A stretch of 63,814 nucleotides of DNA, counting the filler, from Limisphaerales bacterium (GTDB lineage: Bacteria; Verrucomicrobiota; Verrucomicrobiia; Limisphaerales; SIBE01): assembly GCA_044225505.1 (NCBI GenBank). It is 3 parts of 3 records of this genome, joined end to end, with 100 filler letters (N's around TTAATTAATTAA, not from the genome) between each part and the next. Parts side by side here need not be neighbours in the genome. Positions count along the whole stretch, not along the records: positions 1 to 23,913 come from JBGAIN010000129.1; positions 24,014 to 47,813 come from JBGAIN010000130.1; positions 47,914 to 63,814 come from JBGAIN010000182.1. One strand, 5' to 3'. A model generated the notes under the pieces. It searched no databases. It was not told where the DNA came from and was given only the letters and a program-made list of their open reading frames with translations. A program made the translations under genes and the position numbers. Shown here piece after piece: positions 1 to 63,814 of the stretch; positions within the stretch are counted from its first letter, which is position 1; each line of letters opens with the position of its first letter.

Positions 1-159
1 GAACCTCGTAAACTCTATCAAACATACCAGGTGTTTGCGGATCAGGGTCCGTCTTTAGAAATTCGAGCACTGACCGCCGGACAAGAATACAGCTTCGCCG
101 TGGAAGCTTTTAATGAAACAGGAGTTTCTCCCGCAAGCACGACCGTGACTGTACCTTAG
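1..159 (+). CDS. 3' end of a protein with an FN3-like C-terminus, possibly a family 43 glycoside hydrolase (partial)
   Basis: Frame +1 reads EPRKLYQTYQVFADQGPSLEIRALTAGQEYSFAVEAFNETGVS...VP*. The L..GQEY.F.VEAFNE.GVS pattern resembles an FN3 C-terminal strand. Truncated by the window start. Confidence 0.55.
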   Translation, partial: EPRKLYQTYQVFADQGPSLEIRALTAGQEYSFAVEAFNETGVSPASTTVTVP

Positions 160-2507
160 TCAACGACAGGAAGTTCTGCTGGTGCCAGGATGGGTTCCGT
201 CCTCACCGGCGCGGTCGGCCCGACCGAGCTATCCAACAACGACTTCAAACTAAAAAGCAGCTGTTCCGTTGTAAACGGTTTCGCTAGGAAAGTGATCTTT
301 CCGTTCTCAGACATCTCAGAGACTTTATCGTTCTCCATCAACCCGCTGACGGCCATACACCGCACGGTCGGATCCATTTTCTGCAGCGCGCGCACTGTTG
401 CGGGTCCATCCATGTAGGGCATCATGATATCGACCATCACCGCTTTGATGTCCGGACCGCGCTGCGCGTAAATCGCAACAGCTTCGGTCCCATCTCCCGC
501 CGTCAAGACTTTGTACTGATTTGCCTCGAGCGTAACCCGAATGATTTCACGGATCGCAAATTCGTCATCGGCGACGAGAATCAGCTCACCATGGCCTTTG
601 GGCAGGTCGACCTCTTCATCCTTGGGAGGCTGAGTTTGGGCCGGGTCTGCCGCAGGCAAGTGGACTTTAAAGCGGGTGCCCTTTCCAACTTCACTGTAAA
701 CGTTGAGAAAACCGCCGTGGCTTCGAACAATCCCCAACACGGTCGATAGCCCTAGGCCAGTCCCTTTACCGATCTCCTTCGTCGTGAAGAATGGTTCAAA
801 AACCTTGTCCAGCAAAGCGGGCGGAATTCCAACACCGGTGTCCGCGATCGTGACGACAACGTACGGCCCAGGCCTGGCCTCAGGCTGCATTTGCGCGTAG
901 TTTTCGTCGATAATCGCGTTCTGAGCTTCGAGTTGGATTCGGCCACCGTTCGCCATGGCATCGCGGGCGTTGACACACAAGTTCAAGAACACCTGGTGCA
1001 ATTGGGTCGGGTCCCCGACAATCGGCCAAAGATCTTTCTCAATTTTTGAACTGATATGAATTGAGCGGGGAAAAGTGTCTCGCGCAATCTGAACAACCTC
1101 CGATAGAGGATGCTTCACTTGGAAAATTGTTCGCTCTCCCTCGACGCCTCGGGCAAACGAGAGGACTTGTTGAACAATCCCAGATCCTCGATGCGCACTC
1201 GCCTCAAGGGTGTTCAAAATCTCTTGCGCGGATCGACTGGTCGCCTCCTCGCGCAGCATCCGGATCGCCATCAAGATCGGCGTCAAAACATTGTTCAAAT
1301 CATGCGCGATGCCTCCGGCCAATGTCCCAATACTTTCCATGCGTTGGACCCGAAGAAACTGTGCTTCCAAACGTTTCTTCTCCGTAATGTCCGTGTTGAT
1401 CACCAACATGGACTTGGGACGACCTTCAATATCACGGACAAGCGTGAGCCGGCTTTCCACGACAATCGTCCGGCCGGCCTTCGTGTCCTGCTGCAATTCG
1501 CCGATCCATTCCCCAGATTCCCGGGCATGGTTTCGCGCCGCCTCAGAAGCGCTCGCGTCTTGTTTATTCAAGATCTCGTCGACCCGAACTCCGATCACCT
1601 CGTCTGCTAACCAGCCGTAAAGGCGTTCTGCGCTCTTGTTCCAAAAGCCAATGCGCGTCTCCAGGTCGTAGACCAAGATTGCGTCTTGTGCCTTATCGAG
1701 TAGTGCCGCCTGTTCGCGAATTTGCTCCTCAGCCTGCTTCCGTTCGGTGATATCCCTGGAATTAATGATAATGCCGGCGACTTCAGGTTCATCGAGCAGA
1801 TTCGCCCCAAGCGTCTCCAAAATCCGCCACGAACCATTCTTGTGTCGAATCCGGTATTCGATTGAGCGGTGGCCTCCCGTAGAATCCGTCGGGCGCGTCA
1901 ACGCGTTAATGACAATTGGAACATCTTGCGGATGAATCAACTCGAACGCATTCTGCCCGAGCAACTCCTCCGGCTTATAGCCAAGCACGCGTTCGAGGGA
2001 AGGGCTTTCATAGTTGATTGTTCCTTCTCGGCTGATGATCGTTACAACATCGGACGAATGCTCGATCAGCGACCGAAAATAGACCTCACTTCGACGCAGC
2101 GCCGTCTCCACTTTGACTCGCTCCCGCTCGATCTCTTTCTTTTTGAGCGCTCCCAAAACCGCTGCTGGCAGTCGGGTCAAGCTAGACTTCAAAATGTAAT
2201 CATCGGCTCCCTCTTTGATGCAGGCGACCGCAACCTCTTCCGACTGGGATCCGGTCACAAGAATGAAAGGAAGATCCGGGCGATGCTTCTGGAGCAGTGC
2301 CAAAGCGTCGAGCGCGTTGAACTCGCCCAAGGTAAAATCGGAAACGACAATATGGGGTGCAAAATCGATTAATTCCCGAAGGTAATCTTTGCTCGTATAA
2401 ACGCGCCGGGAAGAGAATGCGATATTCCCTTTGCGCAGTTCGCGCTTAATTAACTCAGCGTCGTCTGCTACGTCTTCCAGCAATAAAATGCGCAAATCTT
2501 CCGTCAT
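156..2507 (-). CDS. Hybrid sensor histidine kinase/response regulator (REC-PAS-PAS-HisKA-HATPase-REC)
   Basis: N-terminal REC (ILLLEDVADD), two PAS/PAC domains, H-box AGGIAHDLNN, FEPFFTTK..GKGTGLGL, C-terminal REC. Start taken at MTEDLRILL. Confidence 0.95.
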   Translation of the reverse strand: MTEDLRILLLEDVADDAELIKRELRKGNIAFSSRRVYTSKDYLRELIDFAPHIVVSDFTLGEFNALDALALLQKHRPDLPFILVTGSQSEEVAVACIKEGADDYILKSSLTRLPAAVLGALKKKEIERERVKVETALRRSEVYFRSLIEHSSDVVTIISREGTINYESPSLERVLGYKPEELLGQNAFELIHPQDVPIVINALTRPTDSTGGHRSIEYRIRHKNGSWRILETLGANLLDEPEVAGIIINSRDITERKQAEEQIREQAALLDKAQDAILVYDLETRIGFWNKSAERLYGWLADEVIGVRVDEILNKQDASASEAARNHARESGEWIGELQQDTKAGRTIVVESRLTLVRDIEGRPKSMLVINTDITEKKRLEAQFLRVQRMESIGTLAGGIAHDLNNVLTPILMAIRMLREEATSRSAQEILNTLEASAHRGSGIVQQVLSFARGVEGERTIFQVKHPLSEVVQIARDTFPRSIHISSKIEKDLWPIVGDPTQLHQVFLNLCVNARDAMANGGRIQLEAQNAIIDENYAQMQPEARPGPYVVVTIADTGVGIPPALLDKVFEPFFTTKEIGKGTGLGLSTVLGIVRSHGGFLNVYSEVGKGTRFKVHLPAADPAQTQPPKDEEVDLPKGHGELILVADDEFAIREIIRVTLEANQYKVLTAGDGTEAVAIYAQRGPDIKAVMVDIMMPYMDGPATVRALQKMDPTVRCMAVSGLMENDKVSEMSENGKITFLAKPFTTEQLLFSLKSLLDSSVGPTAPVRTEPILAPAELPVVD

Positions 2508-2741
2508 CGAATCGCCATCGAACGTCTCACGTTCCAAGCACTCCAAAGATCAACCACGATCCTCCGCCGGGGGCGAGCGCAAAATTCGGGTTTGTCACAC
2601 GCCGGAGCCGACCTTGTTACGCGGGAGATTAGGCCAGACGTCGACAAATCGCAAAGTCTATCTCGATCCAAGATTACAAAACGCCCTCGAACTGCGCTCT
2701 ACAAGGTGTAGCCAAGCACTTACACAAAGCGTTTTTCAGAA

Positions 2742-3722
2742 TCAAAACACTTCCGGATACAAGTTTTTCACGCATTCCGGACAAAAGCTGTGCGTGAATT
2801 CCGCATCGGAATGGGTCTGAATGAACTCCTCAATCTGTTTCCAATAACCGTTGTCGTCTCGAATCTTTTTGCATGACGCGCAAATGGGCAGCAAGCCCCC
2901 CAAGGTCTTGACCTTTGCCAGGGCATCTTGCAGCTCGGAAATCAACCGTTCCCGTTCGTCTTCCGCCTCTTTGCGTTCGTTGGTGTTCTCCAAGCTTCCC
3001 TCGTAAATCATACGGGCACTTCGAGGCTCGCGAATGGCCCTGGCGCTATTCTGCGCCCAGCATGGTTGGCCATGAAAATTGCGCAGTCGAGCTTCCCATT
3101 TATGGACAACGCCATACTTCTTCATCAACTGCTGCCAGCTTTCGTAATCCCCAGGATTTAAATACAAATCCGCCAGACCAACCCCGAGCAGGCTGGACCG
3201 ATCTGGATAACGTAACATCTCCACTAACGCCGGATTCGCGTCCAAAATTCTCCCACTCGGAGTTGCACGATAAAGTGCCACTGGCACACTCGAAAACAGG
3301 AGCGAATAGCGAACTTCCGCCTGACGCAACTGTTGGCGTTGATGCGCCGCTTTGAGAGCCACTTTTGCCACGGATGGCAAACGCGCGTAGTGGCTCGGGC
3401 TTTTCAATACATAATCATCGGCCCCAGCCTTCATTGCCTCGACGGCAATCTCTTCGTTTCCAGTTCCAGTAAACATCACGACCGGACAATCTGGCCAACG
3501 AGATTTCACATTTCTCAAGACGGCCAAACCACTCGTCCACCGCAACTGAAAATCCGTAATGACCAAGTCGAACTCAGCCGCCTCCAACGTCTTGGTAAAA
3601 CCAGCGTCGTCCACCACCTCGGTTGTCCGAAGATTAGGGAACACTCGGCGAAGCTCGCGGATCACCAACGCCCGGTCGTCCGGGTTGTCGTCAATCAGCA
3701 AGGCAGAAAGGGTTTCCCTCAT
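2742..3722 (-). CDS. Response regulator REC-PAS with C-terminal Cys-rich LLPICxxCKKIRD...HSFCPEC module
   Basis: REC (LLIDDNPDD, DLVITD), PAS (ILDANPA), coiled coil, then a CxxC...CxxC tail. Confidence 0.9.
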   Translation of the reverse strand: MRETLSALLIDDNPDDRALVIRELRRVFPNLRTTEVVDDAGFTKTLEAAEFDLVITDFQLRWTSGLAVLRNVKSRWPDCPVVMFTGTGNEEIAVEAMKAGADDYVLKSPSHYARLPSVAKVALKAAHQRQQLRQAEVRYSLLFSSVPVALYRATPSGRILDANPALVEMLRYPDRSSLLGVGLADLYLNPGDYESWQQLMKKYGVVHKWEARLRNFHGQPCWAQNSARAIREPRSARMIYEGSLENTNERKEAEDERERLISELQDALAKVKTLGGLLPICASCKKIRDDNGYWKQIEEFIQTHSDAEFTHSFCPECVKNLYPEVF

Positions 3723-3933
3723 AGGTCGTCAGCGCAATCGCATCAGATCGGTCCTACTGCCAAGCCTCGGCCGCTCCGCGCCCAGAGAGCCTTTTGATCA
3801 CCGCAGGGTTTACTTTTCCAAGAATACGCACTCACTGAGGAACCGATTTTGGTAGAACTAACTTGGAGGCAAAAGTACAACAGAACTAGTATCCGCCAAC
3901 CTCCTCTCCTCGTCAAGGACGCCACTCAAGAAA

Positions 3934-5685
3934 CTAACGTGCAGCCGTCGATCCCCGCGGGTCGTTGGCCAGCGGTAACTCCACCCAAAAGCAGCTCCCG
4001 GCCTTCTGGCGAGACTCGACGCCGACAGTCCCGGCCATTCTCTCCACACCTTTCCTTACGATGGCTAAACCCACCCCAGTCCCCGGATAGGTTTCCACCC
4101 CATGGAGTCTCTCGAACACCCGAAATATGCGATGGTGATATTCAGGAGCAACACCGATGCCGTTATCCTGAATGAAAAGCCTCGCCCCCGATGGGACGAC
4201 CTCCATCCAAATCCGAATCTGCGGCCGCACCCCCGGCACCACGAACTTCAACGCGTTCGACAACAAGTTGCCGACCACCTGCACCAACGTGCAATGATGC
4301 GCGAGGACCCTATGAAATGGGCCGATCCGATCGACACTGGCCTTCGTCTCTTGCATCGTTCGCTCGAGGTTCGCCAGCGCCTCCACAATGATCCGATCCG
4401 TATCGACCGGTTCTAAATCCAAGCGCGTGTGCGAGATCCGGCTGTACAACAGCAAGTCCTGGATAAGAATGTCCAACCGTGTCGCCGCCGCAATAATGCG
4501 ATTGGCATATCCCATGCCTTCCTCCGACAACTCCCCAGCGCAGTCTTCTAGCAAAGCCTGCGCAAACCCTTGCATTGCCCGCAATGGCGCTCTCAAATCA
4601 TGAGAGACAGAGTAAGCAAAGGCCTCCAATTCGGCATTGCTCTCTTTCAGCGCCACTTCGGTCTTCTGGCGAACGGTCATCTCACGGTGGAGTTCAGCAT
4701 TCGCAGCTTCTGACTCGGCGGCCCTGTGAGTCAGCGCCGCGTTGAGACAATGAACTTGTTGTTCGGCCAGTTTTTGCGCCGTAATGTCGCGAGCGAAAAT
4801 GTAAATCAGCCTGTCTGCGACGATCGACGCGGCAGTCCATCCAAGCCAGCGAAACCCACCATCTCGACATAAATAACGGCCCTCAAATGAAGCTGTTGTA
4901 TCGCTCTGCCGCAGCTGGGCCATCTGTTCGCGCATCGCGGGCAAGTCGTCCGGATGGACTAAATCGAGCCCGGACTTGGACTGTAATTCCTCAGCACTAA
5001 ATCCAAGAACGCGCTCCCAGGAAGGATTCAACTGCAGCAGTCGGCCTTCAAAGTCCGCGATCCCCAGCAACTCCAAAGACAACGTGAAGAAGCGGTTTCT
5101 CCGAGTCTCCAAGTGCAATCGTTCAGCGGCCTCCGTCAAGCGGCGTTGATGTTCAGCTTGATCCAACTGCCGCAACCGCGCTGCCTGAGCTTTGACTTCC
5201 TGGGTTCTTTTGTGCAGCTCGACAAAGACACCGACTTTCGACCGAAGTACGTCCGGTACAACCGGGGTGAAGATGTAGTCGACAGCACCCAATGAATACC
5301 CGGTGAACGTGTGATTGTCGGTTGTACTGACGGCACTGACGAATATAATCGGGGTATGTTCGGAACTTTGCCGTTGACGGATGAGAGCCGCAGTCTCGAA
5401 TCCGTTGATTTCAGGCATATTCACGTCGAGCAGAATGACGGCAAACTCCTGACGCAGCAGGCACTGAAGTGCTTCTCGACCGGACCGCGCTTTGACGATC
5501 TTCTGGTCCAAGTCAGCAAGTACGGATTCGAACGCCGTGAGATTCTCCGGAGTATCATCCACAATCAGGATACTTGCCGGTTCAAGATCGCCAGGTTGGA
5601 GTCCGTTCAAATCTTCCGCCGGTGGCTGGCAGGTTGGGATATCCAGTGCTGGACGCAAGCAACCAACTACAAGCGAAGAGGGCAT
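3934..5685 (-). CDS. Hybrid sensor kinase (REC-PAS-HisKA-HATPase)
   Basis: ILIVDDTPEN REC, PAS, FAYSVSHDLRAPLR H-box, DNGIG, FERLH..YPGTGVGLAI. Start codon uncertain. Confidence 0.93.
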   Translation of the reverse strand: MPSSLVVGCLRPALDIPTCQPPAEDLNGLQPGDLEPASILIVDDTPENLTAFESVLADLDQKIVKARSGREALQCLLRQEFAVILLDVNMPEINGFETAALIRQRQSSEHTPIIFVSAVSTTDNHTFTGYSLGAVDYIFTPVVPDVLRSKVGVFVELHKRTQEVKAQAARLRQLDQAEHQRRLTEAAERLHLETRRNRFFTLSLELLGIADFEGRLLQLNPSWERVLGFSAEELQSKSGLDLVHPDDLPAMREQMAQLRQSDTTASFEGRYLCRDGGFRWLGWTAASIVADRLIYIFARDITAQKLAEQQVHCLNAALTHRAAESEAANAELHREMTVRQKTEVALKESNAELEAFAYSVSHDLRAPLRAMQGFAQALLEDCAGELSEEGMGYANRIIAAATRLDILIQDLLLYSRISHTRLDLEPVDTDRIIVEALANLERTMQETKASVDRIGPFHRVLAHHCTLVQVVGNLLSNALKFVVPGVRPQIRIWMEVVPSGARLFIQDNGIGVAPEYHHRIFRVFERLHGVETYPGTGVGLAIVRKGVERMAGTVGVESRQKAGSCFWVELPLANDPRGSTAAR

Positions 5686-5922
5686 AGACGCTTGCTAATT
5701 CCGGCATCGGACATCTAACCGAGCTTGAACCAAATAGGCGTCTCGGGCAGCTATCATCGACCATCGTTGATTCCATTTGAGGAATATAGAGAATATGTGC
5801 ACAGCTCAGCCTATCAAGGCCATAGCCAGAGTAACCCACGTTCCGTCTTTGCCAATCGGGTGGGGCACGAGTCCACGCCCCGGGAAATCCCCTAGCAATG
5901 AACCGCGATGCAAAATCAATTA

Positions 5923-6408
5923 TTAGATTGCGCCCGTTGGGGAGATCGTCGCTGTCGCTGGCCGCTCGGTGGACCGCAGGTCCATGAGGGCCAGCCATGG
6001 GAGTTTGAGACTCTCCGCTAAACTCGCAATTCCTGCAGGCTGGATTGGCTTTACCAAATAAGAAGAGGCGCCAAGCTCATACGCACGATAGACGTCCAAG
6101 CTCTTGTTCGAGCCCGTCAACACTACGACCTGAATGCGCACCAGCTTGGGCTGTTGCCTCACCCAAGTAAGCACCTCGAATCCGGAGAGCCCCGGCAATT
6201 TGAGATCGAGGAATACCAGAGTTGGAATCGGGAACGTTGCCCGGTCGGAATAGGGTTCTTTTCCGTCCAAGTATGCGATTGCATGCTCCCCGCTAGCGAC
6301 CACCTGCAACGGCTTGGCCAAGTTGAATCGACTGAATGTACGCTGAAGTAAGAGCGTATCGTTCGCGTCGTCCTCAACTAATAGAATGGTTTCACGGGCG
6401 AGGCTCAT
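5923..6408 (-). CDS. Single-domain response regulator (Rcp1-like)
   Basis: ILLVEDDAND, FLDLKLPGLSGFEVL, AYELGASSYLVKP. Confidence 0.9.
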   Translation of the reverse strand: MSLARETILLVEDDANDTLLLQRTFSRFNLAKPLQVVASGEHAIAYLDGKEPYSDRATFPIPTLVFLDLKLPGLSGFEVLTWVRQQPKLVRIQVVVLTGSNKSLDVYRAYELGASSYLVKPIQPAGIASLAESLKLPWLALMDLRSTERPATATISPTGAI

Positions 6409-6475
6409 AGGTGACTTCTTGGCTGGCTAAAGCTAAACTGAAAACCCGAAACGTAAAGCGACAAAATCGGTCTAC

Positions 6476-6749
6476 GAGCCTGTTGAAGAATCAGCATAGG
6501 CGATGTTTACAAGGAAAAGGCTGAGTGGCGCGGCGCGAGCGAGGGAGTATCCCCGCAGCGGGCTGCGACCGAGCGAGCAACAAAGCCAGGCGGCCTTTTC
6601 CTTGGAAATACTTCGGACGGCGGGGCTTTTGCCTGCATCCGGCGTTGGCTCGGCCCTTACAGCCCGCTGCGGGGATGCGTGGGCCTCGCCGCCTTGGCTG
6701 CAGCCAAAATCCCTCGCCGCAGCGTCCATGCTGATTCTTCAACAGGCTC
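6476..6749. mobile_element. Putative MITE (non-autonomous IS-derived element), 274 bp
   Basis: Perfect 22-bp terminal inverted repeats GAGCCTGTTGAAGAATCAGCAT (6476-6497 and 6728-6749), flanked by CTAC and CTAG. Internal perfect 17-bp inverted repeat at 6549-6565 and 6660-6676. No transposase. Confidence 0.75.
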
Positions 6750-6909
6750 CTAGAGCCCTCGATGCGACCCCACACCCTCCCTCAGATCGACCGCCACTTT
6801 CAAGACAGCCCTGCCCAATTTCTAGACGAACACCCAACGAGGTCTCGAGCATCAAGGACGGCCTTAAATCCGAAGTTTTCCCGAGATTAGCGCGCTTTGA
6901 AGGTCAAGC

Positions 6910-6949
6910 AAAAAAAAAGCGCCCTGTCCAACTACTCGAAGGACAGGGC
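6910..6949 (-). terminator. Rho-independent terminator
   Basis: Minus strand GCCCTGTCC-N11-GGACAGGGC followed by GC and T9. Confidence 0.8.
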
Positions 6950-7005
6950 AACTCATTCCCAAACCAACCAACAACAACCTAATGACTCACTTCTTCATCC
7001 CCACA
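6910..7005 (-). ncRNA. Candidate sigma54-dependent small RNA with GU-rich tract
   Basis: About 96 nt between a -24/-12 motif (7016-7031) and an intrinsic terminator. Contains AGGUUGUUGUUGGUUGGUUUGGG and no substantial ORF. Confidence 0.5.
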
Positions 7006-7015
7006 GTTTTTTAAT

Positions 7016-7031
7016 AGCACGACTCGTACCA
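7016..7031 (-). promoter_or_regulatory. sigma54 (-24/-12) promoter motif
   Basis: TGGTACGAGTCGTGCT fits GG-N10-GC and is close to the consensus TGGCACG-N4-TTGCW. Confidence 0.6.
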
Positions 7032-7289
7032 CGGTGTCCCGACTCCTTCCAACAGGCCCTCCCGGGGAAGTTTTCCATCTGTTCCCCGCCTCCCATCGAA
7101 ACGTCTAGCGCTTTCCATCCACGCGGGCGTGAGCTTCACGCAAAATGCGTGATTTCGCACGCAGGTCGGCATATCGGCGAATCCAGCCCATTTGCCATAC
7201 CGTTCTCGATCAACCTGACCTTCACTCAGACCAGCAAAAAGGACTTGCGCTCTTTACGCAGCTTGATCCATTGTAGCCACAGTTGCGGC

Positions 7290-7374
7290 GCGCTTATGGT
7301 GGAATTGGCAGACACGCTACTTTGAGGTGGTAGTGGGGCAACCCGTGCAGGTTCAAGTCCTGCTAAGCGCACCA
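7290..7374 (+). tRNA. tRNA-Leu(GAG)
   Basis: Acceptor stem GCGCTTA/TAAGCGC, D-loop GGAATTGGCAGAC, anticodon loop TTGAGGT, long variable arm, GGTTCAAGTCC, encoded CCA. Confidence 0.96.
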
Positions 7375-7450
7375 AAATTAGCGACTCCAAGAGAGACTCA
7401 AGTTACTGACGCGTCACATTCCAGCACCCGTATCCAACCTGATTGGCCCT

Positions 7451-7693
7451 TTGAAACTCCACGTTGTCTACTTGTTCGCCCTCGCTCTCGCGTTGTGTGG
7501 CTGCGCGTCTCACTACGATCTAACTCTCGCTAACGGGGATATCCTTCGCGCGAGCTCAAAACCTCAACTCCGAAGCGGATACTACGTTTTCAAAGACCTG
7601 GCTGGTCAGGAAACCATGGTAAACGCCATGCGGGTTCGTCAGATCGAAACGGTGCGAAGGGGAAGCCAACCGAATCGAGCGTTCGGTCAGTGA
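7451..7693 (+). CDS. YgdI/YgdR-family small lipoprotein
   Basis: Lipobox LCGC, then Y.LTL.NG....A.SKP.L..GYYVFKD..G. Confidence 0.75.
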   Translation: MKLHVVYLFALALALCGCASHYDLTLANGDILRASSKPQLRSGYYVFKDLAGQETMVNAMRVRQIETVRRGSQPNRAFGQ

Positions 7694-7791
7694 AGGGCAC
7701 ATCGGAAAAACTCTATTCGCGACGGACCTGCCGCCGGGACCGTTAACGCCCGACAGGAGTTGGTGGTCCTACGATCGCAAGCGCGCGGTCG

Positions 7792-8421
7792 CTATTGTCT
7801 CCGGCGCGCTGGCGCTGTCGCTCGGCCAGCCAGCAATTTCTCCACGTATTTCCCAAGAATATCCCCTTCGAGATTGACTTGGTCTCCGACGCGTCGTTCG
7901 CGCAATGCCGTTACCTGATAGGTATGAGGAATGATCCAGATCCGGAACGTCTTCGCCATGACGCTCGCGACCGTCAAACTGATCCCGTCGAGAGCCACGG
8001 TGCCTTTAGACACCATGTAGCGCATCAACTCTGTCGGCGGCTGCACTTCCAGGAGCCAATCGCTGCCAACCTGCTCCCAGCGCTTAATCACTCCGGTTCC
8101 GTCGATATGTCCTGTCACAAAGTGTCCGCCCAATCGATCCTCCGCTTTGAGCGATCGTTCAAGATTCACTGCGGCGCCTGGCACGAGCGTGTGGAAGTTC
8201 GTCCGCTTCCAGGTTTCGCGCAGCAAGTCGAACTCGAGGACCTTGCCGCGGTTCTCGGTGCTCATGCGGACGACGGTGAGACAGCATCCATTGACGGCGA
8301 TGCTGTTACCCACTTTGGTGCCCACTCCGCAAACACGGGCGAGAACCGCCAATCGAATTGAATCGCCCGATTCCTTAATGCGTTTGGTAACACCAGTCTC
8401 TTCAACCAGACCCGTAAACAT
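7792..8421 (-). CDS. ribE: Riboflavin synthase (alpha subunit)
   Basis: MFTGLVEE start, SIAVNGCCLTV, VNLERSL, LGGHFVTGHIDG. Confidence 0.97.
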   Translation of the reverse strand: MFTGLVEETGVTKRIKESGDSIRLAVLARVCGVGTKVGNSIAVNGCCLTVVRMSTENRGKVLEFDLLRETWKRTNFHTLVPGAAVNLERSLKAEDRLGGHFVTGHIDGTGVIKRWEQVGSDWLLEVQPPTELMRYMVSKGTVALDGISLTVASVMAKTFRIWIIPHTYQVTALRERRVGDQVNLEGDILGKYVEKLLAGRATAPARRRQ

Positions 8422-9562
8422 GCTTGGCAGCCTGTCGCTGGCTCACTAGTGCGGTCAACAAAAAATCGTCACCCAACTTCTTCCAATGCGGCGCGACAAG
8501 CCGGACGACGTCCGCAAGATCGGGAAGGCCCGCCCCGGCGACGGCCGTAGGGGCGCTCCGTCCGCCGATGATTTTAGGGGCATAGAAAAATGCGATTTTC
8601 TGGGCCAAGCCGCCAAGAAGGAACGAGGCATTCACCTCGCCACCTCCTTCCACCAGAAGGCTGGTCACCTGTTCCTTGCCCAATTGGCTGAGCAACCAGC
8701 GCAAGTCGACGCGACCTTGGCACGCCGGCGCGACAATAACCTTCACCCGCTTGGCGAGCCGCTCAACTCGTCGCGCTGGCGCCGCGCCCGTCGTGATGAT
8801 AGTCGTCCGATCAGAAGCAGAATCCGCGACGATCTTTGCATCGACGGGAGTGCGCGCGCGTGCGTCTAAAACAAGGCGTCGGAGTGGTTTATTAACGGGA
8901 GTATCCCGACGTCGAACCGTTAGACTCGGATCGTCTTGGAGAACAGTGTTGATGCCGACAAGAATCGCATCGGCCGCCAAGCGCAGTTTCATTCCGTAGG
9001 CCCGTGCGTTTGGCCCCGTGATCCACTTCGACTCGCCGGAAGCCGTCGCAATTTTACCGTCAGCAGTCAGTGCAGCTTTAACCGTGACGAACGGCAGCGC
9101 GTGAACGATCCAATGGTTGAAAGCCTCGTTCAACTCGGTTGCTTCCTCCGCGCGCACCCCGTGCCGCACTTGGATTCCAGCCTGTTCTAGCAACGCAAAC
9201 CCTCGCCCCGCATGCTTCGGATTCGGGTCCGTAGCGCCTACCACCACCCGCTGGATTCCACTCTGCAGGATTGCTTCGGTGCACGGCGGAGTCCGCCCCG
9301 TGGTTGAGCAAGGCTCCAAAGTCACGTAGAGCGTCGCTCCTTGAGAGCGAAACCCGCGCTGCGCAGCATCCCGAAGCGCTAGAATCTCGGCGTGCGGTTC
9401 CCCTGCGCGGTGATGCCAGCCTTGGCCGATAACCCGCCCCCGGTTGACCAAGACGGCGCCGACCATCGGATTAGGTGAGGTCCAACCCAAGGCGCGCTTC
9501 GCCAGGCGCAAAGCCAGGTCCATGAAATCAAGATCTGATTGCGAAGACCGTTCGGCGCACAT
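8402..9562 (-). CDS. ribD: Bifunctional diaminohydroxyphosphoribosylaminopyrimidine deaminase/reductase
   Basis: PNPMVGAV, HAE, TLEPC...TPPC, SKWITG, LLVEGG. Confidence 0.97.
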   Translation of the reverse strand: MCAERSSQSDLDFMDLALRLAKRALGWTSPNPMVGAVLVNRGRVIGQGWHHRAGEPHAEILALRDAAQRGFRSQGATLYVTLEPCSTTGRTPPCTEAILQSGIQRVVVGATDPNPKHAGRGFALLEQAGIQVRHGVRAEEATELNEAFNHWIVHALPFVTVKAALTADGKIATASGESKWITGPNARAYGMKLRLAADAILVGINTVLQDDPSLTVRRRDTPVNKPLRRLVLDARARTPVDAKIVADSASDRTTIITTGAAPARRVERLAKRVKVIVAPACQGRVDLRWLLSQLGKEQVTSLLVEGGGEVNASFLLGGLAQKIAFFYAPKIIGGRSAPTAVAGAGLPDLADVVRLVAPHWKKLGDDFLLTALVSQRQAAKHVYGSG

Positions 9563-9570
9563 GGGAGGGG

Positions 9571-10494
9571 CTAGTCCTCGTCCTCCTGGCTGAACAGCGC
9601 CTCCGCGAACTCCTTCGGCCGAAATGGCTGAAGATCATCCGCTTGTTCCCCCACTCCGACGAACTTGATCGGAATCTTGAGTTCCTTCTGAATGGCGACC
9701 ACCATTCCCCCTTTGCTCGTGCCATCAAGTTTAGTCACGACCAATCCACTGAGCGGCACCGCTTTGTTAAACTCCCGCGCTTGACTAAGTGCATTCATTC
9801 CGGTCGTGGCATCGAGGACGAGTAGAGTCTCGTGGGGCGCTCCAGGCAGTTGCTTGCCCATAACACGGTGAAGCTTCTGCAACTCCTGCATCAAGTTGTG
9901 CTTGGTATGCAATCGGCCAGCCGTATCGACAAACAGGTAATCGGTCCCCCGCGATGTCGCCGCCGTCACCGCATCATGCGCTACAGCCGAAGGATCAGCC
10001 CCGTACCGTCCAGCAACCACCGGAACGTTCAACCGCTCTCCCCAGAGCTTGATCTGCTCGATCGCCGCTGCCCGAAACGTATCGCACGCAGCTAGCAACG
10101 CCGTTTCTCCGCGGGTCTGGACAAAGTGCGCGAGTTTTGCGCCCGTTGTGGTCTTCCCCGTTCCATTCACTCCGACAATAGAAACAACGGTGACACCCGC
10201 GGGCTCTTTGTGCAACGAGGCAGTCTGAGCGGCCAGACTTGATTCCACCTCCGCCGCAGCCACCGCGAAGACATCGAGGCCAGTCGTGCCCTGCGTTTCG
10301 TAGGCTCTTTTGACAGCGGCAATGATCTCCTGGGTAGTGCTGCTGCCAAAGTCCGCGGCGATTAAAGCCGCGTGCAACTCATCCAGCGAAGTGCCCGTGA
10401 GCCGAGGGGATCGGGTCACGATCCGCTTCATCTCGTGCACGAGCTTGGAGTGTGTCTTTTGGAGACCCGATTTGAACTTGTCGAATAGACCCAT
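9571..10494 (-). CDS. ftsY: Signal recognition particle receptor FtsY
   Basis: GVNGTGKTTT, DTFRAAA, DTAGRLH, TKLDGTSKGG. Confidence 0.97.
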   Translation of the reverse strand: MGLFDKFKSGLQKTHSKLVHEMKRIVTRSPRLTGTSLDELHAALIAADFGSSTTQEIIAAVKRAYETQGTTGLDVFAVAAAEVESSLAAQTASLHKEPAGVTVVSIVGVNGTGKTTTGAKLAHFVQTRGETALLAACDTFRAAAIEQIKLWGERLNVPVVAGRYGADPSAVAHDAVTAATSRGTDYLFVDTAGRLHTKHNLMQELQKLHRVMGKQLPGAPHETLLVLDATTGMNALSQAREFNKAVPLSGLVVTKLDGTSKGGMVVAIQKELKIPIKFVGVGEQADDLQPFRPKEFAEALFSQEDED

Positions 10495-10528
10495 GATGCA
10501 ACGACCAAAGATGGACTGTTGTCACTCC

Positions 10529-11362
10529 TCAGGGAACCGCTGCCCGATAAAGCTCCGCCTTGCGTTTGAGTTGGAGCACATGCTCGTAGGGGAGTTTTAT
10601 GCTACCAATCAGCGGTTTGCCCTTGTTTAGACCGTGGCAGTCGGATCCGCCGGTGATCAGCAACCGGTGCTCCAAGGCCAGCTGAACGTAATGCTCGCAG
10701 GCCGCGGTCGTATGCTTGCTATGGTAGCACTCCAAACCGTCCAAGCCATCCGCCACGAGTTGAGGAATGACATCATCATTCCGATTAAGTCCCGGGTGCG
10801 CCAAGACCGCGACCCCACCCGCCTGGTGAACTAGTTCGATCGCTCCCCGCGCCGATACCTTGCATTTGGGCACCCACGCCGGACGATGTTTCTTGAGAAA
10901 GCGTTCGAAGGCATCATCTAGCGTCGCGCAATAGCCACCTTGGACAAGGGCGCGAGCCACGTGCGGCCGGCCTGGAGAATGGCAATTCGCCAACGCGAAC
11001 ACGGTCTCTGATTGGAGCGGAATATTCAAGCGGTTCAACCGCGCCACCATCTCACGGATCCGTTCCTGCCGGACGGTTTGATACTTTGCCATCTCCGCGA
11101 GCAGCTGCGGATGATTTGTATCGATCAAATAGCCAATGAGATGGAGCTCAATGCCATCGACTTCCGCGGTCAGCTCTGTGCCAGGAATAAACTCTAACCC
11201 TTCCTGGGCACACGCTGCGGCCATTGGTCCGCAGCCCTCGACGGTATCGTGGTCCGTTAAGGCTATCGCTCTCAGCCCATGAAACTTGGCCCGATTCGCC
11301 AACTCGGCCGGTGTATACGTTCCATCTGAGAACAGGGTGTGAAGATGAAGATCAGCAAACAT
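10529..11362 (-). CDS. PHP-domain phosphoesterase (TrpH/YciV-like)
   Basis: DLHLHT..SDG, ALTDHDT, LAHP, TGGSDCHG. Confidence 0.92.
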   Translation of the reverse strand: MFADLHLHTLFSDGTYTPAELANRAKFHGLRAIALTDHDTVEGCGPMAAACAQEGLEFIPGTELTAEVDGIELHLIGYLIDTNHPQLLAEMAKYQTVRQERIREMVARLNRLNIPLQSETVFALANCHSPGRPHVARALVQGGYCATLDDAFERFLKKHRPAWVPKCKVSARGAIELVHQAGGVAVLAHPGLNRNDDVIPQLVADGLDGLECYHSKHTTAACEHYVQLALEHRLLITGGSDCHGLNKGKPLIGSIKLPYEHVLQLKRKAELYRAAVP

Positions 11363-11375
11363 GCCAGCCGGAATT

Positions 11376-11876
11376 TTACTTCACCAGTCGCGCTGGCCTC
11401 ATCAGGTCGCCTTTAACCTTATCCAAGATGCCATTCACAAATTTGCCGCTATCCTCTGTCGAAAAACGCTTCGCGATATCCACCGCTTCGTTAATGCTGA
11501 CCACGGGAGGAATATCCTCCCGGTATAACATCTCGAAAATAGCTAACCGCAAGACGTTACGATCCACCACCGCCATCCGGTGCAAGTCCCAGTTTCGGGC
11601 GTATTTCTTGATCTGCGCATCGATATCCGCTGCATGCTCGATCGTCCCTCGAATCAACGGTTCGGCAAACGTTTGGATCGCAGATTCATCCTCGGTAACA
11701 GGTGGCACGGGGACCGCCTCGCCCCATCGGGCCACTCCCTTTTCCTCCGCTAGCGCCGCCGCGCGTTGACTCTCCCAAAAGACGCGCAGCGCCTCGTTCA
11801 GATCTTCAGGCTGATTCAGGTCGAACTGAAAAAGAAATTGCACAGCGCGTTCTCGCGCCTCGCGTCTTATACCCAT
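11376..11876 (-). CDS. nusB: Transcription antitermination factor NusB
   Basis: RREARERAVQFLFQ, DRNVLRLAIFE, INEAVDIAKRF, FVNGILD. Confidence 0.96.
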   Translation of the reverse strand: MGIRREARERAVQFLFQFDLNQPEDLNEALRVFWESQRAAALAEEKGVARWGEAVPVPPVTEDESAIQTFAEPLIRGTIEHAADIDAQIKKYARNWDLHRMAVVDRNVLRLAIFEMLYREDIPPVVSINEAVDIAKRFSTEDSGKFVNGILDKVKGDLMRPARLVK

Positions 11877-11957
11877 AGATAAGAGGATGTCCGACCTCTG
11901 GCGTTGGCGCAAAGGAATTCGGACAGCAAAGATTGTGCAGCCCTAGTGGGATGACCG

Positions 11958-13106
11958 CTAATATTTGGGAACGCTCGGATCAATCTCCTCAGCCCAGGCG
12001 GTGATTCCCCCTTTGACACTCTTAAGATACTTAAAGCCCTGTTCTCGGAGGAAATGGACCGCTTTGAGCGATCGAATCCCACTCTTGCAATGGATATAAT
12101 ACTGCTGGTTGGCATCCAATTGCGTGAACTTCTGTGGCAATAGGCTTAAGGGCAGCAGCAGCGTTCCATCCACATGAGCAATCTGGTACTCGTCTGACTC
12201 GCGCACGTCGATCACTTTGATCCCCAGTTTTGGATCGATCAAAGCTTGTTTCATCGCTTGCACGGTGACTTCGTCCGGATTAGCGCTCGGCGCCACCGGC
12301 TCTGCTGTAATCCCGCAAAACTGTTGATAGTCGATTAAGTGGTGAATCGTTGGTTTCTCGCCGCACAACGGACACTCCGGATCGCGACGCAGCTTCAGCT
12401 CGCGGAATTTCATATCCAGCGCGTTGAACAGCAGCAACCGGCCGTTCAGTGAACTCCCCTTGCCCAGCGCGAGCTTCAATATCTCCGTCGCTTGAATGCA
12501 ACCGATAATCCCTGGCAGAACTCCCAAGACGCCACCTTCAGCGCAGCTGGGCACCATTCCCGGAGGCGGCGGTTCCGGATACAAGCATCGGTAACATGGC
12601 CCTCCCAGATGGGGTGCAAAGACACTCGCCTGCCCTTCAAAACGAAAGATCGATCCGTAAACATTCGGCTTCTTGAGAAGCACGCAAGCGTCATTGGTCA
12701 GATATCGCGTCGGAAAGTTATCGGTCCCATCCACCACAATGTCATATTGAGCGATGATCTCCAACGCGTTCTCGCTCGAGATTCTCGTGCTATGCACCAC
12801 CACTTCGACGTTCGGGTTGATTCCCTGGATCGTCTCCCGCGCGGATTCAGTCTTAGGCCGCCCAACGTCAGCTGTGCTATGAATGATCTGCCTCTGCAAA
12901 TTGGAGAAGTCGACCGCGTCAAAGTCCAAAAGCCCTAATTTCCCAATTCCAGCCGCCGCCAAGTACATGGCGATCGGGGATCCCAATCCACCCGCACCAA
13001 TACACAAAACACTGGTCGAGCAGATCTTCTTCTGCCCAGCCAACCCCACCTCCGGCAAAATTAAATGCCTGGAATAGCGGCGGATTTCATCATTGTTTAA
13101 TTGCAT
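11958..13106 (-). CDS. moeB: Molybdopterin-synthase adenylyltransferase with rhodanese domain (MoeB/MoeZ)
   Basis: RYSRHLILPEVG, GAGGLGSP, SNLQRQ, CYRCLYP, PSCAEGGVLG, C-terminal rhodanese. Confidence 0.93.
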   Translation of the reverse strand: MQLNNDEIRRYSRHLILPEVGLAGQKKICSTSVLCIGAGGLGSPIAMYLAAAGIGKLGLLDFDAVDFSNLQRQIIHSTADVGRPKTESARETIQGINPNVEVVVHSTRISSENALEIIAQYDIVVDGTDNFPTRYLTNDACVLLKKPNVYGSIFRFEGQASVFAPHLGGPCYRCLYPEPPPPGMVPSCAEGGVLGVLPGIIGCIQATEILKLALGKGSSLNGRLLLFNALDMKFRELKLRRDPECPLCGEKPTIHHLIDYQQFCGITAEPVAPSANPDEVTVQAMKQALIDPKLGIKVIDVRESDEYQIAHVDGTLLLPLSLLPQKFTQLDANQQYYIHCKSGIRSLKAVHFLREQGFKYLKSVKGGITAWAEEIDPSVPKY

Positions 13107-13170
13107 ACCAATCAGTATTGCTTGCAGCGTAGATGAGCGACGCGAGAAATCAAGCCAACCCCGCCGGTCC

Positions 13171-13998
13171 GTGACTTCCATCGCCCGAAAAACAGCCTCT
13201 CTTTTATTGCAGGCCACCACGCTCCGCCCGAGGATCGGCGTCGTTCTAGGCAGTGGTTTCCAGGGTTTGGCCGAAGCCGTTCAAACCGAAGTTGAGATCC
13301 CCTATTCCCGATTATCCGGCTTCCTTCCCTCAACGGTGGATGGGCACCACGGCAAACTTATCATCGGCGCTCTGAAAGACACGCCGCTCTTCGTCCTTTG
13401 CGGCCGTAGCCATTATTACGAGGGACATTCCATGTCGGAAATCACATTCCCGATCCGGGTCCTCGCGGAGTGCGGCGTGCGAGGCGTGGTTCTAACCAAC
13501 GCTGCCGGTGGCATCAATCGGAAGTTTCGAGTGGGCGACTTCATGGGCTTAACAGACCACATCAATCTGATGGGCGCAAATCCGTTGCGTGGCGGTTTCG
13601 AAGGCGGGCCTGTCTCATTTCTTGATCTGAGCCAGACCTACGATCCTGCCCTGGCTAAGCTGCTTCTCAAAGTCGCCCGCAAAAAACGGATCCCGTGTCA
13701 TGCCGGCGTTTACGCGGCTGTCTCAGGTCCCACCTACGAAACTCCAGCGGAGATCCGCGCGTTTGCCCGTCTGGGAGCAGATGCAGTCGGCATGAGCACG
13801 GTGCCGGAGGCAGTCGTTGCACGGCAATGCAGACTGCGAGTGTCCGCGATCTCCTGCATCACCAACGCCGCCGCTGGCCTGTCGCCTCAGCCTCTATCGC
13901 ACGCGGAAGTTTTGGCCGCTGGCCGAAGAGTGAAGAGCCACGCCGTCGCTTTGCTCACGGAGTTTGTTCGGCTGGCGCATCCGATCTTGGCGGATTAA
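13171..13998 (+). CDS. Purine-nucleoside phosphorylase (trimeric PNP type)
   Basis: VVLGSG, GRSHYYEG, TNAAGG, GPTYETPAE, VGMSTVPE. Start uncertain; GTG 13171 chosen to avoid overlapping moeB. Confidence 0.92.
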   Translation: MTSIARKTASLLLQATTLRPRIGVVLGSGFQGLAEAVQTEVEIPYSRLSGFLPSTVDGHHGKLIIGALKDTPLFVLCGRSHYYEGHSMSEITFPIRVLAECGVRGVVLTNAAGGINRKFRVGDFMGLTDHINLMGANPLRGGFEGGPVSFLDLSQTYDPALAKLLLKVARKKRIPCHAGVYAAVSGPTYETPAEIRAFARLGADAVGMSTVPEAVVARQCRLRVSAISCITNAAAGLSPQPLSHAEVLAAGRRVKSHAVALLTEFVRLAHPILAD

Positions 13999-14146
13999 GA
14001 CCGGACTTTCGCGCATCCAATAGACGCCGAATCCGGCTGGTTGAATTTGTTAGCTGTTCCAGATAAGGCTTTTAAGACAAAGCTGGCGCCCCCGCTGTTT
14101 TCGGCGGAACAGAAGCTGTTCCTCCGGTTCTGGGACAGGCGTTTGG

Positions 14147-14366
14147 CGTCCCGGCAGGGACGTCGCGGTATTAGCCCGGCACTTCCAGTGCGCACAGATC
14201 CAGTGCGCACAGATTTCAAAATCCCGACGGGACGCCTGAACCTCCTCGAATCCCAGAACCAACGTGTTTTCGGATAATCGCCCGCCCCTTCCGGGGGGGA
14301 TCGTCATGGGTCGCTGGGTCTCGGCGCTAAAGCGTCCGAGCTATTCTCATTCATGCCTCCGGCACG
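14147..14366. repeat. Inverted pair of REP-like elements
   Basis: Forward copy GTCCCGGCAGGGAC...TAGCCCGGCAC...TCCCGACGGGACGCCTGAA (14147-14240). Reverse copy at 14278-14366 resembles 23808-23894. Confidence 0.6.
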
Positions 14367-14858
14367 TCAGTCTTGGCTTGGGTACGCGGGCCAGAGACTC
14401 AACGGTTGCCTTGTGCGGGATCCTATTTCACTGAAAACAGCGAAGAACCACGTCAACAAATTGCGAACCCTCCATGGCGCCGCAGCAGCTCGGCGCAACG
14501 CAGCCTCTAACTGCTAGCGATGTCGCACACGTTGAGAGCAAAATGCTCCGAGACGAATACCGGTGACCCGCGGCGTGGGCTTTTCCGTCTTTCGATTGGG
14601 ATCCTTACGAGCCCTATCGCGAAGCGAGAACCCTATTTTCCGAAGCGGACCAACCCAACCGTCCGACCCGCCCGCTCCACGCTATCGCAGGTCGGCATCC
14701 GCTTTCGATAGCGACAAAACGGCGCCATCGGTGCATGCTCGTTGTCGCTGATCCCGATCGAATGCGGATCAGACTCGTTCGCTCAAGACTGGTTGTCGCG
14801 ACTGAGCGCCCAAGCGAATCGAACACAGAATTATTGCTATCATCACAGGAACAACGTC

Positions 14859-15941
14859 ATGAAGTACGGTCTGAATATTCGCCAGGATGCCACCCTCGAT
14901 CTCGTCTCCCTCGGTGCTTTGGTGCACCGCCTCGACCCCGGCATCATCCCCTTCCGCAAAGCCACTGAGTGCCAAATCCATGTGAGCGGCGGGGAATTCA
15001 ATGTTGCTGCTAATATCTCCGATTGTTTTCGACTGCGCACAGGCATCGCCACGGCCATGGTGGACTATCCCATCGGAGAATTGATCTCCGAGCGTGTGCG
15101 TGCCATGGGCGTGACGCCGTTCTACAAGCGATTCGCCCACAATGGCGTGACCGGGCCGAACATGGCTACCGTCTACAGCGACCGTGGGCAGGGAGTCCGT
15201 GCCCCAGTCGTCTTCTATAACCGTTCCAATGAAGCGGCCGCTCAACTGAAGCCAGGTGACTTCAAATGGGACCAGGTGTTCGCGGGCGGAGTCCGCTGGT
15301 TTCACAGCGGCGGCATCTTTGCCGCTCTCTCGGAAACGACCGCCGAACTCATCATTGACGGCATGCGCCACGCCAAGGCCGCCGGTGCGGTGATCTCATT
15401 CGATCTGAACTTTCGTGAGAAACTCTGGAAGATTTCCGGCGGGCAGGACCGGGCCGTCTCGGTGCTCCGCCGGATTGTGCAAAACGTCGATGTTTTGGTC
15501 GGCAATGAAGAAGACCTGCAAAAAGGTCTCGGGATTTCCGGTCCCGAAGCGAGCGCGAAGTCTAAACTCGATACCGACGCTTTCTTTGGAATGATCAGCC
15601 GGGTGGTGAAGGACTTTCCGCAAGTGAAAGTCATCGCCACCACGTTGCGCGAAGTGCATTCGACCAATCGCCATAGCTGGAGCGCTGTGGCCTGGATCAA
15701 TGGACAAAATTACCAAGCCCCAACGTGCGAACTCGACGTTCTGGACCGCGTGGGCGGCGGGGACGGGTTTGCCGCTGGCCTCATCTACGGATTGCTCTCG
15801 GGAGAGTCTGAGGAAAACGCCGTCAAGCTAGGATGGGCGCACGGCGCGCTTCTAACCACGTTCCCGGGCGATACCACCATGGCGACGCTAGAACAGGTCC
15901 GAGCTTTTGCCCAGGGCGGCTCCGCGCGCATTCAACGGTGA
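14859..15941 (+). CDS. PfkB-family sugar kinase (2-keto-3-deoxygluconate kinase-like)
   Basis: GGEFNVA, FDLNFREKLW, GNEED, DRVGGGDGFAAG. Confidence 0.9.
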   Translation: MKYGLNIRQDATLDLVSLGALVHRLDPGIIPFRKATECQIHVSGGEFNVAANISDCFRLRTGIATAMVDYPIGELISERVRAMGVTPFYKRFAHNGVTGPNMATVYSDRGQGVRAPVVFYNRSNEAAAQLKPGDFKWDQVFAGGVRWFHSGGIFAALSETTAELIIDGMRHAKAAGAVISFDLNFREKLWKISGGQDRAVSVLRRIVQNVDVLVGNEEDLQKGLGISGPEASAKSKLDTDAFFGMISRVVKDFPQVKVIATTLREVHSTNRHSWSAVAWINGQNYQAPTCELDVLDRVGGGDGFAAGLIYGLLSGESEENAVKLGWAHGALLTTFPGDTTMATLEQVRAFAQGGSARIQR

Positions 15942-16272
15942 TCGTAGCAACGCGGAGGCGTTCCTCACAGCCTAGATCGCGCCGGGGCAACGACTCGGAC
16001 ACGGCCACCGTGCAATATTTTTGTCGGGCGCCATTCCCGAGAATCTTGCCTTGTCCACGTTCGTGAAGTCCTTCGCGTTGGTCTTCCGCCAACGCGGGAT
16101 GGGGAACGAATTCCATCTTCAGGCCTGGCAGTTTTGGGTTACGAGATAGATCCCGCCGCGATTGATCAGAGCGGCTCGATTAAATGGATTAGATTCACTC
16201 CATTGACTTTGATCAACCAATCTGGAAACTTATGTCAATTCCTCACGTTTGACGTCCGCATCGAAAGTTACT

Positions 16273-16920
16273 ATGAGAACAGCATGCACTTACTCGCTCG
16301 GGTTGGCACTTTCAGTCCTGACAGCGAGTGCGACGACTATTGAACTCGTCGAGTACGATTCCATTCGTTTGGCGTTCAAAGTAGACCTGAGCACGTCTCC
16401 GGGCATCGTGACACCAGCGACTGTCGCCCTTTCCGATGGCTCGCAAATTGAGCTACAACCCTATTCACTTGGGTTTACCGCGAGCGTGACTGCACCGAAT
16501 CCCTTCTCCCAGACTGTCTACGTATATTTTCAGCACATTGAATACAACAATGTCACCGGAGAGAAACTCCAATACCCCAGTTTCCTATATTCCATGTCGT
16601 TCACCTACCCTCCGAATGGCCAAAAATCCTTCCTGTATTCCAATTCGCTTCGCCCCTATTCGATGACATTCGTCATGGGGACACCGTTACCGATCAGCGG
16701 TGAACCCTATTCGTTTGTGGGCGTCTCAGAGGGTGGTTCTTATTCCTGGAATAACGAAAGCCCCGGCACCGGCGGAGGAGCTGGAGGTCCGCCGGACGAC
16801 GGTGGCCTTCCAAGTGATGGCAGCGTTCCAGATGCTGGATCGACCCTGGCTTTACTCGGATACGCGCTGTTTGGAGTTTCGCTTCTCGGCTCGTGCCGTC
16901 GCTTGCCCGTGGTTTCTTAG
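16273..16920 (+). CDS. Secreted VPDSG-CTERM sorting-domain protein
   Basis: Signal peptide, Gly/Pro linker, C-terminal VPDAGSTLALLG, TM helix and basic residues. Confidence 0.8.
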   Translation: MRTACTYSLGLALSVLTASATTIELVEYDSIRLAFKVDLSTSPGIVTPATVALSDGSQIELQPYSLGFTASVTAPNPFSQTVYVYFQHIEYNNVTGEKLQYPSFLYSMSFTYPPNGQKSFLYSNSLRPYSMTFVMGTPLPISGEPYSFVGVSEGGSYSWNNESPGTGGGAGGPPDDGGLPSDGSVPDAGSTLALLGYALFGVSLLGSCRRLPVVS

Positions 16921-17012
16921 TCCTGGTGTCACCAGGGCAAATGCTCTCGCATCTCTAGGTTTCGGGCGCGCACCTGGGTCTCACACTCCAGGCGCGCGTC
17001 ACTCGTCGAACT

Positions 17013-17751
17013 TTACCGCTTCTCAAGAACCAGGATCTCCAGCATGCCGCCAAAGCAATTGCGAGATTTGATGAGATGGAGATCATGTTCGATGAAGTGA
17101 CTGCGCAAGGCAACGCGGTCGGGAAATTGTCGCAGACTTTCGGCGATATAAGCGTGCTCCGGACCCCCGTGGATCAGAATCCCCCATAGACCTCCCCAGC
17201 ACTTGAGAAGGGGAAGCTGCAGCGCTTGGCGCCAGCGAACGGGGGACTTGGCGAAATCGAGGAAAGCCGCCTGGCCTCCTGGCTTGAGAATCCGCTGCAC
17301 TTCCGTGAGTGCGTCGCCCAAAACCGGAGCATTCCGCAAAGCATAACTCCCGGTGACGATATCGACCGAATTGTCCCGAAGGGTGGTATGGCACATGTCA
17401 CCAACGATAAAACTCGCGTTCATTCGTTGGCACCGAGTGCGAGCGATCTCCACCATGGCGCTGGTGAGGTCCACTGGTGAGGTCCACTCCCGTAATATTG
17501 GCTGTCGCGTAGCGCGACCCCAGTTCAAGCATGACATCTCCGGTCCCACAGGCCAGATCGACGCAATTCGGACTGGCGACGCTCGGCAGAAGCTGCACCA
17601 ATCGCCGCTTCCAAGCAAGGTCCTGCCCCAACGACATGGCGCGCGTTGCCATGTCGTACTCGGTTGCCACGCGCGTGAACAACTGCTCGTTGTAATCTCG
17701 CTTCTTTGCCGGCGTTTCGATCCGGGTGCGTATGTTCAAACTCAGAGACAT
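17013..17751 (-). pseudogene. UbiE/COQ5-family methyltransferase, frameshifted
   Basis: N-half has YD...MSLGQD..W and VDLACGTGD. C-half has YALRN and YIAESLRQFP in another frame. A 13-bp tandem duplication at 17461-17486 causes the shift. Confidence 0.85.
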
Positions 17752-17758
17752 GATGAGA

Positions 17759-19015
17759 TCAAGGAGAGATCAATACGCTTGGCGGAACGTGGTTCAGGTT
17801 GCGAAAAGGAATGGTCAACATTGTGAAATAAGGAGCCAGCCGCGGACGGCAGGGACGACTAAACAGCACTCCGGCGATCAGGAATCTTCGTAAATTCGAA
17901 GCCAGCCAACCGCACCGCGTTCCCAGCCACATGCCGCGCTCCGCCCGGTTAGCCGCCACCCGATAGGCGCGGCGACGAAGTCGGTCATACGTCGCGAAAC
18001 TTCTTGAAGCGCGTTCCGGATCCTGCACCAGCCCAGGCAAAAGCGCCGCCAGGAATTCCGCATCCGCAAAACCGGTGTTCATTCCTTGGCCGCCAATAGA
18101 ACTCATCACATGGGCAGAGTCACCGGCCAGGACGACCCTCCCAGAGTAATATCTTTCAACCACCATCCTCTTGGCGCCGAACTCGCTGACACTTCGAACG
18201 GGCTGACAGCTAAGGTCGTAGCCCGTCAACCGTTGCACAGTCCTTTTAAGATATGATAGCGGTTCGGCCTTCCAAGCACCGCGCGCCAACGCAATCCAGC
18301 GTCGCCAACCGCCCGGAAGCGGGAAACACTCCACGGGCCCCTCCGCGGAAAAAAAGACCCTGGCTTCAGTCCCTAAACCCGAATCGTCTTCGAAGTCCGC
18401 CATGATAAAACGCTGGGGATACTGTTTTTCTTGGACGCGCAGACCGGCCGAAGTGCGCACCGTGCTGCGATGCCCATCACAACCCACCACGAAGGCGCCT
18501 CGAGCACGATGGCGAGTATCTGCAAGCAAGTCCTTAAAACGCGCTTCGATCCCCGTGGCGTCGTGCTCGACGCCCGTGCACTCCACGCCATCGTGGACAC
18601 GTACAGAGGGAAACTGCCGCAGATTCTCGCGCAGGATCTGCTCCGTCCGAGTTTGAGGAATCGATAGAAAGAAGGGATATTCCGAGCGGATGTGATCAAA
18701 CCTGAGGCGGCCGAGTTGCTTGCCTGATTCGTAAACTTCCGCGCACTGAATCTGGACGCCACTCGAACTGAACACTTTATCGAGGTTCAAGCGCTGCAGA
18801 ATCTCCAGGGACGGGGGCGTCACGCCGATGGCCATCGAACTGACCAAAGGCGTATCGCGCTTATCGAAGATGTCCGTCCAAACGCCAGCCTTTCCGAGCA
18901 GGTTGGCCAGCAGTAGCCCAACTGGACCAGCGCCGATGACCATGACCTTTCGATCAGGAAGCGGCCAAGTGGCTGCTTTTGATAAGCGAGATGGACCCTG
19001 GTTTCCCGATGTCAT
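17759..19015 (-). CDS. FAD-dependent monooxygenase (aromatic hydroxylase family)
   Basis: VIGAGPVGL, VGCDGHRSTVR, LAGDSAH..SSIGGQGMNTGFADA. Confidence 0.9.
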   Translation of the reverse strand: MTSGNQGPSRLSKAATWPLPDRKVMVIGAGPVGLLLANLLGKAGVWTDIFDKRDTPLVSSMAIGVTPPSLEILQRLNLDKVFSSSGVQIQCAEVYESGKQLGRLRFDHIRSEYPFFLSIPQTRTEQILRENLRQFPSVRVHDGVECTGVEHDATGIEARFKDLLADTRHRARGAFVVGCDGHRSTVRTSAGLRVQEKQYPQRFIMADFEDDSGLGTEARVFFSAEGPVECFPLPGGWRRWIALARGAWKAEPLSYLKRTVQRLTGYDLSCQPVRSVSEFGAKRMVVERYYSGRVVLAGDSAHVMSSIGGQGMNTGFADAEFLAALLPGLVQDPERASRSFATYDRLRRRAYRVAANRAERGMWLGTRCGWLASNLRRFLIAGVLFSRPCRPRLAPYFTMLTIPFRNLNHVPPSVLISP

Positions 19016-19124
19016 GTCAGAAAAGCGGCATCGACCGGGCCGCCTCGCCCAGAATGTGCGCCGCATCACGCATCGGCACAACCTGAGTACTATCCTTAGT
19101 CGATGCTAAGTTCCTGGCTTAGAA

Positions 19125-22100
19125 TTAAGGCCGATCCGGTCTCTTATAGTTTGGGGCCGGCCCCATGTGGGGAGGCGCTTCCTCCGACGGTCGCGCTTTC
19201 AGCCAGTCGAATTGCAGCGTCTCCAACAATGGTGCCCGAAAGACCAATGCTCCGTCGCGATGTACCGCCAAGAGCCTTTCGCCGTCGCGGGCGAACGCCA
19301 GCTTCAGTCCCGCCTGCTTGAACGAGAGCACCGCCTGTCCGGTGGCTGTATCAAAAACCCTGCTTTCGCCTTCCGAACCCGCGGCCAGACGCGCCCCGTC
19401 CGGAGAAAACGACAGTGAATGGTATTTGGTCAAGGCCCGCTGGAGAACCCTACGCTGGCGGGTAACGAGGTCCCAGAGGAGCAGTTCACCGGAAGTGTTG
19501 GCCGCCGCGACCCGCTGCCCGTCCGGAGAAAAGGCGCAGGCTTCAAGATTTTGAGCTGCCCCGTAGGCCCGCCACATGCGCGGCCCCACCATGGCGGGAA
19601 TTTTCCAAACGCCCATATCCCCTGGACCGGTGAAGCCAACCAACCGCTGGCCCTCATCGGACAGTTTGATGCCATGCACGTGCTCCGCTCGCGCCAATTG
19701 GGCGATCGGTGCCAGTCCAGGAAGTCGCCAGATGCGGATTTGGTCATCCGGTTCCACGCTATCTACAATCCCCTTAGTGGCCAGCGTGGAACCGTCCAAG
19801 GAGGCTTCAACAATGTAAACATCCTCCTTGTGCGCCTTCTTCACGAGGACTTCTTCTCCCACCAACGGACCAATGACGCGGAGGCTGCCATCCTGACCAC
19901 CCAAGACCACCGCCCGGCACCCTGCTAAAACCGCCGTGTCGCTCGGAAGCCCGCCAGGCAGCGGCACGGAAAAACGTCGTTGCAACGGCGTACTGGTCCA
20001 GACTTCGAGGATTAACCCCGATGGGGCATCATTGGTCGACGGAGGTTGCGCGATACGAGCAAAGCCGCTCCCATCGCCGGCCATTTCAATGAGTGTTGAG
20101 GAAGACAAGGAAACCTCCTCAGGCACGGACGGTGGCTCATTCATCGGCCACAGCTTGACCTCGCCATTGCGACTGCCGGTCGCCAGGAGATGTCCCCGGG
20201 GTGAGAAATCGACCGCGGTAATGACGTCGGTGTGGCCACGCAAAGTTCGGCTTTTTTGCCAATGCGCTGTCTCCCACAGGCGAACCGATGAATCGCCTCC
20301 CACGGTGGCAAGCCACTGTCCGTCTGGCGAAAACACCGCGCGTTCGACAATCGATGCATCGCGCAGTTCCGCTACCAGCGTCCGGGCTTCGACGTTCCAA
20401 ACTTGGCTGACTCCATGTCCGCCCGCATTCACTAGCCAGCGTCCGTCCGCGGAGAAGCTCAAATACCCCGGACTGCCCGATGCATTTGTCAGCCCGCCGA
20501 GGCGCGTGTGTTTCTCTAGATTCCATAAACCAATGCGACCGGACTCGTCCGCAACCGCTAGCAGGCGACCATCCGGCGAGAAGAGGCCCTGAGTCGCAAA
20601 GCTTGACTCCGTTCTAAAGGGCTGCAACCAGGTTTTCCGATCTAGGTCCCTGAGGCCGATTTGATTTCCGAACGCCACCGCCAGCAGCTCCTCGTTAGGG
20701 GAGATATCTACGGAACTGATCGGCGCGTCTGCGTAAAGCACGTTCGCCGCTGGCTCGTTCGGGTCCGAGACGCCACTGGTCTTAAGACTGGTCACCGTTA
20801 TGGCCGAACTGCCTCGCCACGAGCCCCGGTAGTACATCGCATTTCGCTTGGGTGAGACCACCGCAACCTCGGAAAAACTGCCGCCAAAACCCACATTGGT
20901 AAGAATCACCGATGCCCGGCGTTCGTCGAGATTCCAGACCACGGCGCGCCAATCCGCTTTCCCGGCACTCACCAAGGTGTTGTCATCGAGGAAATGAAAG
21001 CTCGAAACCCGAGTGGAGTGCCCAGCGAGCGCAATGTTGCGATCGCCATCGCTGAGAGCAACGAGATAACGCCACTCCCAATTGCGCAAGTCCGGCCCGC
21101 CCTGCAGCGGTTGGTGCCGCCTTAATAATTCCCGAGCCCGTCCTAAGTCCATGTCTTCCAACGCTCGCGCCGCCAGATTCATGTCAGCCACGTAGGTGCC
21201 GTGCTGGAACTTGAGCGCCTCGGCCTCCGCCCGCTGCCATTGCCAGACGATACCGCTTATACCCGCCAGACCGACCGCCACCAACCCGACCATCGCCGCC
21301 GCCAGCGCCGGTTTGCGTCGCCCCCACCGTACCATCCGTTCCAGAACACTGGCTGGACGAGCCCATGTCGTTTGGCCATCGAGAAAACGCGCCAAATCCT
21401 CGGCCAGGGCTGCAGCGCTGGCGTAACGTTCGTTCGGGTTTTTGCTCAAGCCATGCAAGCAGACCGCCGCCAGATCCAAGGGCACGGCAGGATTCAACAG
21501 CCGCGGCGACAACGGTTCCTGCTGCAATACTTGCGTCAACGTCTCTGCGGCACTTGCGCCCACGAAGGGCGCCCGACCGGTGAGCAGATGAAATAACACG
21601 GCGCTCAACCCGTAAACGTCGGCGGCTGGACCGACTGTCCCTCCCCCTCTCGCTTGTTCCGGGGCGATGTAGCCTGGCGTTCCTAACACTTGCCCCGTTA
21701 GCGTAAGCGAGCTCTCGTCATCCATCGGCCGAGCAAGTCCGAAATCCGTGACATGCGGTTCCCCGCCCGTGTCCAGCAGCACGTTGGATGGTTTGAGATC
21801 ACGATGGAGCACACCTTGCTGATGCGCGTGTTGCACCGCCGCGGCCACGTTCGCTACGAGCTCGGCGGCCTGCCTGGGAGGCAATGGCCCCTCACGCGTG
21901 GCGTCGGCCAGGTTCCCGCCGCGCACCAAATCCATCGCGAAGTAATGCTGGCCCCCCTGTTCGCCAACCTCGTGCACCGTCACGATGTTGGGATGCTTCA
22001 ACTTCGCGGCGTTCGCCGCCTCAGCCCGAAAGCGTTTGACTTGCACCGCCGTGGCCAGCCACGCATCACGCAAGACCTTGACTGCAACCTCGCGCCCCAG

Positions 22101-22340
22101 ACTGATCTGCCGCGCACGGAAGACCACGCCCATCCCGCCCCGCGCAACTTCCTCGATTAGTTGGTAATCGCCCAAGCGACGGAGATCGGGCGTCACCGGA
22201 CTCTCGGCAGGCTCAGGCGATTCTGGCGAGAGGACCAGGGTCGTCAGGCAACGGGGACAGTTGCCCGCCAGTTCCTGGCCCGCCAGAGGTGCCCCACACC
22301 GGCGGCACCTTTTCGCTTCAGTTTCAGAGCGAGCTGCCAC
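19125..22340 (-). CDS. Ser/Thr protein kinase with N-terminal Zn ribbon, TM helix and WD40 repeats
   Basis: CRRC...CPRC, RGGMGVVF, VAVK, HRDLKPSN, DFGLA, GTPGYIAPE, multiple GH...FSPDG repeats. Confidence 0.95.
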   Translation of the reverse strand: MAARSETEAKRCRRCGAPLAGQELAGNCPRCLTTLVLSPESPEPAESPVTPDLRRLGDYQLIEEVARGGMGVVFRARQISLGREVAVKVLRDAWLATAVQVKRFRAEAANAAKLKHPNIVTVHEVGEQGGQHYFAMDLVRGGNLADATREGPLPPRQAAELVANVAAAVQHAHQQGVLHRDLKPSNVLLDTGGEPHVTDFGLARPMDDESSLTLTGQVLGTPGYIAPEQARGGGTVGPAADVYGLSAVLFHLLTGRAPFVGASAAETLTQVLQQEPLSPRLLNPAVPLDLAAVCLHGLSKNPNERYASAAALAEDLARFLDGQTTWARPASVLERMVRWGRRKPALAAAMVGLVAVGLAGISGIVWQWQRAEAEALKFQHGTYVADMNLAARALEDMDLGRARELLRRHQPLQGGPDLRNWEWRYLVALSDGDRNIALAGHSTRVSSFHFLDDNTLVSAGKADWRAVVWNLDERRASVILTNVGFGGSFSEVAVVSPKRNAMYYRGSWRGSSAITVTSLKTSGVSDPNEPAANVLYADAPISSVDISPNEELLAVAFGNQIGLRDLDRKTWLQPFRTESSFATQGLFSPDGRLLAVADESGRIGLWNLEKHTRLGGLTNASGSPGYLSFSADGRWLVNAGGHGVSQVWNVEARTLVAELRDASIVERAVFSPDGQWLATVGGDSSVRLWETAHWQKSRTLRGHTDVITAVDFSPRGHLLATGSRNGEVKLWPMNEPPSVPEEVSLSSSTLIEMAGDGSGFARIAQPPSTNDAPSGLILEVWTSTPLQRRFSVPLPGGLPSDTAVLAGCRAVVLGGQDGSLRVIGPLVGEEVLVKKAHKEDVYIVEASLDGSTLATKGIVDSVEPDDQIRIWRLPGLAPIAQLARAEHVHGIKLSDEGQRLVGFTGPGDMGVWKIPAMVGPRMWRAYGAAQNLEACAFSPDGQRVAAANTSGELLLWDLVTRQRRVLQRALTKYHSLSFSPDGARLAAGSEGESRVFDTATGQAVLSFKQAGLKLAFARDGERLLAVHRDGALVFRAPLLETLQFDWLKARPSEEAPPHMGPAPNYKRPDRP

Positions 22341-22461
22341 GATTTACTTAAGCCGTAAGGCCAGTTTTAAATTACGCCGTCGTCAATGCCGCCGGTTCCA
22401 GAGGAAGTAGCCCCGTAACACTGGCTTGCCGGTGGCCGCAGGCTAGCCGGAGTCGTCTCAC

Positions 22462-23208
22462 TCAGCGAGACCAAGCCCCAAGCAGATACTTGATCTCCTG
22501 CTCCTCCTCCGCCGCGGAACTGCATAGTTGCCGGACTTCGGTCCGCAAGAGTTCGCGCAGTCGAGCGCGCATCCGGTGCAGCGCCACCGCGACCGAGCCC
22601 GGCGCCATGCCCAGTTTAGTCGCCACAGTCTCGTAACCTTCCGGATCAGCGCCATCCAGATACGGGGCCAGCATCGCGAAATATTCTCCCTTTCCGCGAG
22701 CAACGTGTTCCTCCCGCAATGCGGCGAAAGCACGTGCGATGACGGTTTGCGCAAACCGCTGGTCGAAGGCGGCTTCCGGCGAACTCGTTGACAAATCCGC
22801 CACGCATAACTGCTCCGCGTCGTCCGTGTTGAACGACACCACCACGCGTCCGCCGCCACGTTTTATCGCTTTGTCGCGCAGAGCCTGTTTGATGACAAAA
22901 TTCCGAAGCGACGCGAGCAAGAAGGTGCGAAAACGACCTTTGGCCGGACTCACTCCTGCCAGGTCTTCCCGCGCCAAGACCCGAGCGAGGAATCCTTGCA
23001 CCAAGTCTTCAGCGTCCTGTGGTGAGTGCCCCTGCCGCCGTAGGAACGAGTAAAGCGGCGGCCAGTAGGCACGGCAAAGCGCCTCGAGTTCCGGCGAATC
23101 GGACGCGGCCGCCGCCGCGCTCGCTTGAAAAATCTTCGACCATTGCGTCGTAGGGAATTCTGCACGCGTGGCGGGACCAGTCGAAGCTCTTCGCTCGTCG
23201 TTCATCAA
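22462..23208 (-). CDS. ECF sigma factor (STK-associated type)
   Basis: FPTTQWS, LCRAYWPPLY, DAEDLVQGF, GRFRTFL, C-terminal HTH. Lies directly upstream of the kinase. Confidence 0.9.
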   Translation of the reverse strand: MMNDERRASTGPATRAEFPTTQWSKIFQASAAAAASDSPELEALCRAYWPPLYSFLRRQGHSPQDAEDLVQGFLARVLAREDLAGVSPAKGRFRTFLLASLRNFVIKQALRDKAIKRGGGRVVVSFNTDDAEQLCVADLSTSSPEAAFDQRFAQTVIARAFAALREEHVARGKGEYFAMLAPYLDGADPEGYETVATKLGMAPGSVAVALHRMRARLRELLRTEVRQLCSSAAEEEQEIKYLLGAWSR

Positions 23209-23287
23209 ACCGGCAAGAAAGTATCATGGCTCTAAGCGGGCGAAAAGCCCAGGGGCACGAAAGCTCTCCTCGGGATCTCTGCGGGCT

Positions 23288-23669
23288 CTACGGGCTAAAA
23301 CCGCCGAACTGGCGCTCCACCTCGCTCACCTTTCGTCCCGCCAGCACCCGGCGCGCATACTCCCTCTCGCCCAGCACCACTCCTCCCACCAATCCTTCCC
23401 AGGGACTCTCCCCCCCCTTGCCGGATCGGCTCCTCCGTATACGCCTGCAACGCCGCCCTCCGCTCCGCACCGGATTTAAATGGAGATACCGTGCCACCTG
23501 CACCGCTTTGAACCGGCCCTGAAACACCCTCCCGTGCGAGCAGTGCGCGCCACCGCGCCCAGCAACCGCTGCCGATCCGCGTCGTCCAAATACCACGCTT
23601 CATCCCGATACCTCGATTCATAACGTCATACCACGCACCTGCCACGTCCACGCGTAATGCCCTCGCCAT
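23288..23669 (-). pseudogene. Degraded REP-associated tyrosine transposase (RAYT, Y1 HUH family)
   Basis: MARALRV..AGAWYDVMNRG, GRVFQGRFKA, RYLHLNPVR and ESPWEGLVGGVVLG are spread over shifting frames. The HUH segment is missing. Confidence 0.75.
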
Positions 23670-23807
23670 TCTTCCAGCATCCAAACGCTATACCCTTTCG
23701 TCACTTCTTTAGACACGACCCCTTTGCCGTTTTTTTAACAGAACTCGGTGCATTCGGAATCATCGGATCGCGAGATTTATCCTAATGCCATTCGGTAATT
23801 CTATTCA

Positions 23808-23894
23808 GTCCCGGAAGGGACAGAATGAGAGAAGCCCGGTCGCTTTAGCGCCGGGTGCTCAAGTGAGAGGGCCCAAGCCCCGGAGGGGCGGCTG
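23808..23894 (+). repeat. REP-like element at contig end
   Basis: GTCCCGGAAGGGAC...AGCCCGGTCGCTTTAGCGCCGGG...GCCCCGGAGGGGCGGCTGA, similar to the reverse complement of 14278-14366. Confidence 0.6.
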
Positions 23895-23913
23895 AGTGCG
23901 GCGAGAAAGGGCG

Positions 23914-24013
23914 NNNNNNNNNNNNNNNNNNNNNNNNNNNNNNNNNNNNNNNNNNNNTTAATTAATTAANNNNNNNNNNNNNNNNNNNNNNNNNNNNNNN
24001 NNNNNNNNNNNNN
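23914..24013. other. Artificial contig linker
   Basis: N44-TTAATTAATTAA-N44, with stops in all six frames. Confidence 0.98.
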
Positions 24014-24355
24014 AGCGTGGTGGATATGGCGAAGTATATGGCATTCCATCTGGCCGGGCATCGATCGGGCACTGACCTACTCGGCCTGGAGTCTTTGATT
24101 AAACTTCACACCGCCGTGACGAACAACGCGAACTACGCCTATGGTTGGAATGCCGTGGATCGGCCGTGGGCCAAAGGCAAAGCGCTTCATCACAATGGAT
24201 CGAATCTGATGTGGTATTCGGTCATTTGGATGGCGCCGAACGTGGATTTTGGCGTCATTGCGGTCTGCAACGTCGCGACGGGAACAGGAGCGAATCCAGG
24301 GGCGACGGCGACGGACCAGGTCGCAGCGAAAATGATCCAAACGTTCCTTCAGTGA
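24014..24355 (+). CDS. Serine hydrolase/beta-lactamase family, C-terminal fragment
   Basis: YAYGW, LHHNGSN.MWYS.IW.AP..DFGV..VCN. Truncated by the gap. Confidence 0.75.
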   Translation, partial: SVVDMAKYMAFHLAGHRSGTDLLGLESLIKLHTAVTNNANYAYGWNAVDRPWAKGKALHHNGSNLMWYSVIWMAPNVDFGVIAVCNVATGTGANPGATATDQVAAKMIQTFLQ

Positions 24356-24443
24356 AGTGGCAACCAACTCGCCCGAACCGGGTGAGATGCACTGCCGCCA
24401 CAGCCTTGTTCTGGATCGGTCCTCGTCGAGGGCCAGCGGAAGC

Positions 24444-25931
24444 TCAGCGTCCTGGTGGCCCGTTGGGCGGCCCACGCCGTGTTTCCATGACCTTCCCAGA
24501 GCGTTTGCCCTCCAGTTCATCGGAAACATTCTTGGCCCGCAATGTTATCCAGTCATCGAAGGAGCTTTGCTCGGGCGGGCCTTTCGGGCCGCCCCGTCGG
24601 TCGCCTGGGGCTGGTCCAGGCATGGCGGCGTCTGTTTGGCCGAGAGCGACGCGCTGAAAAGTGGCCTTGGCCATCGGCGATTCGGAGAACACAGCGTCTT
24701 GGACAACGCCGGTCAATTGGTGCGCGACCGCGAGGAGGCGATCTGGGTCACAGGCGTTTGTCAGCACGGACCGCAGCTCGCGGCGATAAGCGGCCGACCA
24801 CTTCGGGTTGGAGAGAACCCGGTCGAGAAGCCGGTTTTGGCCCTGGGCGAACCGCAAGACGCTGGAGTCGGCCTGGCCTTGACGAGGTCCAGCGCCAGGA
24901 TGGCCACCGAACGCTTCGTTCAAATCCCACGGGATGAAGGAAGCCTGGGACCGAGTCGAGGGCAGAAACAGGTAATAGTTATGGCCATTCCCAATGAACG
25001 AATCGAAATTGGCCAGGATCGACATGACGGCGACGTAGCGAAGGAAATTGGTTAAATCCAGCCGTTGGGGAAGCTCACGTTCCAAGGTCGCATCGTCCGC
25101 CTGGGCGATCAATCGGGTGAGGTCGACCATCCGTTGCGCGTCCGCGGGCTTAACGTCGGTCTTTGGTTGGTAACGGTTGGTATAACCAGACCAACGGTCG
25201 CCGAGATACTCCAGGCTTGAAATGCGCTCGGGCTTAAGGAGCAGGCCGTGCTTCGTGGCAAAGCGCGCCTCTAGAAAGTCTTTATCGATCGGCTCGACGA
25301 CGGTGTAAAGGCCGAGATACTGAGTGCCCGGGCGGCCCGTCACCGTAACGTAGACTTTGGCGAAAGCCGTGCGCGGAGTTGGGAGACCGGCCAATCGGCA
25401 GCTGTCATAAGCGAGGGCTTCTCGGAACTGGGTGGCGTCATTCACGTTGCTATTCAACGAGATCTCTTTCACCCCGAGAAAGGAGCGGCCTTTGGCCCCG
25501 TGGTTAAAGTCGACCTTGAGGGGCAACTTTCCGTTCACACGAGCCGCATTGAGCGACGAGTTTCCCTTCAGGCGGATGGCAACGTTGGTGAGCGTCTGGC
25601 CCGCACATTCAAAAGAACAGGAGATCCAAGGCGGATTAACGTCGGCTTCATTGGGCGCCTGCCGTGGCGGCACTTGCTGCAACGCGGTCCAATCCTTGGC
25701 GGTAAAATGCAGATGAATTGTCCAAAGATTGGTCAGGCCAAAGAAGCGGTCCGACGCGGGGGCCGAGTTGGCCGCGGCTAACGCCGGGGCGAGATCTCCT
25801 CGTGCGACCAAGAAAGCGATGGAGCAAAGCACCAGTGCGGCCCGAACGGTATGGACGAGGTGCCCTCGAAACCGGCGGCGCGAAATGAAGTGGTCACGCA
25901 TGCCTGACAGATACCGCAAGAGCAAGGTCAA
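24444..25931 (-). CDS. CotH kinase family protein
   Basis: VAIRLKGNSS, LKVDFN, YLGLYTVVE, HNYYL, IPWDLNEAFG. Start uncertain. Confidence 0.88.
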   Translation of the reverse strand: MTLLLRYLSGMRDHFISRRRFRGHLVHTVRAALVLCSIAFLVARGDLAPALAAANSAPASDRFFGLTNLWTIHLHFTAKDWTALQQVPPRQAPNEADVNPPWISCSFECAGQTLTNVAIRLKGNSSLNAARVNGKLPLKVDFNHGAKGRSFLGVKEISLNSNVNDATQFREALAYDSCRLAGLPTPRTAFAKVYVTVTGRPGTQYLGLYTVVEPIDKDFLEARFATKHGLLLKPERISSLEYLGDRWSGYTNRYQPKTDVKPADAQRMVDLTRLIAQADDATLERELPQRLDLTNFLRYVAVMSILANFDSFIGNGHNYYLFLPSTRSQASFIPWDLNEAFGGHPGAGPRQGQADSSVLRFAQGQNRLLDRVLSNPKWSAAYRRELRSVLTNACDPDRLLAVAHQLTGVVQDAVFSESPMAKATFQRVALGQTDAAMPGPAPGDRRGGPKGPPEQSSFDDWITLRAKNVSDELEGKRSGKVMETRRGPPNGPPGR

Positions 25932-25975
25932 TGCACGTTACGATTGGGTGGCAGAGAATTCGGCTCGCGCGCTCG

Positions 25976-26890
25976 CTACGCCTCGGCGAGAGCGCGGTTG
26001 ATGCGCTGGATCGCTTCGTCAATCTCGGCCCGTGCTTTAAAGCCAATGACCACGGCGTCAAGTTCGGGGCGCGACATCGCGAACCGGATCGACTTCTCAC
26101 GATCCTCCGCGGTGACGAATTCGCCATTACCGCAAATCTTCATCCCAATAACGCCGCGTCCTTTGGCGCGCATGGTTTTGAGTTGGGTGACGACCGGCGA
26201 GATTTCATGGATAGTATCGTTCCAAACGGACTCTTCTTCGCCATCGATCCGGCGCCCTTGCGGATTGACCCGAACGAGGTGCACTTCGATCCAAGGATGC
26301 GCTGTCGCCGTCCGGAGGGCGGGCAAACTATGACAGGAAACGCCTCGGCCGCGAATCCAGCCTTTGTCTTTCGCGATGTCGAAGCCCTCCATAATCCGCT
26401 ACCAAGCATCTGTCCAACCGTCTTTGACCATGCAATGGATCAGCATGGTATCGACGTAATCGGTATCGAATACTTTGCGGTGATGGTCGATCGCCTCGAG
26501 CACTTTCTCGGGCTGGCCGGGGATTTTCGACTGAATGAAAAGCTTCTCCCGAGGCAGACCTTTGATCGCTCCGGCCATCCAATCGAAGGTCTTGTAAGTC
26601 TCTGCGCAATCGAAATAGGTAATGCCCTGGTCGTAAGCGTAGCGGACGAGGCTATTGAACCCTTCCCGTCCGAGATCGAACTGAACTTGGCCACTGTTAC
26701 TGCCTGTGCCCATGCCCAAGCGACTCAATTTGATGCCCGTATTTCCCAGCACCACTTGATCGACAGCGGTGCGTTTGACCTTGGACGCCGCGGCAACCGG
26801 TGACATTGCGCTGGCAGCGGCGACCAAAGAGCCGGCGGCGGCGAGAGATCCATGCAAAAACTGACGGCGGTTGAGGGGAGTTCCATTCAT
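25976..26890 (-). pseudogene. Tat-signal aldo/keto reductase interrupted by an in-frame TAG
   Basis: NRRQFL Tat motif, SRLGMGTG, YFDCAETY. Reads GWTDAW*RIMEGFD in one frame (TAG at 26399-26401), then GVSCH and GMKI. Confidence 0.8.
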
Positions 26891-27003
26891 AAGGGCATGC
26901 GGTGTTGATTTGAAGTAGCAGAGAAAGGTGCCAATGGCAATCCGAAGAATCCGAAGATTTCACCTGCGAAACGCTTCGATTTGTGGCTTATTGGACCTCG
27001 TTT

Positions 27004-27462
27004 ATGTCCGTTGCCATTAGCCAATCCAGACACCCGGAACCGGTAACACAATTCTCGGTATTTACAGCCAACCGCCTCGGTCGGCTCAACCAACTCATCG
27101 GCCTGCTCAGCGCGTCAGCTGTCCATGTGCTAGCCATCACGATTTTGGATACTACAGACAGCGCCATCATCCGGATCGTGGTGGATGACCCAGACAAAGC
27201 TCGAACCTTGCTGCAGGAAGAAGCGTTTGCGTTCACCGAAAGCAAACTCTTGGTGGTTGAAATGGGCTCCGCCACAGAACTGAGCGCACTCATGGCCGCC
27301 CTGCTCGAGGCCGAGATCAACGTCAATTATCTCTACTCGTTCATTCCGCACCCAGGCGGAAAGTCACTCCTGGCATTGAGCATGGAAGACAACGAGATCG
27401 CTGAGGGAGTGCTCACCAAACACCAATACAGGATCCTGAAACAGGGCGATCTCTCCAGGTAA
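27004..27462 (+). CDS. Tandem ACT-domain protein
   Basis: QFSVFTANRLGRL, DSAIIRIVVDDPD, EINVNYLYSF. Confidence 0.85.
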   Translation: MSVAISQSRHPEPVTQFSVFTANRLGRLNQLIGLLSASAVHVLAITILDTTDSAIIRIVVDDPDKARTLLQEEAFAFTESKLLVVEMGSATELSALMAALLEAEINVNYLYSFIPHPGGKSLLALSMEDNEIAEGVLTKHQYRILKQGDLSR

Positions 27463-27518
27463 CACCAAGACGCGGGCTGATTTCCGAACGGCGTCGCTTG
27501 AATCGCTGGGCCGCCGGC

Positions 27519-29249
27519 TCAACGTGCGCTGGCGCTCGGCGCTGGCTCTGGACGAGTCGGCGGCGGCACCTCGCTACTTGGGACACCTCGCTGGTTCAGG
27601 ATTTCCCGCGCTCTGTCCAACGCCGCATCGATATGCGCGCAAACATTCTCGCGCCCCAGCCGATCAAGAAACCCTGCCTTATCCATGGTAAACAAAGGCT
27701 GGGTGTGCGGCGCACTCAGGACGAGATGCTGGCCTCGCGAACGGAGTTTCTCGGCCAGGTCTTCCAAGGCGTTGAGGCCGGTGGCGTCCATGGCCAGGAC
27801 TTTTCGCATCCGCAAGATGAGGACCTTCGGCTGTTGTTTGGATCGCTTCAGGGCCGTTTCGAGCTTGTCCGCCGCCCCGAAAAAGAACGCTCCAAATACC
27901 CGGAAAACCAGGACGCCATCGGGGATCGTCTTGCCGCGCAAGGAATGGTGAGACCCTTCCGTCTCGGTCGATTCATCCACCGCTGTGATCTGGGTTGTCT
28001 CTGAAATGCGCTTAATAAACAAGACCGCGGCTAAAACCATCCCAACCTCGACGGCGACCGTGAGATCGATCAGCACCGTTAACCCGAACGCGACCAGGAA
28101 CACGGCCGCATCGCTCTTCGGCCACTTGGAAAGACGCGTGAACTGATGCCACTCGCCCATGTTATAAGCCACAAACACGAGCACCGCACTTAACGTCGCG
28201 AGCGGGATGTACTTCGCTAACGGGGCAGCCACCAGAATGATGAGAAGCAACGTGATGGCATGAATCACTCCGGCGATCGGGCTGCGTCCACCCGATTTGA
28301 CGTTCGTCGCGGTCCGGGCGATGGCGCCGGTGGCTGGAATTCCGCCGAATAAACCGCTGGCGATGTTGGCAATGCCTTGGGCGATTAATTCCTGATTGGA
28401 ATTATGGCGATCGTCAATCATGCCATCGGCAACGACGGCGCTGAGCAAGGATTCAATCGCTGCCAGCAAGGCAATGGTAAAGGCCGGTTGGATCAAGTGT
28501 TGAATACTGGTCCAGGAAATCTCCGGAATCCGGAGGGAAGGCAGGCTCTGGGGAATCCCGCCAAACCTGCTGCCGATCGTTTCGACAGGCACTTGAAACA
28601 GCACTACGGCCAAGGTGCCTGCCAGCATGGCCACAATTGAGCCGGGGACACGTTTGGCCAGCTTCTTGGGCCAAATCAAAATGAGCAGAAGCGACCCGAG
28701 AGCCAGCAGCATCGTTGGCCAGTGCAGCGTGTGGAAGTTCCCTCCTAAGACGCGCACCTTTTCAACAAAATCGGCCGGCACTTTGTCGACCTTCAAGCCA
28801 AAGAAATCTTTGACTTGAGTACTGAAGATTAGTACGGCGATCCCACTGGTAAATCCCGTTGTGACGGGATACGGGATGTACTTGATCATCGTTCCCATCT
28901 GGGCGAACCCCATGATGAGCAACATAAAGCCGGCCATGATTGTGCAAATGATCAGATTATTGAGGCCATATTGCGCGATCACTCCAAACACAATCGCCAC
29001 AAACGCGCCGGTCGGCCCGCCAATCTGAACTCGCGACCCTCCCAGGGCAGAAATGAGAAACCCAGCCACAATGGCGGTGTAGAGTCCTGCCTTCGGATCA
29101 ACCCCGGAAGCAATGCCGAACGCCATCGCAAGCGGCAGCGCAACGATCCCGACCGTGACTCCAGAGGTCAAGTCGGCCAGAAAGTTTTGGACAGTATACC
29201 CGCGGAGGGTCTCAACGAGTTTAGGACGAAAAATCACGGCATCGCTCAT
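27519..29249 (-). CDS. SulP-family anion permease with STAS domain
   Basis: GIVALPLAMAFGIASG, QIGGPTGAF, ESLLSAVVAD, GAIARTATN, FFGAA STAS. Confidence 0.95.
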   Translation of the reverse strand: MSDAVIFRPKLVETLRGYTVQNFLADLTSGVTVGIVALPLAMAFGIASGVDPKAGLYTAIVAGFLISALGGSRVQIGGPTGAFVAIVFGVIAQYGLNNLIICTIMAGFMLLIMGFAQMGTMIKYIPYPVTTGFTSGIAVLIFSTQVKDFFGLKVDKVPADFVEKVRVLGGNFHTLHWPTMLLALGSLLLILIWPKKLAKRVPGSIVAMLAGTLAVVLFQVPVETIGSRFGGIPQSLPSLRIPEISWTSIQHLIQPAFTIALLAAIESLLSAVVADGMIDDRHNSNQELIAQGIANIASGLFGGIPATGAIARTATNVKSGGRSPIAGVIHAITLLLIILVAAPLAKYIPLATLSAVLVFVAYNMGEWHQFTRLSKWPKSDAAVFLVAFGLTVLIDLTVAVEVGMVLAAVLFIKRISETTQITAVDESTETEGSHHSLRGKTIPDGVLVFRVFGAFFFGAADKLETALKRSKQQPKVLILRMRKVLAMDATGLNALEDLAEKLRSRGQHLVLSAPHTQPLFTMDKAGFLDRLGRENVCAHIDAALDRAREILNQRGVPSSEVPPPTRPEPAPSASAR

Positions 29250-29368
29250 AGCATTTCAAATCCAGGATTCGGAGCAGCCTACAGGCGGTCGCTACCTCCC
29301 ATGTTGCGGGCTCCGAAAGTCATTTCAATGTAAAATCATTCTTTCCGGTTCAACGTCTCGGCTCAGCG

Positions 29369-30268
29369 CTACGCCCCCCGATTTCCTTCCTCCGGAGGCG
29401 GCACGGTTACGCGACGCTCCACCAGACTGCTGGTTCGCGGTTTCCAGCGCCCCATCGCCAGTAAAAGACCGTGGAGCAGCGCGTGCGGATTGGGCGGACA
29501 GCCCGGGACATAAACGTCCACCGGGAGGATTTGATCGACTCCCCCGCAAGTGGCGTAGTTCGTTCCAAAGATTCCCCCGCTGCATCCACACGCCCCAACC
29601 GCGACAACCAACCGTGGCTCGGGCGTAGCCTCGTAGGTCTTACGCAGAGCCACTTCCATGTTGCGAGTCACTGGACCCGTCACGAGCAACAGATCGGCGT
29701 GACGCGGGGAGGCGACAAAATGAATCCCGAATCGTTCCAAATCGTAGATGGGATTGTTGAGAGCCACGATCTCCGCTTCACACCCATTGCACGATCCCGC
29801 ATCGACTTGGCGAATGTGCAAGGATCGGCGCAGCACTTTTTGAATGGCCGCTTTCACCGCGTTTCCAGTGGTCTCCAAGTCGGCACCGCCGCCGCCATGA
29901 GAAACGCTCAGCAGGGTTCCATGGGTGCCATCGGAACGAAGCTTGTAACGAGCTTCTATCAACAGCGCATTCCGCTGCTTGACGGCTAATTCACATCGAT
30001 TCGTCATGCGAATGGACGGATCCAATTCCGCACATAACCCGCAGAAAGTGCACCGGCCCAAGTCCAGGACGACGCGCCGCGTTCCCGAGTCGTCCTGAAT
30101 CACGATCGCTCCCGTGGGACACACGGCCGCTGCGGGACGCGCGTCACGCCACTGCGCGAACTCAACTTCCGGGCAACCCCGCGCGTGAGGCGACAGCTCA
30201 GCGGAAATCGCTGGATATTTCGACGTGACGATTCCAGTGGCGAAGCTTTGGCGAAGAATATCGAACAT
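29369..30268 (-). CDS. Ferredoxin-like plus NuoB/HyfI-like small subunit fusion (EhrS-like)
   Basis: CPTGA...CTFCGLC, then GSCNGCE, ASPRHAD, GACG, PGCPP. Confidence 0.88.
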   Translation of the reverse strand: MFDILRQSFATGIVTSKYPAISAELSPHARGCPEVEFAQWRDARPAAAVCPTGAIVIQDDSGTRRVVLDLGRCTFCGLCAELDPSIRMTNRCELAVKQRNALLIEARYKLRSDGTHGTLLSVSHGGGGADLETTGNAVKAAIQKVLRRSLHIRQVDAGSCNGCEAEIVALNNPIYDLERFGIHFVASPRHADLLLVTGPVTRNMEVALRKTYEATPEPRLVVAVGACGCSGGIFGTNYATCGGVDQILPVDVYVPGCPPNPHALLHGLLLAMGRWKPRTSSLVERRVTVPPPEEGNRGA

Positions 30269-30270
30269 AC

Positions 30271-31866
30271 TTAGCGATCGTTTCCGGAATAGGACAGATT
30301 GAAGCTCTTATTCACCACGGGAAAATCCGGGACGATATTGCCGAGGATAGCCTCGGACAACGCCGGCCAGTTTTGCAGCGACGGGTCTTTAACTTTGCAT
30401 CGTAGGAGTTGATCGTCCGGACCGGTATGAACCCAGTAAAAGATTTCGCCGCGCCATCCCTCCACATACCCAAGCGCCATCTGGTCAGCCGCGACCGACC
30501 GCCACGGGCTTCGCACCGGACCAGGAGGCAACTGTTCGACCAACACTCGAATAATGCGGATCGACTCGCGAAGTTCGTCGATGCGGACTTGCATGCGATG
30601 TTGCACGTCTCCGGCCGCATAAACCGGCACTCGAACTTGCACACGATCGTAGGCGGCGTGAACAAAATCGCGCCGCAGATCGCGATCGATGCCGGAAGCG
30701 CGCCCGGCGATACCGACGATGCCCAGATCCGCCGCTGTCTTCGGGTTGAGCACTCCGGTTCCTTCCAGCCGATCGCGGGTGGACGATGAGCTTTGAATGA
30801 GCCGAACAAGTGCTTCGAACTCTTCCGCCAGATCGCTCAGGGTCTCCATTAACGCCTGACACTGGTCGCTTTTCCAGTCACGTCGAACGCCCCCCAACGC
30901 CGCCATGCTTCGCAGCCAACGGTTGCCCGTGAGCTGTTCATTGAGACGCAGCATCCGTTCCTTCAAGCGGGTCGCGTGGGCGTTGGCCACAGTAAACGCC
31001 ACATCCGTGGCAATGGCGCCGATATCCCCGAGGTGATTATGGATTCGTTCCAATTCCAGACAGATGGAACGTATCACCCTCGCCCGGGGGGGTGGCTCGA
31101 CCGACCCTGCACGCTCGACCGCGTGGCAGAACGCCAGACCATGCGCAAAACTTGAGTCGCCCGAGACGCTCTCGGCCAAAAAAACTCCCTTGGTCACAGG
31201 AAGACTCTCGAACCGCTTCTCAATTCCTTTGTGGGTGTAAAAGAGGCGGAGTTGCAGGTAGAGCACCGGCTCGCCCGCGACGCTGAATAAGAAGTGCCCT
31301 GGTTCGATGATCCCGGCGTGGACAGGGCCAACGGGGACCTGAAAGACACCTTCCCCTTCCACCTTTCGGAAGTGATGCCGTTCCCCCTGAAACGGAGGAA
31401 GCTTTGTCCCCAGGTTGAAATCCTTGCGCAAGGGATGGACCTCTGGCCAGTCATCGTGCAACGCACAGCGACGCGGGTTTGGGTGCCCAATCAAACGAAG
31501 CCCGAACAGGTCCTGGACCTCTCGCTCCTGCCAGTTAACGGCAGGCACGGCATTGGCCAGGGAGGTAAACTGCGGGTGTTGGGGCGACACCATGGTGTGC
31601 AAAATAATGAAGCCATGAGCGGGGTCCAACGCGAACACGTAAAACAAACCAAAATGCTTGTCCGAAACGCGAGTGTCCTCTCCGAACAGACTGATAATGC
31701 GGCCGGACCAACGTCGATAGAGAACCGCGCACACCGCTGGGACCGCGTCCGGGTGGAGGCGAAGGTAAACTTCGTTCGGGCGAGGAGCGATGGCGCTTTG
31801 AATAGAGCTGGAGAATCGTTTGTTCAGGTCCTGCACTGCAGGCTCCAGAGCCGGGAGCAAATTCAT
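30271..31866 (-). CDS. NuoC/D-like large subunit lacking NiFe ligands (EhrL/HyfG-like)
   Basis: WQEREVQDLFG, GPVHAGIIEPGHF. The L1 site reads ESVSGDSSFAH and the C-terminus NKSFNLSYSGNDR, neither with CxxC. Confidence 0.9.
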   Translation of the reverse strand: MNLLPALEPAVQDLNKRFSSSIQSAIAPRPNEVYLRLHPDAVPAVCAVLYRRWSGRIISLFGEDTRVSDKHFGLFYVFALDPAHGFIILHTMVSPQHPQFTSLANAVPAVNWQEREVQDLFGLRLIGHPNPRRCALHDDWPEVHPLRKDFNLGTKLPPFQGERHHFRKVEGEGVFQVPVGPVHAGIIEPGHFLFSVAGEPVLYLQLRLFYTHKGIEKRFESLPVTKGVFLAESVSGDSSFAHGLAFCHAVERAGSVEPPPRARVIRSICLELERIHNHLGDIGAIATDVAFTVANAHATRLKERMLRLNEQLTGNRWLRSMAALGGVRRDWKSDQCQALMETLSDLAEEFEALVRLIQSSSSTRDRLEGTGVLNPKTAADLGIVGIAGRASGIDRDLRRDFVHAAYDRVQVRVPVYAAGDVQHRMQVRIDELRESIRIIRVLVEQLPPGPVRSPWRSVAADQMALGYVEGWRGEIFYWVHTGPDDQLLRCKVKDPSLQNWPALSEAILGNIVPDFPVVNKSFNLSYSGNDR

Positions 31867-33329
31867 TGGGCACCTCCCAGAACGGACGTCGCGTGTTGGA
31901 TCAACTGGTAGAGAGCGGGTGGCATGAACAGACTTAAAAGGGTCATTGGCACCAGCACGACGAGCATCGCCGTCAATTTCCAGCGACATTCACGGGCGAC
32001 CGTCATACCAGGCGCAGGCACGCCCAGATTCAACTTGACCATGTGCGCCAGGAAGCCCGCGAAGATCCCAACCAAACCGAATACAAACAAGGAGGCCGCT
32101 CCAAAATGGGCACCGACGACCGCGGCACTCAGAACGGTAAACTCACTCTGGAACAAACTGAAGGGCGGTGTGCCCGTCACGGCCAGCGTGGCCACCAGAA
32201 AAACAGCTCCGGTCCAGGGAAGCACTCGCACAACCCCTGTCACCTTTCGGAAATACGGGGTGTTGAAATGCTGCTGCACATTGCCCGCACAAAAGAACAT
32301 GAGCGGCTTGGCGACGGCGTGAAATACCATGTGGAGCAAGGCACCGAGCAAGCCGAGTCTCCCGCCAAAGCCCAACGCAGCCACCATGATTCCCGCGTGA
32401 TCGATACTCGAATACGCGAGAATCCGGCGGAAGTTCCGTTGGACAAGGACGAACGGAACCGCCACGAGAATGGACCCGATCCCAAATGCCATCAGCAGTC
32501 TTCCGGTGAAGGGATGACCCAAGCATTTATCGGCCAGAGCTTGGAACCGCATGATGGCGTAGATCGCGCAGTTGATGAACCCAGCTCCGAGCAGCGCGGA
32601 GACTGGCACGGGAGCCTCCGCATAGGCGTCCGGCTTCCAAGTATGCATTGGGGCGAGCCCTGCTTTCGTGCCGTAGCCCACCAGGGCGAGAATGAACGCC
32701 AAGCGGACGGCTTGCGGGTTCAGCCGGTCCGCCACACCGATCAAGACCGACCAATTCATCCCTTGCGGCGCATGGGCGCCGAGAACGCCAATGGCCGAAT
32801 AATAGATCATGATCGTCCCGAACAACGCCAGGGCGATACCCACACTTCCAATGATGATATACTTCCACCCCGCCTCAAACGAGGTCTTCTGATTGTAGAG
32901 GGTGACCAGGAGAACCGACGCCAAGGTCGTGCTTTCAATGGCCACCCACATGACCCCAAGGCTGTCCACCAGCGGAACGGCGAGCATGGCGCAGACGAAC
33001 AAAGGCGCCACCACGTAATAAAAACGAAGTTGCGTTCGGGTAATTCGCCCGTGACTTTCGTCGTCACGGAAATAGCCAACGGCGTAGATAGCTGAGGCCA
33101 GTGCCACAAAAGCCACCAGGCTCACCACGAGCGCACTCAGTGCGTCCGCACGGAGAAAGCCATTGCTAACCTCGCCTTGTTTCAGCACCTGCGCCGCCAA
33201 GGCCAATGCACCTCCGGCCACGAAGCTGACCCCGGTCAGGTTGAGAAACTCCCACGCCCCGCGCCGTCGAGTCGTCAAGCAGAGCAAACCGGTGAGAGCC
33301 GGCGCAAGCAGCAACGCGGTTAGCAGCAT
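31863..33329 (-). CDS. hyfF: HyfF-like proton-translocating membrane subunit
   Basis: WVAIESTTLAS, EAGWKY, GYGTKAGLAPMHTW.PDAY.EAP, LAYSS. Confidence 0.88.
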   Translation of the reverse strand: MLLTALLLAPALTGLLCLTTRRRGAWEFLNLTGVSFVAGGALALAAQVLKQGEVSNGFLRADALSALVVSLVAFVALASAIYAVGYFRDDESHGRITRTQLRFYYVVAPLFVCAMLAVPLVDSLGVMWVAIESTTLASVLLVTLYNQKTSFEAGWKYIIIGSVGIALALFGTIMIYYSAIGVLGAHAPQGMNWSVLIGVADRLNPQAVRLAFILALVGYGTKAGLAPMHTWKPDAYAEAPVPVSALLGAGFINCAIYAIMRFQALADKCLGHPFTGRLLMAFGIGSILVAVPFVLVQRNFRRILAYSSIDHAGIMVAALGFGGRLGLLGALLHMVFHAVAKPLMFFCAGNVQQHFNTPYFRKVTGVVRVLPWTGAVFLVATLAVTGTPPFSLFQSEFTVLSAAVVGAHFGAASLFVFGLVGIFAGFLAHMVKLNLGVPAPGMTVARECRWKLTAMLVVLVPMTLLSLFMPPALYQLIQHATSVLGGAQ

Positions 33330-33393
33330 GGCCCTCTCCTCGCTAGCGATAAGCCAGATAGCATCGCGGATCTGAAATCCTGGACGGCTCGCT

Positions 33394-34050
33394 TCATCCT
33401 CGCAACTGACTGAGTTTGGTCACATCCACCGAAGCGAACGTCTCGCGAATCCGGTAAACGAGAATCCCTAAGACCATGACGGCGACCATAACGTCGAAGA
33501 AAATGCCGAGCTCGACAACCAGCGGCATTCCGTAAGTCGTCAGGGCGACGGCGGCGAGCATAACGCCGTTTTCGATGGTGAGGAGAGCCAGCACTTGGCT
33601 AATCGCCTTGCGTCGATTCACCATGAGAAACAAGCCCGTGAGCAGAAGCGTGATCGCCACGGCCAGCGTGTTATTGGCAAGACGGTCGAGAGTCGTGAAC
33701 GGCTTGGCCACCAAATAGCCCAATAGCGTCAAAGCGCCGCAAATAATGATGGACCCGGTGGGATTCAATAGTGGGTCGATCTCCTGCGCGATATCAATCC
33801 GTTTGACCAATCGCGTCAGGAGCCAAGGCAAGAATAACGTTTTGCCCGCCAGGGTTAATCCCGCCACCCAGTAGACGTGCCAGGCATTTTGTGCAAACCC
33901 CACCGCGCCCGCAATGCCTGCCAGCATCAGCGATTGCAGTGCGAACAAACGGATATTGGTCAGTAACATCCGCTGGACGACCAGGAGGTATTGCAGGACC
34001 AGCATCGCCGCCGCCATCAGGGTAATCCATTGTGAGGCGACGGTATTCAT
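33394..34050 (-). CDS. hyfE: HyfE-like membrane subunit
   Basis: RRKAISQV..LLTIENG, PLVVELGIFFDV. Confidence 0.88.
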   Translation of the reverse strand: MNTVASQWITLMAAAMLVLQYLLVVQRMLLTNIRLFALQSLMLAGIAGAVGFAQNAWHVYWVAGLTLAGKTLFLPWLLTRLVKRIDIAQEIDPLLNPTGSIIICGALTLLGYLVAKPFTTLDRLANNTLAVAITLLLTGLFLMVNRRKAISQVLALLTIENGVMLAAVALTTYGMPLVVELGIFFDVMVAVMVLGILVYRIRETFASVDVTKLSQLRG

Positions 34051-34997
34051 TGAAAGAGGAATGTGCTCATCAACGCTAACACCGCCAAGACAAACGCCGC
34101 GCTTAGCAGATCAGGAACTCGAAACAAACGCAGTTTGGCATTGCTCGTTTCCACCAGCACGACGGCTCCGGAAAGAAAGAGTAGTTTTCCGGTAAAACAG
34201 ACCAATCCTAGCGGCGCCACGATGTCATTCACGGAGGGAGTAAACCCGAGTGGAAAGAAGATATTGGCCAATAACGCCATCAAGACCAGTTGCTTAATTG
34301 AAGCGGCCCATTCCAGAATCGCCAAATGCGGCCCGGAATACTCGAGCAGCATCGCCTCGTGAATCATGGTGAGCTCCAAGTGGGTCGCAGGATTATCCAC
34401 TGGGACGCGGCCGGTCTCGGCCAACAGCACGATGAATAAAGCGACAAAGGCCAATCCGTGAGTTGGGTTCAACCACTGCCATCCTGGGCTTTGCGCAGCC
34501 CGCACGATTCGGCTGAGGTCGGTCGAGCCCGCTTGGATCGCCATGGTCAGCATGCAGAGCATCAACGCTGGCTCAGCGATCGCCGAGAGTGTCATTTCCC
34601 GGCTACTGCCCATGCCACCGAAGGCGCTGGCCGGATCGAGTCCTGCCAAGGCGAGGAAAAATCGGCCCAGCGCCAATAGACCAATGACTGTCAGAGCGCC
34701 TCCGAGGGGGCCCAGCGGCGCATCGAGAGAGACCATTGGAACCATCAAACCGACCAGAAGGGATGAGGCAAACACGACGTAGGGAGTGACCGTGAAGAGC
34801 CACGAGGCATGCTCGGACACGACCCTGTCTTTTCCCAGGAACTTGACCAAATCGAAGTAGGGCTGCCAGAAGCGCGGGCCGCGGCGGTTCTGCAATTTGG
34901 CTTTCCAATTCCGGATGCATCCCGTGACCAGGGGCGCCAGGAGGAGCAACAGAATCGTTTGAACTAACGCCGGAACCAAGCTCTCCATTACCTTCAT
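34047..34997 (-). CDS. hyfC: HyfC/NuoH-like membrane subunit
   Basis: QNRRGP..WQPY.DL.K, FGGMGSSRE, ETGRVPVDNPATHLELTMIHEAM. Confidence 0.9.
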   Translation of the reverse strand: MKVMESLVPALVQTILLLLLAPLVTGCIRNWKAKLQNRRGPRFWQPYFDLVKFLGKDRVVSEHASWLFTVTPYVVFASSLLVGLMVPMVSLDAPLGPLGGALTVIGLLALGRFFLALAGLDPASAFGGMGSSREMTLSAIAEPALMLCMLTMAIQAGSTDLSRIVRAAQSPGWQWLNPTHGLAFVALFIVLLAETGRVPVDNPATHLELTMIHEAMLLEYSGPHLAILEWAASIKQLVLMALLANIFFPLGFTPSVNDIVAPLGLVCFTGKLLFLSGAVVLVETSNAKLRLFRVPDLLSAAFVLAVLALMSTFLFQ

Positions 34998-35100
34998 GAC
35001 CGGCCCTCCCCTGGACGATCTTGGGACATTGGGCTGCGCCGGATTGCTTCCGCCGGACCGAGCCGTCGACGTCCTTTGAGCCGAGAAGTTTGAGAAAGCT

Positions 35101-37149
35101 TCATAGTCCGACCAGAAGCAATGCGATAAGGGTCAGAAAAATGTAGAGCAGATACGCCTGAACACTCCCAGCTTGGAGAGCGCGCATCCGACGTGACATG
35201 CGCAACAGCGCTCGCTGCAACGGACGATAGACCCGCCTTTCAAACACTTCTTCGACATGACTCTCAAATCGAATCGATTTCGCGAAGTACGGGGAATAGT
35301 CGTAATCGCGCTGCACTTCCCGGTGCGGCCGGAACAATGCCTTAAAGATCATCCGGATCGGCTTCGAGAACCCTGTGGCGGTGTATTGCATTTGCGGGGT
35401 TAATCCTCGCAATCCACAATCCCAAGTCGGACCGACGCGGACCCTGGTATTACGGCCGAAGACCGCTCTCAGGAGAAACGGAAGAATCAGCAACGGAAGC
35501 GCAGCCAAGGCAATTCCAGCGGTTGAGACAGTGCCCCCGTGATCGGCGAGAGTGCCGATTGCCCAACCGCCCGTCCGGATCAACTGTTGACTCACCCGGG
35601 CCCCGGTCAATTGGTCCGCAACCGGATCGATCGCCTGCAACATCAGGGACGGCATCAACCCCAACACCAGGCACGACGCAGCTAAGATCGCCTGTGCCAA
35701 CTGCATGGAAGGGACTACTTCCTGGGCGTGCGCGGCCGGCGCGCTTCGAGGCTGCCCTAAAAACGTGATTCCAAACGCTTTGACAAAACAAGCAGCCGCC
35801 AGCGCGCCAGTCAAAGCCAACATTGCGCCGCTTAAAGGGAAAAGCAGCCTGAGCAAGCTTGGGGTACTGCCAAACCCAAGCAACAACGCCTGATAGGTCA
35901 GCCATTCGCTGACGAACCCATTTAACGGGGGCAACGCCGAGATCGCCACAGCGCCAATCAGAAAGCATCCCGCCGTTCTCGGCATCCGTTTAATCAGCCC
36001 GCCCAATTCCTCCATGTTGCGCGACCGGGCGGTTTGCAACACTGCCCCCGCACCTAGGAACAGCAACGCTTTGAAGAGCGCGTGATTCAAAGTGTGGTAT
36101 AACGCCGCTAACAATGCCAACGCGGCCAGGGTTGGCCGGTGCACCTGCAGAAACAACACGCTTGCCCCAAGTCCGACGAGAATGATGCCAATGTTCTCGA
36201 TGCTATGGTAAGCAAGTAGTCGTTTCAGATCGTGCTCCATCAGGGCGTAAAGCACACCGAGCACCGCGGATAAAGCGCCAACGGTAAGAATGGTGACGCC
36301 CCACCAGACGCTCGGGTTCCCCAAAAAGTCGAACAACACTCGTGTCAGTCCGTAGATGCCCGTCTTAATCAACACTCCAGACATCAAGGCGGAAACGTTG
36401 CTGGGAGCTACCGGATGAGCCGCGGGCAACCAAATATGCAAAGGCACAATGCCCGCCTTGATTCCAAACCCAACCAGAAATAACAAGAACAACAGATTGC
36501 GATCCGAGCTTGGTAATTTGTCCCCCAAAGCATGAAAACCCGCGAAGGTGTACCCCCCGCTCGCCTGAAACATAAGGAGGAACCCCAAAATCAAGCACCC
36601 GGTTCCGATGTGCGACATGATGAAAAAGAGAACGCCAGCCGCCCGGACCTCGCGCTCCTCATGTTCAAAACTGACGAGCGCATAGGCGGCCAGGGCCATC
36701 ACTTCCCAAGCCAGAAGAAAGAAGAATGCATTGTCCGCCAGGAAGACAAGCGTTGTCGACAGGAGCAATACGTTAAACAGGGCACTGAATAATCCAACCG
36801 CTTTGCGCCCATAGAATGTGCGCACGTAACCGACGGAATAGAGAGAAAGGGAAACGCCCACCAGACTCACAATCAGGCAGAAGAAGGCGCTGAGGGCATC
36901 CAACCGGACACTCAAGGTCAGGTAAGGCAGCCAAGACTGAACTAATTCCGCGGATGGGCCGGCCGTTCCACCGGTCGTGCTCAGCGCTGCAACTGCTGCC
37001 GACAGGGTCAGCACGCAAGCCGCCGCGGCCAGGCCGAAACCTGCCAGCGTCGCTAGCCGATCTCGCTTCCTCAGCACCAAGGCGGACACTGCGCCCGTTA
37101 GGTAGACTATCAGCGCTGCTTGAAGTAGAGCGAAGGCAGCAGCATTCAT
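35101..37149 (-). CDS. hyfB: HyfB-like proton-translocating membrane subunit
   Basis: FLLAWEVM, PLHIWLPAAHPVAPSNVSALMSG, LLAYHSIENIG, LPPLNGFVSEW, TWDCG, MQYTATGF. Confidence 0.9.
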   Translation of the reverse strand: MNAAAFALLQAALIVYLTGAVSALVLRKRDRLATLAGFGLAAAACVLTLSAAVAALSTTGGTAGPSAELVQSWLPYLTLSVRLDALSAFFCLIVSLVGVSLSLYSVGYVRTFYGRKAVGLFSALFNVLLLSTTLVFLADNAFFFLLAWEVMALAAYALVSFEHEEREVRAAGVLFFIMSHIGTGCLILGFLLMFQASGGYTFAGFHALGDKLPSSDRNLLFLLFLVGFGIKAGIVPLHIWLPAAHPVAPSNVSALMSGVLIKTGIYGLTRVLFDFLGNPSVWWGVTILTVGALSAVLGVLYALMEHDLKRLLAYHSIENIGIILVGLGASVLFLQVHRPTLAALALLAALYHTLNHALFKALLFLGAGAVLQTARSRNMEELGGLIKRMPRTAGCFLIGAVAISALPPLNGFVSEWLTYQALLLGFGSTPSLLRLLFPLSGAMLALTGALAAACFVKAFGITFLGQPRSAPAAHAQEVVPSMQLAQAILAASCLVLGLMPSLMLQAIDPVADQLTGARVSQQLIRTGGWAIGTLADHGGTVSTAGIALAALPLLILPFLLRAVFGRNTRVRVGPTWDCGLRGLTPQMQYTATGFSKPIRMIFKALFRPHREVQRDYDYSPYFAKSIRFESHVEEVFERRVYRPLQRALLRMSRRMRALQAGSVQAYLLYIFLTLIALLLVGL

Positions 37150-37231
37150 GAACGACTTCAGGCACTCCAAAACGGCCGAGTTGTCACCAAACGAGTTGCC
37201 ACCAATCGCTCAATGGTCATGCCCGATCGCT

Positions 37232-37729
37232 TCATGGGTTTCCCACGCGGATCCGTTGAAATAGCTCGAGAATCCCCTCCACGGAGCCTTCTTGGCGAAG
37301 CTCGTCGAGCAACGCCGGCTCATGGCCTAAACGGGCCAGAGAGGAAAGCAGCTGCAAAAAACCGGCCGCATCTGTGGCGGGCACCGCGAGAAGGAAAATG
37401 AAATGGACCGGGCGCGACGGATAGGCTCCCCATCGCAGAGGTTCTGGGCTCAGACCGAAGGCAAACCGTGAATTGGCGATCCCTTTCAGGCGCGCGTGCG
37501 GAAGGGCGATTCCGCATTCCGTTGCAGAGTTGACCAGGAACTCATGGTTCATGGCCGCGTGGTAGAAAGCCAGCACATCTGGAACACCATCGCCCAGGTG
37601 CAGGAGCTGGCTCAGCTCATGAACCACTCCAGCGGTATCTTTTTCCCTGACACGCGGGATAATCCACTCGGATCGGGTAAACTCAGCGAGTGACTCACCG
37701 GGAATCGTCGTTGTCGGATTAGGCGACAT
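37232..37729 (-). CDS. PTS IIA (PtsN/fructose-type) domain protein
   Basis: E...SAT..GIALPHAR with the phospho-His retained; PVHFIFLLAVP. Confidence 0.85.
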   Translation of the reverse strand: MSPNPTTTIPGESLAEFTRSEWIIPRVREKDTAGVVHELSQLLHLGDGVPDVLAFYHAAMNHEFLVNSATECGIALPHARLKGIANSRFAFGLSPEPLRWGAYPSRPVHFIFLLAVPATDAAGFLQLLSSLARLGHEPALLDELRQEGSVEGILELFQRIRVGNP

Positions 37730-38090
37730 GGGTCAAGTTCTTGCGTGGACGGCCACGTTTCCCCGGCTTAACTGTGCGCGGTGGCAATTCCAAGACCGCC
37801 GGCTCGTCTTGCCAGTAAAGGTAAGCGCCGCAATTCTCGCATCGATACAGATTGTCTTGTCGACGAAGCAAGGCCAGCAGCCCAACCGCTACCTGCATAT
37901 GGCATTGACCACATACCCCGCGCCGCACAAAGGTCACTGCCTTCTTCCCGCGCTGCCAAAGTCGGTCGCTATGTTCGAGGACAGGCCCAGGAAGTTTCTT
38001 TCTGAGTTCGTCGGTGCCAGCAGCAGACGCCTCTGGATTTTGCACCGTCGAATTCTGAAGGAGAAGTAGGGTGTCGAGGAATTGCTTCAT
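37719..38090 (-). CDS. Short C4 Zn-ribbon protein (DUF164/FlgZ-type ribbon without the long coiled coil)
   Basis: AV..VRRGVCGQCHM...CENCGAYLY. Confidence 0.75.
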   Translation of the reverse strand: MKQFLDTLLLLQNSTVQNPEASAAGTDELRKKLPGPVLEHSDRLWQRGKKAVTFVRRGVCGQCHMQVAVGLLALLRRQDNLYRCENCGAYLYWQDEPAVLELPPRTVKPGKRGRPRKNLTHVA

Positions 38091-38105
38091 ACGCACACGA
38101 TTGTG

Positions 38106-38121
38106 GGCACAAGTCGTGCCG
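38106..38121 (-). promoter_or_regulatory. sigma54-type -24/-12 motif upstream of the Ehr operon
   Basis: CGGCACGACTTGTGCC fits GG-N10-GC, about 15 bp upstream of ATG 38090. The site is also a palindrome. Confidence 0.5.
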
Positions 38122-38288
38122 AACTTTCGCGTGCTCTGGCAATAATCTCTCTTGGAATGGATTACATCTAAAACGACGAAACCAAAGCGTTCGCTTTGGC
38201 AAAGCGAAGGATCCATTAGTGCAGACTTTGCACCAATCCGCCACGACGCGTGCACAGTCAGCGTCGGCGTTTATGCCACCGTTCTGAA

Positions 38289-39707
38289 CTACACTTCCTT
38301 GGCCAATCGGACTCCCAGCTTTAATAGTTGCGCAGCGTCGCGGTCAGACCGGGCTTCCGCGTAGATGCGTAAGATGGGTTCAGTCCCAGAACCGCGCAGC
38401 ATCAGCCAGCTTGAATCCTGAGCCACGAACTTTACGCCATCATACGATTTGATCTCTTGCACACTGGACCGCAACAGCTTGGCAGGGGGATGACTCTTGA
38501 GGTACTCCATTAATTGCGGACGCTTTTCCACGGGGAAATGGGCGTCGATCCGAGCGTAACGATGCGGACCGAACTCTTGTTCCAGCTTCGCCAGCAGCTT
38601 CGTGAGCGGTTTCTTTTCGACGGCCAGGAGTTCCAGGAGCATTAGCCCAGCGAGGATTCCATCGCGTTCGGGAACATGCCCTGGAAAGCCGATCCCACCG
38701 CTCTCCTCAAAACCCAAAAGGACTCCACCCTTGATCAACTCCGCACAGATGTACTTAAAGCCAACCCCCGTTTCGACCAGGGGAAGATTATACTTCGCAC
38801 AAATTTTATCGACCATTGACGTGGTCGTTAACGCCTTCACCACGCGCCCAGAGCCTTTTCGGTTCAATATGAAGTGACGCAAGAGCAAGCAGATGATCTG
38901 GTGGGTAGAAAGGGCATTGCCGCGTCCGTCCATTCCGCCGACCCGATCCGCGTCTCCGTCCGTGACCAAACACAGATCGTGCGGATGCTTCTTCAAGTAA
39001 GCTGCGCCTAAGGCATAGTTTTTCGCGATAGGCTCCGGATTGATGCCGCCGAAGAAGCAATCGTGCCGGCCATTTAAGGTCGTAACCTTGCAGGTGGTGC
39101 CGGCCAGAAGCTCATCAAAGCACCCCGCCCCGACCCCAAACAGGGCGTCATGCGCAAACCGAACGCGAGACGCCGCAATCAGCGGAAAATCAACCAGTTT
39201 CTTGATGGCGCGGTAATGGGCCTGGCGCAGGTCGCGCAGAACAATTCTCTTCTCGCGCACCGCCTTATCGAACTCGGAGATCTGCGGAGTCGATTGATCG
39301 AGGTTAGCCTCGACAGCTTGACAAATTCCAGGGTCAGCGGACCCACCAAAGAAGGCCTTGAGTTTGAATCCGTTGAAGATTGGCGGGTTATGGCTGGCCG
39401 TGATCATCACACCTCCGACAGCCCGTTCGGCCTTCACGGCGAGGGAAACGGCCGGCGTCGGCGTGGGCTGATCTGTTAAGATCACTTTGAAGCCGTTGCC
39501 AGCCAGGACCTCTGCCGTCCGTTTGGCAAACTGGTCGGACAAAAAACGGCGGTCGTAACCAACGATCGTGGTTGGCTCGGTGCCAGGGGGCGGATTCTTT
39601 TTCCAAAAATCGGCGGTGGCTTGCGAGACACGTTCGACGTTAGCAAACGTGAAATCCTCACCGATCACAGCACGCCAACCATCGGTTCCAAACTTGAGTT
39701 GAGCCAT
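38289..39707 (-). CDS. Phosphoglucomutase/phosphomannomutase family protein
   Basis: KFGTDGWR, TASHNP, DGDADR, GFEESGG, LRGSGTEP. Confidence 0.95.
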   Translation of the reverse strand: MAQLKFGTDGWRAVIGEDFTFANVERVSQATADFWKKNPPPGTEPTTIVGYDRRFLSDQFAKRTAEVLAGNGFKVILTDQPTPTPAVSLAVKAERAVGGVMITASHNPPIFNGFKLKAFFGGSADPGICQAVEANLDQSTPQISEFDKAVREKRIVLRDLRQAHYRAIKKLVDFPLIAASRVRFAHDALFGVGAGCFDELLAGTTCKVTTLNGRHDCFFGGINPEPIAKNYALGAAYLKKHPHDLCLVTDGDADRVGGMDGRGNALSTHQIICLLLRHFILNRKGSGRVVKALTTTSMVDKICAKYNLPLVETGVGFKYICAELIKGGVLLGFEESGGIGFPGHVPERDGILAGLMLLELLAVEKKPLTKLLAKLEQEFGPHRYARIDAHFPVEKRPQLMEYLKSHPPAKLLRSSVQEIKSYDGVKFVAQDSSWLMLRGSGTEPILRIYAEARSDRDAAQLLKLGVRLAKEV

Positions 39708-39787
39708 AGGTTTCACGGACGTTCCAAGGGCAGTCCAAGGAAGCCTTAGTGGACCTGAGCAAGCGGCTTTTGGCGAGTCAAATCGAA

Positions 39788-40075
39788 CTACCGCCGCGTT
39801 ATCAATGCACCAAAAAACAGCCCTGCGGCGAAGGCCATCCCCAAGCACTGGTAGGGATATTCCCGGATCCAGTGATCAGCCGCCTTGACGCCGACAGAGG
39901 CGGCCTCTTCTGCACGATTTAAGCTGTCCTTGGCAACCACCAGCGCACCGGCAAGTCGAGCCCGAGCCTCGCGGGTTCTTTCTTCGATATCCCCCGCCGT
40001 GGCTTTGATCAAATCTTCGGCATCTTGGACGACAACACGCACGTCACGAACCAACTTATCTGCACTCCCTTGCAT
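39788..40075 (-). CDS. DUF883 (ElaB/YqjD) family tail-anchored protein
   Basis: DAEDLIKATA...D.WIREYPYQ..G.AFAAG..FGALITRR; AAGGA Shine-Dalgarno. Confidence 0.88.
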   Translation of the reverse strand: MQGSADKLVRDVRVVVQDAEDLIKATAGDIEERTREARARLAGALVVAKDSLNRAEEAASVGVKAADHWIREYPYQCLGMAFAAGLFFGALITRR

Positions 40076-40344
40076 AGTGATCCTTTGGTTTGGGCCTACC
40101 TGTTGGGCACAATCTCCCTTATTTCGTTGAAGTGTCAACCGGCCTAACGGCCGTTCTATCAAGGAGTCCGACGGTGCGCAAGGAGTAGACTTTCGACGAA
40201 ATTCGGTCCAGAGCTTGAACTCCGCTGAGCGTGACGAGGTGATCAAAGCCAGGGCCGTTCCCAATTCCGGGAAGTTGCCCAACGTTTGGATACAGAATGT
40301 TTTGCGCTGCCCTGGCGTTTCCCGGTAGTCTTCGGGAAAGCCTT

Positions 40345-41286
40345 ATGCAAACGCTGCCACTCGGCAAGAGCGAGTTGATGACGAGTCGAATCGCGTACGG
40401 ATGTTGGCGCTTGGGAGGTTCGGAAGCCTCGGAGCCAACCCAAGAACGCGCTGTGCAAAGCCGACGTGCGGTGATCGCCGCTTACCAGGCTGGCTACACG
40501 CTCTTTGACCACGCGGACATCTACTCCCACGGCGAAGGTGAGCGAATCTTCGGGCAAGTCCTTCGGGAAGTCGCGGGAATGCGCGAAAAGATCTTAATTG
40601 CCACCAAATGTGGTGTCAGCCGCCAAGGGAACCCTAAACCAGACTCACCTTATCGTTATGACTTTTCCGCAGGGCACATTATCTGGTCGTGTGAACAATC
40701 GTTGAAGCGGTTGGGAATCGAGACGATCGATCTCTACCAATTGCATCGCCCGGATTACCTTTGCGATCCGGAGGAAGTGGCCACGGTCTTCGCTCGATTG
40801 CAGCAATCGGGTAAGGTCCGGGAGTTTGGGGTAAGTAACTTTCGACCGTCACAGCTAGCGGCCCTTCAGAAGGCGTGCCCTATGCCGCTCGTCGTTAACC
40901 AGATCGAGATTAATTTGGCACGGTTAGACAGCTTTCACGATGGCAGCCTGGATCAGTGCTTAATGGAGCGAATCACGCCCCTGGCTTGGAGCCCATTGGC
41001 CGCAGGACGACTTGCCAGCAACGATCCCATCGATCTGCGAGACCCGGATCACGCACGCCGCATCCACGTGCGGGAGGTGCTGGACTTGATTGCCCGCGAA
41101 CGTGGGACAAGCCGTCCGGTGGTCGCGCTGGCCTGGCTATTGAAACATCCGAGTCAGATCATCCCAATCGTTGGGTCAACCGACCCGACTCGGATTGGGG
41201 AATTGACGAAGGCCGCGGATCTTGATTTAACCCGGGACGAATGGTACCGGCTGCTCGAAGCTGCCATAGGAAGTCGGCTGCCTTGA
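40345..41286 (+). CDS. Aldo/keto reductase (YdhF-like)
   Basis: SRIAYGCWRL, FDHADIY, ATKCG, LHRPD, GVSNF, WLLKHP. Confidence 0.92.
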   Translation: MQTLPLGKSELMTSRIAYGCWRLGGSEASEPTQERAVQSRRAVIAAYQAGYTLFDHADIYSHGEGERIFGQVLREVAGMREKILIATKCGVSRQGNPKPDSPYRYDFSAGHIIWSCEQSLKRLGIETIDLYQLHRPDYLCDPEEVATVFARLQQSGKVREFGVSNFRPSQLAALQKACPMPLVVNQIEINLARLDSFHDGSLDQCLMERITPLAWSPLAAGRLASNDPIDLRDPDHARRIHVREVLDLIARERGTSRPVVALAWLLKHPSQIIPIVGSTDPTRIGELTKAADLDLTRDEWYRLLEAAIGSRLP

Positions 41287-41302
41287 CCGCTCCGGTGGAG
41301 CG

Positions 41303-41905
41303 TTACGCTTGCTGATTGATTTCCGCTTCCACTTTGCGGGCACACGTCGGACAGATGCTATGGCTAAAGCGAAAATCCGACCGGAAAGCGAGGTAGGTCT
41401 CGATCGGTTGCCATTCTTGCTGATCGTCGCGGATTTGTTTGCAGTAGGCGCAGATTGGCAAGAGGCCCATCAACTGTCGCTCCCGTTCGAGAGCGGCTTC
41501 TAATTGATAGACACGCTCGGCCAACGCTCGCTGCAATCGAACCACCCGAGCTCCAACCTGCACACGCGCACGCAGTTCGTCTTGATTAAACGGCTTGACG
41601 ATGTAATCGTCCGCACCGCTTTCGAGCCCGTGGACCACATCTCCTGTCGCCCCCCGGGAGGTGAGTAACACAATATAGGTGGACGAATTTTGTGGATGAG
41701 ACCGAACCTCGCGGCAAACCTCGGGGCCACTCATATCGGGCATAAGCCAGTCGAGAATGGCAATCGCAGGAGGATGCGGAGAATGCAGGACAGCCAATGC
41801 TTCCTCGCCAGTCCCTACCGCGACGGTTTCGTAGCCCCATCGGCTCGCGGAGTTCTGGAGCATTTTCCGCGAAACCGAATCATCGTCAGCAATCAGTATT
41901 TTCAC
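41303..41905 (-). CDS. Response regulator with C-terminal Cys-rich LLPICxxCK...HSICPTC module
   Basis: REC (ILIADDD, LDWLMP, GADDYIVKP) plus the same tail as 2742-3722. Confidence 0.9.
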   Translation of the reverse strand: MKILIADDDSVSRKMLQNSASRWGYETVAVGTGEEALAVLHSPHPPAIAILDWLMPDMSGPEVCREVRSHPQNSSTYIVLLTSRGATGDVVHGLESGADDYIVKPFNQDELRARVQVGARVVRLQRALAERVYQLEAALERERQLMGLLPICAYCKQIRDDQQEWQPIETYLAFRSDFRFSHSICPTCARKVEAEINQQA

Positions 41906-42204
41906 AAGTCGAGTTCCGAATCAATCCTCGCAGTGCCCAGGGATTATATACTGTCCACCGTTACGGCCGAGACACGGTCAACGCTGTTTTGCTCGCGTCC
42001 AGTTCGGTTGCCCAGCCGGCGAGGCAACGGCGTTTGCGCGCCCAGCGCCATCTACCTGCGATCTTAACGGCCCCTGCGCAGGCCTTAAATGGAAGAAGCC
42101 ATTCCGTTCGGAATCCCAGTCACCTCAAGCCTCAAAAACCTGGCTCGAGGCAAGGGTCATACGGCCCTTGATGCCCCGCTTCTGTTTCTATCCAAGGCTT
42201 CAAT

Positions 42205-42220
42205 AGCAAGCGGAAGACCA
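42205..42220 (-). promoter_or_regulatory. sigma54 (-24/-12) promoter motif
   Basis: TGGTCTTCCGCTTGCT fits TGG-N9-TGCT, in a 600-bp intergenic region. Confidence 0.45.
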
Positions 42221-42501
42221 GTGGCACTGTAATAATCACTTTTGAGAAGACACAGGATGGCGATAGCCGTTCGATCCGGGCGAGTGCCAGGATGCCGGCT
42301 TGGGGGGATTCCTCAGCGCCTGAAAGAGGGCCTCTGTCCCAGCGAGTTACAAATGCGCCTGATTGAGAGATTCAGTCCAGAGACACGCGCTGCCTATTAA
42401 AACCTGAAAACGATGTTGTTGCTCGCCAAGTCGGGACTTTGACTTTGTTCTGGCCGGGCGCGGACCCGCCGAGCGGTGGAATTCGCCACACCGACCTTGG
42501 T

Positions 42502-43908
42502 TCAAGGCCTCTTGGATGCCACTTGTGCGTTCGGCTTCATAGGGACTGGAATCAAGCGACTTAGAAGCTTGCCGCTCTCGGCATCGTAAATCCGCACGTT
42601 TCCGTCGTATCCACCGGTCGCCAGACGATTACTGATCGGCTGAAATGCCACCGTGAAGATAGCCCCTTCGTGCCCGGTGAGGGTAGCGCTGCGCGAACCG
42701 TCGTTTGTCTTATAGATCCGCACTTCAGGATAAGCGCCCGCCACCGCAATACGATCCCCAGTTGGCGCGTAAGCCACAGCCCGGACCGGGCCGGGTTGTC
42801 GCTCGAATTCCCGGACCATATTCACATCATTATTGGCCGCGGTTCGCTGTTGGTTTTCCTGCATGCGGTAAATGCGAACCCCACCCATATCTCCGCCGTA
42901 GAGAATCTGATCGAGTTGCGGATGGCGCGCGAAGCAGAGAACTCCCTCAATGAGCTTGTTGACATCGTCGATCAACTGGCCATTGGATGGATCTATCAGC
43001 TTCATGGCCCGGTCTCGACTGCCCGACAATAACCGTTTGCCATCGACCGTAAAGGTCGTCCCCAAAACCCAGTCGCTATGGTTGTCGAAACGCAACGTCT
43101 CGAGACCATCCTGGACGCGGAGCATCCGCACAGATTTGTCTGCGCAGCCAAATGCAATTCGGTCTGCTTCTGGTGAAAACGAAACACCATAGACGCAGTC
43201 TGACGTCACACGATAAGCTCCGAGTCGCCGCCTCGAAGCAATCTCCCAAACTTGGATCTCGCCAAATTGTGCTGGCGCACCGCCGCTGACAGCCAGACGC
43301 TTGCCGTCCGGAGAGAAAGCCAGCGACTCAATTCTCGGAGAGTCGCCGATCAGGCGAGCCAAGAGCTCGGTCCCATCCCCGCTGTGCAAGAGGACCTCGT
43401 GGTAACCAGAAACCGCCAGGACTTTGCCGTCCGGAGAATAAGCGAGCGCCGACAGGACAGGCGGAACCGAGTAAGTGGGCGGCTCTTTATCCGTGAATTT
43501 GGCCGCAGAGAGCGGGGTATCGTCCCTGGCCCCCTCGAGAATCCACCGTTCAAAGAGCGCCACTTCCGCCTTGCTCAGTGGATCGCCTTCCTTCGGCATG
43601 CTTGGCTCGTCGCCGCTGATCTCTTCGAGCAGCCGACTTTTGCCAGGTTCTCCAGGTTGAATCGTAGCGCCGTGCTTGCCACCGCGGTAAAGCGCAGCAA
43701 AAGTAGTAAGGTCGAGGTCACCTTTCAGCTTTCCAGGATGATGGCATCCAGTGCAGCTCCGTTTGAGAATTGGAACCACATCCTCGGCGTAGGAAACTGG
43801 CTTGGACGCGGCCTCGGAGTCGAGAATCCGGCCCGCAATTGTCACCAGTCCGAACGCCGCCATCCTCGTCCAGCAACGCCGCGACCAGCTCACGAGTTTT
43901 AGAGACAT
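42502..43908 (-). CDS. Planctomycete-type cytochrome c domain plus WD40 repeat protein
   Basis: Signal peptide, CTGCH, MP....PL...E..LFERWI..GA, WD40 repeats. Confidence 0.88.
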   Translation of the reverse strand: MSLKLVSWSRRCWTRMAAFGLVTIAGRILDSEAASKPVSYAEDVVPILKRSCTGCHHPGKLKGDLDLTTFAALYRGGKHGATIQPGEPGKSRLLEEISGDEPSMPKEGDPLSKAEVALFERWILEGARDDTPLSAAKFTDKEPPTYSVPPVLSALAYSPDGKVLAVSGYHEVLLHSGDGTELLARLIGDSPRIESLAFSPDGKRLAVSGGAPAQFGEIQVWEIASRRRLGAYRVTSDCVYGVSFSPEADRIAFGCADKSVRMLRVQDGLETLRFDNHSDWVLGTTFTVDGKRLLSGSRDRAMKLIDPSNGQLIDDVNKLIEGVLCFARHPQLDQILYGGDMGGVRIYRMQENQQRTAANNDVNMVREFERQPGPVRAVAYAPTGDRIAVAGAYPEVRIYKTNDGSRSATLTGHEGAIFTVAFQPISNRLATGGYDGNVRIYDAESGKLLSRLIPVPMKPNAQVASKRP

Positions 43909-43925
43909 AATGCGAAACGAGGGGA

Positions 43926-46346
43926 CTATTTTGTATCCGCCAGGTCCGTGGGTTTCGTGATCGAAAGCGTTACCGGGGCTGTCCGTTGTTGATAACTTCG
44001 GCCCGCCACGGTTGCGGACCCAATCACGGTGATCTGAAACTCCTTGTCGACGGGAGCTTTATCTGTGCTGCTCAATCGAAACGCCGCTTCGCTGCTTTGA
44101 CTGGGAAGGTTCGTAGATGTCGCTGTCACCCCTTCGGGTAATCCCTCCAGCGATAGGTTAATCTGGTCCGTGAACCACCCGCGACGCGACACGCGCACCG
44201 CAAATTCCGCCTCCGACGCGGCGGACTTGGCTCCGGCCGGCAGCACCGCGACGGAAAGACGTTTCATCGTGTTCACGAGCGTGAAAGGCAATTCACGGAG
44301 GGAGAGCGGCAAAGCGTCGCTGTATTGAGTAACGCCTTCACCGTTTACGCTGGCTTCACCGCGGACATAGATCGGGCGTGTCCCTGTCTCAGAGTCAGTT
44401 CGGGCTTTGAGCGCAATGACAGCTTGAGACTCCCCAGCTTTGACGGTAACCGCCGCAGCATCCACGTTGCGTGAGAGCGGCTCACGCCCGGAACTGTAAC
44501 CCTCCGCAATGAGTTTTATCTCACCATCGAACCCGTTGCGTCGCACGTTCACGTAAAGCTTGGCGGACTGATCTTGTTCCATCGCCAGACTCAACGTGGC
44601 CAACTGGAGCGCAAAGGGCGGTGGGCTCGCCGTAACAGTTAATAAGGCCTCTTTTGTCACTCGGTCACCGGACATCGGTTCGGCTTGCCTCGTCAGGAAC
44701 TGTCCGTCGAGGGCCGCCCGGCCAGTGATTTTGATGGGGTGCACGCCCCCTTCCGCCTGGCCGCTCGCCGAGAGGATCAGCAATCCGTTGCTCGGATCGT
44801 CCGGAGCCATTAAGATCGGCTCCGCGGTCACTCCTGCAGGGAGTTCGTCACAGACGATGCGCACTGGCCCATTAAATCCCGCCCGCCGGAGAATTTCACA
44901 TCGCACGACGGCTTTTCCGCCGCAATGCAAGCGCGGGGTATCCGGCGTGAAGCGCACCGCAAAGTCGGGATCGGACGGTCGAATCGAAAGCCGATAGACA
45001 AAATCCTCGCCACCGCGACCGAGCAGATCCCTTACGGCGAGCAGATACTCTTTCTCTTTTTCGAACGCGTAATCGATGCGGGCATCAGCTCCTTCAGCAT
45101 CGTCGTTTCGTGCCAGGATTTTCCCAGCCGCATCTTGAAGCACCAGGACAGCGTCCAACGGAGATCCGAACCGTTGAGCGGTAACTTCGCAAATCAGAGT
45201 GCGCGAAGCTGGGACCTTGAACTTGAAATAGTCCACATCCTTGGCGCTTGCGATGCGCCCATTTACCGTTACGGGAACTCGCAAAGGGTTCGCTTCTCCA
45301 GCCAGGTTGTTCGGTTCGGTTTCGATCGATTCCGGGAGGTCGCTGACCTGAAACGGAAATGGACTGGAAAGCCCGTTTTTCGTAAGGAGACGAATTTCCT
45401 GCCATCCCATAGGAGCGTCTGCCGCCGGATGGAGCTGCAGCGTCTGGAGCCCATCCAGATTCTCACCGCGCAGTTTGACATTCACAGAACGGCCGCGTTG
45501 GCCTCCAGCGGGGAAAGCCGAATCGATGCATGGGAGGGCTCCTGCGGTCAGGTGGTACTGATGCTTGGCAGTGCCTTCGTATCGAAAGTCGCGAATCTGC
45601 AGCAGGTACTCACCGTCTTCCGGCACCTTAAAATGAAGGAACGAATCAAATCCTTTGGCGTCTTCGCTCCGAGCGAGCTCCTTTCCGTGGACGTCAACAA
45701 TGGCCAAAGACGAGTCAAGGGGCGAACCCACTCGAAATGCCAGAACATCAAAAATCAGTACTTCTCCTTTTCCGCCCTTAAATCGATACGAGTCTATTTC
45801 CCCTGGGCTTCCGACGGTTCCACTCACACCGATGGGCAAAGGCAATTCCTGCGGTTCGTTCCCAGACCGATTTTCCAGAATCTCAGGGACGGCGCTCAAG
45901 GAGATTGGCAGCGGATTGGACACTCCCGTCTCAGTGATCAGTCGAAGCTCCCCTCCACGGAGCGACGCGTCCGCCGCCACGACGATCTGGGCGGTCGCTT
46001 GGGCAAAGTCTCCCGGTGTTTCCGCAAGGATGCCCCCACGGCTGGCTTCGACAACGATCGGGGCGCGGTCGCGGACACTCGGCAAGAGCGTCACGGTGAC
46101 TCCAGGGTTCCCGCTCACTCGAATCCCTGTGGCGCGCTGCAGGTTTTCGCCGCGCAAGGTGAGGGAGTTTGTGGAGCCACGCGTGAACCACTCGCGGGAA
46201 AGGGAAGTGAGTTTGGGAGTGGGCTGGGCCAACGCCGCAGGAACAAGCATGCAAGCGAGGATTACGACTGTCCGCAGAATCTTTGTCACAGGTCTTGAAC
46301 TCAAATAAAAAGAATCGTCATCTGAAACACCGAGCTCATTCCTCAA
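43926..46346 (-). CDS. PPC (pre-peptidase C-terminal) repeat-containing secreted protein
   Basis: ETEPNN, D.D.Y.F, R.GSPLD..L repeats. Start uncertain. Confidence 0.82.
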
Positions 46347-47791
46347 CCGAAAAGGTTAAATACCGGTTCGGCCTGCACCAATTCTCGCGGTTGGTTCAAA
46401 TGGTTCAGCACGATGGTATGCGGATCGATTCCGAGCGCGTGATAGATCGTCGCTAAAATCTGGGTGGGATGCACCGGGTTTTCGGCCGGTGACGAGCCAG
46501 TGGCGTCAGACTTGCCGTAAACCGCGCCGCGTTTTACCCCGGCTCCAGCAACTAGCGCGGTATAGCAGTATGGCCAATGATCACGCCCATCTGGCGAGTT
46601 GCTGTTGCCCGATGTGCTCACTCCGAGACGAGGGGAGCGACCGAACTCACCGATGGCAACGACCAGCGTTTCTTTGAGCAAACCACGCTCATCCAGTTCA
46701 CTAAGCAAAGAGGACAAACCGCTATCCAATTTAGGGCAATGCAAATTCTTCAGGGGCCCAAAATTAGCCGCGTGTGTATCCCAAGCGGTCGTGTTGGGAT
46801 CTCCGTTGGCCACGGAAGGCCAGTTCATCTGGACAAACTTCGTGCCTGCTTCGATCAGGCGTCGGGCCATGAGACAACCTTGACCGAAGGTATGTCGACC
46901 GTAGCGGTCGCGCACTTTGTCAGGTTCTTTCTCGAGGTCAAAAGCATCACGCGCGCGGCCGGAGAGAATCAAACTGAAAGCCTTTTGATAGTAGCTATCG
47001 AGCGCGTAATTCTCCACCGCCATTTCCATTTCCGGCATCGCCGCGTTCACTCGGTGCAAAAGTTGGCTGCGCCGCTCCAGACGCTCGCGCGAAATGCCTT
47101 CCCGCAAACTCAAATCGTCGAGCTTAATCTGTGTCGCTGGGTCCTGGTAGAAATAGTACGGGTCAAATGCCGGTCCTAGAAATCCGGCCGTGCCTCCTTT
47201 GCCCACCACATTGCTTTCCTGGAGTGGCCGAGGAAGCATAACGAAAGGCAACATCGGCTCTTGCGACGGTTTCAGTCGAACGATTTGAGAGCCCGCATGC
47301 GGAAAATCGTTCGGGGCTGGAGGTTCCAATTGTCCGGACGGCGACACTCGATCAGGAGTGTATCCGGTCATCATCTGGTAGATAGCTGCGGTGTGATTGA
47401 AGAGTCCGGCGGGTGTGTAGCTGACGGACCGGATTAATGTCGCCTTGTCCATTTGCTGGCCGAGCAGGGGCATCGTTTCGCTCAGCCAAATCCCAGGAAC
47501 CTTTGTTTTGATCGGCTTGAACTCGCCGCGGATATTGGACGGCGCGTCGGGTTTCGGATCCCAAATATCAATATGACTCGGACCGCCCTGCAAAAAGAGC
47601 AAAATAACGGATTTGGCTTGGCCCCACCCGTTCTTGGACTTCTCGGTCGCAGCGGGCTCTTTGGCCAAAGTCTGCAATCGCAACACGTCGCCGAGCGACA
47701 ATCCCAGGATTCCAGCTCCGCCCACCCGGAGGAATTCGCGGCGGCTAAATCCATCGCACGTAAACCCCGTTTGTCCTGGTATCGATAGCAT
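46343..47791 (-). CDS. DUF1501 family protein
   Basis: SRREFL Tat-like motif, [31 protein letters not shown]. Confidence 0.93.
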
Positions 47792-47813
47792 AGGTTTCGT
47801 TGGTTAACGGTTA

Positions 47814-47913
47814 NNNNNNNNNNNNNNNNNNNNNNNNNNNNNNNNNNNNNNNNNNNNTTAATTAATTAANNNNNNNNNNNNNNNNNNNNNNNNNNNNNNN
47901 NNNNNNNNNNNNN
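47814..47913. other. Artificial contig linker
   Basis: N44-TTAATTAATTAA-N44. Confidence 0.98.
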
Positions 47914-48591
47914 GAGGTTATGTTTACGTTCCTTGATGAACGTTTCGGTCATAGCGCTGACTTGGTCGATCGAGCCATTCAACCAGAGAGCGGTATCAAT
48001 GCAATGGGCCAGCAAATCACCGGTGACTCCAGAACCGGCCGCCTTGACGTCCAGCCTCCAAAGCGCCGCTCCCCCTTGCGGCAGGTCCGGGCTAATCGTC
48101 CAGTCCTGAAGGAACTTCGCGCGATAATGGAAGATTCGCCCCAAACGGCCCTCGTCAATCAGCTGTTTGGCAAAAGTGACCGCAGGAACACGGCGGTAAT
48201 TGTACCAAACCATGTTAGGCACCTTGGCCTTCTCGACCGCCGCAACCATCTTCTCGCCTTGCGCGCCGTCCATGGACAACGGCTTCTCGCAGAGAATCAT
48301 CTTCCCGGCTTTAGCCGCAGCGGACGCGATCTCCGCATGCAAATTGTTTGGAACACAAATGTCGACTAAGTCGATGTCAGGTCGTGCGATGAGCTTGCGC
48401 CAATCCAACTCGATGGATTCAAAACCCCACTGCTCGGCGAAGGCTTTGACTTTGGCTTCGTCGCGAGCACAGGCAGCTTTTAGCACCGGCCGGTGTGTGA
48501 GATTGAAGAAGTTGTTGACCTTGCGATAGGCGTTGGCATGGGCTCGCCCCATAAACCCGTAGCCGATCAGTCCGACGTTCAATGTTTTCAT
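47914..48591 (-). CDS. Gfo/Idh/MocA oxidoreductase (3'-truncated by gap)
   Basis: [34 protein letters not shown]. Confidence 0.92.
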
Positions 48592-48646
48592 GGTAAAACT
48601 CTAAAAGTTGCAGATCATCACCGCGGCAAAATGGTTCGCCGAGGCG

Positions 48647-49948
48647 TTATTTCTTCTTGCGCCGTGCCGGTGCCGCTTTCTTTTTGGCGGACGCTGGCCG
48701 TCTTGTGGCGGCCTTTTTCGGGGCCGCGGCTTTCTTGACCGCAGGCTTTTTGGCGCCCCGCGCACTGCTTTTCGTAGAAAGCTTGGCCGTCGGTTTTGCA
48801 GTGGGCTTGCGCACGCGCGCTTTGGGTCGATGCTTTGTCGAGACGGCCGGGCTGGAGCGGGCGGCGGGCTTGGAAGACGCTGCAGCTGCAGGTTCCGTCC
48901 AACCGTGCGCATCGCGGACCGCGACCATGGAAGCCAAAATATCGTTCCACGTTTGCTGTTTCATCATGGTGTCGTTGGCAAACATGCATCCATCCCAACA
49001 GATGTGGCGGAACGCTTTGGTCACTCGGCCTTTTTCGTCTCGCATCCAAAACGCCGCATGACGAGAAATGTCCAGCTTGCCATTCGGGTCTCCCGGTAAG
49101 CAGTGGTGGCCGGTCTTATCGTGTGTGCCAGAGCCTTTGACGGTGGCATCGTTCTGGGCGATATGGAAATCAATCGTCCAGGGACGCAGCGCTTTGGTTA
49201 GCGTCTTCAGGGCTTGATCAAGGCGAGCTGGATCGGACCAGTTCCAATCCGGAGGCAAAATGGCGTCTTCGGGAGCATTATAGCCAAGGATATAGAGGAG
49301 CGTGTGCGCCATGTCTGCTTGAAAGCCAATCACCTTGGGGCGATCTACCAATTCGAGTAGTTCCACCATCTTCCGCCAGCCGTGCATGCCCCCCCAACAA
49401 ATCTCGCCTTCCGCCGCCAACCTTTCCCCGTAATCAGCGGCCACATCGCAGGCCTCCCGGAATGTCTGTGCGATCCGGCGCGAATTCTCTTTGGGGTTTT
49501 TCGCCCAGTCTTCCACCCCACTCGCCGAGTCAATCCGAACTACGCCCTCGGGTCGCGCTCCCATCTCCCGCAGTTCTTGCGCGATCCGGCAGCCTTTACG
49601 CACTTGCCCGACAAATTTCTTACGATCCTCATCGGTGCCCATGGCTGGACCACCACCGGTAGGCGGCCAAATAGGAGCTACCACTGAACCGACCACCAAT
49701 CCGCGGCCACGGATCTTATCGGCAACGCGTTTCAAATCGTCGTCACTGATATCAATGTTGATATGGGGTTCAAACAAGAAGATATCGACGCCGTCAAACT
49801 TAATGCCATCCACCTCAGCCTTGGCCGTGAGATCGAGCATCGTGTCGAGGTCGATGCAAGGTTCGGCACCAGGACTGCCTTTGCCAACCAAGCCGGGCCA
49901 CATGGCGTTGTGAAGCTTGGGATAATTGTGATTGCTATGACTGCTCAT
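48647..49948 (-). CDS. Sugar phosphate isomerase/epimerase (TIM barrel) with Lys/Ala/Pro-rich C-terminal tail
   Basis: [28 protein letters not shown]; about 80-aa basic tail. Confidence 0.85.
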
Positions 49949-50233
49949 GATCTTTCCTTTCGGCGCGTGGAGCGTTCCCGCTCAATCTGGCCTGGCAGCG
50001 TCGGCTTTCCGGGAACCAGCCGGGAAAACTGCTGCCCCAGTCCGTTCAAATCGCGTTGCTGTGGCCGGCACCGTATCAGGCGCTCGGAAAGTGTAAAAGC
50101 GGATTTTTCAGTTCCAGCAAAGTTTTACGGAGAAGGGTGGCACAGCCGCTCTGGGACGTTTGAAAGGGCCTCGTGGTCTGCGCCTTCTCGTTGCCCGACC
50201 GTCCGGAATGGAAGATCCTGCCACATTAGTTTT

Positions 50234-51016
50234 TCACGGCGCGCTGCCCTTAGAGCCAGCGTCCCCTTCCCAGTATCCTTCACGGCTATAGTGTTGAAAC
50301 AGAGCGATCTCGTAGTCACGTGAAATGGGTGACGCCGGATCGTAATCTGGTGCCCGTTCAATCCGATCGCGCGTCAAGTCGACACCAACCGCTGATTTTT
50401 CCCAACTCACCTCGCTGATCCATGGTGGCGCCACCAACACTCTTTTTCCTGGCAGCCAGTTGCGTGTCTCGATCATCAGATACCGAATGGCCCAGCTCCG
50501 GTCTTCCACCAGCGCGTCTTCGATATGTCCAATTTCGCCGTCTCGGGCCTGCAACCGATAGCCCGTGATCTCGTTGACACTCCGCAAGTGCGGGTCTCCG
50601 ATCGCTTCGCTCTCTGGCTCGAATGGTCCCGCCTCGGGTAATAAGGGCGCATTTAAGATCGGACACGGAACCGGCCCCCAAAGCGAGGGCCCAGCCCAGT
50701 ATTCTGGCCAGCCAAAATATTTAAAGTAATGCCGCTCAAATTGTCGTGAGACTGGCTGGTCGGCCGTTATCGGCGGGCTATCTGCAACCTGTTGGCGGGT
50801 GAGGGAAACATGAACAATGCCTGTGGAGTCTTCCACATGTTTCACGGCGTGCGGCGACAGCAAAACCTGCCGGTCAGGCAACCAATAACCAGTGTCGGCC
50901 ACCAAATATCGGACCGTCCAGTTTTGATCATCGAAAAACAAGTCTTCGACTTTGCCAATTTCACCGTCGAGCGCTCCAAGCCGATAGCCTTTAAGTCGGT
51001 TAACCTCGCGAAACAT
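50234..51016 (-). CDS. Tandem PRC-barrel domain protein
   Basis: Two repeats of GY.L.A.DGEIG..ED...D...W..RYL...T..WLP. Confidence 0.9.
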   Translation of the reverse strand: MFREVNRLKGYRLGALDGEIGKVEDLFFDDQNWTVRYLVADTGYWLPDRQVLLSPHAVKHVEDSTGIVHVSLTRQQVADSPPITADQPVSRQFERHYFKYFGWPEYWAGPSLWGPVPCPILNAPLLPEAGPFEPESEAIGDPHLRSVNEITGYRLQARDGEIGHIEDALVEDRSWAIRYLMIETRNWLPGKRVLVAPPWISEVSWEKSAVGVDLTRDRIERAPDYDPASPISRDYEIALFQHYSREGYWEGDAGSKGSAP

Positions 51017-51218
51017 AAGGTTCCTTTCTCACCCGTCGGACCGATCCGATTAAGATAAAGCGCTCTGAACTCCATCGCAAACCAGGCAGGATTTGGGTCG
51101 TAGATACAATCTGGCAAAGGCCTAGCGGCGACTGGCGTCAGTAGCCGATGCTGATGATAAAAACAGGGAAATCCCGCATTGCAAAGCGGCCGCTCGAAAC
51201 TAGGTTGCAGCCGAAAGG

Positions 51219-51986
51219 ATGATGACCATGAGAAACCCAAAAACCGCGCTGAGTGGATTGATTGTCTGCTTGACCTTAAGTGGACTAATGTTGGCTAGCA
51301 CCGGCTGCGCTGGTACCCGACATAAACGAAGCACCGGTGCCTACGTCGACGACAAGGCCGTAAGTACCCGCGTTAAAACGGCGTTGTTTCGAGACCCGCT
51401 TGTCAGTGGGTTTGATGTAAAGGTGAACACTTACCGCGGCGAAGTCCAGCTGAACGGCTTTGTTGACAACAACGAACAGAAAGAACGAGCCGCCTCGATT
51501 GCACGCGAAGTCCCGGGCGTTGAGCTCGTGACCAACAACTTGGAGGTGAAGCCGGCTGACCCGGCGGTCGGAACTTCGGGCGCCGCTGTAGAACGAAGCA
51601 CCCGTTCCATGAGTGAACCGATGCTGGATCGTTCAGCGACTGACCCAAATCGTGACGCGCTCTCGAACGAAGTAGCTCCTTTGCCCCCGGTGCGGCACCC
51701 TGGACAGATCGCAGATCCCGCGCCGCTTCGAACCGTTCCAGACCGCTCTGCGGCCGATCGGATCAACGGATCCACGACAGCCCAAAATCCGGACCTGGCG
51801 CCGCTCGATCTTCGAACGCCGCGTAATCTGAAGATTGATGCCTCCAACGGTCGGGCCACCCTGCATGGGACGGTACATACAGAATTTGAGAAACGCGATA
51901 TTGAGCGCCGGGTTCGTGATATTCCCGGGGTTCAAAGCGTAGACAATCAGATTGAGGTGCAGCCGCCTGCTCCTGTGCGCCAGTAA
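51219..51986 (+). CDS. BON-domain lipoprotein (OsmY-like)
   Basis: Lipobox-like STGC, STGAYVDD..VSTRVK, V.TYRGEVQLNGFV, second BON domain at the C-terminus. Confidence 0.9.
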   Translation: MMTMRNPKTALSGLIVCLTLSGLMLASTGCAGTRHKRSTGAYVDDKAVSTRVKTALFRDPLVSGFDVKVNTYRGEVQLNGFVDNNEQKERAASIAREVPGVELVTNNLEVKPADPAVGTSGAAVERSTRSMSEPMLDRSATDPNRDALSNEVAPLPPVRHPGQIADPAPLRTVPDRSAADRINGSTTAQNPDLAPLDLRTPRNLKIDASNGRATLHGTVHTEFEKRDIERRVRDIPGVQSVDNQIEVQPPAPVRQ

Positions 51987-52019
51987 GCGACAGCTCACTT
52001 TGTTTCGGTTAGTTACGGT

Positions 52020-52050
52020 AAGAGCACCGGCATGAGCCGGTGCTCTTTTT
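52020..52050 (+). terminator. Rho-independent terminator after the BON gene
   Basis: AAGAGCACCGGC-ATGA-GCCGGTGCTCTT-TTT. Confidence 0.85.
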
Positions 52051-52448
52051 ATTGAACTTACGGGCGCCGCGCGCCCCGGTTGGCCCGGATCCCAGGTGCC
52101 AAATGTCACCAACGAGTCAACTAGTTGAGCAACAAGATGTTGATTTCAGAACAAAACTCCCGTGACTAAAGCTTAGCCGAGACCGCGACGTTGATTGCAC
52201 TCAGCGATCACGGGCGTCTTGAGAGCAATTGCTCTCAGATAGCGAGCCAAGTGAAAAATAACCCGTCCTCCTTGAGACGGGTTCAGCGTTGAAGAAGAAA
52301 ACTATGTGTTAAGAAACGTACTGGAGATCGCGAAACGTAGCCATCGGGCAAAACCTGAAATTCTCATGGGATTAAGCCCCAGGGCCAGAGCGTAACGGAT
52401 GCGCTTTTTTGCTTTCCAATGCCGCGCGATTCAGCGTTGCTTTACCGT

Positions 52449-53627
52449 ATGGCTTCAGCTTTAGACTTGAGCAGCTTCGTCGCTGATCACGTTCGCCAGA
52501 TCCCCAGGTCCGGGATCCGCGAATTCTTTGATATTGTTCAAACGCAAGCTGGGGTGATCTCGCTTGGAGTCGGAGAACCTGATTTCGCGACGCCGTGGCA
52601 TATTCGAGAAGCTGCCATCTATGCCTTGGAGCATGGCAAAACGAGTTACACCTCGAATTTGGGGTTACTTAAGCTACGGCAAGCGATTTGCGCGCATCTC
52701 GAGACTCATTTTGGAGTCGGGTATAATCCGCAGACGCAAATTCTGATTGCTGTTGGGGTTAGCGAAGCCCTCGATATTGCTTTACGGGCGTTAATTAACC
52801 CTGGAGACGAGATTCTCTATCACGAGCCTTGTTATGTCAGTTACTCCCCAAGTGTTGCGCTGGCGCACGGGGTTCCCGTGTCGATCGCTTGTACAGCGGA
52901 GAATGGGTTTGCCGTGAAAGCCGAAGCTATCGAAAAGGCGATCACGCCTCGCAGCAAGGTCTTGGTCCTCAATTTTCCAACCAACCCAACCGGCGGGACC
53001 CTGACGCGCGTGGAATTGCTTCGGATTGCGGAGGTCGTGCTGCGCCACAATCTACTGGTGATCACCGATGAGATTTACTCGGAGCTCACATTTGAGGGGG
53101 ACCATGTCAGTATTGCGTCCCTGCCTGGGATGCGGGAGCGGACGGTCTTCCTGCATGGTTTTAGCAAAGCGTACGCCATGACTGGGTTCCGAATTGGCTA
53201 TGCGTGCGGACCTGCTGAGATCATCGAGGCGATGATGCGAATCCACCAGTATTCTATGCTGTGCGCAAGCATTATCAGCCAGGAAGCTGCGTTAGAAGCG
53301 ATTCAACACGGCGAGCCAGACACGATCGAAATGCGCGATCAGTATCGAGTTCGGCGCAACTACATTGTGAATGCTCTCAATGACATGGGGCTTTCCTGTC
53401 ACCAGCCGCGGGGATCGTTCTATGCCTTTCCCTGCATCCGTTCTACCGGACTCTCCTCGAAAGAGTTTGCATTGCGCCTCTTGCAGCAGGAGAAGGTGGC
53501 TTGTGTTCCGGGCAGCGCCTTCGGGCCGAGCGGTGAGGGATTTGTCCGATGTTGCTTCGCAACAGCACTCGATCAGATCCAGCTTGCGACGCAACGGATG
53601 GAGCGGTTTGTGAAGGCTCTCAAGTGA
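52449..53627 (+). CDS. Class I/II PLP-dependent aminotransferase
   Basis: SLGVGEPDF, NFPTNPTG, DEIY, GFSKAYAMTGFRIGY. Confidence 0.95.
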   Translation: MASALDLSSFVADHVRQIPRSGIREFFDIVQTQAGVISLGVGEPDFATPWHIREAAIYALEHGKTSYTSNLGLLKLRQAICAHLETHFGVGYNPQTQILIAVGVSEALDIALRALINPGDEILYHEPCYVSYSPSVALAHGVPVSIACTAENGFAVKAEAIEKAITPRSKVLVLNFPTNPTGGTLTRVELLRIAEVVLRHNLLVITDEIYSELTFEGDHVSIASLPGMRERTVFLHGFSKAYAMTGFRIGYACGPAEIIEAMMRIHQYSMLCASIISQEAALEAIQHGEPDTIEMRDQYRVRRNYIVNALNDMGLSCHQPRGSFYAFPCIRSTGLSSKEFALRLLQQEKVACVPGSAFGPSGEGFVRCCFATALDQIQLATQRMERFVKALK

Positions 53628-53774
53628 TCCAGGCGGAGCGGGAATGGTTTCGCAGTGCCGGGAAGTCCCGCTTGGTTTGGTTGACTTGAATCAAGGGCGC
53701 GGCTGTCCAGCTTCGGCAACATGGAGAGAGCGAGCGCGATCGCAGCCCATGCGCGCTCCAACCAAAGCGCCACC

Positions 53775-55124
53775 ATGAAACCGGAATCGGCCGACCAAAA
53801 AGCCCTCACTTCCCGACGTCAATTTCTCAAAACCTCCGCCACGGCCGTGGCCAGTGCCGCGGTGGCCACCGCCGTGATGCGTCCCGGGTATACAGCGGAG
53901 ACAAATACCTTGAAGATTGCTCTCATCGGGTGTGGCGGACGTGGCACAGGAGCCGCGGCACAAGCACTTTCAACGGAAGGCCCAACCCAGTTGTGGGCGG
54001 TCGCCGATGTGTTTGAACATCGGATTGACAGCTGCTTAAAAGGGCTTTCCGCACAGCATGCTGCTCAGATTCATGTGCCGGTCGAACGCCGCTTCGTCGG
54101 TCTGGACGGATTTCGAAAAGCGATCGACAGCTTGGATAAGGGAGACGTCGTTTTGCTCGCGACACCGCCCGCATTTCGCCCGATTCACTTTGCCTACGCG
54201 GTGGAGAAAGGCTGCCACGTATTCATGGAAAAGAGCTTCGCGGTGGATGCGCCCGGGATACGGCGCGTCCTGCGGACGGGCGAAATCGCGAGTCAGAAAG
54301 GTTTGAAGGTAGCGGGCGGGTTGATGAGCCGCCATTATCGACCGCTAGCTGAGGCTGTCGAACAGATCCATGGCGGAGCCATTGGCGAAGTAATCACCGC
54401 GTGGGCCTACCGCATGCACGGCCCGGTTGGAGTCAATCCGCGTCAAACGGGAATGTCCGAGCTAGCTTACCAGATTGCCAACTACAGTTGTTTCACTTGG
54501 CTCAATGGCAGTTTCCTGGTCGATTGGCTCATCCACAATATCGACGTTTGCTGCTGGGTAAAAGACGCCTGGCCGGTTTCTGTTCAAGGAATGGGCGGCA
54601 GGCAAGTGCGGAAAGCCCCGGACCAACTTTTCGATCATTATGCAGCTGAGTATAGCTTTGCCGACGGGACGAGGCTCTTCGCTCAAGGACGGCACCAGAC
54701 AAAATGCTACGATTTTTTTGGCGACATTATTCATGGAGCGAAAGGCTGCGCTGTGCTGGGCGAAGGTCAACCGAAGCCGCGCCTGTTTCGGGGTCACAAG
54801 ATGAGTTCGGAAGCCCTGATCTGGGACTACAAAGGCCCCGCATGTGACGCTTATCAGTTTGAGCACGATCTGCTCTTTGACGCCATTCGGAAAGATCAGC
54901 CCTACAATGAAACCGAGCGATGCGCCAAATCCTGTTTCACAGCGATCATGGGACGGATGGCCTGTGAATCTGGTCGGGTCGTTACGTGGGAAGAGGCTTT
55001 GGCGTCCAACGTTGAGCTCGCTCCGGGACTAGAGCAACTAACCTGGGAAGGGGTACCCCCTGTCGTCGGCGACTCCGAGGGGCACTATCCAGTCGCTGTG
55101 CCAGGAGAAACAGAAGCGTTTTAG
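53775..55124 (+). CDS. Tat-exported Gfo/Idh/MocA oxidoreductase
   Basis: SRRQFLK, LIGCGGRGTGA, TPP.FRP.H, FMEK, IHNID. Confidence 0.9.
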   Translation: MKPESADQKALTSRRQFLKTSATAVASAAVATAVMRPGYTAETNTLKIALIGCGGRGTGAAAQALSTEGPTQLWAVADVFEHRIDSCLKGLSAQHAAQIHVPVERRFVGLDGFRKAIDSLDKGDVVLLATPPAFRPIHFAYAVEKGCHVFMEKSFAVDAPGIRRVLRTGEIASQKGLKVAGGLMSRHYRPLAEAVEQIHGGAIGEVITAWAYRMHGPVGVNPRQTGMSELAYQIANYSCFTWLNGSFLVDWLIHNIDVCCWVKDAWPVSVQGMGGRQVRKAPDQLFDHYAAEYSFADGTRLFAQGRHQTKCYDFFGDIIHGAKGCAVLGEGQPKPRLFRGHKMSSEALIWDYKGPACDAYQFEHDLLFDAIRKDQPYNETERCAKSCFTAIMGRMACESGRVVTWEEALASNVELAPGLEQLTWEGVPPVVGDSEGHYPVAVPGETEAF

Positions 55125-55160
55125 GAGCATTCCCGAGGTGCGTCTCCCGGATGGCTGGCG

Positions 55161-56579
55161 TCACGAATGATTCGATTCAACTTGCGCCGCGGGAGCAGGC
55201 AGAGAGCGTTGAATCTCGGAAAGTCGGTAGCCGTAGCCCGGCCCGCGGAGGGTCGTGAGGTCGACGACTCCTCGGCGGCGTTGATATAGCCCAGGATGAA
55301 CCGCTTGCTCGGGAAGTGAAGCTTCGGGATAAAACTGCATCCCGTTAGTTTCCACCCCCATGATCGTTCCGACGTGGGCCGCCAAACGAACGTGGGGAAT
55401 CTGAGCCAGCATTGGGTTGCTCAGATCTTGGACCATCAACGTCATGCCGTGCGCCTTGGCCCAACACGCGCTTAAGATCGCTTCACTTTGCGTCTTGCAG
55501 GTCTTGAGGGCAACGCCGGACCATCCTAGCTCGCGTCCCAGTCGAATGACTCGCCAGTCATGGGCACTCTCGTCCAGAAACAGTGGTTTTCTCGCTGACA
55601 CACTGTGCGCGTCGATCCGGTACTTCTCCAGGTCGTATGGGAATGGCTGCTCCACATATAAAATCATGCCAAAGATGCGCGCTTGCTCATCGCGCAGCCG
55701 ATCGAGCAGCGAGTTGACGTAAGACGGGTCCATTACCGTGCAGTTGAAATCGGCGGTTAGCCATTCCACGTTCTTTGCCACCGCGACTTTACCGACTCGC
55801 ACCAGCCGATGGTAATCCCAATCCCAATCGTTCCCGCGCAGCTTGACTTTCAGGCACGTGAGCCCGTCGCGATCAATCCAGTCGCTCAATAAGACAGGAT
55901 AGCCGTCCTTCGGTTCGTCTCCGCTCAATTCACACTCGTGGATCAGATCGAGACCTCCGACCAAATGCCACGCGCGCAGGGAAGTCGGCGGTTCGTTGGT
56001 TAGAAATTCCGCTGGGTACCGGTCGGCAAACGTCACTGTGCTGCCTGAAGCCGGAGTGAGGAAGTCGGCCAGGTCGCGGTTCATGAACTCGGATCCGAAC
56101 GTGGTGTAGACATCGCGACGCAACAACTGCCCGTAGGCATCGTGCAGCGCAAGGTCGAAAGGCGAGCAGCAGACCAGCGCCGCTAGCCAAGGCATGCGTT
56201 CGCCAGTGGCCTGAACGTCGGCATTCGCACCTTTGAGTAATCCGGGTAAAACCTCCTCTTTGAACATGTAGCCCAATTCCAAGGGATGTCCCAATTGATC
56301 GAAGACTGGCCACGCCCGGGTCAGAGCTTCGGTAAAGCGCTTGAGCTGCTCAAACCTCGTTTGATATGGTAAGCTACTCGGCCAGACCCATTGCACACTG
56401 AGCGGGGTTTCGCCCCAGCCCTCGGCTTCATGGCCGTTCCGGTCGACCACTCGAAGTCGAACCCGCGCGCATGTTACCTCCGTCAATGTTTCCGGTCCAA
56501 ACTTGAGTGGGACACGAGCCCGCATCGGCAAGTAGTACAACGTCGCGGACCGAACTTGGATATCGGTAGGTTTCTTCAT
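55161..56579 (-). CDS. Enolase-superfamily (MR/MLE) enzyme
   Basis: GWGE, LKVKL, ADFN, VEQP, LDES, ALKTCK. Confidence 0.85.
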   Translation of the reverse strand: MKKPTDIQVRSATLYYLPMRARVPLKFGPETLTEVTCARVRLRVVDRNGHEAEGWGETPLSVQWVWPSSLPYQTRFEQLKRFTEALTRAWPVFDQLGHPLELGYMFKEEVLPGLLKGANADVQATGERMPWLAALVCCSPFDLALHDAYGQLLRRDVYTTFGSEFMNRDLADFLTPASGSTVTFADRYPAEFLTNEPPTSLRAWHLVGGLDLIHECELSGDEPKDGYPVLLSDWIDRDGLTCLKVKLRGNDWDWDYHRLVRVGKVAVAKNVEWLTADFNCTVMDPSYVNSLLDRLRDEQARIFGMILYVEQPFPYDLEKYRIDAHSVSARKPLFLDESAHDWRVIRLGRELGWSGVALKTCKTQSEAILSACWAKAHGMTLMVQDLSNPMLAQIPHVRLAAHVGTIMGVETNGMQFYPEASLPEQAVHPGLYQRRRGVVDLTTLRGPGYGYRLSEIQRSLPAPAAQVESNHS

Positions 56580-56598
56580 CGCTTCGACCTGTCAGCAA

Positions 56599-57996
56599 TC
56601 ATTCTGGCAACGGCTTCCCTTTGGTCTCGGGCGCAAACCAAATCAAGACCATTCCCACGAGGTAAACCAAGGTTACGATCGCCCCCGCGCGGGAATAGCT
56701 CCCTTCAAACGCCGCCACCAACTGGCCTTGGGTCAGCGCCCCGACGGCGGCAAAAATGCGACCGAAATTGTAACTCAAGCCCTGGCCAGTCGCACGCACC
56801 CGTGTGGGAAACAACTCCGGAAAATAGAGTGGAAACCAGCCGTAAAATGAGGCCGTGGATAAACTCATGACGAAGGCGAGCCCAAGGAACCCGGAAGTAA
56901 AGGTCGAGACCGAGCGAAATGTGAAGGCGCAAATCAGAAACGAAGCCAAACAAAGCAAGAAGTAGGCAGGACGGCGTCCAAGACGGGCGCCAATGAGAGG
57001 GGCTAGGAGCGTTCCAATGATTGCGCCCAATCCCTGGATCATCTGCATATTAGCGGTAGCTTTGCCGGCATCTTGTTTCACGCGGGTTTCGGCCGCAGTT
57101 CTCTCGGCGCCAGGCCCATTTGGAGCTTCTGCAGGCACATACCAGTCTGGATGCTGTCGTTTCAGTTCCGCGAAACCGTGTTCCGCCACCATCTGGTTCG
57201 CCCATAACGGCAGCCATTGGACGGACCCCCAAGTCCCAATCAGCGCCACGGAGGCGAACGAAATTGCCAAGAGAGTTCGCCCGCGCAGCCCTGCGCCAAA
57301 GACCTCGCGCAAGGGATGGCCATGACCAGCTTTGATCGATTGGCGCCAGCGCTCCGATTCCGGGACCATCGCGATGATAAAAACGACGAGAAACGCAGGA
57401 AAGGCTGCGACGATCAGCATCCAACGCCATGATTCGGGGGTCACTTGATGCAGGCGGGCTGTGAATCCGACGAGCAAGAAACCGACGTTTGCCGCAGCCC
57501 CGATCGATCCCGCTAAGAGGGGCCGCCATTTCTCCGGCCAGCATTCCATTACCAGGGCGACCCCGAGCGACCATTGGCCGCCCATACCCAAAGCCGAAAT
57601 GAAACGGACCCAAGCCAAGTCGCTTGGGCTGGAAGCAAGATAGCCAAAGCCAGTCACGAGAGAATAGGTGAGGATACTGAATGCCATGGCCTTGACGCGG
57701 CCGATTCGATCCCCAAGCCAGCCGAAAACAAGCCCGCCCAAAGCAGCCCCGAGAAGAAAGCACGCGGTGATAATTCCCATCCACCAGCCCACCTGCGCGT
57801 CACCCGCGCCGCCAATCAGACTCTTGAGCGCAGGTCGGGCGATGACCGGGAATAGCCCGATCTCATATCCGTCGAATAGCCAGCCGAGAAAGGCAGCCGC
57901 AAGCACTAACCATTGTCCTGAGCTTAACGTAGTCGGAGCGCCTGGCGCCGGACCTGCCCCCACGCCGCTGGAAGTCACCTTAGCTTTGTTTTCCAT
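56599..57996 (-). CDS. MFS transporter
   Basis: GWLFDGYE, FGWLGDRIGR, PELFPTRVRATGQG..YNFGR. Confidence 0.93.
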   Translation of the reverse strand: MENKAKVTSSGVGAGPAPGAPTTLSSGQWLVLAAAFLGWLFDGYEIGLFPVIARPALKSLIGGAGDAQVGWWMGIITACFLLGAALGGLVFGWLGDRIGRVKAMAFSILTYSLVTGFGYLASSPSDLAWVRFISALGMGGQWSLGVALVMECWPEKWRPLLAGSIGAAANVGFLLVGFTARLHQVTPESWRWMLIVAAFPAFLVVFIIAMVPESERWRQSIKAGHGHPLREVFGAGLRGRTLLAISFASVALIGTWGSVQWLPLWANQMVAEHGFAELKRQHPDWYVPAEAPNGPGAERTAAETRVKQDAGKATANMQMIQGLGAIIGTLLAPLIGARLGRRPAYFLLCLASFLICAFTFRSVSTFTSGFLGLAFVMSLSTASFYGWFPLYFPELFPTRVRATGQGLSYNFGRIFAAVGALTQGQLVAAFEGSYSRAGAIVTLVYLVGMVLIWFAPETKGKPLPE

Positions 57997-58993
57997 AGAA
58001 GAGATTCCGGCCAGCCACAAGCGCAGCCATTTTTCGATCCGCAACGGAACGCGGCAACATCCAAAACCCACAATCGGGGTGCACCCACTGCACGCGGTCT
58101 GCGCCGAGGACTTTTACGGCCTGTTCGATGCGGCCGGCCACGACCGACGGAGATTCCACTTCGTTGTCCTTAATATCGATCACTCCAATTCCTAGACCAA
58201 TGTCCGACCGAATCTCGCGCAGCCACTGGATTTCATCAGTCTCGCGCCGTGCCACCTCCAAAATGAGGTGGTGACAATGGAGAGCATTGAGAAAAGAGAT
58301 TAAGCTATGCCAGTCACCTTTTTGAATCGTTTGGCCACCGTAGTTTCCGAAACAGAGGTGGATGGCTTTCTCGTGACGCACTCCCTGAAGCACGTGATTG
58401 ATCGGTTCGTGTGCCCACGCCAAATCCTCAAGGTGGCCCGTGATATGCGCCTCGTCCAATTGCACGACAGCCGCATCGATCTCCTGGACCTGGATCCGCA
58501 GGACCTCCGCCAGGGCCATCGCCAGAGCACGCTCATCTTTGTAGTGACAGTCGAGCAACGTCTTGGCCAGCATGTACGGGGAAGTCACCGTGAATTTCAA
58601 CGGCTGTTTCGTCAGGTCCCTCACTGCGCTCCACACGGACGGCAGGTCCAAGGTGCCCGGGCCGATCGCAGAGCGTACCATCCCAGCAGGTCGCGTCCGA
58701 AATGACGTCCGAGCTTGGGCGCGGAAGCGGAGAATCTCGTCGCGACTGAGCGCACTCGAGATTCCCTCCATTGGCCGGGTAAAATATTCGATCATCCCGT
58801 TGGTTTCCGGATGATTGATGTCGAACCGGGTGAGTTCTCCGTCCGTCAGCACGTCCAAGCCGGCCAACTCTTGTGTCTTTAGGACGACCAAGACAGCATC
58901 TCGCAGATTGGACGCCGCAGGGAGAGTGGCCAACCAGGAAGGAATTGGATAGCTGCCAACGACGGTGGTCTGAATTGGCTTGGACGATGGCAT
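57980..58993 (-). CDS. Single-barrel cobalamin-independent methionine synthase II family protein
   Basis: TTVVGSYP, QELAGLDVLTDGE, QLDEA, Zn ligands HLC and PDCG. Confidence 0.88.
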   Translation of the reverse strand: MPSSKPIQTTVVGSYPIPSWLATLPAASNLRDAVLVVLKTQELAGLDVLTDGELTRFDINHPETNGMIEYFTRPMEGISSALSRDEILRFRAQARTSFRTRPAGMVRSAIGPGTLDLPSVWSAVRDLTKQPLKFTVTSPYMLAKTLLDCHYKDERALAMALAEVLRIQVQEIDAAVVQLDEAHITGHLEDLAWAHEPINHVLQGVRHEKAIHLCFGNYGGQTIQKGDWHSLISFLNALHCHHLILEVARRETDEIQWLREIRSDIGLGIGVIDIKDNEVESPSVVAGRIEQAVKVLGADRVQWVHPDCGFWMLPRSVADRKMAALVAGRNLFYGKQS

Positions 58994-58999
58994 GAGCCC

Positions 59000-59773
59000 T
59001 TAGGGAATGCAGAATTGATCGGCCGGCAAATCGGTGATGAACGCGTGACCCGGAGCGTGCGTCACCATGAAATCCAGTTTTGAATCTATCGCCGCCCGTT
59101 GCGGAGTCACGCCGCACGCCCAAAACACCGGGAGGATTCCATTCGGGATGCGTTCGACAGGTTCACCAAAAAGCGGGTGCAGCAGGTCTGCGCCTATTTG
59201 CGCTGGATCGCCCAGGTGCACGGGCGCCCCATGATTGAAGGGGAATCGGCCGGTGAGTTGCGTAGCAATAATCGCCTGCGCCGGAGTCATCCACCGCATT
59301 GTGACCACCAAGGAGGAGGTGAATCGACCGGCAGGAACGGTTGGTAGGTGGGTGTCCAAAACCCAGATCTGTTTGGAGCGTGGAACCCCGGCTCTTTCCA
59401 ACGCATGATCGAAAGTCATGCTCGAGCCGATCAGGAAGGCGATGCTGTCCAATCGCCAGTGGGATTGGATATCCGTGACGTACTCGCGCAGCACGCCCCG
59501 TTCGTAGACGGCGTAGCGCGGCAGGTCAGAACGCAAATCGGCTCCGGAGGCACAACGTCGCGGATATGGATCGCCAGCGTCCAAAACCTCAAGGAGCGGA
59601 CAAGCTCGGGGATTTCGCTGACAATAAACCAGAAAATCGTAGGCGTCCCGCTGTGGCAGAACCACGAGATTGCATTGGACGAACCCTGGGAATTGAAATG
59701 TCGTGGGGCCCGTCCAATTGCCGCGACGCATCGCCAGGCGAGCTTCGGCCGGGCTGGAAATGCTCGCCGTCAT
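59000..59773 (-). CDS. DUF1445/D-glutamate cyclase family protein
   Basis: VQCNLVVLP, FLVYCQRNPRACPLLEV, PVFWACGVTPQ, THAPGH.FITD. Confidence 0.88.
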   Translation of the reverse strand: MTASISSPAEARLAMRRGNWTGPTTFQFPGFVQCNLVVLPQRDAYDFLVYCQRNPRACPLLEVLDAGDPYPRRCASGADLRSDLPRYAVYERGVLREYVTDIQSHWRLDSIAFLIGSSMTFDHALERAGVPRSKQIWVLDTHLPTVPAGRFTSSLVVTMRWMTPAQAIIATQLTGRFPFNHGAPVHLGDPAQIGADLLHPLFGEPVERIPNGILPVFWACGVTPQRAAIDSKLDFMVTHAPGHAFITDLPADQFCIP

Positions 59774-60876
59774 GGTTGAGCAGACGGAGTTTGAGAGCCA
59801 CGAGCGGCGGGAAACGCGTGACCTCTTCGACGATTAATCTCTTTGCGACTTCGGCCCACGTAATCACGCAACTCCTCCAATCCAAACTGTTTTGCCAACG
59901 CGCGAGCGCTGACACCAGGACGCGCCGCCCGCAGGACATACCAGGATTCCCGTTCCATGTATTTCTCGAGCGCCACGTTCGCACCTTGAGCCCGAAGAAA
60001 TGCAGGAATATCGTTGAAATTGGAATGGTAAATCCCTCGGTCCAAGTCCAAAACGCATCGGGCCGACAGGATGCCATTCTCGCGTGCATCGAGGAGTTTC
60101 TCGCCCGTGAGGTCGAAGACCTGGGAATCGCCCGTGTGGGTAGCAGTGACGATGTAATAGTGGTGCAGCAAGGCATAGGCGCGCAGCTGTTCGCCAGCGG
60201 AGTAAGCGCTGGGCCAAGCCACGATCTCGGCACCATCATCCGCGAGTTCCTGCCAAACCTCCGGAAAATTGACATCGAAACAGATGGCAACGCCCAAACG
60301 GCCAAAGTCGGCTTCAAAGACGGGCGCTCTCCGGCCGGGAACCACCGGCTGGTGGAGATCGTACTCGCTCCAATAAGGAAACACCTTGTCGTAACGACCG
60401 ACGATTCGGCCTGCTCGATCAATAAGTATAGCGCTGTTGAATCGACCGTCCGCACGTTGGACATCGAGGGGGGTGAGAATGTAGGTGTGATATTTCTTGG
60501 ACAATCCTGCCAAGGAGCGAACGGTGCGCCCCTCTTCCGGTTCCATGCTCTGGTCATTCTGCCCTAGCCACGTCTCTGGCAACACGATGAGATCTGTCCC
60601 CTGTTGCGCTTGACTCTCGACGACCGAGAGGATTTCAGTCAGGGAACGCCCCGGACGAAAGGAAAGGCTGACCACGCGAACAGGTCTTCCCAGAAGGTTA
60701 GGACCGAACGTCGAGGCTGCAGGGAACACAGCGGCCCCCGCGGCTGGACGAGTGACCGTGCAACTTAAAAACGCCAACGTCCACACCGCCAGAAAAGCGG
60801 TAACGGGCCAGAACGTTACGGGCATTGGCTTAGGTCGAACTTGCGGCTGAGCTGGCGATGAGCCGGCAATTCTCAT
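59770..60876 (-). CDS. Carbon-nitrogen hydrolase (nitrilase superfamily), probably an exported lipoprotein
   Basis: Triad LPE / YDK / ICFD; N-terminal hydrophobic stretch ending LAFLSC. Confidence 0.88.
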   Translation of the reverse strand: MRIAGSSPAQPQVRPKPMPVTFWPVTAFLAVWTLAFLSCTVTRPAAGAAVFPAASTFGPNLLGRPVRVVSLSFRPGRSLTEILSVVESQAQQGTDLIVLPETWLGQNDQSMEPEEGRTVRSLAGLSKKYHTYILTPLDVQRADGRFNSAILIDRAGRIVGRYDKVFPYWSEYDLHQPVVPGRRAPVFEADFGRLGVAICFDVNFPEVWQELADDGAEIVAWPSAYSAGEQLRAYALLHHYYIVTATHTGDSQVFDLTGEKLLDARENGILSARCVLDLDRGIYHSNFNDIPAFLRAQGANVALEKYMERESWYVLRAARPGVSARALAKQFGLEELRDYVGRSRKEINRRRGHAFPAARGSQTPSAQP

Positions 60877-60982
60877 GGCTCAAGAGAATCAAACGGGAGG
60901 AGAGTTCTCGGCTGCAAGTTAGGCCGAACGGATTTCACGCAGGCATTTTGGCAAACGTCAGGTCTTTGTCCATTCATTCCCC

Positions 60983-61014
60983 AAAAGAAAAAGCGGGCAT
61001 CTCACGATGCCCGC
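60983..61014 (-). terminator. Rho-independent terminator
   Basis: Minus strand GCGGGCATC-GTGA-GATGCCCGC-TTTTTCTTTT. Confidence 0.8.
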
Positions 61015-61121
61015 CCAACCCAAACAACCAAACTCCTCCTTTGCCCAAGACGGGCGGAGGATTTTCGAACGGTGAGCAGGACTGCTCCTGCTCCAATGCA
61101 ACCAAACTACCTCGTTCAGAC
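60983..61121 (-). ncRNA. Candidate ECF-dependent small RNA with two AGUUUGGUUG boxes
   Basis: About 139 nt between an ECF-type promoter and a terminator. Two internal hairpins; AGTTTGGTTG at 61099-61108 and 61025-61034. Confidence 0.5.
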
Positions 61122-61126
61122 GGTAT

Positions 61127-61151
61127 AACGCCTGAACATGTTCAAAGTTTC
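61127..61151 (-). promoter_or_regulatory. ECF-sigma-type promoter motif
   Basis: GAAAC-N16-CGTT. The spacer contains the perfect palindrome TGAACATGTTCA (61133-61144). Confidence 0.5.
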
Positions 61152-61329
61152 GGCTGAAAATCTTCCGCCCTTCTATGACGTTGAAGTCCTTCCCGCGCAT
61201 GAGACGCAGCTGGTGGAACGAGGGTTACACTCGAGCTACACTCGAGCTGCAATGCCCGTAGAATTCCTTCCGGCGTCAGCGAAAACACACTCTTGGGTCC
61301 GAGCGAGCTTTCGCTTACCCTTTGGTCGC

Positions 61330-62193
61330 ATGAAAATCATCACCGACCCACGATGCGTCGAGTACTCCCGTCCAGGTCATCCCGAACGGCCACAGCGCAT
61401 CAGCCGCACCGTTGAGAAACTGCGGGAGCAGAAAGCTCTGACGATTGATTGGGCGGAACCGTTGGCCGTGAAAGAAACAAGCATCCTTAGGGCTCACACA
61501 CGGGAACACCTTAGCCACCTGAAAGGGTCAACCCATGATTTTGATGCGGATACGCCTGCCTATCCTCAGATTCTGGAGCATGCCATTCGCTCGGCGGGAG
61601 GTGCGTTACACGCCCTGAAAGCAGCGCGCGAAGGAGTTTCGGCGTTTAGTTTGCTCCGGCCGCCCGGGCACCACGCCACTCGCAATCAGGCGATGGGCTT
61701 TTGCTTTCTCAACTCCATTGCCATAGCGACGTTAGAAGCTTTGGCGACGGGCACGAAGCGAGTCGCGGTATTGGATTTCGACGTGCATCACGGCAATGGA
61801 ACGGAAGCCATTTTGATGGGTCGCGAGGATTGTATCTATGTTTCGGTTCACCAATACCCGGCTTATCCAGGCACAGGAACTCATTCGCAAAAGAACGCTT
61901 ACAATTTTCCCGTGCCGCCAGGTTCGACTCGTCCAACCTACCGGGAAGCCTTGGATAAAGCTTTTGATGAACTCAATCGTTTCGATCCCGACCTGATCGC
62001 CGTCTCGGCCGGTTTTGACGCGTACAGCCGTGATCCGCTCAGCGACGAGCCGCTGGAAGCAGAAGATTTTCTCTGGTTGGGCGAAAGGATCCGGAAGTTC
62101 GGCGTGACCGCCTTTAGTATCTTGGAAGGCGGGTACAGTCCTGACTTACCGGAGCTTGTTCTAGCTTACCTCCAAGGCCTTGCCGGAAAGTGA
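61330..62193 (+). CDS. Histone deacetylase family protein
   Basis: HPERPQR, RPPGHHA, DFDVHHGNGT, SAGFDA, LEGGY. Confidence 0.93.
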   Translation: MKIITDPRCVEYSRPGHPERPQRISRTVEKLREQKALTIDWAEPLAVKETSILRAHTREHLSHLKGSTHDFDADTPAYPQILEHAIRSAGGALHALKAAREGVSAFSLLRPPGHHATRNQAMGFCFLNSIAIATLEALATGTKRVAVLDFDVHHGNGTEAILMGREDCIYVSVHQYPAYPGTGTHSQKNAYNFPVPPGSTRPTYREALDKAFDELNRFDPDLIAVSAGFDAYSRDPLSDEPLEAEDFLWLGERIRKFGVTAFSILEGGYSPDLPELVLAYLQGLAGK

Positions 62194-62220
62194 TTCTGGG
62201 CGAGGCGAGAAGAATGGCCG

Positions 62221-62670
62221 TCAATGTTTTGGCCGGAGGATAATGGCTTTACGGTCGGTGCCCTCGACCTCAACGCTATGGGTCTCCACGGACGGGTCGT
62301 CTTTGAGCGCGTTATGAACGATCCGACGATCGAAGGCATTCAACGGTTCAAGCTCCACAATATCTCCCCAGCGCCGGACCTTTTCGGCAGCGTCTTTGGC
62401 TTTTCGGACTAAGGCCTCCCGGGCTTGAGAGCGATAGCCACCGACGTCGACCGTGACTTTAGGGGCATTAGGGTCCTGCCGAAAAAGCAACCGGTTGGTC
62501 ACATATTGCAGTTCGCTCAAGGTTTGCCCTTGGCGACCGATGAGCCGGCCAGGATCGTCGGTCTTGACGTCCAGGAGAAGCCCATCGTCCATGGCGTGTT
62601 CTTCGACCATCGGTTCGAAGCCCAGAGTCTGTAGAATTCGCTCCAGAATTGCTTTCGGTTGTTCTGACAT
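62221..62670 (-). CDS. jag: Jag/KhpB-like KH-R3H RNA-binding protein
   Basis: GRLIGRQGQTL..LQY, VDVGGYR, FDRRIVHNAL; downstream of yidC. Confidence 0.88.
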   Translation of the reverse strand: MSEQPKAILERILQTLGFEPMVEEHAMDDGLLLDVKTDDPGRLIGRQGQTLSELQYVTNRLLFRQDPNAPKVTVDVGGYRSQAREALVRKAKDAAEKVRRWGDIVELEPLNAFDRRIVHNALKDDPSVETHSVEVEGTDRKAIILRPKH

Positions 62671-62713
62671 AAACTTGGGTTCGGGTTTGTGATGATGAAG
62701 CGCGGGAGCTGCC

Positions 62714-63814
62714 TCAGGAGGGCCGCTTCTTTTTCGGAGCGAACCGCTTGGCGCCCTCCGGTCCCTTTCCTACTGCGGCTGCCGCCGGTTCTTTGCTCTT
62801 GGTCAGCTTCATCTGGGCAATCGTTAGCAGGTTCTGGACAGTCCAGTAAAGCGTTAACCCCGCCGAGAAGTTGTATAAGAAGACCATGAACATCAGAGGC
62901 ATGTACTTCATCATCTTCTGCTGAACCGGGTCCATTCCCGGAGACGGAGGCGTCAAGCGCGCTTGCCAAAGCATGGTCGCGCCCATCACCAACGGCAACG
63001 GATTAATCGGAAAATTAAGCCCTGGGAGAACGAAGAGAGTATCCGGCTGGGATAGATCACAGGCCCACAGGAATCGCGCGCCCCGTAATTCGATCGCGCT
63101 TTGCAGCATCCGATAGAAACCGAAAAAGACAGGGATTTGCAGCAGCATTGGCAGGCATCCGCCGAGAGGACTGACCTTGTTTTCCCGCATGAACTCCATC
63201 AGTTTGGCATTCATCTTCCGAGGGTCGTCCTTGTACTTCTCCTGCAACGCTTTCATTTGCGGCTGCAACTCTTGCATGCGCTTCATCGAGCGGGTGCTTG
63301 CCTTGGTCAGAGGCCAGAAGCAGAGTTTGATCACTACGGTAATGACAATGATGGCCAATCCGTAGGGCAAGGCCAGTGCGTGCAGGCCATTCATGGAGAG
63401 GAGTAACGCTTTGGCGAAAAAGCCAAAGAAACCCCCAAAGCCCATCACCAAATCGAGATTATTCGGCAGGCGAGCGAGGGTGTTGTATTCCTTGGGCCCG
63501 GCATAAACATCGAACTGCCGCTCCACAACATCATTCGTTGCCAGCACCAACGGCGGATAAAGGAACGCCGCTTCGAAACCATGGGGATTGGCCAGGACTT
63601 TCGAGTCGGCGGCGCGCTGTTCCGTGGTCGGTGGAGGCAAGGCCACTTTGCGGCCAACCAGCTGCGGAGCGGGTTTGGCGGGCACCGCTACTACCGTAAA
63701 GAACTGATTGTGAACAGCACCCCAAACGACGTTGCTTGAGCCGCCGGCAAACTGAGTGCGCGGTCGGCCTGGAATGCAACCCAGCGTCCGATTCGCAAAC
63801 CATGTATCGTCAAC
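62714..63814 (-). CDS. yidC: Membrane protein insertase YidC (5'-partial)
   Basis: YGLAIIVITVVIK, SMKRMQ.LQPQ, GGCLPMLLQIPVF, DLSQPD, GLTLYWTVQN. The frame stays open to the window end. Confidence 0.96.
   Translation of the reverse strand, partial: VDDTWFANRTLGCIPGRPRTQFAGGSSNVVWGAVHNQFFTVVAVPAKPAPQLVGRKVALPPPTTEQRAADSKVLANPHGFEAAFLYPPLVLATNDVVERQFDVYAGPKEYNTLARLPNNLDLVMGFGGFFGFFAKALLLSMNGLHALALPYGLAIIVITVVIKLCFWPLTKASTRSMKRMQELQPQMKALQEKYKDDPRKMNAKLMEFMRENKVSPLGGCLPMLLQIPVFFGFYRMLQSAIELRGARFLWACDLSQPDTLFVLPGLNFPINPLPLVMGATMLWQARLTPPSPGMDPVQQKMMKYMPLMFMVFLYNFSAGLTLYWTVQNLLTIAQMKLTKSKEPAAAAVGKGPEGAKRFAPKKKRPS

Follow-up and report, generated by a model that had tools for sequence, protein, structure and literature searches.

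Two predicted small RNA genes with G/U tracts in a Limisphaerales bacterium: a conserved ECF-type family and a narrower sigma54-type RNA with candidate pairing to A/C-rich translation starts

The window analysed here, 63,814 nucleotides joined from three contigs of a Limisphaerales bacterium (genome size 9.0 Mb, completeness 95%), carries two short minus-strand units, each composed of a promoter motif, a G/U tract and an intrinsic terminator, which lie on two different contigs (C223 and C291) just where the original prediction had placed them. Unit 1 spans 7031-6911 (-) and unit 2 spans 61146-60983 (-). Their promoters are of different types, as had been proposed, sigma54-type for unit 1 and ECF-type for unit 2. 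The features of the two loci are:

7290-7371, plus strand: tRNA gene divergent from unit 1 (Rfam RF00005; read as Leu from the sequence), used as synteny anchor
7136-7152, no strand: palindrome TCACGC-N5-GCGTGA, a candidate site at which an enhancer-binding protein acting with sigma54 would bind as upstream activator
7016-7031, minus strand: sigma54-type -24/-12 promoter of unit 1, TGGTACGAGTCGTGCT (TGG...TGC, equally spaced in 4/4 distinct sequences)
6911-7004, minus strand: unit 1 predicted sRNA, ~94 nt, with predicted ends
6958-6980, minus strand: G/U tract of unit 1, a candidate for either a seed or a protein-binding site (invariant in 4/4; unpaired in the minimum-energy fold)
6911-6950, minus strand: unit 1 intrinsic terminator (stem-loop 6950-6920, U-run to 6911; stem kept, loop varies)
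61118-61146, minus strand: unit 2 ECF-type promoter TTTGAAC-16-CGTCT (family form TTTGAAC, 16-17 nt, CGTC)
60983-61111, minus strand: unit 2 predicted sRNA, ~127 nt, with ends placed from promoter and U-run
61034-61042, minus strand: Shine-Dalgarno-like purine box directly 5' of the G/U tract (in 113/128 homologs)
61017-61033, minus strand: unit 2 conserved G/U tract, GUUUGGUUGUUUGGGUU
60983-61016, minus strand: unit 2 intrinsic terminator (stem-loop 61016-60991, U-run to 60983)

Among 299 strict terminators of the 9.0-Mb genome, the longest pure G/T runs upstream are those of the two units (22 and 20 nt, the next being 14), so that the G/U tracts stand beyond chance. Transcripts of ~95 and ~140 nt had been anticipated; the first figure agrees with the ~94 nt predicted for unit 1, whereas the second exceeds the ~127 nt predicted for unit 2. 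A genome scan for further units returned these two clear ones but no large multicopy family, and a third candidate (C229), whose 12-nt word is present in 0/5 relatives, is unconfirmed. Searching both units against Rfam, at the gathering score or with E up to 5, gave nothing relevant, in agreement with the proposal that they are stand-alone, conserved and uncatalogued, although the conservation of unit 1 is narrow and extends to four distinct sequences. We consider it very probable that both stretches are genuine small non-coding RNA genes.

Comparison of genome sequences places unit 2 in a conserved family of stand-alone genes, predicted to be non-coding, of one Verrucomicrobiota order (Limisphaerales/Pedosphaerales). 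At a score of at least 35 bits it occurs in 79/151 sampled genomes of the order, mostly as a single copy, and in 0/150 outside it; matches to the seed-plus-terminator model below ~30 bits are mostly generic terminators, and tallies at E 0.05 were set aside. Viral contigs gave 0 matches. The RNA is laid out as 5' GUAGUUUGGUU, two hairpins, purine box, G/U tract and terminator, and across the family the promoter, tract and terminator are constant while the intervening hairpins vary and are absent from ~60-nt minimal forms that consist only of the three constant parts. The two promoter elements have column identities of 0.97 and 0.88, compared with 0.46 for the spacer (17 sequences), and the promoter is found in 89/134 loci, against 10 control matches, and in 55/104 loci chosen by seed pattern alone. 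The tract is better conserved than the 5' body of the RNA (column identity 0.96 compared with 0.51, in a sequence set picked by BLAST and hence biased toward this part); its 17 nt are nearly invariant as a single block, not as free repeats, and are partly unpaired in predicted folds (0.47). Covariation is evident in the terminator, where 99.3% of cells are paired, 7/10 pairs have changed on both sides and 0/500 shuffles score as high (97 sequences). Related units elsewhere in the order have ECF, sigma54 or 3'-UTR origins. A scan of the genome for an ECF regulon yielded 25 sites with no clear stress regulon, and the cognate sigma factor was not found among 146 sigma70-family matches.

The proximity of unit 2 to a same-strand nitrilase-family ORF, ~100 nt downstream, together with the lack of any RNA read over it, would fit a leader or attenuator acting on that ORF, or else a terminator that a chance promoter happens to precede. 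However, the downstream genes differ widely between loci, their largest clusters numbering 15, 9 and 7 of 134, and many of them run convergently to the unit; the commonest neighbour, in 46/134 loci, is a divergent beta-CASP nuclease gene, which speaks against unit 2 being a cis leader; promoter and tract are moreover conserved in fixed order with no conserved antiterminator. A cis-acting element is thus very improbable, and unit 2 has several traits of an ECF-dependent trans-acting sRNA, namely a promoter in a fixed place, its own terminator, no conserved ORF and independence of the downstream gene. In five genomes that lack a model match, visual inspection of the ~180 nt next to the start of the beta-CASP gene showed no unit.

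The description of the units as free of ORFs does not hold in the strict sense, as three antisense ORFs overlap them, but none of the three has a Pfam match, and in some of the homologous loci the frames of two (60858-61157 and 6897-7325) contain stop codons. For the ORF at 6503-6982, a partial alignment was obtained in 1/3 loci only. These ORFs were rejected as genes since they are not kept as open frames in the loci compared. Homologs of the histone-deacetylase gene adjoining unit 2 align only from residue 65, at about 61330. Six RNA runs contained a small share of the query; four, taken as contigs, covered the neighbouring deacetylase gene alone at a depth of 2-3, with none over the RNA, a depth too low to speak for presence or absence.

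The purine box invites the reading that box and UUG form a decoy initiation site which binds the 30S subunit or recruits a nuclease without yielding a peptide. Besides its wide occurrence, the box stands at a Shine-Dalgarno-like distance of 5-6 nt from the UUG in 96/113 homologs, AAAGGA and AAGGAG rank first among words in the genome's start regions, and the usual neighbour encodes a beta-CASP nuclease. In predicted folds, however, the box is mostly paired (unpaired probability 0.35), it is missing from the minimal forms and from unit 1, and there is no conserved frame after the UUG (99/25/3), on which ground a peptide from unit 2 was also rejected. We regard engagement of the ribosome in this manner as improbable.

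Unit 1 appears to be a narrower sigma54-type RNA of the same design. Its promoter was assigned by the -24/-12 consensus of sigma54, and rpoN was found in the genome; the promoter flanks do not align among the four distinct sequences that the search produced, yet the TGG...TGC spacing is constant and a 42-nt core block is invariant in 4/4. In the same-genus genome G002 the unit is 92% identical, at the matching tRNA-anchored place, and the tRNA neighbour recurs at loci L042 and L273. The exact palindrome pattern has a single occurrence in this genome, and it precedes the -24 box of unit 1 by 104 nt; similar palindromes are present at L042 and L273 and not clear at L276.

The two units had been put forward as paralogs, a claim that the comparison did not establish: BLAST finds no match between them, and the unit-2 seed-plus-terminator model scores unit 1 and its homologs at only 7-18 bits. 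They may instead be unrelated sRNAs with separate targets, which form no single family and came to resemble each other by convergence on a G/U tract of low complexity, and the differing terminator stems and promoters agree with this. Against it stand intermediate forms, in that a sigma54 motif accompanies 5/43 divergent unit-2-model matches and 0 in the control on the reverse strand, one of the five lying inside a tandem triple in G059 (L233). Convergence is a serious possibility to which we would give somewhat less than even weight; it bears on ancestry alone and does not conflict with pairing to mRNA.

Four genes had been named as tentative targets on the basis of complementary words before their start codons, and all four words are present: in DUF883 (40085-40094), Tat-Gfo (53758-53766), DUF1501 (AACCAAC, 47799-47805) and jag (AACCCAA, 62675-62681). 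Their number, however, is about that expected by chance, since 7.4%, 2.6% and 0.27% of called genes have a 7-, 8- or 10-nt match to either tract and the three contigs hold 47 called genes, a set from which DUF883 and DUF1501 are absent, the home-made gene caller missing short genes such as DUF883 and placing starts imprecisely. Two sites are listed as candidates:

62653-62681, minus strand: jag/KhpB start region, the best candidate target in the window, with matches in orthologs
40085-40094, minus strand: DUF883 start-region 10-mer, candidate target site

Matches of at least 7 nt occur in 16/30 jag orthologs, mostly at codons 4-6, compared with a background of 4.6%, and in 7/22 members of the DUF883 family, whose leaders are very A/C-rich (0.65 compared with 0.52). 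One RRM clade, MAT[KR]LFVGNL, has complementary words in 5/7 members, not significant relative to shuffled seeds (p 0.17); this clade and jag are post-hoc candidate targets. A glnA site was rejected as not conserved (0/3 for unit 2, 1/3 for unit 1).

The wider claim that CA-rich sites are enriched at starts fared similarly, with a modest trend in a two-word test over 80 genomes and three genome-wide tests that were null or borderline. In 40 genomes carrying the RNA, CAACCAAA and its dinucleotide-matched control occur 639 and 471 times before YYATG, as against 158 and 189 times in 20 genomes of other orders (between-group p 0.009); the second word pair gave 579/533 (ratio 1.09, p 0.23; p 0.11 relative to other orders). 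Genes with 8-nt matches numbered 68 and 91, compared with 50±15 and 63±17 for shuffled seeds (p 0.12 and 0.06). Across 468 ortholog pairs, a test of low power for which G002 supplied only 1.2 Mb and G052 only 0.4 Mb, seed-complement words were no better kept than other A/C words (6-mers, 0.083 compared with 0.097). Starts in this genome have a weak Shine-Dalgarno signal and are A/C-rich; 5/15 long A/C runs fall at called starts, and seed-like order within such runs occurs in all sequence classes, starts not being special. Searches for extended or bipartite targets found none outstanding, rankings by duplex energy or a custom score were discarded because their top lists were incoherent, and no amino-acid-transport regulon was seen by eye among the candidates. 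The case for mRNA targets is accordingly weak.

The explanation that we favour, at a probability of about 0.5, is that the units are stress sRNAs which act without Hfq by pairing with translation starts rich in A and C. Transcription under ECF (stress) or sigma54 (enhancer-controlled) direction would yield short stable RNAs, whose G/U tract would bind translation-start regions that are A/C-rich and have little structure, so lowering initiation on many mRNAs. Hfq (PF17209) was not found in this 95% complete genome, in which control profiles were detected, and RRM proteins or KhpB may therefore be the partners, with their own mRNAs as possible targets. The RNAs would work like GcvB R1 and Bacteroides FopS, and an ECF response would have in them its non-coding arm. 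A decidedly speculative extension is an order-wide Hfq-independent layer, in which one module of G/U tract and terminator, reused with promoters of ECF, sigma54, housekeeping and 3'-UTR type, would silence A/C-rich translation enhancers in a weak-Shine-Dalgarno lineage and feed back on RRM/KhpB mRNAs, the long form with its purine box perhaps engaging the ribosome.

CsrB titrates CsrA and CrcZ titrates Hfq, and decoys of this type carry a repeated short motif and are in some cases sigma54-driven. The units described here likewise have a repeated short motif, and their GGUU/UUGG repeats might bind, and titrate, an RRM-family, S1 or cold-shock-type protein. Consistent with this, family variants carry 2-5 of the GGUU/UUGG units at differing distances, often at the 5' end too (48/86), the genome has six RRM genes and each of 15 relatives has 1-6, the genome-wide pairing signal is weak, and RbpB is reported to bind single-stranded sRNA regions in Bacteroides (PMC11697453). 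Yet the motif is not enriched on the sense strand of leaders (43 at -30..-1, compared with 35-51 in upstream bins), as would be expected of a protein's mRNA sites, whereas its complement is (84, compared with 35-51), and the 17-nt block is nearly invariant. The units also differ from CsrB and CrcZ in having few repeats, of GGUU rather than GGA or ARN, and in the failure to find Hfq. We think a protein decoy unlikely, though it is the main rival to the favoured pairing with translation starts.

No description of regulatory small RNAs of this order was found in the open-access literature. For Verrucomicrobiota of soil and freshwater, the conserved family offers a defined entry to the study of post-transcriptional control, and it tests whether the design of an ECF sigma plus sRNA arm, and RRM-assisted regulation, reach into another phylum. 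The promoter motifs and two RNA models are now curation-ready.

Several known systems bear comparison. MicA and RybB are sigma-E-dependent sRNAs. VrrA is a further example (PMC2628432), and FoxI/FoxJ of Fusobacterium are reported as sigma-E-dependent sRNAs with an ECF-type promoter and a low-complexity seed (PMC11005410). Unit 2 is likewise a stand-alone RNA directly under an ECF-type promoter with a low-complexity seed, but has a G/U tract instead of a C-stretch. By a crude predictor, its matched genes showed no enrichment of signal peptides that would point to envelope targets (share 0.37 compared with 0.39; for unit 1, 0.46 compared with 0.37, p 0.08). GcvB R1 is described as GU-rich, conserved and without structure; its proposed partners are CA-rich elements close to ribosome binding sites, and GcvB action is tied to Hfq (PMC3879156). 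Units 1 and 2 share a conserved GU-rich region, partly unpaired in folds, but differ in lacking an Rfam match, in residing in a genome without detectable Hfq and in their ECF or sigma54 promoters. FopS, by report, is present in 12-15 copies per genome under a housekeeping sigma factor and is deposited in Rfam (PMC11697453), whereas here there is one ECF copy per genome with a few sisters (two clear units and one candidate in the source genome), no Rfam match and no occurrence in viral contigs. Bacteroides is described as lacking Hfq and possessing RRM proteins, with repression near start codons (PMC11697453, PMC13370968), and here too RRM proteins are present and Hfq was not found. The FopS/GibS RNAs of Bacteroides thetaiotaomicron, partners of the RRM protein RbpB, are reported to consist of a single-stranded seed and an intrinsic terminator, and the minimal forms seen here, with promoter, tract and terminator, have the layout of FopS (PMC11697453).

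Both units lie on the minus strand where the original prediction had placed them, on contigs of a 9.0-Mb genome (57% G+C) that contributes three contigs to the window. Comparison across genomes identifies them as a real, widely conserved and uncatalogued family of predicted sRNAs (unit 2) together with a sigma54 sister (unit 1). By consensus sequence we take their promoters to be of the sigma54 type (unit 1) and the ECF type (unit 2).

Features of the two units in the window
7031-7016, minus: unit 1 -24/-12 box, taken as sigma54-type
6980-6958, minus: unit 1 G/U tract
end at 6911, minus: unit 1 terminator
61146-61118, minus: unit 2 promoter, TTTGAAC-16-CGTCT
between promoter and G/U tract, minus: two hairpins of unit 2
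61033-61017, minus: unit 2 G/U tract
end at 60983, minus: unit 2 terminator

The genome has 299 strict terminators, and no other is preceded by a G/T run as long as those upstream of these two (22 and 20 nt); the next longest measures 14 nt. Neither unit matched an Rfam family: a search of the window returned one tRNA and nothing else, and a search of ten loci at E values up to 5 gave no relevant match.

Comparison shows unit 2 to be an order-wide family. BLAST against 60 relatives gave 17 with a match at E < 0.001, plus a weaker true match (locus L039). In the 17 aligned sequences, a BLAST-selected set biased towards tract and terminator, column identity was 0.97 in the -35 box, 0.46 in the spacer, 0.88 in the -10 box, 0.51 in the 5' body, 0.96 in the tract and 0.94-0.96 in the terminator. 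Covariation was seen in 7 of 10 terminator pairs, a level reached by none of 500 shuffles. A 20-letter pattern was found at no fewer than 118 loci; among the matches listed, 67 of 80 record titles name Verrucomicrobiota and 104 of 118 loci carry the terminator, 55 of these 104 also having the ECF motif, which was absent from the search pattern. Four complete units (L047, L049, L055, L126) lie on contigs titled as non-Verrucomicrobiota taxa, likely misbinned or mislabelled records. A full-length model matched 65 of 151 genomes and 44 of 98 genera, in single copy except in one relative (G059). A tract-plus-terminator model scored 35 bits or more in 79 of the 151 genomes sampled from the order, counted among the matches listed, and in none of 150 from elsewhere; its highest-scoring match beyond the order, L204 (32 bits, from a different order of the same class), has promoter motif, G/U tract and terminator. 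The gene most often found beside the unit encodes a beta-CASP nuclease and is divergent from it (46 of 134 loci, a total that includes some stretches too short to contain a neighbour). Downstream genes are varied, which argues that the predicted RNA acts in trans. In the open-access literature covered, no description of the family was found; one could exist in subscription papers or in supplementary motif-screen tables.

Unit 1 has a narrow distribution. Its single match among the 60 relatives is in G002, of the same genus, with 92% identity over the RNA, unalignable flanks and the same position beside a tRNA; metagenomes supplied four loci, three identical to each other. All four distinct sequences carry the -24/-12 box and an invariant block of 42 nt, and rpoN is present in the source genome. 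A palindrome 104 nt upstream occurs once in the genome, with similar palindromes in two homologues. Near the 5' end, a mini-ORF of three codons (start, Lys, Lys, stop; 6998-6987, minus) is present in all four sequences, starting with ATG or TTG. The units had been suggested to be paralogues, for which these comparisons gave no support: BLAST found no match between them, and the unit 2 model scored unit 1 at 7-18 bits. A third candidate on contig C229 of the source genome (minus, about 19140-19030) has a sigma70-like box, a small hairpin, UUUGGUUGUU and a terminator; an exact-word search in five relatives gave it no support.

The suggestion of one module behind different promoters fared better. 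Among 43 divergent matches (from 40 fetched stretches plus L204), the ECF motif occurs in 19 and the sigma54 motif in 5, against 4 and 0 in reverse-strand controls. Many are forms of about 60 nt with promoter, tract, terminator and nothing more, and a few come after a stop codon and seem to derive from 3' UTRs; the same module therefore occurs behind different promoters. G059 carries three tandem tract-plus-terminator units (L233, G059:C1:3203500-3204030) whose promoter-like motifs differ and include an ECF-type and a sigma54-type one. Two conserved sub-types, each with its own tract sequence and without the ECF motif, comprise L260, L263 and L266, and L253, L258, L259 and L261. In most long forms an SD-like box stands 5-6 nt upstream of a UUG.

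The sRNA gene calls rest on comparison, and we infer transcription, partners and direction of effect. We give a probability of about one half to the leading reading, that stress or enhancer control leads to transcription of short RNAs whose tract would pair with A/C-rich start regions without needing Hfq, which was looked for and not found in the source genome. The units would work like GcvB (PMC3879156), FopS (PMC11697453) and the sigma-E sRNAs FoxI and FoxJ (PMC11005410), yet are distinct from each.

Start regions in the source genome have a weak SD signal and are A/C-rich; AACCAA occurs there 82 times where 58 would be expected, which places it 50th among 4096 words, and of the 15 long A/C runs 5 are located at called starts, including those of an RRM gene and glnA. 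Before YYATG, CAACCAAA and its matched control counted 639/471 in 40 RNA-bearing genomes (31 higher, 8 lower), 198/169 in 20 genomes of the order without a clear match and 158/189 in 20 of other orders. For a second word pair the counts were 579/533, 164/197 and 119/136, a trend of like direction that reached significance neither within the RNA-bearing group nor against other orders. Each test used a single control word, was uncorrected for word abundance and counted related genomes as independent. Of 30 orthologues of jag (the KhpB gene), 16 contain a 7-nt match, for a background of 4.6%; where the protein has Gln-Pro-Lys, 7 of 14 encode it as CAA CCC AAA, and early-codon usage would predict about 9%.

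Other tests went against pairing. For 8-letter matches the excess over shuffled seeds was not significant for either unit (p = 0.12 and 0.06), and the sites originally named as targets, at DUF883, the Tat-Gfo gene, DUF1501 and jag, occur at a frequency near chance. Across 468 ortholog pairs complementary words were conserved no better than other A/C words, the glnA site was not conserved among the orthologues compared, and a search for extended targets gave no standout. This weak target signal, and the repeated GGUU unit, favour the main rival, that the RNAs are decoys for an RNA-binding protein, which we consider rather unlikely beside start-region pairing.

RRM genes number six in the source genome and one to six in each of 15 relatives; a sigma70/ECF model gave 146 matches in the source genome, many within long fused ORFs. 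A tract match was seen in 5 of 7 RRM leaders of one clade, 4 of 13 of a second and 0 of 31 of the largest; the first of these, a post hoc result, did not differ significantly from shuffled seeds (p = 0.17). Across the order the 5' leaders of these genes are long and strongly conserved and fall into two or three types (source-genome contigs C22, C74, C187, C323 and C337, plus loci L417-L470); they are a candidate new cis-regulatory RNA, possibly cold-responsive or autoregulatory, and six loci tested had no Rfam match. Bacteroides RRM proteins with long regulatory leaders are described in a study whose available portion does not mention Verrucomicrobia (PMC13370968). High-scoring copies of the unit 2 ECF-type promoter motif also lie on source-genome contigs C128, C246 and C221 (minus), the last upstream of a ribosomal-protein-L1-like ORF.
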